Origin: an uncultured virus (IMG/VR IMGVR_UViG_3300044949_002487)
Taxonomy: Duplodnaviria > Heunggongvirae > Uroviricota > Caudoviricetes
DNA: 64,000 nucleotides
IMG/VR virus record: IMGVR_UViG_3300044949_002487
Direction: 5' to 3' (one strand)
Each line of letters starts with the position of its first letter. The first letter of the stretch is position 1. Below, piece after piece: positions 1 through 64,000 of the stretch. The position numbers and the translations under genes were made by a program. Below the pieces are notes generated by a model. The model was not told where the DNA came from. It searched no databases and was given only the letters and a program-made list of their open reading frames with translations.

Positions 1-105
1 GCGCTGGCTGGCCTGACTCCCGAAGCACAACACAAGCTCCAAGATTTGGGTCTTTGGGGCGGAATGATGCACGCCGTTATGCCGCCGCTCTTTCGGGGGT
101 ATTAG
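1..105 (+). CDS. 3' end of a gene truncated by the window edge (…HKLQDLGLWGGMMHAVMPPLFRGY*)
   Basis: Frame 1 is open from base 1 to TAG at 103-105, on the same strand as all other genes. Confidence 0.5.
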   Translation, partial: ALAGLTPEAQHKLQDLGLWGGMMHAVMPPLFRGY

Positions 106-107
106 CC

Positions 108-136
108 TTGCGAAAACTGGGTAGCGGTGGCAGAAT
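108..136 (+). promoter_or_regulatory. Possible sigma70-type promoter (TTGCGA-N17-CAGAAT, TG extension)
   Basis: Intergenic region upstream of 167; 17-nt spacer; weak match only. Confidence 0.3.
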
Positions 137-166
137 AGCGCGACCACGTAACAGGAGAAAATAGCT

Positions 167-535
167 ATGGCAACTAGGAAGCCGATTTCGTCAATTCGTG
201 CAGAGCTGCGAGAGCTGGGCGAGGCCGCTGATGAGGTGGCGCCGTCGGGCTCGAATGATTGGTTCACCCCCGAGTTTTGGACGATGGTCGTCTCGGCCAT
301 CACTAATCTTGTCGCGGTGGGCGTTGTGCTCGGCTGGGTCAGCTCGAGCGACGCCGAGGCGCTCAACAAGAGCCTCGCCGCGCTGCTTGGCGCCGCGCAG
401 GTCATCGTCGTGAACGCGGCGATTGTCTGGAAGTACATCTCGGCCCGCGTGGCTGTGCGTGAGGCCATGATCGACGCGCGCTACCGGTACATGGAAGCGA
501 TTGCGGTCGAGCGCATTCGCGCCGAGAAGGAATGA
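167..535 (+). CDS. Small two-TM membrane protein, holin-like
   Basis: AGGAG RBS; two hydrophobic segments (FWTMVVSAITNLVAVGVVLGWV; LAALLGAAQVIVVNAAIVW); charged C-terminus. Confidence 0.5.
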   Translation: MATRKPISSIRAELRELGEAADEVAPSGSNDWFTPEFWTMVVSAITNLVAVGVVLGWVSSSDAEALNKSLAALLGAAQVIVVNAAIVWKYISARVAVREAMIDARYRYMEAIAVERIRAEKE

Positions 536-536
536 C

Positions 537-950
537 ATGACTCCCGATGATCTCCAGGAGCGGATCGAGAATTCTCCAGCGCTGAAAAAGCTGCGTAACC
601 GACTTCAGGATGAAATCGCGTTTCGCGCTCCGCAGGGCTACGAGTTCAGTCCGCTCCTGGTGATCTCGGTCATCTCGATCATTGTTCAGATTGTGATTCA
701 CTGTCGCGAGCAACGTAAAGCCAGTGAAATTCGATTGGATATGCGCGACCTGCGCAACCTCGGCCCGCTCGGCACCGCACGTTTGCGGCGCCAACTCAAC
801 AAGCTGTGGCGCGACCACGGCCCGGCCGACTTGATACAATCAGAGAATCCACTGCTGGAGGCCGTTTATGACCTCAGCGACAGCGCCGACGATGAGGCAA
901 TCGACGAGCTGCTGTGGCTGGGTGATCGATACAAGCCGCCCGGCGATTAA
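537..950 (+). CDS. Hypothetical protein with one hydrophobic helix
   Basis: ATG directly after the upstream stop; segment PLLVISVISIIVQIVIHC. Confidence 0.7.
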   Translation: MTPDDLQERIENSPALKKLRNRLQDEIAFRAPQGYEFSPLLVISVISIIVQIVIHCREQRKASEIRLDMRDLRNLGPLGTARLRRQLNKLWRDHGPADLIQSENPLLEAVYDLSDSADDEAIDELLWLGDRYKPPGD

Positions 951-979
951 CCGTATTTCTCGCATGGACGCGAATTATC

Positions 980-1789
980 ATGGCAAGGATGCCATCAAAT
1001 CACGTTCTGCCGACCGGAGAAATTCTTCGGAAACTGTTCGCCTTCGGGTATTTCGGCACGAAAACCTGGGCGCAGGCACGGCAGCTTAAGGGCGCGGAGC
1101 TAACGCGCGCCATCCGCGAGTACCAGCGCTTTCATGGCCTGGATCCGGATGGCCGAGTCGACGAGACCACGGCGCACGTGCTTGAGCGTCGCCGCTGCGG
1201 TCTGCCCGACTTCAATTTTTCAGCGGGCGATCAGGTCTGCAAGTGGCCGCACAAGGCGATCACGTATCACCAGAAAATTGTGCTGCCTGGTATCAACGCC
1301 GAGCAAGCGAAGCAGGCGTTCGACATTGCTTTTGGCCAGTGGGCGCGTGTTTGCGACATTGAGCCGGAGTACGTCGAAGATCCCAAAAAGGCCAACATCT
1401 TGGCCCGTTCGGGCAAGGGTAAGAAGCAAGGCTTGGACGCGCGCGGCGGCACTCTGGCGTGGAGTGAGCTGCCCTGCGGCGTTCACGAAAACATCCAGCT
1501 CGACCAGATGTTTGACGAGGCGGAGGCCTGGAGCTTCAACATGGCCGTCGCTGTAATTTGCCACGAGCTGGGTCACGCGCTGGGCCTGCCGCATCTGGCC
1601 AACGGCAACCTGATGGCGCCTTACTACGACCCAAATGTTACGGAGCCCCAAGAAGGCGACATCCGCGAAATTCAGGATCTGTACGGCAAGCGCAAGGTGC
1701 CGTACTCCAGACTCAAGGACGCCTCGATCGAGCTGGGCGGCACGATTATGATCAACGGCAAGCCGTACGTTCTCGTACCAAAGACATAA
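980..1789 (+). CDS. Matrixin-family (M10, MMP-like) zinc metalloprotease with PG-binding-like pro-domain
   Basis: HELGHALGLPH (HExxHxxGxxH), Met-turn LMAP, cysteine-switch-like RRCGLPD, and N-terminal IREYQRFHGLDPDGRVD. Confidence 0.9.
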   Translation: MARMPSNHVLPTGEILRKLFAFGYFGTKTWAQARQLKGAELTRAIREYQRFHGLDPDGRVDETTAHVLERRRCGLPDFNFSAGDQVCKWPHKAITYHQKIVLPGINAEQAKQAFDIAFGQWARVCDIEPEYVEDPKKANILARSGKGKKQGLDARGGTLAWSELPCGVHENIQLDQMFDEAEAWSFNMAVAVICHELGHALGLPHLANGNLMAPYYDPNVTEPQEGDIREIQDLYGKRKVPYSRLKDASIELGGTIMINGKPYVLVPKT

Positions 1790-1836
1790 ACTTTTGCTAG
1801 ACTCTGTCCCCTACGGCAGATTTGTATGGAGACGCC

Positions 1837-2133
1837 ATGACTACCTTTCAATTGCTCGCGCTGTTGGTGTTCGCCGGTGTGGTCCTCGCGGCCTACGGCA
1901 AAGATATCTATGGCTGGGTTAAAACCCGCCTCCCCAAGCTCCCCGAGCCGGGTGTCAACCCCGCCAAGCCGGTGACGCCTGATGAGCCCACGGGCGACGT
2001 GCTGGTGGACGACCTGCTCGATATTGCCGCGCTGCGCGACCGGTTTGAGGACGAGGGTTGCACCGAGGGCGTCGAGGCCTGTTCGCTGCTGCTGAAGATT
2101 CTGATCGACCACAAGCATCCGCACGCGGGGTGA
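1837..2133 (+). CDS. Small membrane-anchored protein
   Basis: GGAG RBS; N-terminal TM FQLLALLVFAGVVLAAY. Confidence 0.7.
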   Translation: MTTFQLLALLVFAGVVLAAYGKDIYGWVKTRLPKLPEPGVNPAKPVTPDEPTGDVLVDDLLDIAALRDRFEDEGCTEGVEACSLLLKILIDHKHPHAG

Positions 2134-2138
2134 CCACT

Positions 2139-2648
2139 ATGAAGAAGCTCATTTGGCCTGCCGGGCTCCTGCTCGCCTTTGCCCTGTTGTTCCCGAACGG
2201 CATCACCGTCAAGGTGCCGTCAGGTCCTGTGCTGCCCGTAACGCCGGTCACGCCCGTCGTGCCACCTGCGCCGCCGGAGCCCGCAGTGGCGACGGACGCC
2301 AAGATCGTCGAGCTGCTCGCCAATGCGTCGCCCGCGGACAAAGGTCGGGTGCGCGGCGTCTACTCGGCGATGGTGACTGTCCTGCAGCGTGACAGCAAAA
2401 CGGGGCTGCTCAAGACGACCGAGCAAGTGGCATTGTGGCAAGAGAACACGCTCAAGAACGCCATTGATGACACGATGCGCGGTAAGTATCCCGGGCTCGA
2501 CGTCGCGATTGAAGCCGTATTTGACAGAAAGCTGCGCGAGCTAGACCCAGAAGGTAAGCGCGACCCCAAGGACGTGCAGTCCGTGGACGACGCTGTGCGC
2601 GGCAAGCTGATCGAAGCGTGCACGCTAATCGCGAATTCGGCTCGTTAG
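2139..2648 (+). CDS. Secreted or membrane-anchored protein with Pro-rich linker
   Basis: MKKLIWPAGLLLAFALLFP signal-like start; PVTPVTPVVPPAPPEP linker. Confidence 0.7.
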   Translation: MKKLIWPAGLLLAFALLFPNGITVKVPSGPVLPVTPVTPVVPPAPPEPAVATDAKIVELLANASPADKGRVRGVYSAMVTVLQRDSKTGLLKTTEQVALWQENTLKNAIDDTMRGKYPGLDVAIEAVFDRKLRELDPEGKRDPKDVQSVDDAVRGKLIEACTLIANSAR

Positions 2649-2789
2649 CAAAACGAGGCCGACATGACAGCGCTTGTCGTTATATTTGTACTGTACGCAT
2701 GCGCGATTGTGCTCGCGTTGTGGTTGACAGGCGTCAATAACGTTTTGACGCCAAAAAGATTGAGAGTCTCGCAAATCGGGAGAGATGTT

Positions 2790-3185
2790 ATGGCAGATGT
2801 GCTTGTGTATAAGGTGTCCGTCGGCCCCGCGGTCGACAAGGACGTCGTGGAGCGGCAGCTGCTTGTTGCCGTCAATGGCGCCGAGCCGGTTGACGCCGCT
2901 AAGGTGTTTTCGGCCGACGCTACGGATCTCGGCGAAGTCCGCGTGAAGCAGGACGACAAGGTCCTCCTCACGCTGGTCGACGTCGACGACGCTGGCAATC
3001 GCTCGGAGCCCGCGGTGCTCGAGTTCGTGGCCAGCGACACGCTGCCCCCGGCGCAGCCCGGCGCGTTCGGCGTGACGCTTGTGGCCGAGGTCGAGGAAGA
3101 GGTCGAGGTCGAAGAGGACGAGGGTGAAGAGCCCGCCGCCCCCGAGACCCCGGTTGAGCCGGAAGCCCCGGCTGACGAGGCCTGA
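2790..3185 (+). CDS. Beta-rich (Ig/FN3-like) protein with acidic tail; alternative start at 2664
   Basis: GGGAGAG RBS before ATG 2790; DDAGNRSEP motif typical of FN3/Ig-like strands; EEEVEVEEDEGEE tail. Confidence 0.55.
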   Translation: MADVLVYKVSVGPAVDKDVVERQLLVAVNGAEPVDAAKVFSADATDLGEVRVKQDDKVLLTLVDVDDAGNRSEPAVLEFVASDTLPPAQPGAFGVTLVAEVEEEVEVEEDEGEEPAAPETPVEPEAPADEA

Positions 3186-3203
3186 TAACACTGCGAGGTT
3201 GCC

Positions 3204-4229
3204 ATGGACGGCGAAATTTTCTTTGATTCGGTTTTCGACGTACAGAAGGCCTACGAAGAGGGTTTCGTCGGCGCGTTGTGCGACCCTGAGCGTACTGACA
3301 TGCTCAAGGCCGCCATCGCGGAGGCAGGTGGCATTCCCGAAGGCGCGATGGCCTGTTCGGCCTACGGCCTCGAGGAAACTGGCAAAGGAAAGCTCAGCGC
3401 TCCGTTCCTGGATGTTTTTTCGCTCTACCCGGACTGCCTCCCGGGTGGAGCCCAGGGGCGGGGCGACTGTGTTTCGTGGTCAACCCGGAACGCCGGGTTG
3501 GTCACGATGTGTACCGACATTACCAGCGGACTGGCCGACGAGGAGACTGGTAACGTCGAGGGCGCGCCGGAGATCTCCGACAAGGCGCGACTTAACGGCG
3601 TGCTTAGTACTGAAGCGATTTACAATTGGCGTCGGCATGGCGGGGACGGCTGGTTCTGTTCTGACGCCGCCCGCGTCGTCATGAAGGAGTCGGGTCTCTG
3701 GCTCCGCAAAGCGTATCCCGAGATCAAGGTCGACTTCGAGCAGTATTCTGCTCGCGCGGCTGGAATCTACGGCTCTTCGACGCCGCCTAAGTCGTGGCTC
3801 GAGATTGGCCAGCAGCACCTGATTCGTACGACGACTGTTCTGAACAGTTACGAAGAGCTGCGGGACATGCTCGCCAATGGTTATGGCGTTAGTTCCTGCG
3901 GCGGCGAATCCTTCTCGGACCAGCGCGATAGTAACGGCGTCTCAAAGCGCACCGCAAAGGGCTGGGCGCACGCGATGGCCTATATCGCGGCCGATGAGCG
4001 CCCCGAGATTATCGACGTTTACAAAGAACCCCTGATCTGCGTCCAAAACAGCTGGGGAAATTGGAATGATGGAAGTCGCAAGATCATGGACACGAACTTC
4101 CAGATTCCAATTGGTGCTTTCTGGGCGCGTTGGAGCGACCTAAAGAACCGCGACATGATCGCCTTTTCCAGTTTCAACGGCTGGAAGCGAAAGGCGCTGC
4201 GCAGCTGGGGCGCGCTGGGCAACATTTAA
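3204..4229 (+). CDS. Papain-like (C1-family) cysteine peptidase
   Basis: Catalytic motifs QGRGDCVSW (Gln/Cys), GWAHAM (His) and VQNSWG (Asn). Confidence 0.8.
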   Translation: MDGEIFFDSVFDVQKAYEEGFVGALCDPERTDMLKAAIAEAGGIPEGAMACSAYGLEETGKGKLSAPFLDVFSLYPDCLPGGAQGRGDCVSWSTRNAGLVTMCTDITSGLADEETGNVEGAPEISDKARLNGVLSTEAIYNWRRHGGDGWFCSDAARVVMKESGLWLRKAYPEIKVDFEQYSARAAGIYGSSTPPKSWLEIGQQHLIRTTTVLNSYEELRDMLANGYGVSSCGGESFSDQRDSNGVSKRTAKGWAHAMAYIAADERPEIIDVYKEPLICVQNSWGNWNDGSRKIMDTNFQIPIGAFWARWSDLKNRDMIAFSSFNGWKRKALRSWGALGNI

Positions 4230-4252
4230 CTCTGGGTCCGGGAGACGTTAAC

Positions 4253-4735
4253 ATGTTTGAGTGGCTCTTTCTGCTGTTCACTCCAGCGGTGCCTTATGCA
4301 GCCCCAGCGCCCGCTCCCGACTATATCGGCATGGTCGCTGCAGAGGCTGCTTATGCTTCTCTGCTTTCTAGCGCGCCCGAGCCCAAGCCCGACGACCCGG
4401 CCCCGCGGCCCGTCGATCCAAATTGCCCGACCTGCAAAGGAACCGGCAAGGTGCGTTCCGGCGACGGAATCTCGTGGACGAAGTGCCCGACCTGTCAGCC
4501 GCTAACAGCTCCGGCCGAGCTGCCGCGCGCGAAGTCTACGCTTCCGCCAGGGCCGTTTGCAAAGCCGCAGCACACGTCAGAGTCAGCCGCACCAAAGCTT
4601 CCATTAATTACCGCACCGGCGCCTTGCGCTAGCGGAAAATGCCCAGTAGAAAAAGCGGCGCCTACGGCGCCGCTTTCTGGCATCCCACTTATTCCGGTGC
4701 CTGTGTCGCCGAGGCGGCTTTTTCGGAGAAAGTGA
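4253..4735 (+). CDS. Signal-peptide protein with DnaJ-type CxxCxGxG zinc knuckle
   Basis: Hydrophobic N-terminus; CPTCKGTG…CPTC; CASGKCP. Confidence 0.65.
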   Translation: MFEWLFLLFTPAVPYAAPAPAPDYIGMVAAEAAYASLLSSAPEPKPDDPAPRPVDPNCPTCKGTGKVRSGDGISWTKCPTCQPLTAPAELPRAKSTLPPGPFAKPQHTSESAAPKLPLITAPAPCASGKCPVEKAAPTAPLSGIPLIPVPVSPRRLFRRK

Positions 4736-4738
4736 TTA

Positions 4739-5227
4739 ATGCCCACTGAAAACACCGTCGGAAAGTGCTACACCTTCCGCGGTCTAAAGTTTTACGCCAA
4801 GAACGGTTACGTCTGTCTCCACGACGAAGAGACTGGCGAATTCTTTGTGCTGAACCGCAAAGAGTTTTTACAGCGCGCCCAGGCGCTCTCCGACGAGGCT
4901 AAGCGGCTGCGGCAACAGGCTGTCCAGAATCCCGGAAAAGGCTGGATTCTCGCCGACCGTTTGGAGTTACAGCAGGCAATTGAGAACATGGTAGCGTGCT
5001 GCCACGAGGCAAAAGAACAGGGCGACCGGAATGATCCGGAGGTCGCCGCCTGGTTCGCCCGCCATCGGCCGCACAAGCGAGGTCGGGTGTCGATGGCTGG
5101 CGCGGCGAACTTTTCGACCGTGCTGCCGGGCAATCTGCCCCTGGGGCAGAACACCGGCAAGCTCGTCACGCCGGACTTCTCGCTCGGTCAGAGCCCGAAA
5201 AAACTGATATTGCCAGGAGAATTCTGA
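4739..5227 (+). CDS. Hypothetical protein
   Basis: Operon-packed ORF; its stop overlaps the next start. Confidence 0.75.
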   Translation: MPTENTVGKCYTFRGLKFYAKNGYVCLHDEETGEFFVLNRKEFLQRAQALSDEAKRLRQQAVQNPGKGWILADRLELQQAIENMVACCHEAKEQGDRNDPEVAAWFARHRPHKRGRVSMAGAANFSTVLPGNLPLGQNTGKLVTPDFSLGQSPKKLILPGEF

Positions 5228-5571
5228 TGGACGACGCCCACCTGTTCAAGCTCGGCTTTTTGACGCGCTGCGCTGAGGAAGGCCTGACCGGCGAGGAGCT
5301 GGAGGCACGGCTGTCCCGTGTTAGCGAGTTTAATGAAAAAGCCGCTGGTGTCGTGGGCGATATTGCCACGGCTGCAGGCGGCATTGCCGGACTGCCCGTG
5401 GCGGCCTCGCTCTTGGGCGGTGGCGCACTTGGCTATGGCGCGGCTAAACTGACCGCGCCAAAGCTCGATGACGACGAGATGAAGAACCAGGAGCTGATCA
5501 ACACCTACAAGGTGATGGCAGCCCGAGCGCGATCTCGTCGGAAACTGCGGGAGTATCGTACTGCCCGCTAA
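5227..5571 (+). CDS. Glycine-zipper protein, putative inner-head/ejection protein
   Basis: FKLGF N-terminal motif, then EKAA, then GGIAGLPVAASLLGGGALGYGAA. Confidence 0.6.
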   Translation: MDDAHLFKLGFLTRCAEEGLTGEELEARLSRVSEFNEKAAGVVGDIATAAGGIAGLPVAASLLGGGALGYGAAKLTAPKLDDDEMKNQELINTYKVMAARARSRRKLREYRTAR

Positions 5572-5589
5572 CACTGAAGGAGCAGTGCG

Positions 5590-5946
5590 ATGAGTCTTCG
5601 TAAGTTTCACAGCGAAATGGGCGGCCCGCAGCACGGCGGGGAGCGCCTGAATTGGCCGGGCACGATGGACGGGTTTCCCGTGATCGGACCCCAGGGCACG
5701 ATGGCCAATATCAAGCAAGAGGAGCTAGAAAACCTCGAGCTGCGCTATGACTATCGCTCAAAGATGTTCCTGCTCTGGGAATCCGCGGCGAAAACCGAGT
5801 TTGACGACGTAAATGATAAGATAGTGAACGGTTGGTACCGCCTGCTGAAGCGGGCGGACGTTTACGACGAAGAAAACAAACACTACCGCGTATGGCTGGA
5901 ATGGGCCCAGGTCTACGGGATGATTCCGCCGAAGGCAACGTCATGA
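5590..5946 (+). CDS. Hypothetical protein
   Basis: AAGGAG RBS; ATGA overlap with the next gene. Confidence 0.75.
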   Translation: MSLRKFHSEMGGPQHGGERLNWPGTMDGFPVIGPQGTMANIKQEELENLELRYDYRSKMFLLWESAAKTEFDDVNDKIVNGWYRLLKRADVYDEENKHYRVWLEWAQVYGMIPPKATS

Positions 5947-6755
5947 GCAATACCGAAAAGTCAGCTGGAATCTTTGGTGGGCCGTCTTCTGCGGAGAAAG
6001 AGCAGCTGCTCCAGCAGTTTTACGGCAAGCGGCTTCTGTCGAGCGTTGGTGCTGGCGCCGGGCTGGGCCTGGGCGCGTCGGCGCTGTACCACCTGCTCCG
6101 GAGCGCCAAGCCCGAGGGGAAAAAGGAAAAGAAGTACCCGAGCTATGGCTCGGGTACTCCGATGATTGCCAAGGAAGCCTTCGACCTGAACAACATTTCG
6201 GAGTCGGTCGGCAAAGTTCTTCCCAAGACGATGGTGCCGTTTAGCCCGACGGTGCCCGGCCGTGGTCCCGCGCCTTCAGCCGATCCGCACCCGTGGCGGA
6301 AAAGCTGGAGCACCGCCGCGAACATCGGCGGCGCTGCGCTGGGCACGTACGCGGGAGCTAAGCTGATCAATTCGCTCGTGAAAGCCAAGAAGAAGCGCGA
6401 CAACGAAGCCGCGCTCGAGGCAGCCCGGGCTGAGTACTACGGCGCGCTTACTGGAAAAAACGCCAGTGTTCTCAACACTGCTTTTGAGCAGGTCAAACAG
6501 GCGAACGTTCTTTCGACCACGGCCAGCGCGCTGTGGAACACGCCGCAAACGCTCCGCACGGCCTACCTGCTCACGCTCCTAGGCGCAGGCGGCCTCGGCG
6601 CTAAGTACATGTACGACCGCACCAGCCAGCTCACTGAAGGCGAGAACCTGGCCAAGGCCCAGGCATCGCGTGCCCGGACAAAGGGCTTGCCGCCCGTGTG
6701 GGTCGACCCGGAGTCGCTCGCGCATATCAAGTCGACTGCTGAGTCCAATGAGTAA
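5943..6755 (+). CDS. Multi glycine-zipper protein, putative inner-head/ejection protein
   Basis: Three Gly-rich hydrophobic helices, each preceded by a KxA motif (EKSA, AKEA, VKQA). Confidence 0.6.
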   Translation: MSNTEKSAGIFGGPSSAEKEQLLQQFYGKRLLSSVGAGAGLGLGASALYHLLRSAKPEGKKEKKYPSYGSGTPMIAKEAFDLNNISESVGKVLPKTMVPFSPTVPGRGPAPSADPHPWRKSWSTAANIGGAALGTYAGAKLINSLVKAKKKRDNEAALEAARAEYYGALTGKNASVLNTAFEQVKQANVLSTTASALWNTPQTLRTAYLLTLLGAGGLGAKYMYDRTSQLTEGENLAKAQASRARTKGLPPVWVDPESLAHIKSTAESNE

Positions 6756-6760
6756 GCGCA

Positions 6761-9700
6761 ATGCCAGACTCGATCCTCGGGCAGACACCGCCGCAACAGC
6801 GCGCATTTGGTGACATCAACGCGCTCCGGTCGAGCATCTTCGACCGAGCTATGCAGAGCGCGTCGTCGATCGAGCCGATTAAGAACGACCTCTACACGCT
6901 CCAACTCGGAGACGTGAAGTACACGGGCGCCGAGCGCTTCAACAAGCGCGACCAGAAGCGGGCCATTCTCACTGGCAACTCGCTCCACCGGCGGCTCACG
7001 GGCACCTGGAACCTGATCGACAACGCCACCGGGCAGCCGATCGCCAGCCGTCAGCAGACGATTGCCCACGTGCCGTACCTCACCGACTCCGGCACGTTTG
7101 TGAACCGGGGCGTCGAGTACACCCTGGCGCACCAGATGCGGCTTAAGGCTGGCGTCTACACACGCGAGAAAGACAACGGCGAGCTGGAGGCGCACGTCAA
7201 CGTGCTGCCCGGCAAGGGCCGTATGCACCGGTACTTCCTCGACCCGAAGACCGGCGTGATGAAGATCAATATCGGACAGGCCCAGATTCCGCTGATGCCG
7301 CTGCTCAAAGCGCTCGGCGCCAAAGACGCCGACATCCGCGGCGCCTGGGGAAACGAGATCACTGCCGTCAACATGGAAAAAGGCGACGCTGGCACGCTCG
7401 ACAAGCTGTATCAGCGCTTGGTCTACAAGCAGACCCCGGGCTTGGATGCCGCCGCTAAGCAGCAGGCGATTGCAGCCGAGTTTGCCCGGATGGAACTCGA
7501 TCCTGACGTTACGCGACGCACGCTGGGGAAGGAATACAAAAACCTGACCCCCGACGCAATTCTTGACATCACAAAAAAGCTTATCGCCGTTAATCGCAAA
7601 GAGTCCGACCCGGACGACCGCGACTCGATGGCCTACCAATCTGTCGTCGGGCCTGAAGACCTGATCGCCGAACGGTTTAGCAAAGACAAGCAAAGCCTGC
7701 GCAAGCTGCTCTGGAAAGCGACCGCCAAAAAGAGCCTTGATCACGTCCCGACTGGTTTCTTTAACAAGTCGATCACGGCGGCTTTGATCGGCTCTGGTCT
7801 GGGTTCCAGCCTGGAAGAAATCAACCCGGCCGAGATCTTTGACCATCAGAACCGCGTGACCCGGATGGGTGAGGGCGGCATCGGCTCGCTCGACGCCGTT
7901 CCTGTGGAGTCTCGCGCTGTGCAGCCCAGCCACCTCGGCTACATCGACTTCTTGCGCACTCCTGAATCTGGCAAGGCGGGCGTTGATATGCGCTTCGCGC
8001 GTGGCGCCGTAAAAGGCGCCGACGGCAAGATTTATACGCCTGTGCGCAACATGCAGACCGGCGAGCAGGAGTACAAGACCCCCGGCGAGCTGGCCGAAAT
8101 GCCTGTGGCGTTTCCTGGCGAGGAAAAGACAAACCTACCGATGGTGGCGGCGCTCGTGAGCGGCAAGATGAAGTACATGCCGCGCGAGGAGGTTCAATAC
8201 TCGCTGCCCCATATGGACAACACGTTCTCGGCGCTTTCGAACATGCTCCCTCTGAAGAGCATGATCAAAGGTCAGCGTGCGATCATGGGTAGCCGCATGT
8301 TCACCCAAGCGCTACCACTCAACGACGCTGAATCGCCGTTCGTACAGTCCGCTGTGGTTGACAAAGACGGGATCTCTCACGAAGACGAGATGGGCGAGCG
8401 ACTCGGCGCTGTGAAGGCGCAATTTCATGGCCAGGTCGTCTCTGTCTCTCCTGATGAGATCGTGCTGCGCGACAAGGATGGCAACAAATCGACCGTCGAT
8501 CTGTACAACGATCACCCGTTCAACCGGAAGACGTTCTGGCACCAGACGCCAGCTGTGCAGCCCGGCGAAACGATCAAGCCGGGGCAGCTTCTCGCTCACT
8601 CAAACTTCACTGACAAGCAGGGCTCGGCGGCGCTCGGCAAAAACCTCCGCGTGGGCTATCTCCCATTTAAGGGCCGAGTCTACGAAGACGCCGTGGTGAT
8701 CAGCGAGTCGGCGGCCAAAAAGCTCACCAGCCAGCACATGTACCAGCATGAAGCTGAGTGGACCGACAACACGCACGTCGGCAAGAAGGCGTTCATGTCG
8801 CTCTTTCCGACCGAGTACGACAAGAAGACGCTGGAGAACTTCGACGACAAGGGCGCCATTCAAAAGGGCGCGGTCGTGAACTTCGGCGATCCGCTTGTGC
8901 TGCAGGCCAAAGCCAAAGAGACGACCTATGGTAAGGTGCACCGCGGGCGAGCTGGTAACTTCTCAAACGAGACAATTACCTGGGACCACCACTCGCCGGG
9001 CATCGTCACGGACGTCGAGCACACTGACAAGGGCGTCTCGGTCGTGGTGAAGAGCACCGCGGAAATGCAGGTGGGCGACAAGCTCACTGGACGTTTCGGC
9101 GACAAGGGCGTGGTGTCCGAGATCGTTCCAGACCACCAGATGCCGCACGATAAAGACGGCAACCCGATGGAGGTCTTGGTTTCGCCGCTGGGGCTTATCT
9201 CCCGCGTGAACGCCTCCCAGGTCATCGAAGCCGCGCTGGGCAAGGTCGCCGCGAAGACCGGGCAGCCGTTCAAGATGAAAGACTTCGACGACGAGAAGGA
9301 CATTGTTGAGTTTGCGCAAAACGAGCTTGGGAAGCACGGCCTCTCTGATACTGAGGACGTTATTGATCCGGAGACCGGTCGTAAGATCAAGGGCGTGCTG
9401 ACCGGCCACCGGTTCTTTATGAAGCTCCACCATACGTCGGAGTCCAAGGGGCAGGGTCGCGCGATGGGCAGCTACACCGCCGAGGGCACTCCGGCGAAGG
9501 GCGGCTCAGAAGGCGCCAAGCGCGTCGGCATGCTGGACCTGGGCGCACTGCTTAGTCACGGCGCCGGAAAGGTCATCCGCGACGCGAAGATGGTCCGCGG
9601 CCAGGCGAACCCCGAGTACTGGTCGCAGTTCATGTCGGGTTACACCCCGCCGCTTCCCAAAGTCCCCCACGTTTACGAGAAGTTCGTGGACCAGCTGCGT

Positions 9701-11131
9701 GCCAGCGGTATTAACACCGTCAGGACAGGCACCAAAACGCACATCATGGCGCTGACCGACAAGGACGTCGATCAACTGGCCGGAGACCGCGAAATCAAGT
9801 CGAGCGATACGGTCGATTGGAAGGGGCGGCTCAAGCCGATCGGCGGCGGCCTTTTTGACGAAAGCCTGACTGGCGGCCACGGCGGTAACCGCTGGGCAAA
9901 GATATCTTTGCACGAGCCGATGCCGAACCCGGTCATGGAAGAGCCGATTCGCCGTGTCCTGGGCCTTACAGAAAAGCAGTTCCGCGGCGTGTTGGCCGGG
10001 CAGGTGCAGCTGTTCGACAAGTCTGGTCCTGGCGCCATCAAGGAGGCACTCGGCCGGATTAATCTCCCCAAGGCCATCGAGCAGTGCCGCGAAGATATTA
10101 AGAGCGGCCGGAAAACGCTTCGCGATGCCGCCGTACGCAAGCTGGGTTTTCTCAAGGCCGCCGATAGCCAGGGTATTCATCCCCAAGAGTGGATGCTTAC
10201 CAAGATGCCCGTCCTGCCGCCGCTGTTTCGCCCGGTTTCGACGATGGGAAACAAAAAGCTCCCGCTCGTGGCTGACGCAAATTACCTATACAAAGAGCTG
10301 ATCGACTCAAACGGCGCGCTTAAAGAAGCGTCTGGCGCCCTGGCGGAGTATGGCGACGAGCGCCTGGGTTTGTACGACGCCATGAAGGCTGTCTCTGGCC
10401 TGGGCGATCCGACGCAGCCCAAGAATCAGGAACGCCAGGTTAAGGGCTTCCTGAAGCACATCTTCGGCTCCAGCCCCAAGTACGGCACGGTCCAGCGCAA
10501 GCTTCTGGGCACGACTGTGGATCTCGTCGGCCGCGCGGTGATTACGCCTAACCCGGACCTCGACATGGACGAGGTTGCCCTTCCAGAAGACAAGGCCTGG
10601 GAGGTTTACAAGCCGTTTGTGGTGCGGGGCCTGGTGCGCCGCGGCCTGCCCCGTATGCAGGCGCTACAGCACGTCGAGGACCGTAACAAAGAGGCGCACG
10701 CCGAGCTGGAACGACAAATGTCGTCGCGGCCCATCGTGATCAACCGTGCGCCGGTGCTCCACCGATACGGTATGATGGCGTTCTACCCGAAGCTCACCAA
10801 AAATAAAGTTATGGAGGTTAACCCGGTCATCACCAAGGGTTTCAACGCCGACTTCGACGGGGACGCGATGCAATATCACGTTCCCAGCACGGATGACGCA
10901 GCGAAGGAAGCCGTCGAAAAGATGCTGCCTTCGAAAAACCTGTTTGCGGCGGCCAGCTTCAAAGCGCACTACATTCCCCAAGCTGAGTTCCAGTCGGGGA
11001 TCTACCTGGCCTCGAGCCGGGTCGACAAGCGCGCTAAACCTCGGGTATACAAGACGCACAAGGACGCAATTAACGCTTATCGCCGCGGTGAAATCGAAGT
11101 CGACACCCCGGTGCATATCGTCGAAAGTTAA
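6761..11131 (+). CDS. rpoBC: DNA-directed RNA polymerase: beta subunit fused to the N-terminal half of beta' (includes catalytic NADFDGD)
   Basis: Beta motifs RTPESGKAG, GSRMFTQALPL, YEDAVVISES, GDKLTGRFGDKGVVS, SPLGLISRVN, FMKLHH. Beta' motifs WMLTKMPVLPPLFRP, LLGTTVDLVGRAVI, NRAPVLHR, NADFDGD (10844-10864). Confidence 0.96.
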   Translation: MPDSILGQTPPQQRAFGDINALRSSIFDRAMQSASSIEPIKNDLYTLQLGDVKYTGAERFNKRDQKRAILTGNSLHRRLTGTWNLIDNATGQPIASRQQTIAHVPYLTDSGTFVNRGVEYTLAHQMRLKAGVYTREKDNGELEAHVNVLPGKGRMHRYFLDPKTGVMKINIGQAQIPLMPLLKALGAKDADIRGAWGNEITAVNMEKGDAGTLDKLYQRLVYKQTPGLDAAAKQQAIAAEFARMELDPDVTRRTLGKEYKNLTPDAILDITKKLIAVNRKESDPDDRDSMAYQSVVGPEDLIAERFSKDKQSLRKLLWKATAKKSLDHVPTGFFNKSITAALIGSGLGSSLEEINPAEIFDHQNRVTRMGEGGIGSLDAVPVESRAVQPSHLGYIDFLRTPESGKAGVDMRFARGAVKGADGKIYTPVRNMQTGEQEYKTPGELAEMPVAFPGEEKTNLPMVAALVSGKMKYMPREEVQYSLPHMDNTFSALSNMLPLKSMIKGQRAIMGSRMFTQALPLNDAESPFVQSAVVDKDGISHEDEMGERLGAVKAQFHGQVVSVSPDEIVLRDKDGNKSTVDLYNDHPFNRKTFWHQTPAVQPGETIKPGQLLAHSNFTDKQGSAALGKNLRVGYLPFKGRVYEDAVVISESAAKKLTSQHMYQHEAEWTDNTHVGKKAFMSLFPTEYDKKTLENFDDKGAIQKGAVVNFGDPLVLQAKAKETTYGKVHRGRAGNFSNETITWDHHSPGIVTDVEHTDKGVSVVVKSTAEMQVGDKLTGRFGDKGVVSEIVPDHQMPHDKDGNPMEVLVSPLGLISRVNASQVIEAALGKVAAKTGQPFKMKDFDDEKDIVEFAQNELGKHGLSDTEDVIDPETGRKIKGVLTGHRFFMKLHHTSESKGQGRAMGSYTAEGTPAKGGSEGAKRVGMLDLGALLSHGAGKVIRDAKMVRGQANPEYWSQFMSGYTPPLPKVPHVYEKFVDQLRASGINTVRTGTKTHIMALTDKDVDQLAGDREIKSSDTVDWKGRLKPIGGGLFDESLTGGHGGNRWAKISLHEPMPNPVMEEPIRRVLGLTEKQFRGVLAGQVQLFDKSGPGAIKEALGRINLPKAIEQCREDIKSGRKTLRDAAVRKLGFLKAADSQGIHPQEWMLTKMPVLPPLFRPVSTMGNKKLPLVADANYLYKELIDSNGALKEASGALAEYGDERLGLYDAMKAVSGLGDPTQPKNQERQVKGFLKHIFGSSPKYGTVQRKLLGTTVDLVGRAVITPNPDLDMDEVALPEDKAWEVYKPFVVRGLVRRGLPRMQALQHVEDRNKEAHAELERQMSSRPIVINRAPVLHRYGMMAFYPKLTKNKVMEVNPVITKGFNADFDGDAMQYHVPSTDDAAKEAVEKMLPSKNLFAAASFKAHYIPQAEFQSGIYLASSRVDKRAKPRVYKTHKDAINAYRRGEIEVDTPVHIVES
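9896..9911. repeat. Dispersed palindrome AWAGATATCTWT (representative of at least 13 copies)
   Basis: GCAAAGATATCTTTGC here and identically at 18562-18577; see findings. Confidence 0.8.
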
Positions 11132-11144
11132 CACGGAGGTTTCC

Positions 11145-11882
11145 ATGAGTTTCACGGTCAATCCCGAGCTGCTGAAGATGGCTCGCCACGCATTTGAGAA
11201 GGTCTCGGTCGTGCCGTCGGAAGCCGCCATGATGATGGCGCAGGGTGGCGCGCCCCCGATGGGCGGCGAAGCTCCGGATCCCTCACAGCTCGGCGTGCAG
11301 GGCGCTGCGCAGCCGGTCGACCCGGCCACGGCGGCTATGGGCGCCGCGCCGATGGACCCCTCGCAGGACCCGACTGGCGCTGCTGCCGCTGCTGCCGCTC
11401 CGGCCGCTGCTCCGGCCCCGATGCCCCCGGCCACGCCCCAGGGCGCCGCGCCGGGTCAGCAGAAGCTCAAGCCCGAGCAGATGATGCAGATGCTCGACTA
11501 CCGGCTTTACAACATGCAGCAGCAGCTCACCGCGATCATGAACGCGATGGGCGTCCAGGTGCCGCCTGAGTCGCTCGTTCTGCCCCCAGGCACGACTGGC
11601 GCGCCTCCGGCTGAAACTGCGCTTCCCGGCGGCCCGATGGCACCGCCGCCGCAGGATCCCAACGCTCCGGCGGGTCCGCTGCCGCCAGGCGGCCCGATGC
11701 CTCCGGGCGGTCCGATGGACCCGAGCCAGCCCCCGATGGACCCCAATGCTGCCAAGCAGGCGAACTGGTGGGACAAGCCGGTGGCGAAGTTCGTCGATCA
11801 GAACCCGAACACGCCTACTGAGACCCAGCTCAAAGCTGCCGCGGTCGCCGCACTGTTGAGGAGCGTGGAGCGTGCTCGTTAA
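11145..11882 (+). CDS. Pro/Ala/Gly/Met-rich low-complexity protein with a central helical segment
   Basis: GGAGG RBS; disordered-type composition; helix KLKPEQMMQMLDYRLYNMQQQLTAIMNAMG. Confidence 0.75.
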   Translation: MSFTVNPELLKMARHAFEKVSVVPSEAAMMMAQGGAPPMGGEAPDPSQLGVQGAAQPVDPATAAMGAAPMDPSQDPTGAAAAAAAPAAAPAPMPPATPQGAAPGQQKLKPEQMMQMLDYRLYNMQQQLTAIMNAMGVQVPPESLVLPPGTTGAPPAETALPGGPMAPPPQDPNAPAGPLPPGGPMPPGGPMDPSQPPMDPNAAKQANWWDKPVAKFVDQNPNTPTETQLKAAAVAALLRSVERAR

Positions 11883-12111
11883 GCTGCAACAAAATCTGCA
11901 GCCACACGTGCAGAAAGCGCACAGTGTCGTCATTGAAGACGACCTGGGTAATCCAATTTACGTGGCGGTGCAGCACGAAGACCACATTATCTGCGCGCAC
12001 GCAGGGGAAGACGATTTCCACAGCCTGCTGCGCGCACTGGGCATCGACAAGACGGTAATCGTTAACGACATCGCGGCGAAACCAATCGACAAGATGCTAT
12101 GGAAGCCCTGA
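11872..12111 (+). CDS. Small hypothetical protein between the RNAP genes
   Basis: GAGGAG RBS and GTG start; abuts the next ATG. Confidence 0.7.
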   Translation: MLVKLQQNLQPHVQKAHSVVIEDDLGNPIYVAVQHEDHIICAHAGEDDFHSLLRALGIDKTVIVNDIAAKPIDKMLWKP

Positions 12112-12112
12112 G

Positions 12113-13993
12113 ATGCTCCGAACGACACTCGGCCAAATCCTGATCAATAACGCGCTGCCGGAAGACATGCGCGACTACAACCGTGTCCTCACGAAGAAGG
12201 ACATGGGCAATCTGGCGACGCAGTTGGCCGAAAAGCACCCCGACAGCTATCGGGAGATTATGAAGAATCTCCACGACGTGGCCCGTGATACGGCTTATTC
12301 GTCGGGCGGTCTTTCGTTCGGCCTGAAGGACATCAAGCAGACGGTGGCGGCTAAAGAAGCGCAGCACCGCGTGCAGGCGCAACTCCGCGGAATTCTGGCT
12401 GACCGGTCGCTCGACGAGAAGTCGCGCAATTTGAAACTCCTCCAGCTCGCGTCGACGGCGCAGAAGGACCTTGTCGAAAAGGTTTACGAGGAAGCCAAGG
12501 CAACAGACAACCCGCTGGCGCACCAAGTTCACGGCGTCAGCCGAGGTAACAAATTTTCACTGAACTCGCTCATCGGCGCCGACCTCCAGTACGTCGACCA
12601 CAAGAACGAGCCAATCCCGATTCCCGTGCTGCGCGGGTACGGCCAGGGGCTCCGACCCGTTGAATACTTTGCGGGCGCCTTCGGCGCCCGCAAGGGTGTG
12701 CTTGACCTGAAAACGGCCACGGCGGATGCGGGGTTCTTCGGCAAACAGCTCAGCCAGATGACGCACCGCTTGCTCGTCACCGCCGACGATGACGACGACC
12801 AGGAGCGCAACGCCACCGCGCACGACCGCGGCTATCCCACCGACGTCGACGACATGGACAACGAGGGCGCCCTGCTCGCCCGGCCCGTGGGTCCGTACAA
12901 GCGAAACACTGTTCTGACGCCAAAGATTTTGAAAGATATCAAAGGAATGGGCGTCCAGGACATTCTGGTGCGCAGCCCTATGATCGGCGGTCCGGACGAC
13001 GGCGGCGTCTACGCCAAGGACGTCGGGTACCGCGAGAAAGGCAAGCTGCCGCCGCTCGGCGACTATGTCGGCATCGCCGCGGCACAAGCGCTGTCTGAGC
13101 CCGTGACGCAGGCGCAGATCAGTTCAAAGCACTCTGGCGGCGTCGGCGGCGCCAGCGCCATCGGCGGCTTTAAAGCGATCAACGCGCTGGTGCAGGTCCC
13201 GAAGAAGTATCCGAACGGCGCTACGCACGCCCAAATCGACGGGCATGTTCAGGAAATCAAAGAGGCGCCCCAGGGCGGCTACTACGTTCGCGTTGGCGGC
13301 CAGGACCATTACGTTCCCGTGGATCGCGAGATTGCGGTGAAAAGGGGCCAAGAGATCGAGGCTGGCGACTCGCTGACCGACGGCATGCCCAACCCGGCCG
13401 AGATTGTGCGCCACAAGGGAATTGGCGAGGGGCGCCGGTACTTTGTGCAGGCGATGCGCCAGGTGCTGCAAAACTCCAATGTTACCGGTCACCGCCGCAA
13501 TATTGAGCTGCTCGCCCGCGGACTCGTTAACCACGTCCGCATGACCGACGAGCACGGCGACTACAACCCGGACGATATCGTGCCTTACTCGATGATCGAG
13601 CGCACGTGGCAGCCCCGCGCGGGCAGCGTGACCGGCGTGCCCAAGAGCCTCCAGGGCCACTACCTGGAGCGCCCGGTGCTGCATTATTCGGTCGGCACGA
13701 AGCTCGGCAAGAACGTTGTTAACACGATGCAAAAATACGGCATCAACAACATCGAGGCGCACCGCGAACCGCCGCCGTTCCAGCCGGAAATGGTCCGCGG
13801 AATGGCAAATATATCGAACGACCCGGACTGGATGACCCGTATGCTGGGGTCTTACCAAGAACGGGGCCTACTTAGCAGCGTGCACCGCGGTTCTGCGAGC
13901 GATACTGCAGGCAGCAGTTTCGTTCCTTCGCTGGCCCGCGGCGAAACGTTCGGCGTCACCGGCGCCACGAGCGGATGGCGCCCGCAAACGTGA
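12113..13993 (+). CDS. rpoC: DNA-directed RNA polymerase beta' C-terminal half
   Basis: TTLGQIL start; bridge helix EYFAGAFGARKGVLDLKTATADAGF; trigger loop GIAAAQALSEPVTQAQISSKHSGG; HRRNIELLARGL. Confidence 0.93.
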   Translation: MLRTTLGQILINNALPEDMRDYNRVLTKKDMGNLATQLAEKHPDSYREIMKNLHDVARDTAYSSGGLSFGLKDIKQTVAAKEAQHRVQAQLRGILADRSLDEKSRNLKLLQLASTAQKDLVEKVYEEAKATDNPLAHQVHGVSRGNKFSLNSLIGADLQYVDHKNEPIPIPVLRGYGQGLRPVEYFAGAFGARKGVLDLKTATADAGFFGKQLSQMTHRLLVTADDDDDQERNATAHDRGYPTDVDDMDNEGALLARPVGPYKRNTVLTPKILKDIKGMGVQDILVRSPMIGGPDDGGVYAKDVGYREKGKLPPLGDYVGIAAAQALSEPVTQAQISSKHSGGVGGASAIGGFKAINALVQVPKKYPNGATHAQIDGHVQEIKEAPQGGYYVRVGGQDHYVPVDREIAVKRGQEIEAGDSLTDGMPNPAEIVRHKGIGEGRRYFVQAMRQVLQNSNVTGHRRNIELLARGLVNHVRMTDEHGDYNPDDIVPYSMIERTWQPRAGSVTGVPKSLQGHYLERPVLHYSVGTKLGKNVVNTMQKYGINNIEAHREPPPFQPEMVRGMANISNDPDWMTRMLGSYQERGLLSSVHRGSASDTAGSSFVPSLARGETFGVTGATSGWRPQT

Positions 13994-14074
13994 TTCTGTA
14001 GGATGTAAGAGCTGCGACACGGTAAATTGTTGCTTACACGTGTCTTAGAATTGTGCCGCACGGAGGTGGCTACT

Positions 14075-16450
14075 GTGTACAACCGAAAGAAGACTGCGTC
14101 GTCGACGGCCCATTGGCTCCAGGTAGTCCGGTCGCACGACCGAACCCAGACCAAGCAGGCCGATTTCGGCGGCAAGGGCGACTCGGCCTCCTTTGAGCAG
14201 GCCTTTAGCAACCTGGCGCACGCCTACCTCCGTGATTCTGCGCCGAAGCTCCTCGACCACGAGATTGGCTTCCAGCTTCTCGATCGGGACCGCGAGAACA
14301 CCAAGGCCATCGGCGTTTTCGCCTTTAAGGTGGGCTCTAACTGGCTTTACGCCCCGGTGTTCTTCCTGAACGGCGACCTCAAGGGTCACGAACTCCTGTA
14401 CATCAAAAACCAGGACATGTTCGTGCCGCTCAAGGAAAACTGGATTAATTACCTCGTCAACCGCAAGCCCAACATCCTGGGCTCCGGCGTCGAGCGCAAC
14501 ATCTCCCAGCTCGGCCAGCGGCAGCCTGACTTTACGCAGCTCTCCCGCAGCCCGGCAAAGTTTGGCTCGGCGCGCCCGACGCTCAAGGAAATGATGACGG
14601 CGGTTATGCCCGCGCTTGCCAAGACCGCCACGCTGAACACGACGCTGGCGTTTCAGGAAATCGGTCGGGCGCTCGATCTGCCGAAGTTTCTTAAGGAAGC
14701 GCGACTCACCACGATCGACATGCTCGTTAAGACGTTTCAGGATGCTCCGGCCCTGGCCAAGGCGTTCGACGAGTTCCACGGCCTAGACGTGATTAAGGAA
14801 GCGGTCGCTGCCGCTAAGGACCGCGAAAACCGGCCGAAGATCGCCAGTGTGCTGTCGGAAGCGCCGGAAAAAAGCCCGGCTGTCGCCGGGCTCAAGGTTA
14901 TCACCTACTCGGTGACGATGCAGACGAAGCTGCCCCCTGAGACGACCGAGGAAGACCACGAGAAGCTTCTGCGCGACGGTGTGCTTATCCTCGACCAGCG
15001 CGACCGGGACAACGTCTCGATCCCCTACAACATCCAGGTCGAGAAGAAGCTCTGGAACCCGACCGAGTCGGGCCTCTACGACATCCTCGTCAAGCCGGGC
15101 AACATCGAGCGGGTTTACATCGCCATGTTCCCGATGGGCGCCGCAAAGCGCTCCGACTTCGTGACCGTGGTCAGGACCGAGGGCAAGCCCGAGTGGGTCA
15201 ACACCCGCGCCGACCAGGTGTTCGTGGTGGCCTGCCCCACGGACCAGGAAAAGGAAGAGTGGTTCAACGGCCTGCCCGAGGCGAACAGCCTGCCCTCGAG
15301 CGGCCGCTACATGCTCATCAGCAAGCGCGGCGACTCCACTGTCCCAGTCCGCGTGATCCGCGAGTACGGCGAGAGCGAGTACGGCACGACGAGCTACGAA
15401 GTCCACATGGAGGACCACTCAAAGTTCCCGCCGAAGGGGCACATCGGCCCGTGCGGCTACAGCGACCCGCTCAACTACGACAAGTGGCGCGACGGCGTGC
15501 GCATTCACCTCAACGGTAAGAAGGGCAGCCAGCTCCGCGCGAGCATGGGCGACGTCTTCGTGCCCGAGGGCTTTAAGCTCCTCAAATGCGCTCCCGGCGA
15601 GGATGACGAAGAGACGGCGGAGGACCAGGGCGCCTGCGGCTGCGGCGGTAGCGAGATGCCGCCGCTGATGCCTGGCAACCTGGCGGACGCCCAGCTCGAA
15701 CTCATGGGCAAGACGGCCAGCCTCGAGGTCTACCACAACGGCACCGAGGTCACGATTAACAAAGAAGCCGCCCGCACGCCGATCGCGGCGCTGGTGACGC
15801 TTGTCGAGCATCACGGCCTGCGCGAAGACGCCGCCCGTGAGATCCTCAAGCAAGCCGCGGCGAAGCGGAAGTTTGCCTGCCACGTGAAATACGCCAATCC
15901 GTACGGCGCGCCGATGATGGTCAACCAAGGCCCGACCGCCCCGACCGATCCGGGTCCGGTGTACGGCGGCGAAACGATCATGGGTGCCGACGTCCCGACG
16001 CAGATGGGCATCGACATTGGCATGCCGGTGGCGGACATGTCGGCCAGTCTCACGGATCGCCAGGTCTACAACCCGAACACGCGGCTCGACAAGCGGGACA
16101 TCCGCAGCGTGATGCAAGCCGCTGAATCTGGCCAGAAAGAAGTGTTCGACACGGCGATGATTGGCAGCATGTTGCGCGCCGTGCGTGATGACTCGCTGGT
16201 CGATCGCTATATGGGCGAGCTGACCACGGGCCTCGATAAGCTCGGCCGGATTCTGTTCATGTTCTACTGGCACGGCGATCGGTTCGCCGACCGTTACGGC
16301 AAGGCCGACATGCCGGAACTGGAAGACTCGCTGCGCAACTCCTTCGAAATGCTCGGCGACGTTATTCTGTTCCTAAAGCAGAAGACCATCGAGCCGTATC
16401 CGGAAGAGTCCGGTTCAGACGCTGATCTCTCCAACGTCGCAAGCTCATAA
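14075..16450 (+). CDS. Large hypothetical protein, KxA-rich, putative inner-head protein
   Basis: GGAGG RBS before GTG 14075; KTA/KQA/KEA/KIA/KYA motifs; strong coding bias. Confidence 0.75.
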   Translation: MYNRKKTASSTAHWLQVVRSHDRTQTKQADFGGKGDSASFEQAFSNLAHAYLRDSAPKLLDHEIGFQLLDRDRENTKAIGVFAFKVGSNWLYAPVFFLNGDLKGHELLYIKNQDMFVPLKENWINYLVNRKPNILGSGVERNISQLGQRQPDFTQLSRSPAKFGSARPTLKEMMTAVMPALAKTATLNTTLAFQEIGRALDLPKFLKEARLTTIDMLVKTFQDAPALAKAFDEFHGLDVIKEAVAAAKDRENRPKIASVLSEAPEKSPAVAGLKVITYSVTMQTKLPPETTEEDHEKLLRDGVLILDQRDRDNVSIPYNIQVEKKLWNPTESGLYDILVKPGNIERVYIAMFPMGAAKRSDFVTVVRTEGKPEWVNTRADQVFVVACPTDQEKEEWFNGLPEANSLPSSGRYMLISKRGDSTVPVRVIREYGESEYGTTSYEVHMEDHSKFPPKGHIGPCGYSDPLNYDKWRDGVRIHLNGKKGSQLRASMGDVFVPEGFKLLKCAPGEDDEETAEDQGACGCGGSEMPPLMPGNLADAQLELMGKTASLEVYHNGTEVTINKEAARTPIAALVTLVEHHGLREDAAREILKQAAAKRKFACHVKYANPYGAPMMVNQGPTAPTDPGPVYGGETIMGADVPTQMGIDIGMPVADMSASLTDRQVYNPNTRLDKRDIRSVMQAAESGQKEVFDTAMIGSMLRAVRDDSLVDRYMGELTTGLDKLGRILFMFYWHGDRFADRYGKADMPELEDSLRNSFEMLGDVILFLKQKTIEPYPEESGSDADLSNVASS

Positions 16451-16459
16451 GGGTGAATC

Positions 16460-16858
16460 ATGGGACACAGTACGATTTGGTCCGGCGAGACAGTGTTTGA
16501 AGCGACCAGCGGCGAAGAGACCGTCGTGGCGCTCAAGGTGCCCCATCGCGGCGTAATCCGCGGGTTTAGCCTGTCGCAGACCACTGGCGCTACGGCCGGG
16601 GCCGCGGCGGCAATTTACACGAGCAACCAGGAAACGACGCCCAACAGCGACTTGCCCGCTGAGGCGTTTCACATTCTTGATATCACGCTCACGGCGGCGG
16701 CCAAGGTTGACAACCACAACCTCAACGTGGCCTACGTGAATCGGGACGGTACGCCGACGAACCCGCAAAGATATCTTTACCTGAAGATCACCCCGGCTGG
16801 TTCGGGCGCGAAGAACTTTGTGTTCTCGATCACCGTCGAGACGCCCTCGCTGCGCTAA
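16460..16858 (+). CDS. Hypothetical beta-rich protein (possible virion protein)
   Basis: Operon-packed; Thr/Ala-rich. Confidence 0.7.
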   Translation: MGHSTIWSGETVFEATSGEETVVALKVPHRGVIRGFSLSQTTGATAGAAAAIYTSNQETTPNSDLPAEAFHILDITLTAAAKVDNHNLNVAYVNRDGTPTNPQRYLYLKITPAGSGAKNFVFSITVETPSLR

Positions 16859-17787
16859 TGCTTCAAGCACTCCGCGATAATCCGCGCCGCTCGCCGAACT
16901 GGCGTTGGTTGCGGGCCGTGCAAATCGATACCGGCGGGCCGCGGGCGACCAGAGCCATGGACGGCGAGGCTGGCTTTGCGTGGATCCGCCGGGCGTCGAG
17001 GATGAAGCGTCGGTACGAAAAGGCGGGCAACCGCGCCGACGCCCTGTACCGCCTGATCCAATACGACCGGGATATGTTCTGGGCGCACTCGATGTGGCTC
17101 GATGAGAAGAGCCCGATGCGCTGGGCCATTGAGGCCTGCGTCCTGGCAGGCATGACCAGCCAGCAAATCGCCGCGAAGATCGGCACAAACGCCGAGATTA
17201 TCGAGGCGTATGAAAACGTGTTCTTCGACGTTCGGGACCGGCTCAACGACAAGCTGTACGTGGTAAACGTGGTCATGGCCGACGCCGTGACCCGCGGTGT
17301 TTCGGAGCGCCAGTACGACCTGCTCTGGAAGCTTTTTGGCTATCAGGGCGGGCCCCACGTGCTGGAGTCGGTGATTTCGAAGTGCAGCCCGATCGCCAAG
17401 CCTGACAAGCCCGAGGATGTCGGCCAGTTCTTCCAGGACTTCGCCGTAAACACGGTGAAACACAAAGCGGCCGTGGCTACCCTCACGGTGCCGATTAACA
17501 CGCATACCCAGCTGGCGATCATCGACAGCTTTGTCCAGTACGTCCAGATCGAAAAGAACAGCGAAAACGCCGGTAAGGCCCAGTCCACGATCGTCGAGAA
17601 CATCGGCGCCATGCTGGGCGCCCTGCCGTTCAGAATTGGGACAAAACTGGAATCCGTAGCCGAGAAAATGTTACCTTACGATGACGGCGCGGCAGAATTG
17701 CGCAATGACGAACTCATGATCGTCGCTGCGGGCGGTAAACTAACCGACCAGAAATTGATTCAAGATCTCCAATTTCCGAAAGAGTAA
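16858..17787 (+). CDS. Hypothetical protein with possible HTH
   Basis: AGMTSQQIAAKIGTNAEIIEAYE resembles an HTH. Confidence 0.6.
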   Translation: MLQALRDNPRRSPNWRWLRAVQIDTGGPRATRAMDGEAGFAWIRRASRMKRRYEKAGNRADALYRLIQYDRDMFWAHSMWLDEKSPMRWAIEACVLAGMTSQQIAAKIGTNAEIIEAYENVFFDVRDRLNDKLYVVNVVMADAVTRGVSERQYDLLWKLFGYQGGPHVLESVISKCSPIAKPDKPEDVGQFFQDFAVNTVKHKAAVATLTVPINTHTQLAIIDSFVQYVQIEKNSENAGKAQSTIVENIGAMLGALPFRIGTKLESVAEKMLPYDDGAAELRNDELMIVAAGGKLTDQKLIQDLQFPKE

Positions 17788-17790
17788 ATC

Positions 17791-18153
17791 ATGACGCCTT
17801 TTGAATTTGGTCACATTGTCGGCAGCCTTTCTGAAAAAGAAGCGCACATATTGAGCGGCCCGCTCTCGGCCGTCTCAAAAGGGATTCAAAATTTCGGTAA
17901 AGGTATGATTAGCCGCGGCAATACTGCGCTTGTTCAGAGCGGCGCGCCGTGGATGCTTGGCCGCGGCGCCTTGCGGCAATCTGGAATGGGAATGGCCGCT
18001 GACGCGCTGCGCAACCCGCTGAACATGACGCGATTGACCGATGTCGGCAAATACTATGGCAATTTTTCTAGACAAGCTCTTGGCGGCAATGTGCAGCGCA
18101 ACATCGGGCGCGCTATGACGGGTTTTGGTATGCAGCTTGGCAAAATGGTGTAG
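17791..18153 (+). CDS. Small Gly-rich basic protein with PFEFG…EKEA leader
   Basis: Operon-packed; N-terminal motif resembles the FKLGF…EKAA leader of 5227. Confidence 0.6.
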   Translation: MTPFEFGHIVGSLSEKEAHILSGPLSAVSKGIQNFGKGMISRGNTALVQSGAPWMLGRGALRQSGMGMAADALRNPLNMTRLTDVGKYYGNFSRQALGGNVQRNIGRAMTGFGMQLGKMV

Positions 18154-18174
18154 CAAACCTACGAGGAGGCACAA

Positions 18175-19842
18175 ATGCGCCCACTGACCAAAGAAGCCGA
18201 AGCGAAGCTGATCAGCGCGATCGAGCGCGCTGCTGCGTATGTAAACGGCGGTCTCACCCCAAACGACGCAATTGTCAAAAGCGCCAGCGAATCTGACATC
18301 CCGTCAGGTCATATCAACCTGATGGTTCATGCTTATAACACCGGCCGAACGACCAAGCAGCGCGAGCAGGGTAACGACACGCTGGAGAAGGCGGCCGACT
18401 TCCCGCTGGCCGACGCTGTGACCGTGATGGACGCGCTGTTTCCCAAGGCCGTGAAGACCTCCGCCGAGATTTCACGCAATCATGTGGTTTCCGGCGAATA
18501 CGCCGTCGACCCCGCCGGAATGCTGGCCCGCCGCAAGGCCGCCCAGACTAAGTCGGCAGCTGCAAAGATATCTTTGCCCGAGAAGACGTGGGTCGCTCCG
18601 CCGCGTGACGAAGAGGCCGCCGTTAGGCGGGCGGCCTCGGAAAAGCGCGCTGCAGAGTTGGCCCAGGAAGAGCTTCGCCGCCAGGCTACGGTCGCCTATA
18701 GCAAGGCGGCCGCGGCGATGGAGGAGCTTCACGAGTATTTCCGTCACCCGGGCAATTTGAGTTTCCAAGACGCCGTGCGCGAGACCGAACTGCGCTACGG
18801 CGAAGACGGCGTCAACGTGCTGAACAAGCTCGCCGCCGTCTATCCACATTTGACGAAGCAGGCCGCCACGCGTGACCTGATTCTAGGCGAGTGCCAGCCC
18901 TGCAAACTGGCCGCTGCCGTCCTCACGGCCCTCGAAGCCTACAACGAGGCGCAGGCACGGGTGCCCGCGGCGAAGCAGGCCGCGGCAAAAAAAGCCGAGC
19001 CAGCGGTCATCACCGGGAGCATTTTGTACAACCCCGCCGATGAGCCGCTGGAGTTGAAATCGGCTGCCGAATACGACGAGTTTGGTCGCGGCAAGACGAC
19101 AGGCCCCGTAAAGCCCTTGCGCGAATACGACAGTTTTCCCGGCACCCCAGCCGACGAGCGCGACGAACTGCACGTTAAGTATCGGTCGCAGAACCCGCAG
19201 GCCCGTTCTGAGCAGCAGATGGCCGGGTCAGCGTTTGCGGACATGCTGGAGCAGCAACTTGCCGAAGAGCAGGCTGCCGCTGAAGCAGAGGCTGCCCCGC
19301 CTGCGCCCCCATCGCCGCCAAATCGGCCGCCGGTGCCCCCGGCGCCCGCTGAGCGACCTGGTCGCGCTCCGCAGCCGCGCCGACCGGCACCAGGCGGCGG
19401 CGACGGCGGCTTCAGTCTGGCTCCGGCGCGTAGCGGTTTTCTTAGCGCGGCCAAGGCCATCGCCAGCCGTATGGCGCAGGGCGCTGCCGAGGGCGAGAAA
19501 AAGATGAAGACCAAGGCTTATCAGAGCCTTACCGATCCGGAGCACGAGTCGGCGCTGCGCGGTATCCGTGCTCAAAGCATGCTCCACGATCTGGTCCTAA
19601 ACGACCCGGTGATCTCAGGCCATGATCCGGCCGAAGTGGCCCAGGCGTTCAACGAGTTGGCTGACGTTGCGCCGCAGTTCGTCGACTCGCCAGCCGCCAT
19701 GCAGGCCCTGCTGCGCAAGCGGCTTGAGGCCGGGCAGATGGCCGACTTCGACGTGAAGCAGCTTCTCGACATGGAGAAGGCCCGCGCCGAAACGGGCAAG
19801 GCCCAGATGGAAACAAAAAAGCTCGAGCAGCAGCTGATCTGA
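18175..19842 (+). CDS. Ala-rich helical protein with many KxA motifs, putative inner-head protein
   Basis: GAGGAGG RBS; KEA, KSA, KAA, KQA, KLA motifs; Pro-rich linker. Confidence 0.7.
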   Translation: MRPLTKEAEAKLISAIERAAAYVNGGLTPNDAIVKSASESDIPSGHINLMVHAYNTGRTTKQREQGNDTLEKAADFPLADAVTVMDALFPKAVKTSAEISRNHVVSGEYAVDPAGMLARRKAAQTKSAAAKISLPEKTWVAPPRDEEAAVRRAASEKRAAELAQEELRRQATVAYSKAAAAMEELHEYFRHPGNLSFQDAVRETELRYGEDGVNVLNKLAAVYPHLTKQAATRDLILGECQPCKLAAAVLTALEAYNEAQARVPAAKQAAAKKAEPAVITGSILYNPADEPLELKSAAEYDEFGRGKTTGPVKPLREYDSFPGTPADERDELHVKYRSQNPQARSEQQMAGSAFADMLEQQLAEEQAAAEAEAAPPAPPSPPNRPPVPPAPAERPGRAPQPRRPAPGGGDGGFSLAPARSGFLSAAKAIASRMAQGAAEGEKKMKTKAYQSLTDPEHESALRGIRAQSMLHDLVLNDPVISGHDPAEVAQAFNELADVAPQFVDSPAAMQALLRKRLEAGQMADFDVKQLLDMEKARAETGKAQMETKKLEQQLI

Positions 19843-19849
19843 GGACGTT

Positions 19850-20476
19850 ATGGAAGACAACATGCTCAACGCGCTCGCTGAGAATCTCGCCCACCAGGCG
19901 GTCTACGGCGAACCCGATCCGATGGTGAAGTCGGCGCTGAACATGGGCGACATTCAGTCCGGACTGTCGAGTGCGCTGGAGAACCCGGCGCTGCGCAACG
20001 CTCTGCTGGGCGCCGGGGCCGGTGGTCTGATGGGTCTTGCGACTGGCGGCGAAGATAAGAAGCGTAAGGCGCTTCACTACGCGCTGCTTGGCGGGCTCGG
20101 CGCAGGCGGCCTAACGCTTGGCGCCAATATGCTCGGCCAGGCTACAGCGCCGCCGCCGAAGGAACTCCAGGCGCCGGTGAAGAGCAAGCTCGGGCCGGTT
20201 GCTAAGGGCGTTGGCGTTGGTCTTGGCGCAGCTGGCGCTGCAGCTGCCGCAGGTTACGCGCCGATCGCAGCCAAACAAATTAATCGCGCGGCAATTCGCG
20301 GCGCACTGCAAGCAGGCAAGGCGGTTCCGGCAGCCGCGCCTTATATCAAAGGCACTCTTCGCGGCAGCGGCGAACTGGCCAAAAATTTCAGCAAGCTCCC
20401 GCGGGCTGGAAAGCTTGGTATTCCAGCGGCCGGAGCGCTGCTGATGTATTCGCTTCTGAACCGCGGCAACCAGTAA
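19850..20476 (+). CDS. Glycine-zipper protein, putative ejection protein
   Basis: VKSA followed by ALLGAGAGGLMGL, ALLGGLGAGGL, GVGVGLGAAGA. Confidence 0.6.
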   Translation: MEDNMLNALAENLAHQAVYGEPDPMVKSALNMGDIQSGLSSALENPALRNALLGAGAGGLMGLATGGEDKKRKALHYALLGGLGAGGLTLGANMLGQATAPPPKELQAPVKSKLGPVAKGVGVGLGAAGAAAAAGYAPIAAKQINRAAIRGALQAGKAVPAAAPYIKGTLRGSGELAKNFSKLPRAGKLGIPAAGALLMYSLLNRGNQ

Positions 20477-20485
20477 GGCACTCCC

Positions 20486-21946
20486 ATGAGCATGATCAAG
20501 ATCATCCAGCCGAACTCGCAGGATTTCAGCGAGCCGGTGGCGTCGCTGATCAAGATTTCCAGTCGCGGCCTGCTCGGCGCCGACAAGGACGCTTTTGTGA
20601 AGCGCGCGGGCGTTGATTTCGCCGAGCGGCTCAACCGCATCAAATTTGCGGCTGACGAGATCCCGGTTCACATGATCGCGATCGGCGCCACCGAGGATTA
20701 CGGCCCGAACCGTAACGCCGACGGGTTTACCCGCGATTGCTGCCGCAAGCATTACCACACGTTCGAAAAGTTCGCGAAGTTCTACCGCGATCACCTCAAT
20801 AAGAACCCTGCCAAAAGCTACGGCGTTGTGAAGCTCGCTGCCTACAACGAGCCTATGCACCGGATCGAGCTGATCTGCGCGCTGAACGCCAGCAAAGAAG
20901 CCGCCGAGCGTAATGGCGGCCTCCTCGCCGACAAGGAGATGGAAAAGCTTGCCAAGGGCGACGATATCGGCGTTTCGATGGCCTGTAAGATTCCATTTGA
21001 CGTTTGCTCTGGCTGCGGTAACAAAGCCAGAACACGCGCTGAATATTGCGACTCGGTCGAGAACGGCGGCATGTGCAAGGCTGGCGGCCTGAAGCACAAC
21101 CTGGGGCGCGTCCTATCCGACGGGCACATCCTCCACGCCGACAATCCTGATCCGACGTTCTTTGATATCAGTCACGTTTTCCGGCCTGCTGATCGTATTG
21201 CCTACATCTCTGGCACGCTGCAAAAAGCCGCGAGCGCTGGTGTGCTTTCCGGAGCCGAACTGGCTGAGCAGCTGGGCGTTACGGCCCCGCTTAATTTCGA
21301 CCGCGACGGCGCTGCCTCGGCGCGCCTGCAGCGCCAGCTCGAGTCGCTTGAAAAGCTTGCGGCAGCAGAAATCGCAGCAATTAACGATCCCCGCGCCTGG
21401 ACACAGGCGGCCTTGGCGTCGTCGGCTAATGTTCAACCGCCCGTTGATTTCGCCCCGTGCGAAAATGTGAAGTTGGCCGAAGTTCTCCGCGCACTAGCCG
21501 ATGCTGGTGTTGTGCTGCCGGTCCGCGAGTTCCTGTCTCTTACGGTAAAAGCCGCCAGCGAAGAGCTTGTGCGCGCCGTGACTAGCGAACTGGACGGTGT
21601 CTTCAGTAAACTTGCCAGTGATCCTGATATCGTTACCGCGCTCGAAAACAATGCGTTTTTCCCAGCCTCGGCTGCTTCCTCGCCTGTGCGAGTGTGGGCG
21701 GAAAAGGTAGCAATGACGCACAGTGTTCGTCCGCACGCCGTTGAAAAGCGCGCTTATCAAGCCGCTCTTCGCGACGTTTGTACATTCGATCGCGTTAAGG
21801 AATCGGGGGCGGGTACCGCCGCGTCGGCGGCCCTTGCGCGTCAGTACGCTTTCTATAAGATTGCGGCCTACGCGTCCCTGAACGAGAAATATGGGAATTG
21901 CTGGTTGACAGCAAACCATTGTGTTCTGCAAAATTATGTCACGTGA
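20486..21946 (+). CDS. Prohead (capsid maturation) protease
   Basis: NRNADGF…YRDH…GVSMACKIPFDVCSGCG…FFDISHVFRPAD matches the His/Ser pattern of phage prohead proteases with a CxxC; lies upstream of scaffold and capsid. Confidence 0.7.
   Translation: MSMIKIIQPNSQDFSEPVASLIKISSRGLLGADKDAFVKRAGVDFAERLNRIKFAADEIPVHMIAIGATEDYGPNRNADGFTRDCCRKHYHTFEKFAKFYRDHLNKNPAKSYGVVKLAAYNEPMHRIELICALNASKEAAERNGGLLADKEMEKLAKGDDIGVSMACKIPFDVCSGCGNKARTRAEYCDSVENGGMCKAGGLKHNLGRVLSDGHILHADNPDPTFFDISHVFRPADRIAYISGTLQKAASAGVLSGAELAEQLGVTAPLNFDRDGAASARLQRQLESLEKLAAAEIAAINDPRAWTQAALASSANVQPPVDFAPCENVKLAEVLRALADAGVVLPVREFLSLTVKAASEELVRAVTSELDGVFSKLASDPDIVTALENNAFFPASAASSPVRVWAEKVAMTHSVRPHAVEKRAYQAALRDVCTFDRVKESGAGTAASAALARQYAFYKIAAYASLNEKYGNCWLTANHCVLQNYVT
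21905..21934 (+). promoter_or_regulatory. Possible sigma70-type promoter (TTGACA-N18-CAAAAT) upstream of the scaffold/capsid genes
   Basis: AT-rich patch in the 3' end of the protease gene with a consensus -35. Confidence 0.3.
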
Positions 21947-21991
21947 ATGGAATCCGCGCGCTAAAGCGTGTGGGGCCTAAAGGAGAAGATC

Positions 21992-23302
21992 ATGGCACGG
22001 ATGCAACGATCGCTTTTTGCGCAGCTCAACGCACTGGCTGAAGAGATTTCGCACACTGGTGTGAAGTCGGCCGCCGAGAAGAAGGCGGAGGGTGGCCCCA
22101 CCCCAGCTGACCCCGGCACCTACACTGGTGCTTCTTCGCACCCGACCGCTCACGTTGACAACAACGTGCAGAAGGCGGACACCGGCGCTCGCGCCGCTGA
22201 GTACGAAGCCGACATTAAGAAGCAGCAGGGTGCTCTGGCGGTGGACAACACCCCCGAGCTTCCCTACGAAGGTCGGCAGGATGAGGTCCAGCAGAACATC
22301 GGCACGAACGTCGCCGCCACTGGCGAAGACCCGGCCGCTGAGCACGATTACAAGGGCGATAAGGACGACCCGGGCACCTCGCACCCCGCGAAGGCCAATG
22401 ACGGCGAGAAGTACTCGTCGGTCACCTTCAAGGAAGCGATGGACCGCGCTGCGTCGCTCGGTAACGACATTCTCGCGACCCTTCTTAACGCCAGCACGGA
22501 AAAGGCGGCTGAAATGCCCGCCTTTCTGAAGGCAAAAAAAGATGAGCCCGCCAAGAGTGAATCCAAAGGCGAGCTGAAGGGCGACCAGCACAAGCTTGAC
22601 GTCGACAACGACGGCAAGATTGAAGGGTCGGACCTTGCGGCGCTCCGTGAAGGCAAGGAAGCGGCCTTCAAGGCGGGCTACGAACTGGCCGCTGCGCTCG
22701 GCATGAGCAAGGAGGCTGCCGAGGCTTCCGTGCGCGAGGTCGCTGCTAACACGCTCCGCGAGGCTGACGAGATGGCGGACCTGTTCATCGGGTTCCTCAC
22801 CTCGAAGGCGGCTGCTGCGGACATGGGCGACGAAGCCGCCGAGGGCGAGGATCACTCGGCCCCCGGTGACGACGAGTCCGGCGCCAATCCTGCTGGCGAG
22901 ATGGGCGGCGAAGCCGCTGGTCTCGAGGGCATGATGGGCGGCGAAGAAGCGGCTCCGATGGGCGCCGAAGGCGCGCCGTCGGAGGACGAGGCAGTTCAGG
23001 AACTGGCCATGGCGCTCGAAGAACTCGGCATTCCGCCGGAAGCTCTTCTTAACGCGCTGCAGGGCGAAGGCGGTGGCGCTGGTCCCGAAGCTGGAATGGC
23101 TGCTGGCCCCGAAGCTGGAATGGCCGCTGGTCCTGAGATGGCTCCGAAGATGGCTTCCGTGAACGACTTGAACGCGATCGGCTCTGCCGTCATCAACTTC
23201 AAGCGGAGCGGCAAGTTCCAGGTCAAGGAAGCCCGCACCAAGCGGTCGCGTCAGCTGCGCGACATCATGAAGCAGCACGTCCTGGAACTCGTCAACCGAT
23301 AA
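21992..23302 (+). CDS. Putative scaffolding protein (acidic, low complexity)
   Basis: AAGGAG RBS; lies between protease and capsid; EF-hand-like DVDNDGKIEGSD; many KxA motifs. Confidence 0.6.
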   Translation: MARMQRSLFAQLNALAEEISHTGVKSAAEKKAEGGPTPADPGTYTGASSHPTAHVDNNVQKADTGARAAEYEADIKKQQGALAVDNTPELPYEGRQDEVQQNIGTNVAATGEDPAAEHDYKGDKDDPGTSHPAKANDGEKYSSVTFKEAMDRAASLGNDILATLLNASTEKAAEMPAFLKAKKDEPAKSESKGELKGDQHKLDVDNDGKIEGSDLAALREGKEAAFKAGYELAAALGMSKEAAEASVREVAANTLREADEMADLFIGFLTSKAAAADMGDEAAEGEDHSAPGDDESGANPAGEMGGEAAGLEGMMGGEEAAPMGAEGAPSEDEAVQELAMALEELGIPPEALLNALQGEGGGAGPEAGMAAGPEAGMAAGPEMAPKMASVNDLNAIGSAVINFKRSGKFQVKEARTKRSRQLRDIMKQHVLELVNR

Positions 23303-23323
23303 ATCACACGGAGGTTTGAAACC

Positions 23324-23749
23324 ATGTCCAACAGCACCAACCCGCTTGTCCAAAACATCGTCGACTATATCGGTTATTCCGATGCGGCGATGACCAAGGC
23401 TGCCGCGGTGATCAAGGAGCGCGAAGAGCAGACCGAGAAGCTCGCTCGCCTGATCCCCGAGGCCGTCAAGGCCTGCCTCGAAAACGAGCGGGTCGAGCCG
23501 CACCAGAAGGAGGCCCTTGCGAAGGCCCTCGAGAATCCGGTGCGAACCATGGAACTCGTGATCAAGCTCGCGGCGCATAAGAACGCTGCCGAGATGGCAC
23601 GTTTGGGTACGCCGGTGGCCACGAAGACCGCCGGTTACGACCCGTCGAACAGCCTGACGAGCGGGTATGTGGGCGCTCGTGACGGCAAGCTCAAGGCCTC
23701 GGACATCAAATTGTTCCAGGGTCTTGGTCTGAACCCGCCCACTGCCTGA
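23324..23749 (+). CDS. Head-module helical protein (scaffold-like)
   Basis: GGAGG RBS; KAA/KLA/KEA/KTA motifs. Confidence 0.65.
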   Translation: MSNSTNPLVQNIVDYIGYSDAAMTKAAAVIKEREEQTEKLARLIPEAVKACLENERVEPHQKEALAKALENPVRTMELVIKLAAHKNAAEMARLGTPVATKTAGYDPSNSLTSGYVGARDGKLKASDIKLFQGLGLNPPTA

Positions 23750-23797
23750 TTTCAAACGGATTTGTGATAACCACGAAAAAGACATGGAGGTCTTAAC

Positions 23798-24346
23798 ATG
23801 GCAACTGCTCCCAATCTGATCACTGAGAAGGGGCTCGACGTCAAAAAGGGCTGGTTCCAGATGGCCGCCCTCGACTACGACGCCAAGCTCGCTTCGGCTG
23901 TCTCCTTCGACGTTCCGCGCGGTCGCGTGGTCCACGTTGACTCGGACGGCAACTTCCGCCCTGGTGCGCACAACACCGGCGTTGCGATCTTCCTGCTCAA
24001 CGGCTCGGCCGAAGCGGACGTCAGCAACCCCGGCACCACGGCTTCTGGCAACTTCATGCACCGGGCCATCGCCCCGACCGGCAAGATGTCCGGCCTCGTG
24101 GCGACGGGTGGTTACGAGATCGCGTCGACCGAGTTCGACTCGTCCCGCAGCTACGCCCCGGGTGATCTGCTCACCGCGACGGCGTCGAACTCGAACGCCA
24201 CGACCGGCGGTCGGATCACGAATGAGTCGGTCGAGCAGTTTGTGACGCCGGTGGTCGGTGTCGTGTCGTCCGGTAAGGCCAAGAACCACAACGGGGTCTA
24301 CGCGCTGTCCTTCTGGACGGTGTGGCTCCCGGGCGAGGCCGCCTGA
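23798..24346 (+). CDS. Putative capsid decoration/cement protein
   Basis: Immediately upstream of the MCP; YAPGDLLT…VVGVVS pattern of beta-tulip decoration proteins. Confidence 0.6.
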   Translation: MATAPNLITEKGLDVKKGWFQMAALDYDAKLASAVSFDVPRGRVVHVDSDGNFRPGAHNTGVAIFLLNGSAEADVSNPGTTASGNFMHRAIAPTGKMSGLVATGGYEIASTEFDSSRSYAPGDLLTATASNSNATTGGRITNESVEQFVTPVVGVVSSGKAKNHNGVYALSFWTVWLPGEAA

Positions 24347-24366
24347 GTCCATCCCTAGTTACACCC

Positions 24367-24382
24367 GGAACATGGAGGTTCC
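24367..24382 (+). promoter_or_regulatory. ANGGAN-hexaloop hairpin over the MCP RBS (CsrA/RsmA-type site; representative of about 18 copies)
   Basis: GGAAC-ATGGAG-GTTCC; the other copies are listed in the findings. Confidence 0.65.
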
Positions 24383-24386
24383 TTAA

Positions 24387-25313
24387 ATGCCCACTCAGCA
24401 AGAAATCCAGCTGCTCAACGAGACCCTCTTCGAGCAGCTCGACACCCCCGGCATGCAGAAGCAGGCCGTGGACGCGGTTAACGACTTCACGCGTACCAAG
24501 ATGCGTGAAGACGGGTTCTACCGGCGGATTATGCCGCCGCTGACCATCACCAACGACGAGCTTGACCGTCAGGTTGACACTGACAAGCCCGTCAAGGTTG
24601 TGGACAAGGAACCCGATTCCCCGGCGGCTGTGTCGCTTCCGTTCGCGACGCTCCCGATCAACTTCTACATCCGTGGCCCGCGCTACCGCGTCATGTTTGA
24701 CCGGATCGTGTCGCCCCGCGCTGTGAAGGACGTCGACGAGCTGCGCACCTACGTGATCGACATCCGGCAGGTTCTCTCGGACAACATGATCAAGGACATG
24801 CTGGCCGAGGAAGACTCGAAGTTCATCGCTGCCCTCGACGCCGTCCTCCCGACTCCGGGTGTGGCGAACGTCGCGTCGGACACGGTGCAGTACGAGGAAA
24901 TCCACGGCGGCATCACGCGTGAGACGATTGTCGACGCGCTGAAGGTCATGCCGCGGACGCCCTCGCACTTCGAGGTCGAGACCTGCCTGGTGAACAACAT
25001 CACCATCAAGGAGCTGCTGAAGTTCGGCCGCGACGAGATGGGTGGTGACTTCTCGCAGGACATCATCAAGAACGGTTGGGCGGAGACCAACTTCCTCAAC
25101 TGCCGCTGGATCGTCACGATCAAGCGGAACCTCGTTCCGGACGACACGATGTACATGTTCGCGTCGCCCAAGTTCATCGGCAAGAACTACGAGCTGGAGC
25201 CCACCACGATGTACATCCGTCGTGAGGCCTACATGCTCGAGTACTTTGCCTACAACACGCAGGGTGGCTCGTTCGGTCACACGAACGGCCTCGCCCGCGT
25301 CGATTTCAAGTGA
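24387..25313 (+). CDS. Major capsid protein (HK97-fold, inferred)
   Basis: 308 aa, extreme codon bias, strong RBS, followed by a stable hairpin; MREDGFYRRIMPP N-arm; synteny after protease, scaffold and decoration. Confidence 0.8.
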   Translation: MPTQQEIQLLNETLFEQLDTPGMQKQAVDAVNDFTRTKMREDGFYRRIMPPLTITNDELDRQVDTDKPVKVVDKEPDSPAAVSLPFATLPINFYIRGPRYRVMFDRIVSPRAVKDVDELRTYVIDIRQVLSDNMIKDMLAEEDSKFIAALDAVLPTPGVANVASDTVQYEEIHGGITRETIVDALKVMPRTPSHFEVETCLVNNITIKELLKFGRDEMGGDFSQDIIKNGWAETNFLNCRWIVTIKRNLVPDDTMYMFASPKFIGKNYELEPTTMYIRREAYMLEYFAYNTQGGSFGHTNGLARVDFK

Positions 25314-25323
25314 TGCCGTGATA

Positions 25324-25362
25324 TTCGGGTGGCGGGCGCCTCAAAACCGCCCGCCACCCGGA
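25324..25362 (+). terminator. 13-15 bp GC hairpin after the MCP (mRNA-stabilising or terminator; no U-tract)
   Basis: CGGGTGGCGGGCG / CGCCCGCCACCCG is a perfect inverted repeat. Confidence 0.6.
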
Positions 25363-25384
25363 ATCGAAACCAAGGAGAGCACTT

Positions 25385-25783
25385 ATGAGCGATGTGAAAG
25401 TGGCGGCGGAGCAGGCTTACAACACGATCGTGTCGGAACTTGCCGCGCCGTATTTCTTTGAGAAGCTGGCTGCCCACGGCGTCGCGCCGGGTTCCGAGCA
25501 GGAAGCTGCCGACATGTGGTCGGCCGCGCAAAAGCTTCACGTGCTCTACACGGCTGAGCAGGAGAAGGCCGCTGCGGCGAGCGCTTCGGGCCTGGCTGCT
25601 GTGAATCAGGAGCTGGACGCCATTCTCGCGGCTGCGGGTTTTGGCGGTGAGAACGCCGCGGCGACTGAAAAGTCGGCCGCGTTTAACGGTGCTGCGGGTG
25701 TTGTGGCTGACCAGCCTGAAATCGCCAACGCGATTCTCACGCTGCAGGCCGCGGCCGCCGCCGCGATGCAAGACGCCGAGTGA
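25385..25783 (+). CDS. Ala-rich head protein with KxA motifs
   Basis: AAGGAG RBS; KVA, KLA, KAA, KSA. Confidence 0.7.
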   Translation: MSDVKVAAEQAYNTIVSELAAPYFFEKLAAHGVAPGSEQEAADMWSAAQKLHVLYTAEQEKAAAASASGLAAVNQELDAILAAAGFGGENAAATEKSAAFNGAAGVVADQPEIANAILTLQAAAAAAMQDAE

Positions 25784-25801
25784 ACAGAAAGAGAGTAAAT
25801 C

Positions 25802-26167
25802 ATGCCCTATACCCCTGTGACCACTGGCCTGTACACGACGGTTGAGAACACCTCTGGCGCTGACAAGGTGTTCGGCTTCCTCGGCACGCACGGCAAGCGC
25901 CTCGAGGCGAACGAGACCTACACGGTCCCGGGCGACCTGGTGAGCAAGCTCGGCGCGCTGCGGAGCCAGCGTAAGTTCAAGGCGCTCGAGACGGCGCTGC
26001 AGGATGGCGATCTCAAGATCGTCAGCTCGCCAGCCGTCTATCTCTACTCGGAATCGTCCGAGGTGACCCGCGAACTGTCGCTCGATGGTCTCGTTATCGG
26101 CACGGTCGACCCCCAGTGGGATCCGACCGGGACCGGCACCAGCGATTTCGTCGACAACGACGACTGA
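25802..26167 (+). CDS. Hypothetical virion protein
   Basis: Strong coding bias; in the head module. Confidence 0.7.
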   Translation: MPYTPVTTGLYTTVENTSGADKVFGFLGTHGKRLEANETYTVPGDLVSKLGALRSQRKFKALETALQDGDLKIVSSPAVYLYSESSEVTRELSLDGLVIGTVDPQWDPTGTGTSDFVDNDD

Positions 26168-26195
26168 GCTGGCCGAGATCAACCGAAACGTTCAA

Positions 26196-26231
26196 GAGGA
26201 AGGCTGGCTGCGTATGCGGCCAGCCTTCTTC
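26196..26231 (+). terminator. 16-bp hairpin, probable terminator or processing stem
   Basis: GAGGAAGGCTGGCTGC-GTAT-GCGGCCAGCCTTCTTC. Confidence 0.6.
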
Positions 26232-26247
26232 GCTATGGAGACCGAAC

Positions 26248-26358
26248 ATGCGCCGCCATTCGCTCGTGTTCATGACTGCCTGCTGTTGCGTCCTTTGGCC
26301 CGAGGCTGCCTTTGGCGCGGCCTTGGTTGTTTGGGCCGCCCGCCTTTACATGGAGTAA
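26248..26358 (+). CDS. Possible 36-aa hydrophobic peptide
   Basis: GGAG RBS; MRRHSLVFMTACCCVLWPEAAFGAALVVWAARLYME fills the intergenic gap. Confidence 0.35.
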   Translation: MRRHSLVFMTACCCVLWPEAAFGAALVVWAARLYME

Positions 26359-26361
26359 GCC

Positions 26362-27378
26362 ATGGTCGTCATCGCCACACCTAGTCCGTACCCGCAGGTG
26401 CCCTATCCGGAGCCCCAGGTCTCAAACGGGCAGCTCAACCCGGTTCCCTGCGCTACCCAGAACGTCATTAGCGCCCCAATCTCCACGGTCAACAAAGTGC
26501 CGGTCTACAGCCGTATGCGGGCTGTAAACCTCACCCAGGGGCAATGCGGCGCGATCGACTGGCAGCTTCACGATAAGGACGGCCACCCGGTTAACCTGGA
26601 GCCATGCGGCCTTACAGACGGCTCGCAGAGCGTCGCCGATGTCGACTTCAAAATTGTTCTGCGCCTTAAAGAGCAGCTGAGCCTGGGCAACCAGCGCCCG
26701 CCCATCGAGGTGGACGCGACCGTTGTAGACGCGTCTGAAGGCCGTGTACGGGCCGAACTGACCAAAGGTATGACGGACCTGGCTGGCGTCTACTACGGCG
26801 AGATGGCCATGGTCAGCACGCAGGCAGAGGCCGCCGGGCAGCCTTGCGTCGTCTTTTCAAATACTTTCTCGGTTGTGATCAACCGCGGCACCTTTGGCCC
26901 CCAGGGTGAGCAGGGCGGCCCGCCGTCAATCGCCGAGATTCGTCTCCACCTCCGCGACAGCGCGCCTGGCGAGAGCTTCCTGCTCGACAACCTGATGTTC
27001 GACGATGCCGAGATCGCCCTGGCCATTGCCCGGCCGATCATGTATTGGAATGAGACGCCGCCGCCACTGGGCGACAACTACACGACACAGAACTTCCCAT
27101 TCCGCTACCACTGGCTCGAAGGGATCTGCGCCAACCTGTTCCTGATGGTCGCCGAGCAGTTCCGCCGCAACGACTTCCAGTACGCGGCCGCGGGCCTGCA
27201 GATCAATGACCAGAACAAGTCTCAGGCGTACGAACAGGCTGGGCAGGCGCGCTGGCAGGCGTACCGAGAATGGGTCCGGGTCACCAAGGCCACGATCAAC
27301 CTCGAGAGCTGCTACGGCGAAGTGACGAGCACTTACAAGTACTCGGCCTACACCAGCGGCGCCCGGATGCGCTACTAA
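26362..27378 (+). CDS. Head-tail adaptor-like protein with N-terminal beta-sandwich
   Basis: C-terminal IRLHLRD…FDDAEIALAI…WNETPP helical adaptor-like region; synteny after the MCP. Confidence 0.5.
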   Translation: MVVIATPSPYPQVPYPEPQVSNGQLNPVPCATQNVISAPISTVNKVPVYSRMRAVNLTQGQCGAIDWQLHDKDGHPVNLEPCGLTDGSQSVADVDFKIVLRLKEQLSLGNQRPPIEVDATVVDASEGRVRAELTKGMTDLAGVYYGEMAMVSTQAEAAGQPCVVFSNTFSVVINRGTFGPQGEQGGPPSIAEIRLHLRDSAPGESFLLDNLMFDDAEIALAIARPIMYWNETPPPLGDNYTTQNFPFRYHWLEGICANLFLMVAEQFRRNDFQYAAAGLQINDQNKSQAYEQAGQARWQAYREWVRVTKATINLESCYGEVTSTYKYSAYTSGARMRY

Positions 27379-27562
27379 AAACACGGCAAAACGCAGGCAT
27401 ATTAAGTGCCCTGGGTGTTTCTACCGGGGCGCGTTCTCTGCGCTGTTTTGGTCCGGTAGTATTGCGCTACCGTGTGAGGCGCGCGGGATAGATATCTTTC
27501 GGCGTCCGTATAAGGGACGCAGCGCGCTGGGCGCTACCCAGCAGCTTTCGAAGGAGACGACC
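27379..27562 (+). other. Highly structured intergenic leader (at least 5 hairpins)
   Basis: Hairpins at 27396-27410, 27408-27430, 27454-27472, 27502-27520 and 27526-27542, plus AGATATCT at 27490. Confidence 0.5.
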
Positions 27563-27847
27563 ATGCCCATGGCAGTGGTCAACAAAGAAACGCGGCTGGC
27601 TCTGAAGGCCATCCGCGATATCGACGAGAGAACCGGCGGCCAAATGACCGCCAAGGCCCGAGAGCGCGTCCAAGAGGACACGCTAGAAGAGACGGGGGAG
27701 GCCCTCGCTAACGCTGTCCGGCTGGCGTACGCGCCTTTTGTGGTGCTCGCCCCGCCGCCTACCGTGACGATGCTTAACAAATTCATGAAGAAGGTGGACT
27801 GGACCTATATCGTCGAGCGCGTGCTCATTAACCCGGAGATGAACTAA
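27563..27847 (+). CDS. Small hypothetical protein, paralog of 27847-28134
   Basis: AAGGAG RBS; shared NxxxxxxLxxIRxxD…GEA…K-x-[VI]-DW pattern. Confidence 0.75.
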   Translation: MPMAVVNKETRLALKAIRDIDERTGGQMTAKARERVQEDTLEETGEALANAVRLAYAPFVVLAPPPTVTMLNKFMKKVDWTYIVERVLINPEMN

Positions 27848-28134
27848 TGAGCCAGGCAGCCGAACTCAACGAAATGTCGATGGTAATTCTCGACTGGATC
27901 CGCGAGATGGATAGCGAGCCCGGCGATACTCTGCGCAGCGTTACCGAGCAGCACGGATACGACGGGGACGTCCAGAAAATCGGCGAGGCGGTCCACATGT
28001 CGTTTATGAGCCTGAATAGCCTGTTTCTGCCCGTCGCGCCGAACTTCCTCCGAATGGTCTTCGAGGACTGCGTGAAACAGATCGACTGGGTCGGCGTCGC
28101 TCGGCAGCGCATGGCCGAGACCGAGGACGAATGA
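27847..28134 (+). CDS. Small hypothetical protein, paralog of 27563-27847
   Basis: TAATG overlap; KQIDWVGVA versus KKVDWTYIV. Confidence 0.75.
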   Translation: MSQAAELNEMSMVILDWIREMDSEPGDTLRSVTEQHGYDGDVQKIGEAVHMSFMSLNSLFLPVAPNFLRMVFEDCVKQIDWVGVARQRMAETEDE

Positions 28135-28150
28135 ACCCCAGAAAAGCGTA

Positions 28151-28188
28151 CGCGCACTGCCCTTCGGGGCGGTCGCGGCGTTTTTCTT
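28151..28188 (+). terminator. Intrinsic terminator with C(UUCG)G tetraloop
   Basis: ACTGCCC-TTCG-GGGCGGT stem extended by CGCG pairs, followed by TTTTTCTT. Confidence 0.75.
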
Positions 28189-28220
28189 AGCTATCAGCGC
28201 TCTCCAGTTACAATAACGAT

Positions 28221-29528
28221 ATGTCCAGTTTCAAGCGCTTATTTCCGTTCCGCCAGGTAGCCGTAGACCACATGGTCCGCGGCGTCACCCGAGTTTGGTG
28301 GCAGCTGGAGCGCGAGTTTAACGACCCCGGCCCGTACGTCTTTCAGCTGCAGTTTGGCAACACGCCGCTGAATGACGCCACGGATTGGCGAAATGTGGGC
28401 AGCCCGGTCACCGATGGCTACGTAGCCTACGACGACGTCTGGCGCGCGGCCGGAACGGACATTGTCACCCACTACCGGGTGACCCTGACCACGCCGAAAG
28501 ATATCTATGTCAGCGCCCCGGTAAATTGCTTCGGAGAACTAGCCGAGCGCGACTGGAACATTTCCCGCGAGATCATTCGCAAAGAACAGCTCCGCCATAA
28601 GTACGTCTCAGTCTCTGGCTACCTGATCAAACCGTATCGCTTTGGTCGCCCCTGCACGCGCTGCCGAGACCAGCTCAGCGGCGAGGTGCTGGACTCGAAC
28701 TGCCCGGTCTGCTCCGGCACGGGTTTCGAGGTTGGCTACCATCCGGCGTTGCCGCTGCAGTGCTGGGACGTTGAGCCCTACACAATCGAAGAAGACCAGG
28801 ACACTAACGCGCTGGGCACCACTCGCGCCAAGCACATGACCCGGGCCAGGGTAGTCGGCTTTCCCACGCTGAACACCAACGATATTTGGGTCAACGGCAC
28901 GAGCGACGAGCGCTGGATCATTCACAGCATTAAGGTGGCGGCTGCTATTCGGGGCGTGCCGCTGATTTACGAGGTTGAGATGGGCCTTGTGCCGCTGACC
29001 AACTCCATCTACGCCCTGGAAGTCGGCGGGGAGCCACCAGAACGCCCCGGCCCGACGCTACCAATTATTGGATGCGGCTCCGTGGTGGTCGACCATAACT
29101 ACGGCGGCGTGGATAACCTCGTCTACAGGGACGCCACGAATTACAGCATTGTGGGCGCCAACGTCTACGTGTTTCCCAAAGATATCTATGACGCCGCCTA
29201 CCCGGATCTGCCCAACCGCAACCTGGCTGTCGCTGGCACCACGACCCGAGTAAACGGACGTTGGACGGAGTCGCTGCTACTAAGCCCGGGCGACTATGCC
29301 CTGCTTTACGAAAAGCCTGGCGAGTGGGGTCCGGATATCGACTTTATTACGGTAGTGCCCAGCGATGCCGAAAGCTCGTTTACCTGGGTGCCTGCTGTGG
29401 CGCTGGCCGCAGAAACCAGCGACGCAATTCCAGAAGCCGACCTGGCAACCGAGTCGAGTGAGGCTGTTACAACCGAGACGGAAGAAAAGATCCCAGCCCC
29501 GGCCGACGACGAATTCTGGAATTTCTAG
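28221..29528 (+). CDS. Neck/head-closure-like protein with Zn-finger
   Basis: CTRC…CPVCSGTG; synteny between adaptor and tail terminator; TACAAT 6 nt upstream suggests a leaderless start. Confidence 0.5.
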   Translation: MSSFKRLFPFRQVAVDHMVRGVTRVWWQLEREFNDPGPYVFQLQFGNTPLNDATDWRNVGSPVTDGYVAYDDVWRAAGTDIVTHYRVTLTTPKDIYVSAPVNCFGELAERDWNISREIIRKEQLRHKYVSVSGYLIKPYRFGRPCTRCRDQLSGEVLDSNCPVCSGTGFEVGYHPALPLQCWDVEPYTIEEDQDTNALGTTRAKHMTRARVVGFPTLNTNDIWVNGTSDERWIIHSIKVAAAIRGVPLIYEVEMGLVPLTNSIYALEVGGEPPERPGPTLPIIGCGSVVVDHNYGGVDNLVYRDATNYSIVGANVYVFPKDIYDAAYPDLPNRNLAVAGTTTRVNGRWTESLLLSPGDYALLYEKPGEWGPDIDFITVVPSDAESSFTWVPAVALAAETSDAIPEADLATESSEAVTTETEEKIPAPADDEFWNF

Positions 29529-29554
29529 CGCTAGCTGTTTAAAGCAGGTATCGT

Positions 29555-29719
29555 ATGGATAACGCTAAGCGATTGAAATTACAGGCGCCTAAACTTGCGC
29601 TCCAGCCGTCAAAAGAAAAGTTAACACCGCGGCTGAAGATGGCGCCGCCCAAAATCAGGCTGCTTCCGCAAATCAAGCTGTTTGGAGCCGACGCAGTAAA
29701 GGACGACACGCGTGACTGA
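29555..29719 (+). CDS. 54-aa basic peptide (below the ORF-track cutoff)
   Basis: MDNAKRLKLQAPKLALQ…DDTRD*; fills the gap and its stop overlaps the next GTG. Confidence 0.45.
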   Translation: MDNAKRLKLQAPKLALQPSKEKLTPRLKMAPPKIRLLPQIKLFGADAVKDDTRD

Positions 29720-30425
29720 CTGCAACAACTCACCGAATCCGCCAGAAGTTGAGGCGCAGTTTCCGGAAGGCAGTCAGCCGGAAAACCGCGTTAACAAGGT
29801 TTCCGCGCTGTGCTCTTACGGCATGCGCCCGCACGTGATGACAGGGTTGCTGCGGCAACTGCTCCTGTCGCACTACTCTGACCCGAACAATATTGAAGAG
29901 CCCCGCGTCCGGCGGCAGCTGGCCGACATCGGAATGTGGAAACCGTCAGACAACGGTTTGAACGCGGGGGGCATTCTGATAGAAAGTATCACACGCTGGC
30001 AACCTGCCACGGCCGACAAGCGCCCCGCCATCCTTATCCGGAGAAACGGCTGGCGCTGGATGCGGCAGGGGATCGGCGACAAGCTGAACACGAACCTTTA
30101 CGAAGGCACCACCACGTACGCGGGTTTTTGGGAAGGCAGCCACACGCTGTTTTGCCTAGCCCCGGCAGGTGCCGAAACCGAGTTTTTGGCAACGGAAACT
30201 CTTAAGTTTTTGCATAACTTTGGGCCCTGGATTCGCGAGCAAATGAACCTTCATCAGTTCTATGTCAGCGAGGTTGGCGGGGTCAGCGAAGTTCAAGAAG
30301 CGTTACAGGGTTACGCCGTACCTGTAACCGTGGCATACATGGCCGAGGAAGCCTGGACGCTCCAGCCGTATGCGCCGCGCCTCAAGCGGATTGTCTTTAA
30401 GGCGACTGACCTGTTGTCGTACTGA
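29712..30425 (+). CDS. Putative tail completion/terminator protein
   Basis: Directly upstream of the sheath; RPAILIRR motif typical of tail terminators. Confidence 0.5.
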   Translation: MTDCNNSPNPPEVEAQFPEGSQPENRVNKVSALCSYGMRPHVMTGLLRQLLLSHYSDPNNIEEPRVRRQLADIGMWKPSDNGLNAGGILIESITRWQPATADKRPAILIRRNGWRWMRQGIGDKLNTNLYEGTTTYAGFWEGSHTLFCLAPAGAETEFLATETLKFLHNFGPWIREQMNLHQFYVSEVGGVSEVQEALQGYAVPVTVAYMAEEAWTLQPYAPRLKRIVFKATDLLSY

Positions 30426-30532
30426 GGAAATTCACACACCGTCGTGAAAAGGTGTTTTTTTGACCTGCTGGGGTCCGTTATACTGAGCCTCAGCCGCACC
30501 ATATCACGACATTAGGCACGGAGGCCTGACGC

Positions 30533-33367
30533 ATGTCGAGCTACGTTAAACCACAAGTTCTCGTTTTCCAGGAATTCTCGATCGTCCCCACGGAGATCAC
30601 TGAGCCGCTGCGCGCTCACGTCTCCGGCCCGCACGCGGTTCTCCACCGCCACGGCGACGCTGACGAGAAGCCGTTCTGCCGCCTGGGCGCTTACGACTAT
30701 CTGAATGACACGTGCTACCCGTGGCCGCAGCGGCTGCCGGGCTCGAACGTCGACGAGACGTACACCAAGCTGTACATCGACGACGCGCTGCTCCTGTTCT
30801 ATGAGCACATTCTCGGCGACACGTCGACCACGATCACCGCGGTCTCCGGTCGCACGAACTGGATCCAGTCCAGCGACCTGTCTTTCAAGAGCAACGGCGC
30901 GGCTTACCCGCGCAGCTCCATCTTCAACGATCGCGACGTTCAGTTGGGCGACGTGGTCTACCTCCGCGCTGTCGACACCGAGAGCTGCGAGGAGAAGGAG
31001 CTGTGGACGAGCGTCACTGGCTTTGCCAGCGAGCTGGTCGCGTCGCAGATCGAGGACGCCGCGGCGGACGACGATAACCAGGACACGATCGCGTCGACGA
31101 CCGCCACGATCACGAAGATCGGCGGTCCCGATAACTGCATCGTAGCCACGGTCGACGCGAGCGAATACGACGGCCTGGTCGACGGCGACGTCGAGGAAGA
31201 GTACACGATCGAGGTCATCAAGAGTTCCGTGGTCGGCTGCAACGCCGCGCGCCTGCGCGTCCGTTCGGCCAGTGGTAACGACGACGTGATTGAGGTTACG
31301 CCGGAAGACTGGGGCACGCCGACTGTAATCGGTAGCCGCGGCCTGGAGGTGACGTTCGACTACGATCCGGACGCGGGTTGCTCGGCGTCGGCCGAAGAAG
31401 ACGCCGTCGATCCAGACGTGCTGGTCACCGGCCAGAAGTGGCGGGTGGTTGTTAGCCAGGCGTTTGACAAGGTCGAAGCGACCTCGGGCGGCGACGGTTA
31501 CGACGGCGACAAGAACGACGTCTACATCGTCGAGTGCACTAAGGGCGGCCTGTTCGACATCAGCAGCGAGACCGGCTTCCCGGAGATCACCGTTCGCACG
31601 GTGAAGGGCCTCGATTACTCGGGTCCGACCGAGATCGTTGATCACAACGTCGCTGTGGCCATCGGCTCCAACGGCGTGACGATCAAGTTCCACGGCGAAG
31701 ACGAAGGCGACGCTGTCGACGGTCTGCGCAAGGGCGACCGGTGGTACATCAACGTGGAGTCGAGCAAGGCGGGCCCTGTCCGTCGCCTGATTCTCCGCGA
31801 CGACCTGCCCACCGAGATCGTCGACGCCGCTGACGTCGAGATGCGGCTCTTCATCAAGGACAACATCCAGGTGTCCGAGAACCGCGTCGGTTTCGCTCCC
31901 CTCAAGAACTACGCCCAGGAAGCCACGCAGGTCTGCGTGCACGAGGGCATCGTCGCCTACCACCCCGAGTGGACGGACGGCGGCGTCGAGCAGCCGCTCG
32001 ATGTTCGTGGCGGCACGCTGTACGTCGAGTACCGCGAGTGGCTCAGCGAGCTGGCCGACGAGGTCAACAGCGTGCAGAGCGTGGCCGAGCTGGACAAGAT
32101 CAAGGGGCAGCTCCACCCAGATAACCCGCTGAAGTGGGGCGTCTACAAGGCGCTCTCCAACAGCAACGGCACCGTGGTGAAGTACACGGCTGTGACCGAG
32201 CCTGCGGACCTCGATAGCTGGGTCCAGGTGCTCGAGCGGATTAAGGGTCGGGACGACATGTATAACCTCGTCCCGCTGACCTACGACACGCGCGTTCACA
32301 ACCTGTACGCGGCCCACATCGGCGGTGAGTCCAACGAGTACGCCAACAACTGGAAGGCTGGCTTCTTCGCCCTGCAGGCGGTGACCAGCAAGCTCCTCGT
32401 TGGCGAGGGTGCGCGGATCACCGGCGTGGCTGGCCTGACCATGCCTGAGCCGGTGCTGGCTACCCTCAGCGACGACCCGAACGCTACCAACACGCAGTAC
32501 ACGCTGCTGCAGGTGTCGGCAGGTTCCGGTTACTTCATCACCAATGAAGTGCAGCCGGGTGACCTTGTCCGCTACCTGTACACGGTGGACGGCTTCGGCG
32601 AAGAGCAGTACCAGGAGTTCGTGGTGGACCAGGTCCTCTCGGAAAACTCTCTGCTGCTGTTCTCGGGCGCTGACGCCCCGGTCACGGTCGCGCAGCGGGT
32701 TGAGATTCATCACAACCTCAACCGCAACGAGATCGCCGACGATATCGCCGAGCGCGCTGGTGCGCTCTCGAATCGCCGGGTCTGCGCTGTGTGGCCCGAT
32801 CAGGTTGGCGAAGCTGGCACGCTCATGGCGGGGTACTTCCTCGCCGCGGCGCTGGCCGGTCTCGCCTCTGGCGTGGTCCCGCAGCAGGGTCTGACGAACG
32901 TCGAGGTCGCCGGTTTCGACGACTTCACGCGGTCCTACAAGTACTTCAACGAGACGCAGCTGAATCGGATGGCTGAGGCGGGGGTGTGGATCGTGACCGA
33001 AGATCGCGACGGCACGCCGCACACGCGGCACGCGCTGACGACGGACAACCTCGACCTGAACCGTCGGGAAGAGATGATCCGCCGCAACGTGGACTCGATT
33101 TCTTACCTGTTCCTCCGTCGGCTCCGTCCGTACATCGGCCGGACCAACGCGACTCCGACGATGGTGCGGAAGCTGGAGTATGAGGTCACGAAGATCATCG
33201 ACTTCTTCAAGACCAACGGTAACACCCTTGAGCTTGGCTCGCAGCTGATCGACGGAACGATCCGCACCCTGCGGATCCACCCGCTGCTGCGCGACCGGAT
33301 CGAGATCGTTCTCGACCTGGTTGTCCCGGCCCCGCTCAATAACATCGAGCTTCACCTGGTCGTCTGA
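30533..33367 (+). CDS. Contractile tail sheath protein
   Basis: N-terminal YVKPQVLVFQEF; C-terminal REEMIRRNVD…IEIVLDLVVPAPLNNIELHLVV; 944 aa; precedes a tube-sized gene. Confidence 0.85.
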   Translation: MSSYVKPQVLVFQEFSIVPTEITEPLRAHVSGPHAVLHRHGDADEKPFCRLGAYDYLNDTCYPWPQRLPGSNVDETYTKLYIDDALLLFYEHILGDTSTTITAVSGRTNWIQSSDLSFKSNGAAYPRSSIFNDRDVQLGDVVYLRAVDTESCEEKELWTSVTGFASELVASQIEDAAADDDNQDTIASTTATITKIGGPDNCIVATVDASEYDGLVDGDVEEEYTIEVIKSSVVGCNAARLRVRSASGNDDVIEVTPEDWGTPTVIGSRGLEVTFDYDPDAGCSASAEEDAVDPDVLVTGQKWRVVVSQAFDKVEATSGGDGYDGDKNDVYIVECTKGGLFDISSETGFPEITVRTVKGLDYSGPTEIVDHNVAVAIGSNGVTIKFHGEDEGDAVDGLRKGDRWYINVESSKAGPVRRLILRDDLPTEIVDAADVEMRLFIKDNIQVSENRVGFAPLKNYAQEATQVCVHEGIVAYHPEWTDGGVEQPLDVRGGTLYVEYREWLSELADEVNSVQSVAELDKIKGQLHPDNPLKWGVYKALSNSNGTVVKYTAVTEPADLDSWVQVLERIKGRDDMYNLVPLTYDTRVHNLYAAHIGGESNEYANNWKAGFFALQAVTSKLLVGEGARITGVAGLTMPEPVLATLSDDPNATNTQYTLLQVSAGSGYFITNEVQPGDLVRYLYTVDGFGEEQYQEFVVDQVLSENSLLLFSGADAPVTVAQRVEIHHNLNRNEIADDIAERAGALSNRRVCAVWPDQVGEAGTLMAGYFLAAALAGLASGVVPQQGLTNVEVAGFDDFTRSYKYFNETQLNRMAEAGVWIVTEDRDGTPHTRHALTTDNLDLNRREEMIRRNVDSISYLFLRRLRPYIGRTNATPTMVRKLEYEVTKIIDFFKTNGNTLELGSQLIDGTIRTLRIHPLLRDRIEIVLDLVVPAPLNNIELHLVV

Positions 33368-33385
33368 GCTTAGGAGAAATCACAC

Positions 33386-33856
33386 ATGGCAGGTAGCGTA
33401 TTTACGCCCATTGGCGGTAAGGATCAGTACCACGCCGGTACGTTCCGCGCTGAGGACGTTCTTCTTACGTGGACTGGTAACAACAACCTCGAGGGCCTGC
33501 TGGTGCAGGAAGCTCAGTGGCGGGCGGCCCGTCAGGTGAGCATTCTGTACGAGATCGGTTCTCCGGCCGTTTACTACGTCGGCAATCGGCGCTCGGGCAC
33601 TGCCCAGTTCCGGCGCGTCGTGGGCGGCAAGGAATCCTTCAAGCAGATGGCCAAGGACTTTGGCGACATCTGCAACCCGCAGAACCTGGTGATCGACGCC
33701 CGGCAGCAGCCGTGCGGCGAGAACCTCACCGGTGGCGGCGTGAAGTATGAGTGCGTTGACGCCACGCTCAACGAGCTGGGCGGCGCCGTCACTGCAGAGG
33801 GCGTCGTGATCAGCGAAAACATGAATTTCGTGTTCGTCGATCTCTACTACTCGTGA
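33386..33856 (+). CDS. Tail tube protein
   Basis: 156 aa directly after the sheath; LYEIGS…YYVG pattern. Confidence 0.75.
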   Translation: MAGSVFTPIGGKDQYHAGTFRAEDVLLTWTGNNNLEGLLVQEAQWRAARQVSILYEIGSPAVYYVGNRRSGTAQFRRVVGGKESFKQMAKDFGDICNPQNLVIDARQQPCGENLTGGGVKYECVDATLNELGGAVTAEGVVISENMNFVFVDLYYS

Positions 33857-33886
33857 TCGACGCTCGCGAGATAACCTGATGCCGAA

Positions 33887-33921
33887 TAAACGGCGGTTGC
33901 GCTTAGCGCAGCCGCCGTTTA
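33887..33921 (+). terminator. 16-bp hairpin after the tube gene
   Basis: TAAACGGCGGTTGCGC-TTA-GCGCAGCCGCCGTTTA. Confidence 0.65.
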
Positions 33922-33978
33922 CGGTAATAGGCGAAAGCCTGGGGCTTCGGCCCGCAACCTCACCGTGACTGGTGGACA

Positions 33979-36867
33979 ATGACAGCGCAGCCTCCCGGAA
34001 AGCCGGTTGGGGTTACTCCCCAATCCGGCACCAATAATACCTACGACCCGACCCAGGCAACGCGGCGGCTTCAAAACGCCACGCAGTACGGGAGTCGAAC
34101 GGGCACCGCCGCCTACGGCGCGCAGCTCACGCCGGTCGCCGACCCCAACATGAACCTGGCTGGCTTTAAAGCCGGGTTTCAAGACACGGGGCGGGTGTGC
34201 ATCGGCTGGATCGTGGATGGCACCGCGATCGCCAACTGCTACCGGGTCCATGTCGAGAAGGGGCGCGCGCCAATCATCGCGACGGCGGTGACCAATACAA
34301 GCGCTGTCTGCTTTGGCGCGACAGAAATTAACACTTTCTCGCCGGGTACTCCCGTGGTCCTTATGGTCCACGACAAGCTCTCAACGGGCTACATTCTGGG
34401 CGCAGTTCCAGGTGTGCTCGATGTCGGCACGCGGGCTTACCACGATTACGTCACGCAGGCTACCCGGAAGCGCGTCGACGACTGCCACAAGAAGTACATT
34501 AAGCAGCCGCTTTCAGGGCAGATCGTTGACTGGAGCGCCTGGCGGCCTTTTGACGCCACGCTGGCTAGCGAGTGGGGCGCTGTATCGACCACCGGGCTTA
34601 AGGTCACGCTAGACGACTTCATGGTGCAGTTGGCCGTGAACGAGTTCACGGGCATCGTCGGTTTCTACCACGACTCGCTCCTGCGCATCGGTGGGTACAA
34701 CCTTCAGACCTGGACCGCCGGTCACGAGCGCGACGCGTTCATGGACCAGGGCGAATACAACGACTACCAGGGCTACTCGCCGTATCCATGGGAGCATTTT
34801 GGTCTGATTGAGCCGGGCTCCCCGATGATTCAGGAGTACCAGCCCAACTGTTACCAGTGTTATGACGGTAAGCCGTATTACGCACACTGGGAAAACAAAC
34901 ACGAGTACCAGCAGCCTTACCATCGCGCCCAAGAGTTTCGCGGCTACCTGGGCCAGGGCCACCGCTTCGTCGTTCAAGCGCCGCCGGAAGGCGTACAGCG
35001 CTGGATGTACAAAGAGGGCGCGAAGGGCGACCCAGGCAGCGTTTACGATTCAAACATTGAAAGTAAAGACGGCGCCGCTCCAGGCTGCGAAAGTGGGCCG
35101 GACAAGGACACGTCGTACGAGATCGAAGACAAGGCCCCGATTGGTCTCCACGAGGACAACGTTGCCCTGGACGGTCGTCGGTTTATCGCCAGCGCCAAGG
35201 GCATCACAATCAGCAAGCGGATGCTGCTGCCCACCCAGGTGCGGCTAAAGCGCCCTGAAGCTGGCGACGGAGACGACGCGGAGACTAACTACAAGGCGGC
35301 GTCTAAGGTCGGTGCCGGGCCTGAGCATCCAATCACGGGCGACATCAAGACCAGCGGCGATCACCCGCACATGCAGCGCGCCAGCGCTGTGCTCGACCTG
35401 CACGGCTACCTGTTTAACTATTCAGGTCTGCACCCGTTCCACTGGCACTACAAGGATTTCAAAACCTTTGAGCAGGACGAGCTGAAATACGCAGAGTACA
35501 ACCTCAAGGTGCCTGAGTATGGGCAGCTCAAGGGCTCGATGTATCTCGAGCAGCCGAGCCCCAAAAAGCTCAAGATTGACCACCGGTACGACACGCAGGA
35601 CTTCTACGAAACCGAGGCGTTTCTCTCGATCCTCGAGGACGGGAGCGTTGTTATTGGCGACGGGTATGGCGCCGAAATACGGATGAGCGCAGGTTGCCTG
35701 ACCCTCTCCGCGCCAGGCGACGTCTGGATTAAAAGCGGGCGCCACTCGCAGATCTGGTCGGGCGGTGACGCAATTATCCGCTCAGTCGGCAACGCTGACA
35801 TTTCAACGACGAAAAAGAGCGTCCGCATCAAGAGCGAGAAGGACGTTCTTATTCTTGCAGGAAACGAGGGCGGTCCTGGCGGCGTGCTCATCGAAAGCCG
35901 GTCGCAGTTGCAGCAGTACGACTTTGAAAAAGTGGGCGACGATATTCAATTCGGCGGCGTTGTGCTTCGCGCACCCGACTCAAATGTCGTCGGAATCGCG
36001 CACCAGATCTACCTGCGCACGGGCGGCGGCGGCAGCTCCATCGAGCCTGGCAACATCACGATCGACGCGGGCAAGGGTGAGGCGGACCTGGTCACTAAGA
36101 GCGACCAGCTGTTTCATTACATCGGCCAGAACGGACAGATCGCGCACTTCTTCCGCGCCAGTGCCGACGACGCTACGCAAGAAGCCAACTATTTCAGTAA
36201 AGACTTTACGCTGCTGTGCGGCCCGCTTGGGTGCAACGCCGACATCATCACCGACGGCAACGTGCTTGCGAGAGGCAGCTTCTTGACGAGCGAAGGTCAC
36301 ATCTTCACTGAGGAGGCAGCTAACGGCATGATTTACGTCGCGCCGTGCGACGGAAAGTGCCAAGGCCAGGTCGATGAAGCGATCGAGAAGATTCGGCTTT
36401 ACATCGAAGATGTGCTGCCGAAACTGGGCGATCAGGTTGACGAAACGTATCTGGAAGGTCTTTGGTACGACGAAAAACAGCCTGGCAATGCGCGCGTCAT
36501 GGACATTATGGAGTTCAGCTTCCGTAATGATGATCAGTACCGTATTCCGGACTTCATGCTCTACGAAGATCGGTGGCAGCAGATGGCCCGCATCTCTGGC
36601 AAGGTTCCAGATCGCTGGACGGAGAAGGCGGTGACGTCCAAAGTCGCGGGAGAGACCTACCCTTTCCCCGGCAAGAAGTGGCTTAGCGACGAACCCGCTT
36701 TTGCGACGCAGGACTTTAATATCGTCGAGGACGCGGGCGGCGGGCTGCGCGACAAGCGCCGCAACAGCGGCTCTGGCGACCTAGCCAGCGCATATCGCCA
36801 ACCCGAGTTTAAAAGCAGCACGCCCCAGGTCATCAACGGTACGTATCCGATTGTTGGCAAGGATTAG
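33979..36867 (+). CDS. Putative baseplate spike (gp5/VgrG-like) protein
   Basis: N-terminal OB-fold-like region (PGTPVVLMV…GYILGAVP) and beta-helix-like repeats (EDGSVVIGDGYGAEIRMSAG…GDVWIKSGR). Confidence 0.55.
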   Translation: MTAQPPGKPVGVTPQSGTNNTYDPTQATRRLQNATQYGSRTGTAAYGAQLTPVADPNMNLAGFKAGFQDTGRVCIGWIVDGTAIANCYRVHVEKGRAPIIATAVTNTSAVCFGATEINTFSPGTPVVLMVHDKLSTGYILGAVPGVLDVGTRAYHDYVTQATRKRVDDCHKKYIKQPLSGQIVDWSAWRPFDATLASEWGAVSTTGLKVTLDDFMVQLAVNEFTGIVGFYHDSLLRIGGYNLQTWTAGHERDAFMDQGEYNDYQGYSPYPWEHFGLIEPGSPMIQEYQPNCYQCYDGKPYYAHWENKHEYQQPYHRAQEFRGYLGQGHRFVVQAPPEGVQRWMYKEGAKGDPGSVYDSNIESKDGAAPGCESGPDKDTSYEIEDKAPIGLHEDNVALDGRRFIASAKGITISKRMLLPTQVRLKRPEAGDGDDAETNYKAASKVGAGPEHPITGDIKTSGDHPHMQRASAVLDLHGYLFNYSGLHPFHWHYKDFKTFEQDELKYAEYNLKVPEYGQLKGSMYLEQPSPKKLKIDHRYDTQDFYETEAFLSILEDGSVVIGDGYGAEIRMSAGCLTLSAPGDVWIKSGRHSQIWSGGDAIIRSVGNADISTTKKSVRIKSEKDVLILAGNEGGPGGVLIESRSQLQQYDFEKVGDDIQFGGVVLRAPDSNVVGIAHQIYLRTGGGGSSIEPGNITIDAGKGEADLVTKSDQLFHYIGQNGQIAHFFRASADDATQEANYFSKDFTLLCGPLGCNADIITDGNVLARGSFLTSEGHIFTEEAANGMIYVAPCDGKCQGQVDEAIEKIRLYIEDVLPKLGDQVDETYLEGLWYDEKQPGNARVMDIMEFSFRNDDQYRIPDFMLYEDRWQQMARISGKVPDRWTEKAVTSKVAGETYPFPGKKWLSDEPAFATQDFNIVEDAGGGLRDKRRNSGSGDLASAYRQPEFKSSTPQVINGTYPIVGKD

Positions 36868-36879
36868 AAGGAGTAAGAG

Positions 36880-37863
36880 ATGGAACTGGTCGATACGCCG
36901 CATGTTTCCGAGTTCACCAAGAAAACGCTGGCGCAGTTTGGCTGGCAGGACGGTGACGCCATTCCGGCCGAATTAGGCCCGATGCTCGTCAAGATCCGCG
37001 AGACGCTGCCGCCCTCACCGCGCACCGACGTGTTAGTGGACGCAGCTCTGGTGCCGCCAGACGCCGTGGATCAGATTAAGCACATGCTTGCCGAGGCGCG
37101 TGTCTTCGCTGCGCAGCGAGACAAGCAACGAGCGGAGAGCGCCTCGCGGAGCAATCTCAACGACGCCGCAAAGCAACTGCTCGCGGCGCTTGGACCTGAA
37201 GACACGCAGCCCGAGATTATCGACGACCGAGAAGAGGTCGCCGCGTCGCCTGTACCGGCACCCGAGCCTGCGCCTGAACCAGCGCCTGAACCGGTTGCTG
37301 CGGATGAGCCGGACGTCGCCGGAAGCGGGCCGATGGCCGTTCTGCCGTTCTGCCCTCGCTGCGGCTGGGACATGCGGCAGAAGTTTGAAATTGTTCCCAC
37401 AGAGCTGGACAAAGAAGACTTCCTGGCGGCCACGTTAGGCGGGACGAAGTTCCAGCGGGACTACGAAATCTTTGGCGGCAAGGTAAAGATCGTCTTCCAC
37501 ACGATCCTGGCCGACGAAAGCAAGCTGATTCATCGGCAGCTCGTTCTGGACCAGGAGTCCAAGAAGATCGTCACCGAGGCCGAGTGGTTCGTCCAGATGC
37601 TGGAATACCGCATGGCGCTCTCTCTGGGCGCGATCGTCGACGCGAAAGGCAAGCCGACGGCGTTGATTCCGGCTTTGGGCGATCTTCCCGCAGTCGATGG
37701 ACAGTCGCCTTTGGAGACCCTGTCAGATTACGTCAACAAGAAAGTACTCGCTCACGAGGTCACTCGGCGGCTGGTCGGATCGCACCTCCGACAGTTTCAG
37801 CGCCTGGTGGAAGCCCTCGAAGCGATGGCGCTCGAACCGTCTTTTTGGAACGGGATCGCCTAG
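36880..37863 (+). CDS. Putative tail assembly chaperone
   Basis: Upstream of the tape measure; CPRC; PEPA linker. Confidence 0.5.
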   Translation: MELVDTPHVSEFTKKTLAQFGWQDGDAIPAELGPMLVKIRETLPPSPRTDVLVDAALVPPDAVDQIKHMLAEARVFAAQRDKQRAESASRSNLNDAAKQLLAALGPEDTQPEIIDDREEVAASPVPAPEPAPEPAPEPVAADEPDVAGSGPMAVLPFCPRCGWDMRQKFEIVPTELDKEDFLAATLGGTKFQRDYEIFGGKVKIVFHTILADESKLIHRQLVLDQESKKIVTEAEWFVQMLEYRMALSLGAIVDAKGKPTALIPALGDLPAVDGQSPLETLSDYVNKKVLAHEVTRRLVGSHLRQFQRLVEALEAMALEPSFWNGIA

Positions 37864-37871
37864 CGGCCTTA

Positions 37872-38261
37872 ATGGTGCGGGCCGCCGCATCGGGAGCGAT
37901 CGATTACTCCCGAGCCGATCCCAAAGATATCTATTGGAGAATTCGACACCGCCTGACCATCAAGGAGATGCAGCGGAGAAATGACGAGGAGCTGTTCCAG
38001 GCCGTCCACCGGCACTGGCTCGCCTTTATCGCCCACGGCCGTCTTACCGAGGAAAGTTACGACGACGTCAGAAAGCGCGTGGACGATGCTCTTTTGAGTT
38101 TGCAGGGCGTTATTTACCCGTGGGTCGAAGTTAACAAACCCGAGGCCGGAGACGAGGGGCAAAAAGATACAATAAAGCCAGAAACACGCGACTTGCTTGA
38201 GCGATACAAGCGTGCGCAAGAACGGCTGCAGCAATTGCGCGAAGAACAGGGACGTTCATGA
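37872..38261 (+). CDS. Second tail chaperone segment (possibly reached by -1 frameshift)
   Basis: The -1 frame is open across the upstream stop; ATG lacks an RBS; overlaps the TMP start. Confidence 0.55.
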   Translation: MVRAAASGAIDYSRADPKDIYWRIRHRLTIKEMQRRNDEELFQAVHRHWLAFIAHGRLTEESYDDVRKRVDDALLSLQGVIYPWVEVNKPEAGDEGQKDTIKPETRDLLERYKRAQERLQQLREEQGRS

Positions 38262-41200
38262 ACGGATTCCGGCCACCCAACTACTCACCGGGCATGAACC
38301 AGGCGCTCATGGACGACCCCATGGCCCTGACCTTCATGATGTTCGGGTCGCCCCTGTTGCAGCAGGCGATGGGGCCGCAGAACTTCGTTCCCCATCTAAC
38401 TCCGGCCCAGGGCCTGTCTGACCAGTTTCTGGCCTCCCGCTACCAGCGAGACCAGATGGCCGCGGCTAGCGGCGCCAACCAGCAGGGGAACGCAGCAGCC
38501 GCCGCGCGGTTTCTGGGGCTACGGGCGTTGGTGACTGATTCCCCGGCCACCCAGCTCAACCGTGAACAGGCGGCCATGTTCGGGCAGGTTGCCAACAACC
38601 CCATTGCCAAGTCGATCGCGGCCATGGCGGTCGGGCCTGAGAATCTCGAGGCCGTCATGTTCGGCCGCAAGGGTGACCCGGGCCAGCTTGCAAACGCCGC
38701 GAACAAAATGAACTTCTTCCGCAAAGACACAATGGGCGGCAGCCGGATGACCGCCCAGTCGATGCAGGAGTTCTCCCAAGGCCTTTATCAGACGCTCTAT
38801 GGTGAGGAAGCCAACGTCGACGAGATGCACGGTTTTATGGCCGGGCAGACAGGCCAGGTTATGGAAAACCTGTTTCAGCGCGGGCAGCTTCCCCAAAGCC
38901 TTGGCGAGCTGTCTCCGGCCGAGCGTGTTCGGGCAATCTCGTCTTCTCAGCGCGATGACCGCACGATGAACCGCCTGGCCGGACAGTTTGGCCACAGCGA
39001 GATGATGAAACAGGAAAGTTACGCCAACGCCACGAGCGAAGAGCAGTCTCGGATGCTCGAGGCGCGCAGGCCCGAGTTCCGCCAGCGCCTCGACAACACG
39101 TTCCAAGAGATTGATCGATTCAATGCTGGTGACAACCGCGCCCGCAGCGCCCAGGACATTGAGTCGATGGAAGGCTACGGCATGGCGGCCCGCAACGTCG
39201 ACTCCCAGCGGGTCGGCAAAGTCGCCAAGGACTACATGGGCGCTCTGGACGCCGTGCGCGAGATCTTTGGCGACAACGGCGCTGGCGACGCTCCGATGTC
39301 GGCCCTGATCGAGGCGCTCGACGAGTTCAGCGCCGGATCGATTGACCGCATGGACCCCAACAAGGTCGAAGGCACGATGCGGCAGATGCGGCTCGTCGCC
39401 CGGGACGCAGGGGTGAACCTTGAGTCCATGGCGATGATTGGCGCTAACGGCACTGCGCTGGGGCAGATGCACGGCACGCCCGCGCATATGCAGATGGCCG
39501 CCAACATGCAGACCATGCAAAACCTGGCCGCCATGCGCAACGAGGGAATGTTCAGCCGCAAGCTGTACGGCGACCTGACAGAAGGCGAGGCGATCCAGGA
39601 GACGCAAAGCCGTATTTACCGCGGGCAGAAGTCTGAGGCCGGGAAGAGCATGGCCGCGCTCAACCGGATGTACCAGCAGAATCAGGAGATGTACGCCGGT
39701 ACTGAGATGGAAGCGGCGATGCGCGCCTACAACGACCCCAGCTCAGGCGGCACGTATGAGTTCGAGGGCCAGCGACGCAACTTGGCCGAGATCGTGGCGC
39801 AGTCCGGCCGCGGCGGCGCACTGGGCATTCTCCAGGCGTCCGGCGGCAACGCGCAAACGTTCAACTCTTTCTATTACGATCCGGCCACTGCCGAGAAGTA
39901 CAGCTCGGGCTTGGAGCTGGAAGCGCAAAAGCGGGAGATGCAGAAGCACTTGGGCAACCAGGTCATCGAAGGCGAGTTGATCGGTCGGATGACTGGCGAC
40001 CGATTCGACGCTATGCGCAACCGGGGTTTCATGGGCATGGGCGCCCAGAGCGAAGAAGACTTCGAGCGCGAACGGAACGACATGGCCCGGGCGCTCAGCC
40101 GCGGCTTTGCCCAAGTAATCGTCGACGAGACGGGCGGCATGTCGAGCGAAGATCGCGCCCGGCATCTCGAGAGCCGCCACGTCGACATGATGGCCCAGTA
40201 TTACGAGTCGCGTGGCGTGCCCCGGCGGCAGGCCCGTCAGCGAGCCGAGCAGGCTAGCCAAGCCATGTTCGGCGAGACTGAAGGCGAGCGCGTCGAGAGT
40301 CTTTCTGGCATTGCAGCGCAGAGCAACGCTTTTGTTACCGCCCGCACGGGGCAGCAGATTACCGCCCACGATCAAATCCACAGCAGCCAAGAGCGCGTCC
40401 GCGAAGACGGCGCTAGGTACGCCGACCAGGCCGAGCGCGAAAAGCGCGTTTCGATGGGCAACAAGTCGAGCTTTCTCCAGCGCACCGGCGAGGTCCTCGA
40501 GAAGATGGGCGCCGACCCCAACTACTCTGGGCAGCAGGCCGCCAAGGACCTGCTCAACGCCCAGGACATCAACCAGATGCGGGAGCGGTACGCCCCCGAG
40601 ATGACCGCCGGAATCGGCGCCGCGCTCGACGCGCACCAGGGCGCACGCAATGACGCTGAGCGATCGCGAGCTGAACGAATTCTTACTGGCATGTACGACG
40701 GCGCCAACGCCAGCGCCCGAGCCGACGGCGTGACAGCACTGGCCGAGCAAGCCTTCGGTCGCGGCACGGGGCGCAACGCCGATATGCTGCGGCAGTATGT
40801 CGCCGGTGAGGGTGGCGTGACCGCTGAGCAGCTTTCCGGCCGCTTGGGCCGTCGCCAGCGCGAGCAAGTTATGGCGCAGGCCGACGCGCTGCGCGCGGCG
40901 CGGGCCGCGGACCTGTCAGGCGCGGGCTTCAGCGCCGCCGACGCTATTTCTTCACGCAATCCAGTCGAGGAGGCGGCAGCAGCCGACCAGCTTAACACCG
41001 TGGGTGCCGCAGGTGAACCAGCCGCCGCCGTGAATCAGGCCACGGCGTTCAACCGCGCCGACCAGCTCGTCGATCCTGACCAGGCCTCGCTTTTCCAGGC
41101 GATGATGGCGGCGCAAGAGACGGGCGAGCCGCAATTAGTCGGTGGAGTTGTCAGCGCAGCTATGACCGGCGTGAGCGCAGCATCTGCAGCTGCGGCAGTC

Positions 41201-41968
41201 TACGGCAGCGCGAGTGACGGCCTCGCGGCAATGCGCGGAGAAGACATCAATGAAGGACAGGCTGCGGCGAGCGCAGTTCGAACCGCAGTCGAGGCCGCCG
41301 ATGCGACGTCGTCAGTAGCAAACGGCGCCTCCCGCGCTGCGCAGATTTTGTCTGGCTCTGCTACAACGGCTGTCGGTCGTGGCGCAAGCTCGGTTAGCAG
41401 ATTTCTTGCGCCCGTCAGTAAAGTCGCGCCGTGGCTGTCTCCGTTGCTTGGCGGCGTGGCTGGCGCATTTGACGGCGCGGAAAACGGCCGCGGAGCCGTT
41501 GAGGGCGGCGTCCTGGGCGTGCTCACAGGCGACGCGTCGAGCGGCAGCGTAATGAGCGGCATGCTCGGAGTTGAAGAAGGCTCAGCTGGAGACAAAACAC
41601 TCGGCATGCTCGGCGCGGCAGGCGGCGGAGCAATGACTGGCGCGGCGCTTGGAAGCATTATTCCAGGCGTTGGTACGGCCGTTGGCGCCGCGGTTGGCGG
41701 CGTGCTTGGATTGGGCGCCGAGGCGTACAAGATCTTCACGGAAGAAGACCCGGCGGCAACGGCAGCAACGGCGGCAGTTCAGCAAACAGTCGACGCCACA
41801 CAGGCCGACCGCCCACCTCCGCAGCAAGCCGCTTCCGCTGAACGTGGCGGCGAACTCTCGATTAATGGCGTGCTGTCGCTCCGCGGTCTGCAGGAAGCCA
41901 TGCTTAGCGCAACGGGCAACCGCCCGATGGAAACACCGGAGGGCGGCGTCCCGGTGATGGGAACATAA
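38258..41968 (+). CDS. Tape measure protein
   Basis: 1236 aa, Ala/Gln/Met-rich helical protein with C-terminal glycine zippers; synteny. Confidence 0.7.
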   Translation: MNGFRPPNYSPGMNQALMDDPMALTFMMFGSPLLQQAMGPQNFVPHLTPAQGLSDQFLASRYQRDQMAAASGANQQGNAAAAARFLGLRALVTDSPATQLNREQAAMFGQVANNPIAKSIAAMAVGPENLEAVMFGRKGDPGQLANAANKMNFFRKDTMGGSRMTAQSMQEFSQGLYQTLYGEEANVDEMHGFMAGQTGQVMENLFQRGQLPQSLGELSPAERVRAISSSQRDDRTMNRLAGQFGHSEMMKQESYANATSEEQSRMLEARRPEFRQRLDNTFQEIDRFNAGDNRARSAQDIESMEGYGMAARNVDSQRVGKVAKDYMGALDAVREIFGDNGAGDAPMSALIEALDEFSAGSIDRMDPNKVEGTMRQMRLVARDAGVNLESMAMIGANGTALGQMHGTPAHMQMAANMQTMQNLAAMRNEGMFSRKLYGDLTEGEAIQETQSRIYRGQKSEAGKSMAALNRMYQQNQEMYAGTEMEAAMRAYNDPSSGGTYEFEGQRRNLAEIVAQSGRGGALGILQASGGNAQTFNSFYYDPATAEKYSSGLELEAQKREMQKHLGNQVIEGELIGRMTGDRFDAMRNRGFMGMGAQSEEDFERERNDMARALSRGFAQVIVDETGGMSSEDRARHLESRHVDMMAQYYESRGVPRRQARQRAEQASQAMFGETEGERVESLSGIAAQSNAFVTARTGQQITAHDQIHSSQERVREDGARYADQAEREKRVSMGNKSSFLQRTGEVLEKMGADPNYSGQQAAKDLLNAQDINQMRERYAPEMTAGIGAALDAHQGARNDAERSRAERILTGMYDGANASARADGVTALAEQAFGRGTGRNADMLRQYVAGEGGVTAEQLSGRLGRRQREQVMAQADALRAARAADLSGAGFSAADAISSRNPVEEAAAADQLNTVGAAGEPAAAVNQATAFNRADQLVDPDQASLFQAMMAAQETGEPQLVGGVVSAAMTGVSAASAAAAVYGSASDGLAAMRGEDINEGQAAASAVRTAVEAADATSSVANGASRAAQILSGSATTAVGRGASSVSRFLAPVSKVAPWLSPLLGGVAGAFDGAENGRGAVEGGVLGVLTGDASSGSVMSGMLGVEEGSAGDKTLGMLGAAGGGAMTGAALGSIIPGVGTAVGAAVGGVLGLGAEAYKIFTEEDPAATAATAAVQQTVDATQADRPPPQQAASAERGGELSINGVLSLRGLQEAMLSATGNRPMETPEGGVPVMGT

Positions 41969-41970
41969 TT

Positions 41971-42522
41971 ATGTCCAGTCTTTTGTTTAAACAGTGCGAC
42001 GGTATCGTCACTCGTCTTTCGACGAAGTGCAACGACGACAGCGTGCTTTTTCGTATCAAACTGGACGGTACGCAGATATGGTTGCCGGTCACCGGTTTTG
42101 CGCTGGAGCTGGGCGGTAACTACCAGTTTCTTCACACGGTAAGCGACTTCATTTATTTCTACGCGTTTGGTGATCGTGTGGGCGAATTGAATGTCACGGG
42201 TATGGCGTTCATTAAACGCTCCTGCCGTTCTGACGATTTTGCAGTTGATGTTGGCGTGTGGAACGGCGGTATCTGGGACGACAACTCGTCGGGCTGGTCA
42301 ACCAACAGTGTGGGCTTTGGGCAGTCCGTTGACGATATTCAAAACCTATACGACTTGTATGAGCGCTTTCAGATTTCTAAAAAACCAAAAGCAATTGAGG
42401 TTGGGTTTGGGAACGTGCAGGCGTTTTATGGATTTCTTACCGGCATGCGCGTTGAGATTTCCCGCCCGGATATTCCCGTAGCGCAGTACGTGCTCCGCAT
42501 TCACGTTATTCCGAAGAACTGA
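41971..42522 (+). CDS. Tube-like baseplate/tube-initiator protein
   Basis: Follows the TMP; FIYFYAFGDRVGELNVTG. Confidence 0.45.
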   Translation: MSSLLFKQCDGIVTRLSTKCNDDSVLFRIKLDGTQIWLPVTGFALELGGNYQFLHTVSDFIYFYAFGDRVGELNVTGMAFIKRSCRSDDFAVDVGVWNGGIWDDNSSGWSTNSVGFGQSVDDIQNLYDLYERFQISKKPKAIEVGFGNVQAFYGFLTGMRVEISRPDIPVAQYVLRIHVIPKN

Positions 42523-42528
42523 TCTGTC

Positions 42529-43353
42529 ATGATTAACCACGCCCGCACACTCCTGATGAATGTTTCCAGCGCTAGCAACCAGCGCCAGGAAATCGGCGAG
42601 GAGTACATTCCGGCAAACTACGCACCACTGACGCTGCCCTCGTATCTGCAGAGCGCGCGGCGAATTCTTTTTGGCACGGCCCCTGATCGCTACTTCCTGA
42701 ACTTTCGGGTCCGGGAACTGATGGCGCACCTGCATCAAACCGAGCTGGCAGAATTTGTTTACGCGCTTGATCCCCGCGTGACTTATTGGCCCGAAGTCGA
42801 CCGACCGTTTTACGACACAGAAAAAAGACTGGTCGCTACGCAGTATTTCGGCCTGGACGCGCAACCGCCCTATTTCCGGGGCGACCTGTTTGCTGACAAC
42901 ACCAGAGGCCGGAGCGTGCGCGAGTTCACGCTGCGAGTTACGGAAGCCGAAGGGGACTGGGAAGCGATCCTTGCGCCGCTGGGTCGCACCGGCGGTGTTG
43001 TCACTACGCCGCTGACGTTTACAGACGGGCTTTCGCAGCTGGTGCCGCTAGAAAACACCGGCGTGTCGGTGCAGATTCCCCTGCCCACGATGACGACAGA
43101 TTGGACGATTTACACCCGCGTGCGCCCAGGCCCTGTGCTCACCACGGCTATGCCAATTCTGGAAGTGCTCGGCGAGCCGCTGTTCTTGGAGCTGTTTGGC
43201 GTCGGCATTGGCAGCGAGCCGTTTGCCACATTCAAAGCGCTCTGGTTCGATCACCCAAACCCTATTTACCGGCTGGGCGGGCTGACTTTAGCTACGATTT
43301 ACCGCACCAATGAAATCTTAAAGACCGGCGCAAAGACAGAGGTCGCGGCATAA
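42529..43353 (+). CDS. Hypothetical baseplate-region protein
   Basis: Operon-packed ORF. Confidence 0.7.
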   Translation: MINHARTLLMNVSSASNQRQEIGEEYIPANYAPLTLPSYLQSARRILFGTAPDRYFLNFRVRELMAHLHQTELAEFVYALDPRVTYWPEVDRPFYDTEKRLVATQYFGLDAQPPYFRGDLFADNTRGRSVREFTLRVTEAEGDWEAILAPLGRTGGVVTTPLTFTDGLSQLVPLENTGVSVQIPLPTMTTDWTIYTRVRPGPVLTTAMPILEVLGEPLFLELFGVGIGSEPFATFKALWFDHPNPIYRLGGLTLATIYRTNEILKTGAKTEVAA

Positions 43354-43354
43354 C

Positions 43355-45067
43355 ATGGCGTTCAGCACACCCTACGTCTATTCAAAGTTCAAGCTCAGCG
43401 CCAAGATCGGCGACGTCGAGTTTCCAGACATCATTTCTTTTTCGGCGACATTTGGGCTGAACTCGATCCCTGCCGCGTCGATGGTGGTGGCCACCGGAAA
43501 ACGTGTGGACACAAATGAAGAAGCCACGATTCACCGCGTCAAGAATCAGCTACGCCCACGGGACCGCGCCACGGTAACGCTGACTATTGAAACCACTGAC
43601 GGGCAAAGAGACAAAATGCCCGCCGGAACGTTCGTAATCTTTGAGGGGTTTTACGTCGGCATCGGTTATCAGCGCTCGTTCAACTCGTCAAACTACACAC
43701 TCAATTTGATTCACTGGCTCGACGATCTAAACAACTCGTCGATGCTCAACGGCAATTGGCAACCCGGCGCACCGTACGACCTGGCGCAGAATGCCGCGTA
43801 CTACATCGCCGACCCGGACGCAGGTGCTGGCGGCGGTCGTTGGTCAACCGTCCCGGGAATCGACCCAGACGGCAGGCTTATTACGCCGACCAACATTCGC
43901 GAGGACATGTGGAAAAAGGTTTTGCGTCCTGCCTTTGAGGCCATCGCGCGTTTCCCGTCGCCGCGGTATCAGACCGAAGCAGGCGGCGAGATCAACGACG
44001 CGGCCCTGGCGGCGCTGGCCCGCATGCCCGGCAATATTGGAGAGCAGTACTACCGGCCACTCGCGCTCGACATTGAGGGCCTTGATTCCAACAACATCCA
44101 GTATGCGGTCCAGATGGCGATCAGCAAGGAGGCGCTCGAGTCGTTTGCCTACACGACGTACTGGAGCAAGCTGATTGGCGAGTACGCCTCGCAGTTCTTT
44201 TTTGCCATCGCGCCAAGCGTCGAGTTCGCGCTGCCGGTGCCGTTCTTTGCGGGGCTGAAACAGGAATACATTACGATCTACGCCGACGAGTACGGCTATG
44301 CGAACTTCAACGCAAATATGTCGCAGCTGCTTGAGTCAGTAGATATCTTTTACTCCCAGCAGCCGTCCTTCACGAACTACCAGCTTGGCGGTCCGACCTC
44401 CCCGCCGCCCAGTCTCCAGGCGCCGTTGGGCTACTACCCGCTGCAGGCGAACCAAGACCGCCGCGGGCTGAAGCTCCTGAAAGAAGCGCCGGGCTGGATG
44501 GCGAACTTCGTGCCCGACGCCGTATTCACCGGGCGGACCACGGGCACCACGGCGCGGCAAGTCGGCGACACGATGGCGCCGCAAGAGGGCGAGTCAGCCC
44601 CGCCGCCTGATTGGCTGGTGCCGCATGACGCTCTCCGCGAGCAGCAGGAGAGCCGCGCGCTAACTCGCTACGCCGAGCATTGGTACAAGACCGAGCTGCT
44701 CAGCCAGCGGTACGGCGAGATGTCCGGCAAGCTGCGGTTCGACATCGCTCCAGGCAGCATCGTCCGAATCGAGGTTCCGCCGCGCGATCAGCGGCCCGGC
44801 GGCTGGTTCGTCGGTCCGCCAGACGACTCGATGTACGCGACAGTGACTCAAGTGTCGTTCGTTATCAATTCCGAGAAAGCCACGGCAGGGACAAGCTTCG
44901 CCCTGGCGCACATTCGCACGCACGAAGAAAACGAGACGCGCACCATTACGAACTGCGAGACGTGCGGCAGCCCCGACCGGCCGCCGATGTACGAACAGCC
45001 CTGGCGCGGCGCGCCGCTGGCAGTGCAGCAAGGCGGCGGCGGTATTCTTGGTTTCTTTGGATTCTGA
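43355..45067 (+). CDS. Putative baseplate hub (gp27/gpD-like)
   Basis: C-terminal GKLRFDIAPGSIVRI…YATVTQVSFVI resembles a hub beta-barrel. Confidence 0.55.
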   Translation: MAFSTPYVYSKFKLSAKIGDVEFPDIISFSATFGLNSIPAASMVVATGKRVDTNEEATIHRVKNQLRPRDRATVTLTIETTDGQRDKMPAGTFVIFEGFYVGIGYQRSFNSSNYTLNLIHWLDDLNNSSMLNGNWQPGAPYDLAQNAAYYIADPDAGAGGGRWSTVPGIDPDGRLITPTNIREDMWKKVLRPAFEAIARFPSPRYQTEAGGEINDAALAALARMPGNIGEQYYRPLALDIEGLDSNNIQYAVQMAISKEALESFAYTTYWSKLIGEYASQFFFAIAPSVEFALPVPFFAGLKQEYITIYADEYGYANFNANMSQLLESVDIFYSQQPSFTNYQLGGPTSPPPSLQAPLGYYPLQANQDRRGLKLLKEAPGWMANFVPDAVFTGRTTGTTARQVGDTMAPQEGESAPPPDWLVPHDALREQQESRALTRYAEHWYKTELLSQRYGEMSGKLRFDIAPGSIVRIEVPPRDQRPGGWFVGPPDDSMYATVTQVSFVINSEKATAGTSFALAHIRTHEENETRTITNCETCGSPDRPPMYEQPWRGAPLAVQQGGGGILGFFGF

Positions 45068-45076
45068 GGTTGAATC

Positions 45077-45889
45077 ATGCCCAAAGACAAACTTAACGGT
45101 ATGCCCTCTATCCTGGGCGACATCGACCCGCCGTTCTCTAAGCCGAAAAACCCGACCGGCGTGGGCGAAGAGTTCAACTCGGTCTACCAACAGTGGCAGA
45201 CGACTCGCACGCCGGAGGTGAACACGCGCCTGCTCTCAACCGTGCAGCCGGTCATCGACACGGCTGTGTCTAGCTACGCCGCGAACAATCCCAGTCCGAC
45301 GATCAAAACCCGCGCCAGGTTAATGGCTCTGAAGGCCATGGAGTCGTACGACCCCAAGAAGGGAAACGTGCGGACGCACCTGCTCAGCCAGCTCCAGAGC
45401 CTGCGCCGCCTGTCGGCCCAGGAACAAAACATTATCTCGGTGCCTGAACAAGTGGGCCTTGATTTCCAGCGATTGTCGGAAAGCGAGAACGAGCTGCGCG
45501 ACCGCCTGGGCCGCGACCCAACAGACGACGAGCTGTCTGATCACACAAATCTCTCGACTCGACGAATCAAGAAGATCCGCGCGTTCCACCAGCCCATCCC
45601 CGAGAGCGCCACAATCCTCGAGAACGACGATGAGAGCCAGGACGGCGGCGTGGCAAGCACGATCCCCGGCGCCAACCGCGGCGCTGACGCCTGGATGAAC
45701 TTTGTTTACGACGATCTCGGCCCGACCGACAAGCTCATCATGGACATGACCCTGGGCCGCAACGGCCGCCGGACGGCCAGCACTCAGGAGATTGCCAAGA
45801 AACTGAACATTACGCCGGGCGCCGTCAGCCAGCGCGCCGCCAAAATTCAGGTCATGCTCGACAAGCGCTACAGCCAGGGAGGCTTCTAA
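45077..45889 (+). CDS. Sigma70-family RNA polymerase sigma factor (regions 2-3-4)
   Basis: LKAMESYDPKKG (2.2-2.3), LGRDPTDDELS (3), STQEIAKKLNITPGAVSQ (4.2 HTH). Confidence 0.88.
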   Translation: MPKDKLNGMPSILGDIDPPFSKPKNPTGVGEEFNSVYQQWQTTRTPEVNTRLLSTVQPVIDTAVSSYAANNPSPTIKTRARLMALKAMESYDPKKGNVRTHLLSQLQSLRRLSAQEQNIISVPEQVGLDFQRLSESENELRDRLGRDPTDDELSDHTNLSTRRIKKIRAFHQPIPESATILENDDESQDGGVASTIPGANRGADAWMNFVYDDLGPTDKLIMDMTLGRNGRRTASTQEIAKKLNITPGAVSQRAAKIQVMLDKRYSQGGF

Positions 45890-45891
45890 AC

Positions 45892-46359
45892 ATGGGACAC
45901 GGTACCAGCCGCGGGCAAATCGACCCGAACTACGAGAAGCGCATTGACGGCCTGGAACAGGCAGCGCAAAAGATGTCAGAGCAGTTCAAGACGCAGCAAG
46001 AGCCCCGGCCGTGGCACACGCCCGAGGAGATCAAGGATCGCGACCTGCTCGACGTGCCCAGCCTCCATAACCCGTGCTGGGATCGTAACAACATCAATCA
46101 GCTGTACTCTGAGACTATCCTTGGCGGCCCGGGACAGCAGGGCGGCAATTCAGGCGACCTGATCGCCATGAAGTGGCAGGCGGATTTTATGGCCGCTGAA
46201 GAGCGCGCTTTTCGGATGCGCCACGCTTCTCTGGTGCGCTGCGCCGCGTTAATGCACGGGCGTATTAAAGGCCACGGCGTACAGGGCAAGAGCGTGTTTT
46301 CGTTTTTCAAGCAGGCCGTAGAAAATACGATCAGCGTCGGCCGCGCCCACGGAGCGTAA
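45892..46359 (+). CDS. Hypothetical protein
   Basis: GGAGG RBS; operon-packed. Confidence 0.7.
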   Translation: MGHGTSRGQIDPNYEKRIDGLEQAAQKMSEQFKTQQEPRPWHTPEEIKDRDLLDVPSLHNPCWDRNNINQLYSETILGGPGQQGGNSGDLIAMKWQADFMAAEERAFRMRHASLVRCAALMHGRIKGHGVQGKSVFSFFKQAVENTISVGRAHGA

Positions 46360-46362
46360 CAC

Positions 46363-46839
46363 ATGGCTCTCAAAGACTTCGTTAACCGCAAGTACGATTA
46401 CCTCGCTTTCCAGCCGGTCGCTGACCGGCGGGACGGGTTGAAAGACTTGGCGCTCTACGACGATCGCAGCAGCGGCAAGATCTGCACCGGTGCCCAGAAA
46501 CTGGCGCAGCGCTGGGCGCTAGAGTTCCTTACTGAGCGCGGCTCGATGCCGTACCTGCCCGAGCGGGGCTGCGATTTCATGACGCAGATTCGCCAAGGGC
46601 GCGTACGCACGCAAAACGACATCATTGCCAACTTCACGTCGGCCAGCCTGGCAATTACCAGCAACCTTCGTCAGGAAGAGTACGAAGGCATGCCAGACGA
46701 AGAGCGCTTTGAGCGGGCTTTATTGGCAAATGTAATTCTGCACCCCGGTTATGCCGACCTGCGTGTTATCATCGTGAGTCGCGCGGGCATAAGCCGAACC
46801 GTCATTTTCCCAATTGAAACATTGCCGCAGGTGTCCTGA
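46363..46839 (+). CDS. Baseplate wedge gp25-like protein
   Basis: GAQKLAQR…FLTERGSMPYLPERGCDF resembles the gp25/gpW motif. Confidence 0.7.
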   Translation: MALKDFVNRKYDYLAFQPVADRRDGLKDLALYDDRSSGKICTGAQKLAQRWALEFLTERGSMPYLPERGCDFMTQIRQGRVRTQNDIIANFTSASLAITSNLRQEEYEGMPDEERFERALLANVILHPGYADLRVIIVSRAGISRTVIFPIETLPQVS

Positions 46840-48482
46840 TGCCGCTGGAAATTGCCAAGCTCGATGAACTCGACTCCGCGACTGTCGACCGGATGTTCAG
46901 CCTGTTCACGCAGTACATGCAGGAGAAGCACCCGGACGTCGAGCTGACCCGCGGCGTGTTTCACGATCTGGTCCTGTACTTCAACGCCGCCCTGAACGCG
47001 GCGGTACGAGAAAACGTCGAGCGGGTGCTGCAGAGCAACAGCCTGCTCCAAATCACCGCCAATCCCGAACTGGCCGAGCCGGAGTTGGTCGACCAGGTCC
47101 TCTCGAACTTCAACCTGGCGCGGGACGGCGGCAAGCGGGCCGTGGGCGAGGCGACGATCGTGCTCAACTTGCCGGTCACCACCTCGATTTCCCAGAACAT
47201 CACCTTCGCGGCGGACGGCGTCGAGTTCCGGCCGACCCAGACCTTTATCGCCGTGCCGCCCGGGGCGGCAGCGGGCAACGACGACGAGCGAGAGATGATC
47301 CCCGTGGGCGACGGTACTTACGCCGTGAACATCCTGCTCCAGGCCGTCGAGATCGGCGTCTCGGGAAACATTCGCCGCGGCACGACGCTGATCCCCGACT
47401 TCGTTCCCAACAATATGCGCGAGGCCTTTGCCTCGGTGGATTTCGTCTCCGGTGCAGAGGCGGCCACCAATGAAGACTACATCGCCCGCCTGCCCCAGGG
47501 ACTGGCGGCCAAGACGACCGGCGGACGGGCGAGCTACGCAGCCACAGTCCGTAGCCAGGCTGCGTTCGCCAACATCCCCCACATTTCAGTGCTGGGCTGC
47601 GGCGACGCGGAGCAGCAGCGAGACCAGCACGGGCTGTTTCCAATTTCAGGCGGTGGTCGGATAGATATCTATTGCCAGACTCACTACGCCGCCCAGGAAA
47701 AAGAGCACCTGCTGGAGGCTGTGTACATCGGCGAGGGCACGATTGGCACACGCTGGCAGGTCGTGCTGACTCGCAACACGGCGCCGGGATTCTACGAGGT
47801 CGGTCGGATCGTCAAGCCGCTAGACAAAACGTCCACGGGCTATGAAGTAGTAAACGATATCCGCGGCTGGGACCTGTCTGAGATTGAGCACGTCCCAGAC
47901 ATTGTGAACACTGCCGAGAGCGCCTACACGCGCTACCAAACGGCTGTAATTCAGTTCGAGGACACTGACACCGTCTCGACAGGCTTGGTAGTAAACCAGA
48001 GCCGCGCCTATTACACGGTAACCACGGTAAGCCTGCCCCTGATCGACGATGTGCAGGATTTTCTGAGCGGCAGAGACGTGCGCAATCGAGCGACCGACGT
48101 GCTCGTCAAAGCAGCCGTTCCGTGCTTCACAAAGATTAACTTCACGGTTCGGAAAGAAGCCACGACGCTGGCGATTGACGTTGCCGCTATCAAAGCCGCG
48201 CTGGTCGAAGAGATCCAGAAGATCGGCTTCTCCGGCCAGCTCCACAGCTCGATCATCAACGGCGTGGCCCATAGATATCTATCGGGCCGCCAGGCGGTCA
48301 GCGCGATCGACATGTTCGGCCGCATCCGCCGCCCAGATGGTGGAGTCCAGTACATCCGCGACAACACGGTGCTTCGAATTCCAGACGACCCGGGCCGGAT
48401 GGTCACCGGGCGTACGACCGTGTTCCTCGTTGGCCCGGACGATATTTCGATTTCCGTCGAGGCCGCAGGCTTTGCCGACTAG
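46839..48482 (+). CDS. Baseplate J/gp6-like wedge protein
   Basis: AVEIGVSGNI…FVSGAEAATNEDYIARL. Confidence 0.75.
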   Translation: MPLEIAKLDELDSATVDRMFSLFTQYMQEKHPDVELTRGVFHDLVLYFNAALNAAVRENVERVLQSNSLLQITANPELAEPELVDQVLSNFNLARDGGKRAVGEATIVLNLPVTTSISQNITFAADGVEFRPTQTFIAVPPGAAAGNDDEREMIPVGDGTYAVNILLQAVEIGVSGNIRRGTTLIPDFVPNNMREAFASVDFVSGAEAATNEDYIARLPQGLAAKTTGGRASYAATVRSQAAFANIPHISVLGCGDAEQQRDQHGLFPISGGGRIDIYCQTHYAAQEKEHLLEAVYIGEGTIGTRWQVVLTRNTAPGFYEVGRIVKPLDKTSTGYEVVNDIRGWDLSEIEHVPDIVNTAESAYTRYQTAVIQFEDTDTVSTGLVVNQSRAYYTVTTVSLPLIDDVQDFLSGRDVRNRATDVLVKAAVPCFTKINFTVRKEATTLAIDVAAIKAALVEEIQKIGFSGQLHSSIINGVAHRYLSGRQAVSAIDMFGRIRRPDGGVQYIRDNTVLRIPDDPGRMVTGRTTVFLVGPDDISISVEAAGFAD

Positions 48483-48489
48483 GTGACGC

Positions 48490-50073
48490 ATGGAAAAGCA
48501 GACGTTTGTCTATCCCAGCTCGGACCTTGACCGCGGCCGCAACATGCTGGCGCTGTTAGGGAGCTTCTGGTCGCGCACCTACAGCCGGTCGGACCAGGTC
48601 AACTCGTACGCCGAGGGGACCGCCCTGCTGGCGGCGCAGAATCACCGGAACCTGCTCGAGGTTGTAGCGGCGATGAGCCGCCTCGACGTGCCGCTCTACC
48701 ACGCCGAGATGTGGACGCCCGTCGTGCTGCGCCGGAGTCAGCGCAACGGCGTGCTCACGAACATCGCCCGTTTTGACCGGACGACCGAGACTTTCGACGG
48801 CAGGCTCGTTTTCGACACAGCCGCCGGGCAGCCGTTCTTCGCGTTCCCCAAGCCAGAAAAGCTGGTCGCGTCGGCGCAGATCCTGGACCGCCTGACGCAG
48901 CCGACGCTCGCCCTCTCTGAGAACGTCGACTACACGGTCGACCAGGAGCGCGGCGCCATCATCTTTGTCGAAGATCCTTTCGATAAGCCGAACCTTATCA
49001 AGAAAGGCATTTACGACAACGGCGCGCTAGTTGACGAGGAGATCACGCTCTGGGCTTTCATGGGGCAGTTCGACTACCAGTATGTCTACAGCCAGTTCGC
49101 CTATGCCTTGGGCATCAAGCTTCAGACCAGCCAGGGCTACAAAGATTTCATGAACGCCGTGTTCAGCGGCCTGGTTAACGGCGGCGCCACGGCAGGCGAC
49201 CTCGACCTGGCGTTTGCGGCGATCACGGGCGTGCCGGTTTCTCTCGAGCCGTTAGAGGTTGTCGAAGTTCTTCAGCGAGACGCCCACGGCACGCTGATCA
49301 TTACAGACAAGCACGTCTATCGCTTTCCTGAAGACGCCACGCCGATTGTTGCGGTAGGCGACCAGATCCGCGCCGGGACGCAGCTTGTCGACTCGGTTGA
49401 GATCGTGGAGCTGACGACCGGCGCCGTTCCCGAAACGATCAGCGCGTTGGCCCTGGACGAGGGGTTCCTTTCGGCCTGCTTCTACGGCGACCTGGTTTTC
49501 GAGAACAAGGACGTGCCGCTCGTCGTCAACACGGCGCACCCGTCGGGCTACACCTATTTGCGTTTTGCCCTGGGCGGCTTCCCAGCCGACGTAGAGCGGT
49601 TCTTCGACGAGCTGCACATGCGGGGCGTTGCCGAGGCGGTCCAAATTCCCGATCCGTGCGAGCGGCGCCGTCAACGGCGGGGCACGCTGGCGCATGTTAT
49701 TGACCGGCGCACAAACCCTGACGGCGAGCCGACGGTCGATAATCTCCCGACAACCATCAATCCGCTGGCGTTTATCGCGGAAAACATCCTGCGAAACAAC
49801 GTGTTCCTCGTGCGCATTAAGAGCGCTACATTGGGGCAAAATCGGCTAGGTCTGTACAATATGAGGCACCTGCGCCAACTCCTGCCGCCCCAGGCTGCCA
49901 TGATCGTTATTTACGAGATTGGCGGCATCCGGGACGTGCTGGACGGCGAGGAAAACGTGACCGACGCCGCAACCTCGTTTACCGGGATGGAGCCGCAGTT
50001 TGACAGCGTGCCCGAAGAGCTGGTCCAGGACCGCGGGGCGACGCTGAGAGTCATTTCTGGGACGTGCCAATAA
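48490..50073 (+). CDS. Baseplate wedge protein (gpI/gp7-like, inferred)
   Basis: Follows baseplate J; synteny only. Confidence 0.5.
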   Translation: MEKQTFVYPSSDLDRGRNMLALLGSFWSRTYSRSDQVNSYAEGTALLAAQNHRNLLEVVAAMSRLDVPLYHAEMWTPVVLRRSQRNGVLTNIARFDRTTETFDGRLVFDTAAGQPFFAFPKPEKLVASAQILDRLTQPTLALSENVDYTVDQERGAIIFVEDPFDKPNLIKKGIYDNGALVDEEITLWAFMGQFDYQYVYSQFAYALGIKLQTSQGYKDFMNAVFSGLVNGGATAGDLDLAFAAITGVPVSLEPLEVVEVLQRDAHGTLIITDKHVYRFPEDATPIVAVGDQIRAGTQLVDSVEIVELTTGAVPETISALALDEGFLSACFYGDLVFENKDVPLVVNTAHPSGYTYLRFALGGFPADVERFFDELHMRGVAEAVQIPDPCERRRQRRGTLAHVIDRRTNPDGEPTVDNLPTTINPLAFIAENILRNNVFLVRIKSATLGQNRLGLYNMRHLRQLLPPQAAMIVIYEIGGIRDVLDGEENVTDAATSFTGMEPQFDSVPEELVQDRGATLRVISGTCQ

Positions 50074-50082
50074 GGAAGCATC

Positions 50083-50709
50083 ATGGCCAGCGATAAGATC
50101 GGCATTAACGGTTCGGGCGTGCGCGGCCGGGTCACTATTTGGCGCGTCGAGCCGTCCGGGCTCATGACTCCGCTCCACACCCAGCGCAACCAGATCCAGT
50201 TCTCCTGGGGCCACATTGCCGCCCGGCAAATCGGCTACCGTTACCAGGCTGGCCGCCCCAGCTACCACGTCTCGGGGATGTACATCGAGTACGAGAATGT
50301 CCCCAATCCAGAAGACCCGATCAGCGTCTCCGCCTTCGACCGGGAACTCGGCGTCGACTATTACAACGGCCTGGCCCTGAGCGCCACGCAGGACTTCCTG
50401 CGGGTCGAGCAGCGCGTCGAGCCGAACCTGAGCATCTCGACAGGCTACGAGGATTACTTCGTGGCGAACGAGAGCGGCAACCAGCTCACGTTCTTCGCGC
50501 AGACCGCAGGCGTCGAGGGCGTTCATGGCAAGGACTTCAGCAGCGGAGTGAACAGCAAGGTTTACGCCGCGGCACTGGTGGCCACGCCGGAGTTCAGCGA
50601 CCGCACAAAGGACGTCATCTTTGCGCGCACAACGTTCGCCGTCGAAAACCAGGTCACCAAGGAAGCCTCGTCGCAAATCGGCATCACTTGGGACATCGCA
50701 TTTGAATAA
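50083..50709 (+). CDS. Baseplate/tail-fibre attachment protein
   Basis: C-terminal IFART…VTKEASSQIGITWDIAF resembles collar/fibre-base domains. Confidence 0.5.
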   Translation: MASDKIGINGSGVRGRVTIWRVEPSGLMTPLHTQRNQIQFSWGHIAARQIGYRYQAGRPSYHVSGMYIEYENVPNPEDPISVSAFDRELGVDYYNGLALSATQDFLRVEQRVEPNLSISTGYEDYFVANESGNQLTFFAQTAGVEGVHGKDFSSGVNSKVYAAALVATPEFSDRTKDVIFARTTFAVENQVTKEASSQIGITWDIAFE

Positions 50710-50751
50710 CGGCTAACTCACACGGATGTGTGAAAGCCTTGGAGGACACGG

Positions 50752-52650
50752 ATGTCCAATAACTGGCTGAACAATATCAAGCACGTTACCCCCGGCGAGC
50801 CCGTGCAGGCGGGTGTCGTGAGCCGTCCCGACCGGGCGCTCGTGGACCGGACTGAATATCTCAAGCAGCGGCTCGACGCCGCGGCGCTGGGACAGGCCAT
50901 CTTCGATATCGACGCTACGATCGCTCCGGACGTGCTCCCCGGACAGCCGGTCTACTGGAACGCCACGGCGCAGCGCTACGAGCGCGCCCTCGCCGCCGTC
51001 GATACCGACCAGACGACCCAGACCCTCGTCACGCTGCCCTCGAGCGACGTCCTGGGCCTGTGCTACAAGAAGAAGAACGCCACGCTCGCTGACGTCGTTC
51101 TTCATGGCGTCGTGCGGCTGCCCGAGATCACCAACGCCGTAACGGCGCCGGTCGCGGCGGGTCGGTACTATCTCTCCGCTGTAGAGCCCGGCAAGCTCGT
51201 CCGGCAGCGTCCGCCTGTCTCGGTGAGCGTGTGCTACGTCCAGGGCGTCAAGGACAACTGCGCCGACGAGCCGTGGGTCGTCGTGATGCCGCAGCTGCGC
51301 AGCTTTCTGGATGACCACATTCACTACCGTTTTGAACTGACCGCGCTGCCTGCGGGCGACCACGACCCGGAAGCCGCCGCCCTGGCGGGCGTGCACACGG
51401 TTGACAACGCCGACGCCACGCAAGAAGGCTGGCTCCCGGCCGATCACACGGTGTTCGACGGTCGAGCACCGGTGGGCGCGAAGTTCGGTTACAACTTCTC
51501 GCAGCACGAGGCGATCTCGCTCGTCTGGCCGCCCATGCCGCTCCAGGCTGTGGCCGTGCTGTGGGACAAAGGTATCAACAACGTCGGCGCCACGGAGATC
51601 CCGCTGGGCTCCGACGGCCTGTGCATCTGCGACGCCAACGGCATCTGGTGGATGAGCGACTGCTACGGCGACGTTCCGTGGCCCGCTGATCTCGACACTT
51701 CCAGTAGCGAATCGCTCAGCTCGCTCGCCGCCTGCCCGCGCGAAGAGCGGATGCGCGTGATCGTTGTCTACCTGCGTATGCTCTTCGGCAACGACCGCTC
51801 AGTGGTCACCAGCCTCAAGCCCGCGGTGGACAGCCCGATCACGATCGCTAACTGCGACGGGACGCTGGCAACCCAAGAGCAGCCGCTGACGGGCGACCTG
51901 GAGCTGGGACTAAACCTGGCGCTGGTCGACGACCCGACTGAGGTTGTGGGAAGCCGAGTCTACAAGCAGATCACCACGGACTTTAAGTTTCGCAAAGGCT
52001 GGATTGCCGAAGGCGTCCGTGTCGGCGCGGGTCCGCTTGTAATCACGGGCACACGCAGCCGCACGCTTACGACTGCAGAAAAGACGGCGCTGGACCTGCC
52101 CTCGGACGACGCGACGCTGCTGCATCAGGGTCTAGTCACGATCTCCTACGATGACCAGCTCGTGGAGCGTGAGATTTCGCCGCAGATTATTCGGCTCTCC
52201 GACACGGTTGAGCGACTGTACCTCGACATTCCCTACCTGGGTTTTCCGCAGGGCCAGGACTCTCTGGTGCGTGTCCGGCTCAACGTGCCCGGCGCCAACC
52301 TCGGCAGCAGCCTGGAGATGCGCGTCCGCGTGCAGCTCTTCGGTCGCACGTCCGCCGTGCTGCCCGAGATGACCATGTCGTACCGGCAGCTCCCGCGGCC
52401 TGCAGGTACGGTCACTGTCGGCATGCCCACGCTGCCGGGCCTGGGCGACGAGATCAGCCTGGCCTTCGATCTGCCGACTGCGTCCCTCGCTCTCGATACG
52501 CCGATCGAGGTTTCCAGCGAAGCGTTTGCCGTGACCGAGGGCGACACGATTCTTGTGACGCTCGCCCGCGCCGGAAGCGCTGATAGCTACGCGGGCGAGA
52601 TTGGACTGCTGCGCTTGTCGGGCGTCATTACCGTTCCGGGTGCTGAATAA
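50752..52650 (+). CDS. Tail fibre/baseplate protein
   Basis: N-terminal GEPVQAGVVSRPDRALVDRTEYLKQRL is typical of fibre attachment segments; beta-tulip-like GQPVYW…YYLS. Confidence 0.6.
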   Translation: MSNNWLNNIKHVTPGEPVQAGVVSRPDRALVDRTEYLKQRLDAAALGQAIFDIDATIAPDVLPGQPVYWNATAQRYERALAAVDTDQTTQTLVTLPSSDVLGLCYKKKNATLADVVLHGVVRLPEITNAVTAPVAAGRYYLSAVEPGKLVRQRPPVSVSVCYVQGVKDNCADEPWVVVMPQLRSFLDDHIHYRFELTALPAGDHDPEAAALAGVHTVDNADATQEGWLPADHTVFDGRAPVGAKFGYNFSQHEAISLVWPPMPLQAVAVLWDKGINNVGATEIPLGSDGLCICDANGIWWMSDCYGDVPWPADLDTSSSESLSSLAACPREERMRVIVVYLRMLFGNDRSVVTSLKPAVDSPITIANCDGTLATQEQPLTGDLELGLNLALVDDPTEVVGSRVYKQITTDFKFRKGWIAEGVRVGAGPLVITGTRSRTLTTAEKTALDLPSDDATLLHQGLVTISYDDQLVEREISPQIIRLSDTVERLYLDIPYLGFPQGQDSLVRVRLNVPGANLGSSLEMRVRVQLFGRTSAVLPEMTMSYRQLPRPAGTVTVGMPTLPGLGDEISLAFDLPTASLALDTPIEVSSEAFAVTEGDTILVTLARAGSADSYAGEIGLLRLSGVITVPGAE

Positions 52651-52653
52651 GCC

Positions 52654-53613
52654 ATGCCAGTTGGAAATTGGAATCTACAGTGGCTTAACCATAACTCGCA
52701 GCGCTCCTATCCGCTGACCGAGCGCGCTACCAAAACAGACACAACTGGCACGATCCGCCTGCCCGATAGCTTCATTGTCGCGCTCTACTTGCCGGTGCAC
52801 GTCGACCTGCTCATCGAGCCCGCCAAGTTCTACCTTAAGAGCCTGTTGATCTCGGCGACCGGCTACAACATCACCATCGGCTACGACGACGGCGAGACGA
52901 GCACGCTCGCCAACCCGGACGTCGCCGCGGCCAACATCGCCAAAACTGCTTATCAGCCCAACCGTTCTTTTGCGCTGGCGGGCGTCGACAACTTTTCTGA
53001 CTCAATCGGCGAAGTCGTCATCGGGCGCCTAGACGAGATCGACGCCCTACCGCCAGGGTTGTATTACTTCACGCCCGCTGGCGGCCTGCTCGAAACAGAC
53101 CCCGTGCGCCCGATGATTCGCGGCGTCACCCGGTTGCGTGTGTCAAACAACAACGAGCTGAGCGACTTTGTCTACGGCGACGTGACGTTGGTCGCCGGAA
53201 CAAATATGCGGATTGCCGTCGAAACCGGCTTAGACAACGACCCGCGCATCACGTTCAGCGCCATCTCCGGACTAAACCTAAACACGGACTGCGTCTGCGA
53301 GACGCCAGAAACAGGCGAGTGCATTCGCTGCATCAACGGTGTTTGCTCTGGTGACGGCGAGTATGTCTTTAGCGGCGGCGAGTGCATTTCAATCAGCCCC
53401 ACGACGGGCGGCCTGGTGTTCAGCGACTTCTGCGCCCAGCCCTGCTGCGGCTGCGAAGAGCTAGACGCGCTGACGCAGCAGGTCGACCGTTTTGGAGATG
53501 GCGTAAACACCCTGCAGAATTTCGTCACGCGGCTTGGATCCGAAGTGACGCAAATGTCGCTCGTCGTCCTGGGAAGCCGTCTTGGCGATTCCGGCTGCAA
53601 CACCTGTGGCTAG
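52654..53613 (+). CDS. Tail protein, RxYP-paralog 1 (Cys-rich)
   Basis: WLNHNSQRSYPL…GDVTLVAG…INGV. Confidence 0.7.
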   Translation: MPVGNWNLQWLNHNSQRSYPLTERATKTDTTGTIRLPDSFIVALYLPVHVDLLIEPAKFYLKSLLISATGYNITIGYDDGETSTLANPDVAAANIAKTAYQPNRSFALAGVDNFSDSIGEVVIGRLDEIDALPPGLYYFTPAGGLLETDPVRPMIRGVTRLRVSNNNELSDFVYGDVTLVAGTNMRIAVETGLDNDPRITFSAISGLNLNTDCVCETPETGECIRCINGVCSGDGEYVFSGGECISISPTTGGLVFSDFCAQPCCGCEELDALTQQVDRFGDGVNTLQNFVTRLGSEVTQMSLVVLGSRLGDSGCNTCG

Positions 53614-53621
53614 GAGCTGCC

Positions 53622-55148
53622 ATGAGCTGCGAAGAACCTGTCATCACGCCAGGCGGCCGAGGCGGTATTGGCGTCGTTCAGCCGCAGAGCGGGCTAGACT
53701 ACCCACTCGTCGCGCCGTCGGACGACGTTAGATATCTATTGGCCGACTTCTACCTGGCCTACGACGATCCCGGATTTTACAGCGCAGACGAGACGGTCCG
53801 CACGCACCCGCTGCGAATCAAGTGGCTCTACGGCGTCGGCTGCGAGGCGGGGTTGGCCCCTGTCTGGGCGCCTACGCCTGTCCACGAAGCCGACATTCTG
53901 ATTGTTGACGCCGACGACAACACGGTCTTCGACTCGACGCAGCTCGTGCCCGCTGACGGAGATCCTGAGTTCCGCCGGTTTCTGAAACGCAGTTGGAGCG
54001 AAGACTACGACGTCTACGAATGGATTGGTTTAAACGGTGTCTGCCGATTGGTTGTCCACAAAACTTGGCCGCCCTCTTTTGAGATCGCGCCGAAGGACTG
54101 GCCGGTGCACCTGACGCCGGAGAATGCCGTCCTGGACGCGCGCGCCGTCTACAAGATTCCCAAGCGGCTCAGGTCTCTCGCGGTCGTCTCTGAAAATGCG
54201 GAGGTCGGTACGGTGCAGCAGACTGGCGTGATCTTCGCCGCGGGAAACAACATGATCATCGCGAACGCGGCGACGACGACCAGCGGACTGCGACAGAACA
54301 CAAACATCACTTTTACCGCAGAGCCGGGCGCGGGCGCAGGAAAGTATGACGACTGCCCCGAGGAACCATCGCAACCGATTTACCGGTTGAACGGCGGCAC
54401 GCCGAACGAGTACGGAGATCTTGTTCTCTCCGGCCCAGATTGCATTTGGATTCGTCAGCCGACGACGCTCAACGTTATGGGTCGCGCAGTGCCGGTGCGC
54501 CCAAACGGAAAATCAGCGCTAGCCATCGGCAGCAATTGCCCGCCATGCTGCGACTGCCCCGACTACGCTAATACGGCGCTGTACATGAACCGAATTGCGA
54601 GCCGATATACAACAATCGGCAAGCGCTCGCACGAGGTTAAGCTGCTGCACGAAAGCAATATTGACCGGTGGACGGAGCAGCGCGATTGCCGCCTGCAGAA
54701 ACCTCTTAAGGTTATTCTTACGCCGCAGAATTGTCCGCTCATGGACGTGGTCATCATGTACTGCAATCAGTGTCAGCAGTGCGCCGAAAACGGGTCGCTG
54801 ACAGTTGATTTTTCTACGTTTCCAACAGGCGCTACCGCGATATTAGAGTGCGGATACACTTTCTTGCACGCGCCAAACTATCCAGGTGTTGAGTTTAATC
54901 TCCAGGGCGCGTATCCGACATTCACAGCGCAGCTGCCGCCAGTTGACGTGGGTAATTCGGCTTACGTTAAATTTCGCCTGCGCTTTAGCCCAAAAACCTA
55001 TCCATACCAGGTCACAGCGCAACTTTCCGGCGAAGTGAACGGCAGTCCTGTAAAAGCCGGATGTGAAGATGACGCGCCAATTGCCAGCGCAACAGATTCA
55101 GCGGCGCTCAACTGTAACTTGTCCGGCGGCACAATCCGAAACTGCTGA
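53622..55148 (+). CDS. Tail protein, RxYP-paralog 2
   Basis: AGGAG RBS; GLDYPL…LNGGTPNEYGD…CPPCCDC. Confidence 0.7.
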   Translation: MSCEEPVITPGGRGGIGVVQPQSGLDYPLVAPSDDVRYLLADFYLAYDDPGFYSADETVRTHPLRIKWLYGVGCEAGLAPVWAPTPVHEADILIVDADDNTVFDSTQLVPADGDPEFRRFLKRSWSEDYDVYEWIGLNGVCRLVVHKTWPPSFEIAPKDWPVHLTPENAVLDARAVYKIPKRLRSLAVVSENAEVGTVQQTGVIFAAGNNMIIANAATTTSGLRQNTNITFTAEPGAGAGKYDDCPEEPSQPIYRLNGGTPNEYGDLVLSGPDCIWIRQPTTLNVMGRAVPVRPNGKSALAIGSNCPPCCDCPDYANTALYMNRIASRYTTIGKRSHEVKLLHESNIDRWTEQRDCRLQKPLKVILTPQNCPLMDVVIMYCNQCQQCAENGSLTVDFSTFPTGATAILECGYTFLHAPNYPGVEFNLQGAYPTFTAQLPPVDVGNSAYVKFRLRFSPKTYPYQVTAQLSGEVNGSPVKAGCEDDAPIASATDSAALNCNLSGGTIRNC

Positions 55149-55150
55149 CA

Positions 55151-56791
55151 ATGGCTATTCGCAATCAAAACTGGTACGACCTGCAGGCCAACCGCCGCTA
55201 TCCGCTTGACGAGCGCAGCACCGGCGTTGACGACGCAGGCGCGCCGATCCACGACGACATTCTCGCGGACTGCCACATCCGCTTTCCATCAAACCTAGGC
55301 CAGTACTTGTTTGTGCAGGGCGTTACCGTCGCGCCCAGTCTAGTCACAGTAGTCTTTGGAATTGCCGCCGACCTGAATGACACAGAGCCAGTCACTGTGG
55401 CCGCTGTCTCGCTGCCGCGCACAGCCGCACAAAATGTAAATCATGCAATCACGCCGCTGGCCGACGGCGTGGCTGGCTGGGTTGTTCTCGGGCCGGGGCT
55501 CGACGAGGAATTTGCCGGTCGCTACAGCACGCCCATCCAGACTTTGGTTTCGCCGCGCTGTGCCAGACCATACCGTCCGCTGCCGATCCCGTCGCTTGGC
55601 AAGTTGAATTTAGCGACCAGTCTGCAGGGCATCATTACGTTGTCGGCGCAGGCGCCCGTGACCGCCACGTACATTCCTGCCACTGATGCGCAGGCGCTTA
55701 CAGTCGACGGCGCGCCGATCAACGCAATTCTCTTCAAGCTCGAGGGCGAGCTACAGGGCTTCAATCCGCTCCGTGAGTTTCTGGGCCCTTGTGGTCAGCG
55801 CCCTGAAAGCGGCACCTGCCCCAAGCCGCCGATTGCGACTATCAACGGCATCTCGCCTGACTGTGACGGCAACATCAACCTGGTGTTTGATGGCTTTGAC
55901 ACTGCCGTTTTTGAAAACTGCGGCGGCGTGGATGTTATCTCCAACACTGGCCTGTCGGAGGCGTGCGCTGCCAACAACGACCGTCGCCGCCGGACACCGC
56001 AAGACAAGTGCACGCCCGGCACAGAGAGCATTGACGACGGCACATGGTACGACCCGACAACACAATTGCCCGACCCGCCGACGCCTCCCGATGTCGTTGA
56101 GTCGGAAAGCCTCTTCGACGATAGCGTAATTGACTACTGCATTCTGCCGCCAATCTGCACTGATTTTGAAGCCGCAGACGCGTCTGCATTTACAGTACGC
56201 GAGGGCCTGTTTGTTTTTGAATCAGTAAGCGCGCCAGAGACCTGCAATCCAGCGTCATCGCTTGCAGCAACGCCAGAAAACAACTTTGTAGATCATTACG
56301 TTTATTCGGCTGCAAATATCGTGGGGCGCAATCTGGCGTTGTTTAAAAACTGCGCGAGCGACTGGGCGCTCGGTAAGACAATCGGGGCTGAGCTTCAAAT
56401 AACAGCGGACGGGCTGCAGCGCAACGGCGGCATCGTTCTCAATTACCTGCCCGGTAGCTCGGCGCTGGGCACGCCAACGCGCTACTTGGCCGCGCTTGTC
56501 GACGCCGCCGCCGGGCAACTCAAGCTGATCAGGTTCAACGGCACAAGCTTTGTGACTGAGTACAGCGCCGCCATGGAAACAATTGTGGGCACGTGGTACC
56601 GCGTGTCAGCGACGCCGGTACTTTCGGGTAGCACGGTTGTGGTCACGGTTGCCGTCGAGGCAGTCGACGACAGCGTGACCCCGGTGTCTTTTGCCGTTCC
56701 AATTTCCAACTACGGCGACCCAATCGGGCAGGCCGGGTTGCTGAGCCTGTCCGCCTACACCCGCTTCAACAAGTTCACAATTGAGGATTAG
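55151..56791 (+). CDS. Tail protein, RxYP-paralog 3 with C-terminal beta-sandwich (lectin-like) domain
   Basis: WYDLQANRRYPL…INGISPDCDGN…GTWYRVSA…FNKFTI. Confidence 0.7.
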   Translation: MAIRNQNWYDLQANRRYPLDERSTGVDDAGAPIHDDILADCHIRFPSNLGQYLFVQGVTVAPSLVTVVFGIAADLNDTEPVTVAAVSLPRTAAQNVNHAITPLADGVAGWVVLGPGLDEEFAGRYSTPIQTLVSPRCARPYRPLPIPSLGKLNLATSLQGIITLSAQAPVTATYIPATDAQALTVDGAPINAILFKLEGELQGFNPLREFLGPCGQRPESGTCPKPPIATINGISPDCDGNINLVFDGFDTAVFENCGGVDVISNTGLSEACAANNDRRRRTPQDKCTPGTESIDDGTWYDPTTQLPDPPTPPDVVESESLFDDSVIDYCILPPICTDFEAADASAFTVREGLFVFESVSAPETCNPASSLAATPENNFVDHYVYSAANIVGRNLALFKNCASDWALGKTIGAELQITADGLQRNGGIVLNYLPGSSALGTPTRYLAALVDAAAGQLKLIRFNGTSFVTEYSAAMETIVGTWYRVSATPVLSGSTVVVTVAVEAVDDSVTPVSFAVPISNYGDPIGQAGLLSLSAYTRFNKFTIED

Positions 56792-56793
56792 TT

Positions 56794-57576
56794 ATGGCTG
56801 GCGCGCGCATTCTTTATCCGCAATTCCGAGACGAGCAGGCTGATTCGCGCTATCCGTTTGCAGACAGCGCCAGCCTTGTGTCGACAGAGCAGAAGTTGGA
56901 CATCGGTCGCGACACATTTTTTGACGCGACGATTTACACGATTGGCGGCAGCCGACAGGCCTACATCTCGTCAATTTTTGTTAGCCAGCAGCAAGTCGAT
57001 ATTCGCGTTGGCGACGTAGCGAACAAAGACAGGGCGACGGCGAGCTTTAATCCGCGGTCTCCGCCTGAAAGCGGCGTGCTCGATTTGTTCGATGAATTTG
57101 GTCGCCCGGCAGGGCGGCTTTTGTCCGTGCCGCTTGCGCTCGCGCGATTTTCGGGCTGGCCCGCCGCGACTCACACGTTCTCGGTCGCCGCGGCCGAGTT
57201 CGTTTCTACCGTCGTGATTCCAGCGCGCGAACCCGGCGTCCGCGCGCTGAAGACGCTCGATGGGCCAATCATGACGGGCGACGTGTGGCTGGTGGGCGGC
57301 CGCGGTGTGGTCGTTCGAAAAGAAGACGACACCACCATCCGGATAGATATCATTGGCGAGCCGCTGTTCAGCCGCTACATCTGCGACGAATTCAATCGGT
57401 TTGAGCCCAAAACATTCTTGCAAACGCTCACAATTGACGGCGTTACTTGCGGCCCCGACGAATACGGCAATTTTATTGTCACCGCCACCGGACACGGCGC
57501 TAATGACACCGTTTTGCGCGTCTACCCGCAAGACGGAAACATTAAAATAGACACCGTCGGTCGAAAGGTAGTGTGA
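56794..57576 (+). CDS. Tail protein, RxYP-paralog 4
   Basis: FRDEQADSRYPF…GDVWLVGG…GPDEYGNF. Confidence 0.7.
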   Translation: MAGARILYPQFRDEQADSRYPFADSASLVSTEQKLDIGRDTFFDATIYTIGGSRQAYISSIFVSQQQVDIRVGDVANKDRATASFNPRSPPESGVLDLFDEFGRPAGRLLSVPLALARFSGWPAATHTFSVAAAEFVSTVVIPAREPGVRALKTLDGPIMTGDVWLVGGRGVVVRKEDDTTIRIDIIGEPLFSRYICDEFNRFEPKTFLQTLTIDGVTCGPDEYGNFIVTATGHGANDTVLRVYPQDGNIKIDTVGRKVV

Positions 57577-57577
57577 T

Positions 57578-58522
57578 ATGCCGCGTCCAGGGTTTTACAA
57601 CGATAACGAATACCGCGCGTATCCGTTCGTCTACAAAATCGACTATTTTGGCGCGACGCTGCCCGACTCCGCAGTAGTCGACTGCGGCATCATTATGGGC
57701 CTGTCCAGCGGGTTTTCGCAGAACGAGCACGAGATCTGGTTGGCTGCAATCACCCGGAGCAGCGGCCTCGTACGGTTTGAGTTCGCAACGGACGCGCCGG
57801 GGGCTGCGGCTGTGCCTTTAGTGTTTGAGTGCGCCGAGAACGGCGATGAGTGGACAAGCGTTTTCAACGAATCGGGTGCGGCGGCGGACATCGATCCTGC
57901 CTGCGTTTTTGAACCGGCGTGGGAAGGGTTTCTGGTGCCTGGCCCCCTCACTGAGCTGATCGCACTGCTGGACGAAAACGGCGGCGCTCTTTCTTTTCCG
58001 GCGCGCGAGCGAACGCTTGAGCCAGGCCGCGTTCAGAGTTTAGTGAAAAGCTATGTGCGCTCAGTCAACCTGGGAAATCTTCCCCGTGTGCGCGCCTTGC
58101 CACCCAGCGACTGCCAGACGTCCAGCGATAGCCTGGCAAGCGCCGACATTGTAGTAAACGCCGTCTGCATGCAGGGCGATCTTCGCATTAAAGAAGGCTA
58201 CAATTGCCGAATTAAACAAACCGATCGGCTCAACGACATCCGCATCGGCGCCGAGCAGGGCGCCGGAGATGCAGCGCGGTCTGAGCTGTGCGATCACGGC
58301 AGCGAGTTGCCGCTGTATGACGGGGAGCCGTTTGACGAAGAAACTGGTTTCTACAGCGGCGGGCCTGCGTGCGACCAAACGATTTCTACAATCAACGGAA
58401 TTGGCGGAACTAACGTCAACATCGTAGGCGGCACTGGCGTCACTGTGACCGCAAACTCGGCGACAAATACCGTGACCGTGGCCTTGGCGCAAAACAACCT
58501 GGTTGGAAATTGCGGGACGTAA
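57578..58522 (+). CDS. Tail protein, RxYP-paralog 5
   Basis: [12 protein letters not shown]…GDLRIKEG…INGIGG. Confidence 0.7.
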
Positions 58523-58523
58523 T

Positions 58524-61223
58524 ATGACTGCGCCACTTTTCGATCCGAACAAGTGCAACGTCGACTCGATTCCGAGTCTTGACTTTGACTTTGTTTCGGA
58601 GTGCTCGATCAAAGAACCGCCGCCGCCGATCTTCGATTGTCAGCCGCCACTCGTTCCCCGAGAGCCCCCTCCGCCGCCGTGCCCACAGTTCGAGACGCGC
58701 GTTGTTGTGAACGTGCAGCAGCAAAACAATTGTTCAATTCAATCTCAATCTAGCGAACCCAGCGTAGCAACAGTCACGCAAGTCGATGCTGATCCGTGCC
58801 GTTTTTTCATCGACTTGGACATCAATGTTCCGATCCCGCCCGTGCCGTGTCCCGACATTACGGGCGGCTCAATCAAAATTACCACCGGCTACGAGGACTG
58901 CGTTGACGGCCCGACCGGCGCGATTACGGTCACCAAACTCGAAACCTCTTGCGGCGAAAACGGAAGCAACGAACAGGCAAACTGTCGTTTCGCCATCGAC
59001 CTTGATCTGACCATTCCGATTCCCCGCCCACCGTGCCCGGTCATCGAAGGCGGCGAGGTCACGATCACGACTGGTTATGAAGATTGCGTTGGCGAGCCAA
59101 CTGGCGCAATCACTGTTACTCCAGTTGAGAATCCGCCGGATTGCGCGAGTGATAATGCTACTCAGTGTGAATTTAAGATTGACCTAGACCTGACCATTCC
59201 AGTCCCGCGACCGCCGTGCCCCGTCATTGCAAGCGGTCCGGTAACAATAACCACCGGTTACGAAGAGTGCGTCGGTAGTCCGACCGGCGAAATAACAATC
59301 ACAAAGGTCGATCCGCCGCCAGACTGTGACGGCGGCGAGCCTGCGCCCTGCGAGTTTGAGATCGCGCTAGATATTGTTGTTCCGACGCCGAAACCGGTCT
59401 GTCCAACCATCACGGCAACAGGCGCTATTTCAATTGTTCAGGGCGCCCCGACCATCAGTGTTGGTGTCAACGACAACAGCACAGAAGGCGACTGCAGCAA
59501 CCCGCCCAATTGCGAATTTGATATCAACATTGATATCGGGGTGCCGGTACCGTGCCCCGAAATCTCTGGTGACATATCGGTTTATGGTGCGCCGCAGCCA
59601 ACCGGGGCGATGACTATTACTCCGACCAGCGGTCCTAGCGGCGAGTGCATCTTCGATATCCAGATCGATATTGGTGTACCAACAGCGCTATGCCCTGAAA
59701 TCTCTGGTGACATATCGGTTTATGGTGCGCCGCAGCCAACCGGCGCACTGACGATCACACCAACAACCGGACCTAGCGGCGAGTGCATCTTTGATATTCA
59801 GATTGATATCGGGGTGCCGGTTCCAACCTGTCCAGAAATTTCCGGTGACATATCGGTTTATGGTGCGCCGCAGCCAACCGGTGCGCTAACCATTACGCCG
59901 ACGACTGGGCCTAGCGGCGAGTGCATCTTCGACATCCAAATTGATATCGGGGTGCCGACAGCGCTATGCCCCGAAATCTCTGGTGATATCTCGGTCTATG
60001 GCGCACCACAGCCAACCGGCGCACTGACGATCACACCAACAACCGGACCGAGCGGCGAGTGCATTTTTGATATTCAGATCGATATCGGGGTGCCTACGGC
60101 TCTGTGCCCCGAAATCTCTGGTGATATCTCGGTCTATGGCGCACCACAGCCAACCGGTGCGCTAACCATTACGCCGACGACTGGACCGAGCGGCGAGTGC
60201 ATTTTTGATATTCAGATCGATATCGGGGTGCCGACAGCAATTTGTCCAGAGATTTCTGGCGATATTCAGGTTTATTACGCGCCGGGCCCTACCGGCGCAC
60301 TGACGATCACGCCGACAACTGGACCGAGCGGCGAGTGCATTTTTGATATTCAGATTGAAGTGGGAGTACCATCAGGACCGACTGGCCCGTCAGGTCCAAC
60401 TGGTCCGTCAGGTCCGACTGGACCAACAGGGCCCACTGGTCCGACTGGACCAACAGGGCCCACTGGTCCGACTGGACCAACAGGACCGACTGGACCAACA
60501 GGACCGACTGGTCCAACTGGCCCAACAGGCCCCACTGGCCCGACAGGCCCAACCGGACCTACTGGACCAACAGGACCTACCGGCCCGAGCGGACCTACAG
60601 GGCCCACTGGTCCAACTGGACCAACAGGACCGACTGGGCCGACGGGTCCTACTGGCCCGACAGGCCCAACCGGACCAACCGGACCTACAGGACCAAGCGG
60701 ACCTACAGGACCAACAGGCCCTACTGGCCCGACAGGCCCAACCGGACCTACAGGGCCAACCGGACCTACAGGGCCCACTGGTCCTACTGGACCAAGCGGA
60801 CCTACAGGGCCGAGCGGACCTACCGGCCCTAGCGGACCGTATGGACCTAGCGGCCCCGTCGGACCGACCGGCCCCACTGGACCATATGGACCTACAGGCC
60901 CCACTGGACCATATGGACCTACAGGCCCTAGCGGACCGTATGGACCTAGCGGCCCCAGCGGACCAGCGGGCCCCACTGGACCTGCAGGACCCACTGGACC
61001 ATATGGACCGTCTGGACCAGCAGGCCCTAGCGGACCGTATGGACCTAGCGGCCCCAGCGGCCCAGCGGGACCCACTGGCCCTGCAGGCCCCACTGGACCG
61101 GAAGGCCCATCTGGACCGCCGGGCCCACCACCGCCTACAACAACAGCAACCGTAGTCACCAGCGTGTCGTGCGTTAATGGCGCTATTGAAGTTACATACG
61201 CAACAATTACAGTGCTTGCTTAA
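58524..61223 (+). CDS. Collagen-like fibre protein with Cys-containing tandem beta repeats
   Basis: About 10 Cys/Pro-bounded repeats followed by about 84 Gly-Pro-X triplets. Confidence 0.85.
59553..60371 (+). repeat. Six tandem 138-bp (46-aa) repeats [43 protein letters not shown]
   Basis: Units start at 59553, 59691, 59829, 59967, 60105 and 60243. Confidence 0.95.
60375..61130 (+). repeat. 9-bp-period collagen repeat (GPT >> GPS, GPY, GPA)
   Basis: 756 nt of GGN-CCN-NNN triplets. Confidence 0.95.
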
Positions 61224-61628
61224 ATGAGCTGGACAGTCAATATAGGACCCTGCGCTTGCTGCGGCGGCGTTTGTCAAAACAACGGCGACTGCGGATGCGT
61301 TGAGCCTGGTTACACCTATTACCCCGCACTTGACGCCCTCATGCCCGGTCAAGGCTGCTGCCCACCGGGGACCATTTATTATCCCGGTCTTGGTTGTTCT
61401 TCGGACGGCACGGCGGGTGGCGTAGCAGCCTCTGGCGAGAGCGAGCGATGCTGCGGCGGCGAGTGCGTGCCAGTTGTTCAATACCCAGCTGGTAACTGCC
61501 TGGACGGCGGGCGCGAGTGCCCTGCGGGATGTTGCCCCGAGCCGACCTATGTCTGCTGCCCCGACGGCGTCAACTGCGCAGCGTGCCCAGAAGACTGTCC
61601 GGGATTTGAGGAAAACCCCCTGCCATGA
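61224..61628 (+). CDS. Very Cys-rich small protein (21 Cys in 134 aa)
   Basis: Several CC pairs; abuts the collagen gene stop. Confidence 0.7.
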   Translation: MSWTVNIGPCACCGGVCQNNGDCGCVEPGYTYYPALDALMPGQGCCPPGTIYYPGLGCSSDGTAGGVAASGESERCCGGECVPVVQYPAGNCLDGGRECPAGCCPEPTYVCCPDGVNCAACPEDCPGFEENPLP

Positions 61629-62086
61629 TTACTTGCACCATCTCTAACCTGTTGGCTCGCTGCAAAGAACGTGGCTACACGCTTGACGAGGTTCGGCCGT
61701 GCATAGTTAGCGAGGATGGCGACATAATCACGGTCGATGAAACGCACACGGCATACCCGCGGCGCAAAATCCAGGTCAAAGATAAAGGCACTGGTACAGA
61801 ACTCAAAAAACTTCTTTCAAAAATCGGCATCAAGGCATCGCCCACTTGCTCTTGTAACACGCGCGCCAAGATCATGGACGAGAACGGGATTGATTGGTGC
61901 GCGCAGAACATTGAAACAATTGTCGGCTGGTTGCAAGAGGAAGCTGAGAAACGACAGTTGCCGTTTATCGCAATCGGCGCTAAGTTGCTCGTAAAGCGCG
62001 CTATCGCCGCTGCGCGCAAAGCGGAGAAAAAAGCGCTGCATGACACAACGCCGTCTCCTTCTAATACACAAGCGCGCTCCGGGTGA
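61625..62086 (+). CDS. Hypothetical protein (GTELKKLL…CSC…WC motif)
   Basis: ATGA overlap; may be a fibre-associated chaperone. Confidence 0.7.
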   Translation: MITCTISNLLARCKERGYTLDEVRPCIVSEDGDIITVDETHTAYPRRKIQVKDKGTGTELKKLLSKIGIKASPTCSCNTRAKIMDENGIDWCAQNIETIVGWLQEEAEKRQLPFIAIGAKLLVKRAIAAARKAEKKALHDTTPSPSNTQARSG

Positions 62087-63953
62087 CACGGTCGTCTTGA
62101 CGGCGCTGATTCGCGACATCGCCCTGACCCGGCCGGGCGAGTTCGCGATCGCCGTCGACACACACGCCGCGGCTCTCTGGGAGAACAACCCGTACATCGT
62201 CAGTGCGCGAGAGCTGCGCGGCCAGAAGGGGGTCGAGCATATCAAGCTCACCTACGGCAAAGGCCTGCGCGACCAGAACCACGAGACGGTTCACTTCCTG
62301 AACTACTTCCATCGCGACTTCGAGGTTCAGGCCAGGGTCCGCATTCCGCTGACGCTGCCCTATCCCGATCTCCACCTATCTGAGGCGGAGAAAGCCAGCC
62401 CGCTCGTTCAGGGGCGGTACTGGGTTTTTCTATCAGGCGGCAAGAGCGACTTCACGGCCAAGGTCTGGGACCAGTCGGCCTGGCAGTCGACAATCAACCA
62501 GCTCGGCGCGCTGGGCATCTCCTGCGTGCAGCTCGGCGACGCGGCGCGCGGGCACTGGCACCCCGAGATTAAGGGCGCCTTGAACCTGGTCGGGCGCACC
62601 GGGCTGCGCGACTGGCTGCGGCTGATCTACCACGCCGACGGGGTTATCTGCGGGGTCACCGGTGCTATGCACATCGCGGCCGCGTTACAGCGCCCCTGCG
62701 TCGTCTTGGCGGGCGGCAGGGAGGCCTGGTGGTGGGAGGCCTATGTCAGGGAGAACGCCGGTCTAGGCGGCTTGCAGACGGCCCAGAAGCTGGTTGCGCC
62801 CCACCGGTTCCTACACACGATCGGGCTCCTGGACTGCTGCCAGACCCACGGCTGCTGGAAGAACAAGGTGCTGCCGCTAAACGGCGACCAATCTATCTGT
62901 AAATACCCCATTGTGAAACCCGGCCAGGCTGTGCCGAAATGCCTGGATATGATCACCCCGGAACACGTCGTAGAGGCCGTTATGAGCTATTACGAGGACC
63001 GCACGCTGCCGCCCATCAAATCCTTGGAGGACGTCGTACGTTACCGACAGGCGCCGTCGGAGCAGCCGGTTTCACAGGGTCCGGCTGTCGCGCCCGCTCT
63101 AGTCGAGACGGCGCAGTTTGAGCGCACAGTGGCGGCGGCGCCTAACACGGCCGTACCCACCGCCGCCACCGACAAAGATATCTATGCAGACCCGGTCATT
63201 GGTGGAAAGTTCACTGTCTGCGTTTTGTTCTATGGCGCGAAGCAGTACCACCAGATGCACATGCGCTGCCTGAACTCAATTATCTCAACCTGCCCGCCCA
63301 ACCGAATTGACCTGCGCGTGGGATCCAACGAACTGTGCCCCGAGACAACAGCCGTGCTGGACCGGCTGGTCGACCACAAAATCATCACAAAGCATTATCG
63401 GCACACAGAGAACGCCCTTAAGTATCCGGTAATGCGCGAGATGTTTCATGACCCCGACTGCCCGATCACCACAAACTATCTGCTCTGGTTTGACGACGAC
63501 TCGATCGCTGACCGCAATCAGCAGTGGCTCACGCTCTTGGCTCAGGCGATTCTGGCCAATCCACAAGCCGGGCTGTTTGGCTCCGATATGACAATTCGGC
63601 TGGCGCCTAGTCAGCAGGCGCTCTACCGCGCGCGGCCCTGGTACAAAGGTCGCCCATTTCGGCTAAAGAACAAAACGCCCGCGCCAAATGGCGATCATAC
63701 GGCTTTCGTGGCGGGTGGTTTCTTTTGCATAAAAACAGAAGCGCTGCGCGCGGCCGATATCCCCGACGCCACGCTTACGCACAACGGCGGGGATTACACG
63801 ATCGGCGAGCAGCTCTACCAGGCCGGTTACGATATTGTCGGCTGGAACCGGCAAAAGCAGTTTATTCACACCTCGAGTGTTGCGCGCCGCGGCGCGAGCC
63901 AGCCGCACTTCGGCACGGCGGCCTGGCAGGCGACCACGGGAGGGGCCAGATGA
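62040..63953 (+). CDS. Two-domain glycosyltransferase: GT9-like (heptosyltransferase fold) plus GT-A/GT2-like
   Basis: APGDTVVLT…NNPYI…NLVGRTGLRD…TGAMHIAAALQRPCVVL (GT9); C-terminal LLWFDDD (DxD) and GGFF. Confidence 0.8.
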   Translation: MTQRRLLLIHKRAPGDTVVLTALIRDIALTRPGEFAIAVDTHAAALWENNPYIVSARELRGQKGVEHIKLTYGKGLRDQNHETVHFLNYFHRDFEVQARVRIPLTLPYPDLHLSEAEKASPLVQGRYWVFLSGGKSDFTAKVWDQSAWQSTINQLGALGISCVQLGDAARGHWHPEIKGALNLVGRTGLRDWLRLIYHADGVICGVTGAMHIAAALQRPCVVLAGGREAWWWEAYVRENAGLGGLQTAQKLVAPHRFLHTIGLLDCCQTHGCWKNKVLPLNGDQSICKYPIVKPGQAVPKCLDMITPEHVVEAVMSYYEDRTLPPIKSLEDVVRYRQAPSEQPVSQGPAVAPALVETAQFERTVAAAPNTAVPTAATDKDIYADPVIGGKFTVCVLFYGAKQYHQMHMRCLNSIISTCPPNRIDLRVGSNELCPETTAVLDRLVDHKIITKHYRHTENALKYPVMREMFHDPDCPITTNYLLWFDDDSIADRNQQWLTLLAQAILANPQAGLFGSDMTIRLAPSQQALYRARPWYKGRPFRLKNKTPAPNGDHTAFVAGGFFCIKTEALRAADIPDATLTHNGGDYTIGEQLYQAGYDIVGWNRQKQFIHTSSVARRGASQPHFGTAAWQATTGGAR

Positions 63954-64000
63954 GCGTAGTGATTCTGACCCGTGACGACCTGGCCAAGATGCTCTTCAGC
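63950..64000 (+). CDS. 5' end of the next gene (MSVVILTRDDLAKMLFS…), truncated
   Basis: GGAGG RBS and ATGA overlap. Confidence 0.5.
   Translation, partial: MSVVILTRDDLAKMLFS

What the first reader, a model, noticed from the sequence alone, without database searches (positions are those of the whole stretch)
960..50757. Window-wide set of ANGGAN-loop hairpins over translation starts: a candidate CsrA/RsmA-type regulon for virion genes
SEEN: short hairpins with unrelated stems but a conserved ANGGA(N) loop sit on the RBS or start codon of many genes. They are TCGC-ATGGAC-GCGA (960) and ATGGC-AAGGAT-GCCAT (980, matrixin), TGT-ATGGAG-ACG (1823), TTGCC-ATGGAC-GGCGA (3199, start codon in loop), CACTG-AAGGAG-CAGTG (5572), AAC-ACGGAG-GTT (11130), GCCGC-ACGGAG-GTGGC (14055), GC-ACGGAT-GC (21995), AC-ACGGAG-GT (23306), CAA-ACGGAT-TTG (23753) and AAGAC-ATGGAG-GTCTT (23779), GGAAC-ATGGAG-GTTCC (24367, MCP), TTAC-ATGGA-GTAA (26346), TTAGGC-ACGGAG-GCCTGA (30512, sheath), GAAC-AGGGAC-GTTC (38244, TMP), AGCC-AGGGA-GGCT (45872), and CAC-ACGGAT-GTG (50719) with GGAC-ACGGAT-GTCC (50744). 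Stems vary while pairing is kept. Several loops (GGAC, GGAT) are not Shine-Dalgarno sequences, and some genes carry two sites. KNOWN: CsrA/RsmA/RsmE dimers bind (A/U)CANGGANG(U/A) with ANGGAN in a hexaloop, often at paired sites, and block translation. INFERENCE: a host- or phage-encoded CsrA-like protein times translation of late genes. No csrA gene is visible in this window.
Basis: partly seen in the sequence, partly recalled or inferred. Interest (0 to 1): 0.85.

Follow-up and report, generated by a model that had tools for sequence, protein, structure and literature searches.

The report
Phage CsrA hairpins on virion mRNAs
An uncultured jumbo phage of about 200 kb folds the ribosome-binding sites of its capsid, capsid-surface and tail-sheath genes into small conserved RNA hairpins shaped like the docking site of the bacterial translation regulator CsrA, and it carries its own csrA gene just outside this window, so it probably controls synthesis of its own particle proteins this way, although binding has not been tested.

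Summary
All 18 sites exist. About 9 are solid hairpins, 3 are intermediate and 6 cannot be told from chance.

- **Enrichment:** a control that preserves the Shine-Dalgarno (SD) sequence finds xxGGAx-hexaloop hairpins with stems of 4 bp or more at 5 window starts, against 0.35 expected (0 of 5000 permutations reach this).
- **Conservation:** the capsid, probable capsid-decoration and sheath leaders keep the hairpin in 52 of 63, 51 of 60 and 37 of 46 orthologs, with compensatory stem changes. Neighbouring genes do not keep it.
- **Site shape:** the first loop base is A in 78 of 85 hairpins but in only 149 of 352 stemless SD sites. This matches the published high-affinity CsrA/RsmE site, an ANGGAX hexaloop on a stem.
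- **The missing gene:** a contig 100% identical to window 40330-64000 encodes a 68-aa CsrA 3,962 nt past the window end.
- **Co-occurrence:** 6 of 6 csrA-positive relatives show the enrichment and 0 of 3 csrA-negative ones do. On the capsid tree this is a single evolutionary event.
- **Limits:** two unrelated csrA-positive phages lack such sites. No sponge RNA, FliW or RegB was found. Binding, direction and timing of control are untested.

The scan had already noted the same thing on relatives of this phage. I found no publication describing it.

The parts
960..973 (+). Hairpin TCGC-ATGGAC-GCGA, 14 nt upstream of the matrixin/PG-binding gene start (980)
   Evidence: 4 bp WC stem, dG -3.8, formed in the local MFE fold. 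Stem kept in G002 with the loop changed to AGGGAC.
980..995 (+). Hairpin ATGGC-AAGGAT-GCCAT, with the start codon of gene 980 in the 5' arm
   Evidence: 5 bp WC stem, dG -5.5, formed in the local MFE fold. The same sequence is present in G002.
3199..3214 (+). Hairpin TTGCC-ATGGAC-GGCGA, with the start codon of gene 3204 in the loop
   Evidence: 5 bp stem including G-U (3 WC), dG -5.0, formed in the local MFE fold. GCC-ATGGAC-GGC is kept in G002.
5572..5587 (+). Hairpin CACTG-AAGGAG-CAGTG over the SD of gene 5590 (118 aa)
   Evidence: 5 bp WC stem, dG -4.4, but the local MFE fold prefers another structure. ACTG-AAGGAG-CAGT is kept in G002. Intermediate.
14055..14070 (+). Hairpin GCCGC-ACGGAG-GTGGC over the SD of gene 14075 (791 aa)
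   Evidence: 5 bp stem with one G-U, dG -6.6; the local MFE fold prefers an alternative. Hairpin present in 8 of 8 orthologs found.
23779..23794 (+). Hairpin AAGAC-ATGGAG-GTCTT over the SD of g23798
   Evidence: 5 bp WC stem, dG -3.1. Kept in 51 of 60 orthologs with 17 distinct variants. Covariation score 0.401 vs 0.178 in shuffles (0 of 500 reach it), slid registers at most 0.174.
23798..24346 (+). g23798, 182 aa, probable capsid decoration/cement protein (a target gene)
   Evidence: AF2 model with mean pLDDT 85. The best Foldseek PDB matches are accessory chains of phage capsid reconstructions (8pkh, 9gb0_C, 9ocb_H, 5wk1_K, 6qyy_B), but the scores are weak: E 1.1e-3 or worse, TM 0.4-0.6.
24367..24382 (+). 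Hairpin GGAAC-ATGGAG-GTTCC over the SD of the major capsid protein gene
   Evidence: 5 bp WC stem, dG -4.8, and the only structure in the local MFE fold. Kept in 52 of 63 orthologs with 15 variants. Covariation score 0.356 vs 0.148 (0 of 500), slid registers at most 0.173.
24387..25313 (+). Major capsid protein gene (a target gene)
   Evidence: tblastn match to the annotated major capsid protein of Salmonella phage Arash, 28% identity, E 2e-23.
30512..30529 (+). Hairpin TTAGGC-ACGGAG-GCCTGA over the SD of the tail sheath gene
   Evidence: 6 bp stem (4 WC plus G-U), dG -6.6, formed in the local MFE fold. Kept in 37 of 46 orthologs with 16 variants. Covariation score 0.429 vs 0.196 (0 of 500), slid registers at most 0.206.
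30533..33367 (+). Tail sheath gene (a target gene)
   Evidence: PHROG tail sheath families phrog_279 and phrog_2839, E about 1e-7. Weak Pfam Phage_sheath_1 match.
38244..38257 (+).
   Evidence: 4 bp WC stem but dG only -1.6, and not formed in the local MFE fold. Not recovered at the G002 ortholog. Intermediate.
45872..45884 (+). Pentaloop hairpin AGCC-AGGGA-GGCT over the SD of gene 45892
   Evidence: 4 bp WC stem, dG -4.1, formed in the local MFE fold. G002 has AGCC-AAGGAG-GGTT at this position.
50718..50733 (+). Upstream hairpin of gene 50752: CAC-ACGGAT-GTG, or TCACAC-GGAT-GTGTGA in the MFE register
   Evidence: 3 bp in the hexaloop register (dG -0.4). The local MFE fold forms a 6 bp stem with a GGAU tetraloop.
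50744..50757 (+). Hairpin GGAC-ACGGAT-GTCC, with the start codon of gene 50752 in the loop and 3' arm and part of the SD (GGAGGA) in the 5' arm
   Evidence: 4 bp WC stem, dG -4.0, formed in the local MFE fold. Identical in G002. The ACGGAU loop is the same as that of the RsmE-bound hcnA RNA described in PMC4005645.
1823..1834 (+). Weak listed site TGT-ATGGAG-ACG (the other weak sites are 11130-11141, 21995-22004, 23306-23315, 23753-23764 and 26346-26358)
   Evidence: 2-3 bp stems with dG about 0 or positive, or not formed in the local MFE fold. Not distinguishable from chance. Hairpins are rare at their orthologs: g23324 5 of 50, g21992 8 of 52, g26362 5 of 46.

Best explanation
The hairpins are CsrA-type operator sites on the phage's own mRNAs. 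A subset of virion genes places the Shine-Dalgarno GGA, or in three cases the start codon, in an A-N-G-G-A-N hexaloop closed by a 4-6 bp stem of arbitrary sequence. The conserved members of this subset are the capsid protein, a probable capsid decoration protein and the tail sheath.

The phage encodes a 68-aa CsrA about 4 kb downstream of the window, on the same strand. I propose that a dimer of this protein binds the loops and blocks 30S binding, so that translation of the highest-copy particle proteins is held back or dosed. A host CsrA may bind the same sites where the host has one.

Shown here:
- The hairpins are real, enriched over SD-preserving controls, specific to this loop register, and covary.
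- They carry the loop A that SD function does not require.
- They are inherited together with csrA across a deep phage clade.

Inferred, not shown:
- That CsrA binds them.
- That binding represses rather than stabilises or activates.
- What relieves the control, and when.
For: 1. Enrichment over SD-preserving controls. Window: stems of 4 bp or more at 5 sites vs 0.35 expected, 0 of 5000 swaps reach it. Intergenic sites only: 5 vs 0.37.

2. Register. The hexaloop xxGGAx is the strongest register. [quoted passage not shown]

3. Loop base 1 is A in 78 of 85 intergenic hairpins (window plus 4 genomes) vs 149 of 352 stemless SD sites. The N position varies: T, C or G in alignments A1-A3.

4. Covariation in three leaders, each with 0 of 500 shuffles reaching the observed score and each higher than all slid registers. 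G-U pairs are tolerated, and the arms differ between genes, so this is an RNA structure and not a DNA operator.

5. Gene-specific retention: MCP 52 of 63, g23798 51 of 60, sheath 37 of 46, g14075 8 of 8. Neighbouring genes: g16460 0 of 39, g28221 0 of 51, g25802 1 of 58.

6. csrA in the same phage. G001 positions 2-23672 are 100% identical to window 40330-64000, and csrA lies at G001 27634-27840 on the + strand, 75.4 bits vs a Pfam cutoff of 27. A close homolog aligns over residues 1-47 to RsmE (2jpp), with Arg44 kept.

7. Whole-genome tests. All 6 csrA-positive relatives are enriched at stems of 4 bp or more: G002 7 vs 0.79, G004 7 vs 0.68, G006 13 vs 1.03, G008 27 vs 1.05, G007 8 vs 0.76, G013 9 vs 0.94. 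None of the 3 csrA-negative genomes is: G010 0 vs 0.98, G011 0 vs 0.92, G012 3 vs 0.79 with no loop starting with A.

8. csrA's own SD sits in such a hairpin in G008, G009 and G013.
Against: - No binding, toeprint, reporter or expression data exist.
- On the MCP tree the 10 csrA-positive genomes form one clade against the 3 csrA-negative ones (branch support 100/99). The co-occurrence is therefore one event and could reflect any other clade-specific trait, such as host or translation signals.
- Neither of 2 unrelated csrA-positive GenBank phages shows enrichment: phi297 3 vs 1.16 (p = 0.11) with 0 stems of 4 bp or more, and Vibrio phage 219E41.2 0 vs 0.55. Carrying csrA does not by itself predict such sites.
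- Nothing that could relieve repression was found. Rfam gave no family at gathering threshold in the window plus G001 20001-46243. FliW was absent from 5 of 5 phage records.
- Extra GGA sites within reach of a dimer are no more common at hairpin leaders than at other leaders (73% vs 70%).
- In this phage the csrA leader has two unstructured GGAs and no hairpin.
- The phage protein has Arg where RsmE has Gln29 (alignment). PMC4005645 describes Gln29 as a stem-contacting residue.
- An accessible SD in a loop on the most highly expressed genes is also what a translation-favouring or mRNA-stabilising element would look like.
Confidence: 0.62

Rival explanations
1. The sites are read by the host's CsrA rather than the phage's. 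The abundant late mRNAs either sense the host's Csr state or act as a sponge that titrates host CsrA. The phage CsrA would serve mainly to reprogram host genes, for example defence systems, as proposed in the literature.
For: Published proposals for phage and plasmid CsrA homologs concern host manipulation (PMC8450108 and PMC9928087; passages and abstract seen). Campa et al. report a correlation between phage and host csrA presence. The site shape fits bacterial CsrA/RsmE equally well. The csrA leader in this phage lacks a hairpin.
Against: The hairpins and the phage csrA persist together across phage genomes of 54-69% GC, which probably means different hosts. That fits a cis/trans pair carried by the phage better than dependence on one host factor. 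Two other csrA-positive phages with CsrA-bearing hosts (Pseudomonas, Vibrio) have no such sites. The host of this phage is unknown.
Confidence: 0.15
2. The hairpins have nothing to do with CsrA. They are small structures that keep the SD single-stranded in a loop, or protect the mRNA, and so favour expression of high-copy genes in GC-rich transcripts. The phage csrA is a coincidental passenger of the same clade.
For: The best-conserved sites sit on the capsid, probable decoration and sheath genes. GGAG is exposed in the loop. The csrA association is one evolutionary event. No antagonist was found.
Against: This does not explain the preference for exactly a six-base loop. It does not explain the loop A two bases before GGA when the next base is C or T and cannot pair with the anti-SD (78 of 85 vs 149 of 352). 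It does not explain why csrA-negative relatives, which also need abundant capsid protein, lack the hairpin. And at 980, 3199 and 50744 the start codon or SD is placed in the stem or loop, which would hinder initiation rather than help it.
Confidence: 0.17
3. The loops are recognised by a different RNA-binding protein or nuclease. One example is a RegB-like endoribonuclease, which I recall cuts GGAG in Shine-Dalgarno sequences. Another is an unknown phage translational repressor.
For: GGAG is the commonest loop core. Most phage proteins here have no known family.
Against: No RegB (PF10715) match in 5 of 5 phage records or among the 60 window proteins. The site shape matches CsrA in detail, and a CsrA gene is present.
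Confidence: 0.04
4. The inverted repeats act at the DNA level, as operators or promoter elements for a dimeric DNA-binding protein, or they are chance matches.
For: They are short inverted repeats near gene starts. A sigma-like gene lies in the block at 45077-45889.
Against: The arms differ completely between genes while the loop is conserved. G-T 'pairs' are tolerated. The motif is strand-specific. Permutation tests exclude chance for the set, though not for the six weak sites.
Confidence: 0.02

Closest known systems
RsmE/CsrA repression at SD stem-loops of bacterial mRNAs (RsmE-hcnA complex, PDB 2jpp; ANGGAX-hexaloop rule of Duss et al. 2014, PMC4005645)
   Same: A six-base loop A-N-G-G-A-X directly on a short stem, overlapping the ribosome-binding site. 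The loop ACGGAU of hcnA recurs at 50724 and 50750. The trans factor is a 68-aa PF02599 protein alignable over residues 1-47 with RsmE, with Arg44 kept.
   Different: Both the sites and the CsrA gene are carried by a phage. The targets are its own virion genes, not host metabolism or virulence genes. Most leaders have one strong site rather than several GGA sites. The phage protein has Arg at the position of RsmE Gln29. Binding is untested.
Phage- and plasmid-encoded CsrA/Rsm homologs (Sobrero & Valverde 2020, PMC7366521; Campa et al. 2021, PMC8450108; plasmid RsmQ, PMC9928087; PTXU04 gp28 in CRISPRi-ART, PMC11879866)
   Same: A mobile element carries its own CsrA family protein.
   Different: Those reports propose manipulation of host genes. 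PMC11879866 states that the role in the phage life cycle had not been tested before its knock-down. None of the passages I read describes CsrA-type sites on the element's own structural genes. Two such phages tested here (phi297 and Vibrio phage 219E41.2) have no SD-hairpin enrichment.
Flagellin-FliW-CsrA partner switch of Bacillus and other bacteria (recalled; named in earlier scan notes e1-2404820 and e1-975675)
   Same: CsrA acts on an SD-loop hairpin of the mRNA for a very high-copy structural protein that self-assembles.
   Different: No FliW homolog in 5 of 5 phage records. No evidence of any assembly-linked antagonist. The targets are phage capsid and tail proteins.
Phage translational repressors acting on RBS hairpins (MS2/PP7 coat protein on the replicase operator, T4 RegA; recalled, not tested)
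   Same: A phage protein that shuts translation of the phage's own genes by binding RNA at the ribosome site.
   Different: An unrelated protein family. Here a bacterial global regulator appears to have been co-opted, and many genes carry the operator.

Membership tests
CsrA/RsmA protein family (Pfam PF02599), for the trans factor | Profile match above the curated cutoff | tested here: met
   G001, the same phage, scores 75.4 bits against a cutoff of 27. Matches were found in 12 of 20 related records searched, and in 9 of the 12 that are at least 90% complete.
CsrA/RsmA protein family (Pfam PF02599), for the trans factor | Small size (about 60-70 aa) and end-to-end alignment with solved CsrA/RsmE, including Arg44 | tested here: met
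   The ORF is 68 aa. The G002 homolog aligns over residues 1-47 to 2jpp, 5dmb, 1t3o and 1y00 at E 2e-9 to 2e-8, with R44 kept and H43 replaced by V. Position 29 is Arg, not Gln.
CsrA/RsmA protein family (Pfam PF02599), for the trans factor | Homodimer that binds GGA-containing RNA | not testable with these tools
   No protein-RNA prediction or assay is available. A dimer prediction was not run because it would pass by likeness to solved structures.
High-affinity CsrA/RsmE RNA site (ANGGAX hexaloop on a stem; PMC4005645) | GGA unpaired in a six-base loop closed directly by a stem | tested here: met
   The hexaloop register is enriched: window 5 vs 0.35 at stems of 4 bp or more. 9 of the 18 listed sites form it in the local MFE fold.
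High-affinity CsrA/RsmE RNA site (ANGGAX hexaloop on a stem; PMC4005645) | A at loop position 1, variable N at position 2 | tested here: met
   A in 78 of 85 hairpins vs 149 of 352 stemless sites. Column 9 is A in at least 90% of rows and column 10 varies in alignments A1-A3.
High-affinity CsrA/RsmE RNA site (ANGGAX hexaloop on a stem; PMC4005645) | Overlap with the SD or start codon of the regulated gene | tested here: met
   At the SD-type sites the first G of GGA lies 8-14 nt before the start codon. The start codon lies inside the hairpin at 980, 3199 and 50744.
High-affinity CsrA/RsmE RNA site (ANGGAX hexaloop on a stem; PMC4005645) | Structure maintained by selection (covariation) | tested here: met
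   Three leaders, each with 0 of 500 shuffles reaching the observed covariation score and each above all slid registers.
High-affinity CsrA/RsmE RNA site (ANGGAX hexaloop on a stem; PMC4005645) | Two or more GGA sites per target within reach of one dimer (typical of bacterial targets; recalled) | tested here: not met
   At least one extra GGA nearby in 73% of hairpin leaders vs 70% of other leaders. Upstream mean 0.92 vs 0.75 (p = 0.03), downstream 0.34 vs 0.50. Only three window genes have paired sites.
High-affinity CsrA/RsmE RNA site (ANGGAX hexaloop on a stem; PMC4005645) | Measured binding by a CsrA protein | not testable with these tools
   Needs EMSA, ITC or CLIP.
Complete Csr/Rsm circuit with an antagonist (CsrB/RsmX/Y/Z sponge RNA, or FliW) | A sponge sRNA with many GGA loops, or a FliW protein, encoded alongside | tested here: not met
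   Rfam at gathering threshold: 0 matches in the window plus G001 20001-46243. The rest of the genome was not searched with Rfam. FliW PF02623: 0 of 5 records. Two ANGGA-dense intergenic stretches in relatives were folded: one is no better than shuffles (z = -0.31) and the other is a long leader (z = -2.84).
T4 RegB-type endoribonuclease system | A RegB (PF10715) homolog encoded by the phage | tested here: not met
   0 of 5 phage records. None among the 60 window proteins.

The most novel reading that the evidence does not exclude
The phage has turned CsrA into a dosage and assembly controller for its own particle. CsrA holds back translation of the capsid, decoration and sheath mRNAs and is released either by titration through the rising tide of these same late mRNAs or by an unrecognised phage antagonist. 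This would be a phage counterpart of the flagellin-FliW-CsrA homeostasis loop, setting the timing and stoichiometry of the highest-copy virion proteins. In lineages where csrA's own SD carries the hairpin, the loop would also autoregulate.
Probability: 0.18. Interest if true: 0.85.

Novelty: new variant of a known kind. Interest (0 to 1): 0.7.

Why it matters
Phage-encoded CsrA homologs have been catalogued since 2020, but their function is open. The papers I read propose host manipulation, and the 2025 CRISPRi-ART paper says the role in the phage life cycle had not been tested before.

This phage group offers a concrete and testable answer. It has a defined set of 16-20-nt RNA operators on named phage genes, with natural compensatory variants, a cognate 68-aa protein, and close relatives that lack both.

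If confirmed, three things would follow:
- A bacterial global regulator has been co-opted as a phage-internal translational regulator of virion proteins.
- Post-transcriptional control would be added to what is known of jumbo-phage gene expression.
- It would provide a compact orthogonal repressor/operator pair.

If refuted, the hairpins would still be a conserved class of RBS structure on high-copy phage genes that needs an explanation.

Tried and rejected
- Whole genome of the window: none is held (error). I used G001, an overlapping contig identical to the window's right part, and relatives instead.
- GenBank phages: no close relative by megablast. Only matches of about 28% aa identity, so depositors' annotation could not be used for this phage.
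- CsrA inside the window: none by Pfam on 60 ORFs or by six-frame tblastn (best E = 0.028).
- Sponge RNAs: Rfam found nothing in the 90 kb searched. Two ANGGA-dense intergenic stretches in relatives were not convincing as sponges.
- FliW and RegB: absent.
- Generalisation to other csrA-positive phages: negative in 2 of 2. One search failed on an assertion about non-canonical annotated start codons and was rerun.
- Second GGA sites as a hallmark: not enriched.
- Public RNA runs: no RNA holder listed, so nothing can be said about expression or transcript ends.
- Terminator reading: rejected by inspection, since the stems are 4-6 bp and no T-run follows them.
- DNA-operator reading: rejected because the arms differ between genes and G-T pairs are tolerated.
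- Host identification was not attempted beyond noting that no names are attached to the homologs.
- I did not run a CsrA dimer prediction, which would pass by likeness to solved structures and would not bear on RNA binding.

Full report
**What the window is.** The window is 61% GC, with essentially all genes on the + strand. It encodes:
- phiKZ-type multisubunit RNA-polymerase beta/beta'-like proteins (6761-11131, 12113-13993);
- a matrixin with a peptidoglycan-binding domain (980-1789);
- a sigma-like protein (45077-45889);
- a major capsid protein (24387-25313), 28% identical to that of Salmonella phage Arash;
- a tail sheath (30533-33367);
- a collagen-like fibre (58524-61223);
- a GT9 heptosyltransferase (62040-63953).

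IMG/VR holds 66 related loci with capsid identity of 55-99%, on contigs of about 200 kb. This is the virion block of an uncultured jumbo phage.

A scan that needs no gene calls found that 14 of 905 plus-strand GGA sites have a Watson-Crick stem of 4 bp or more closing an xxGGAx hexaloop. Other loop registers give 2-10, and the minus strand gives 6 of 756. Eight of the 14 sit at gene starts and six are inside genes.

Many loops contain the SD core, so the test that matters must preserve the SD. I kept each start-proximal GGA hexamer and its 3' flank and permuted the 5' flanks among sites.
- Window, 42 sites: stems of 3 bp or more, 7 observed vs 1.20 expected. Stems of 4 bp or more, 5 vs 0.35. 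In both cases 0 of 5000 permutations reach the observed count.
- The hexaloop is the strongest register. The pentaloop xxGGA (4 vs 0.83 at 3 bp or more, p = 0.007) and xxxGGAx (4 vs 0.60, p = 0.001) are weaker. Four other registers are not significant.
- Restricting to sites that lie wholly in intergenic spacers gives 5 vs 0.37.
- My automatic gene set missed gene 5590 and ignores sites at or after the start codon, so these counts are conservative.

Site by site, nine are solid, three are intermediate and six are 2-3 bp stems with dG near or above zero. The phenomenon is real, but a third of the list is padding.

**Conservation and covariation.** In the 66 loci I located orthologs of 20 window genes and looked for the hexaloop hairpin, allowing G-U pairs and requiring stems of 3 bp or more.
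- Kept: g23798 51 of 60, capsid gene 52 of 63, sheath gene 37 of 46, g14075 8 of 8. The first three have 15-17 distinct stem/loop variants each.
- Rare at other genes: g16460 0 of 39, g28221 0 of 51, g25802 1 of 58, g16858 1 of 49, g25385 2 of 49, g20486 4 of 60, g18175 5 of 59, g23324 5 of 50, g26362 5 of 46, g21992 8 of 52.

I then made fixed-register alignments anchored on the GGA and dropped orthologs with no GGA at -24..-4 (4 for the capsid gene, 0 for g23798, 7 for the sheath). The helix closing the loop shows the following:

| Leader | Covariation score | Shuffle mean | Best slid register | Shuffles reaching the score |
|---|---|---|---|---|
| Capsid | 0.356 | 0.148 | 0.173 | 0 of 500 |
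| g23798 | 0.401 | 0.178 | 0.174 | 0 of 500 |
| Sheath | 0.429 | 0.196 | 0.206 | 0 of 500 |

The measures that count pairs or pair types were not significant: for example, 428 of 500 shuffles reached the number of pairs with a double change in the capsid alignment. The tool warns that related sequences can beat shuffles without any structure. The slid-register control, which keeps relatedness, is therefore the more telling one, and it is clear in all three.

G-U pairs occur, and the arms differ completely between genes. This is an RNA structure, not a DNA operator.

**Site anatomy.** Duss et al. 2014 (PMC4005645; passages read) define the high-affinity CsrA/RsmE site as a hexaloop ANGGAX directly on a stem. 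They describe the RsmE-bound hcnA RNA as having an ACGGAU loop, which is the loop found at 50724 and 50750.

The first loop base is not needed for SD pairing when the next base is C or T. It is nevertheless A in 78 of 85 intergenic hairpins (window plus G002, G004, G006 and G008), against 149 of 352 stemless start-proximal GGA sites. In the three alignments that column is A in at least 90% of rows, while the N column varies.

**The csrA gene.** The window has none, either by Pfam on 60 ORFs or by six-frame tblastn. However, G001 is a 46-kb contig whose positions 2-23672 are 100.000% identical to window 40330-64000. It carries a PF02599 match of 75.4 bits (cutoff 27) at 27634-27840 on the + strand, which is 3,962 nt past the window end.

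The protein is 68 aa. Its G002 homolog aligns over residues 1-47 with RsmE (2jpp) and other solved CsrAs at E of about 1e-9 to 1e-8. Arg44 is kept, and Arg replaces RsmE's Gln29.

Of 20 related records searched, 12 have csrA. Among those at least 90% complete, 9 of 12 do. The five other records without a match are fragments (42-82% complete).

**Association with csrA.** I ran the same flank-swap on whole genomes, using my own gene calls and 3000 permutations. Counts are for stems of 4 bp or more:

| Genome | csrA | Observed | Expected |
|---|---|---|---|
| G002 | yes | 7 | 0.79 |
| G004 | yes | 7 | 0.68 |
| G006 | yes | 13 | 1.03 |
| G007 | yes (weak match) | 8 | 0.76 |
| G008 | yes | 27 | 1.05 |
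| G013 | yes (two copies) | 9 | 0.94 |
| G010 | no | 0 | 0.98 |
| G011 | no | 0 | 0.92 |
| G012 | no | 3 | 0.79 |

For all six csrA-positive genomes, 0 of 3000 permutations reach the observed count. For G012, p = 0.045, and none of its hairpin loops begins with A.

The capsid leaders of the three csrA-negative genomes also lack the hairpin (L059, L060, L063).

On a capsid-protein tree the ten csrA-positive genomes form one clade against the three csrA-negative ones (branch support 100/99). The association therefore rests on a single gain or loss. What it does show is joint retention of csrA and the hairpin set across two deep subclades and 54-69% GC.

In G008, G009 and G013 the csrA gene's own SD lies in an AAGGAG hexaloop hairpin. 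In this phage and its close kin it does not.

**Tests that went against, or did not help, the CsrA reading.**
- Two unrelated csrA-positive GenBank phages, scored with the depositors' annotated starts, show no enrichment. phi297 gives 3 vs 1.16 at stems of 3 bp or more and none at 4 bp or more. Vibrio phage 219E41.2 (first 50 kb) gives 0 vs 0.55.
- Rfam finds no sponge RNA in the 90 kb searched.
- FliW and RegB are absent from five phage records.
- Extra GGA sites near hairpins are not enriched.
- No RNA run was listed.

**Targets.** g23798 gives a confident model (pLDDT 85). Its best PDB matches are accessory chains of phage capsid reconstructions, but the scores are weak (E 1.1e-3 or worse, TM 0.4-0.6). 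I call it a probable decoration or cement protein.

The conserved core of the set is thus capsid, capsid surface and sheath. In this window the set also includes the matrixin gene (two hairpins), g3204, g5590, g14075, g38258, g45892 and g50752.

**Interpretation.** The best-supported reading (0.62) is that these are operators for the phage's own CsrA, possibly shared with a host CsrA, which block ribosome access and so dose or delay translation of high-copy virion proteins. The hairpins, their selection, their CsrA-like anatomy and their co-inheritance with csrA are shown. Binding, direction, timing and relief are inferred.

Rivals:
- The sites are read by host CsrA only, or the late mRNAs act as a sponge (0.15).
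- An SD-presenting or mRNA-stabilising structure unrelated to CsrA (0.17).
- Another RNA-binding protein or nuclease (0.04).
- DNA-level elements or chance (0.02).

**What is known.** Phage CsrA homologs are in print (PMC7366521 and PMC8450108, passages). They are discussed as host manipulators. PMC11879866 (passages) reports a knock-down phenotype for one and says the role had not been tested before.

Four full-text searches found no paper describing CsrA-type sites on a phage's own structural genes. The library lacks most subscription journals, and I read no supplements.

Within this scan, earlier unchecked notes on relatives of this phage reached the same reading (e1-5391205, e1-5856816, e1-6078758, e1-5403810), and similar notes exist for unrelated phages (e1-6106936, e1-5964473, e1-5734176). 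The scan has therefore seen this before on other DNA. My tests here were run independently of those notes.

Noticed in passing
L083/L086/L088 (G008:C1 about 11292-11729, minus strand): In relative G008 the CsrA match lies in a 163-184-aa open frame with two to three CsrA-domain matches (74.4, 44.5 and 9.1 bits), so it looks like a fused tandem CsrA. G008 also has the largest hairpin set (27 with stems of 4 bp or more).
   Followed up: partly
L132:9256-9612 (+) in G008: A 344-nt intergenic leader with 8 ANGGA motifs (mostly ACGGA) that ends in the SD hairpin GAGTC-ACGGAG-GACTC of the gene at 9600. It folds better than shuffles (z = -2.84). It could be a multi-site CsrA leader or a sponge-like RNA, and it lies about 2 kb from csrA.
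   Followed up: partly
L089 and L090 (G013): Relative G013 carries two separate csrA genes (78.9 and 72.5 bits), far apart in the genome.
   Followed up: no
window 6761-11131 and 12113-13993; 45077-45889: Large RNA-polymerase beta/beta'-like genes and a sigma-70 region 3/4-like gene are embedded in the virion block. The first protein carries both Rpb2 and Rpb1 domains in a single 1456-aa polypeptide.
   Followed up: no
window 2834-2847 and 9757-9770: The identical 14-mer hairpin CGAC-AAGGAC-GTCG occurs twice inside coding sequence, in two different genes. It is probably chance or a shared peptide, and it is not near a start codon.
   Followed up: no
window 59517-61117: The collagen-like fibre gene (58524-61223) contains internal DNA repeats 75-85% identical to each other, seen as off-diagonal BLAST hits against G001.
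   Followed up: no
window 62040-63953: The phage encodes a 637-aa protein with a GT9 heptosyltransferase domain (E = 6.8e-13), which suggests a Gram-negative host with an LPS core. The host was not identified.
   Followed up: no
G002 whole genome (L072-L082): 205 of 212 called genes lie on one strand. An earlier scan note (e1-5827686) discusses the few reverse-strand genes of this phage family.
   Followed up: no
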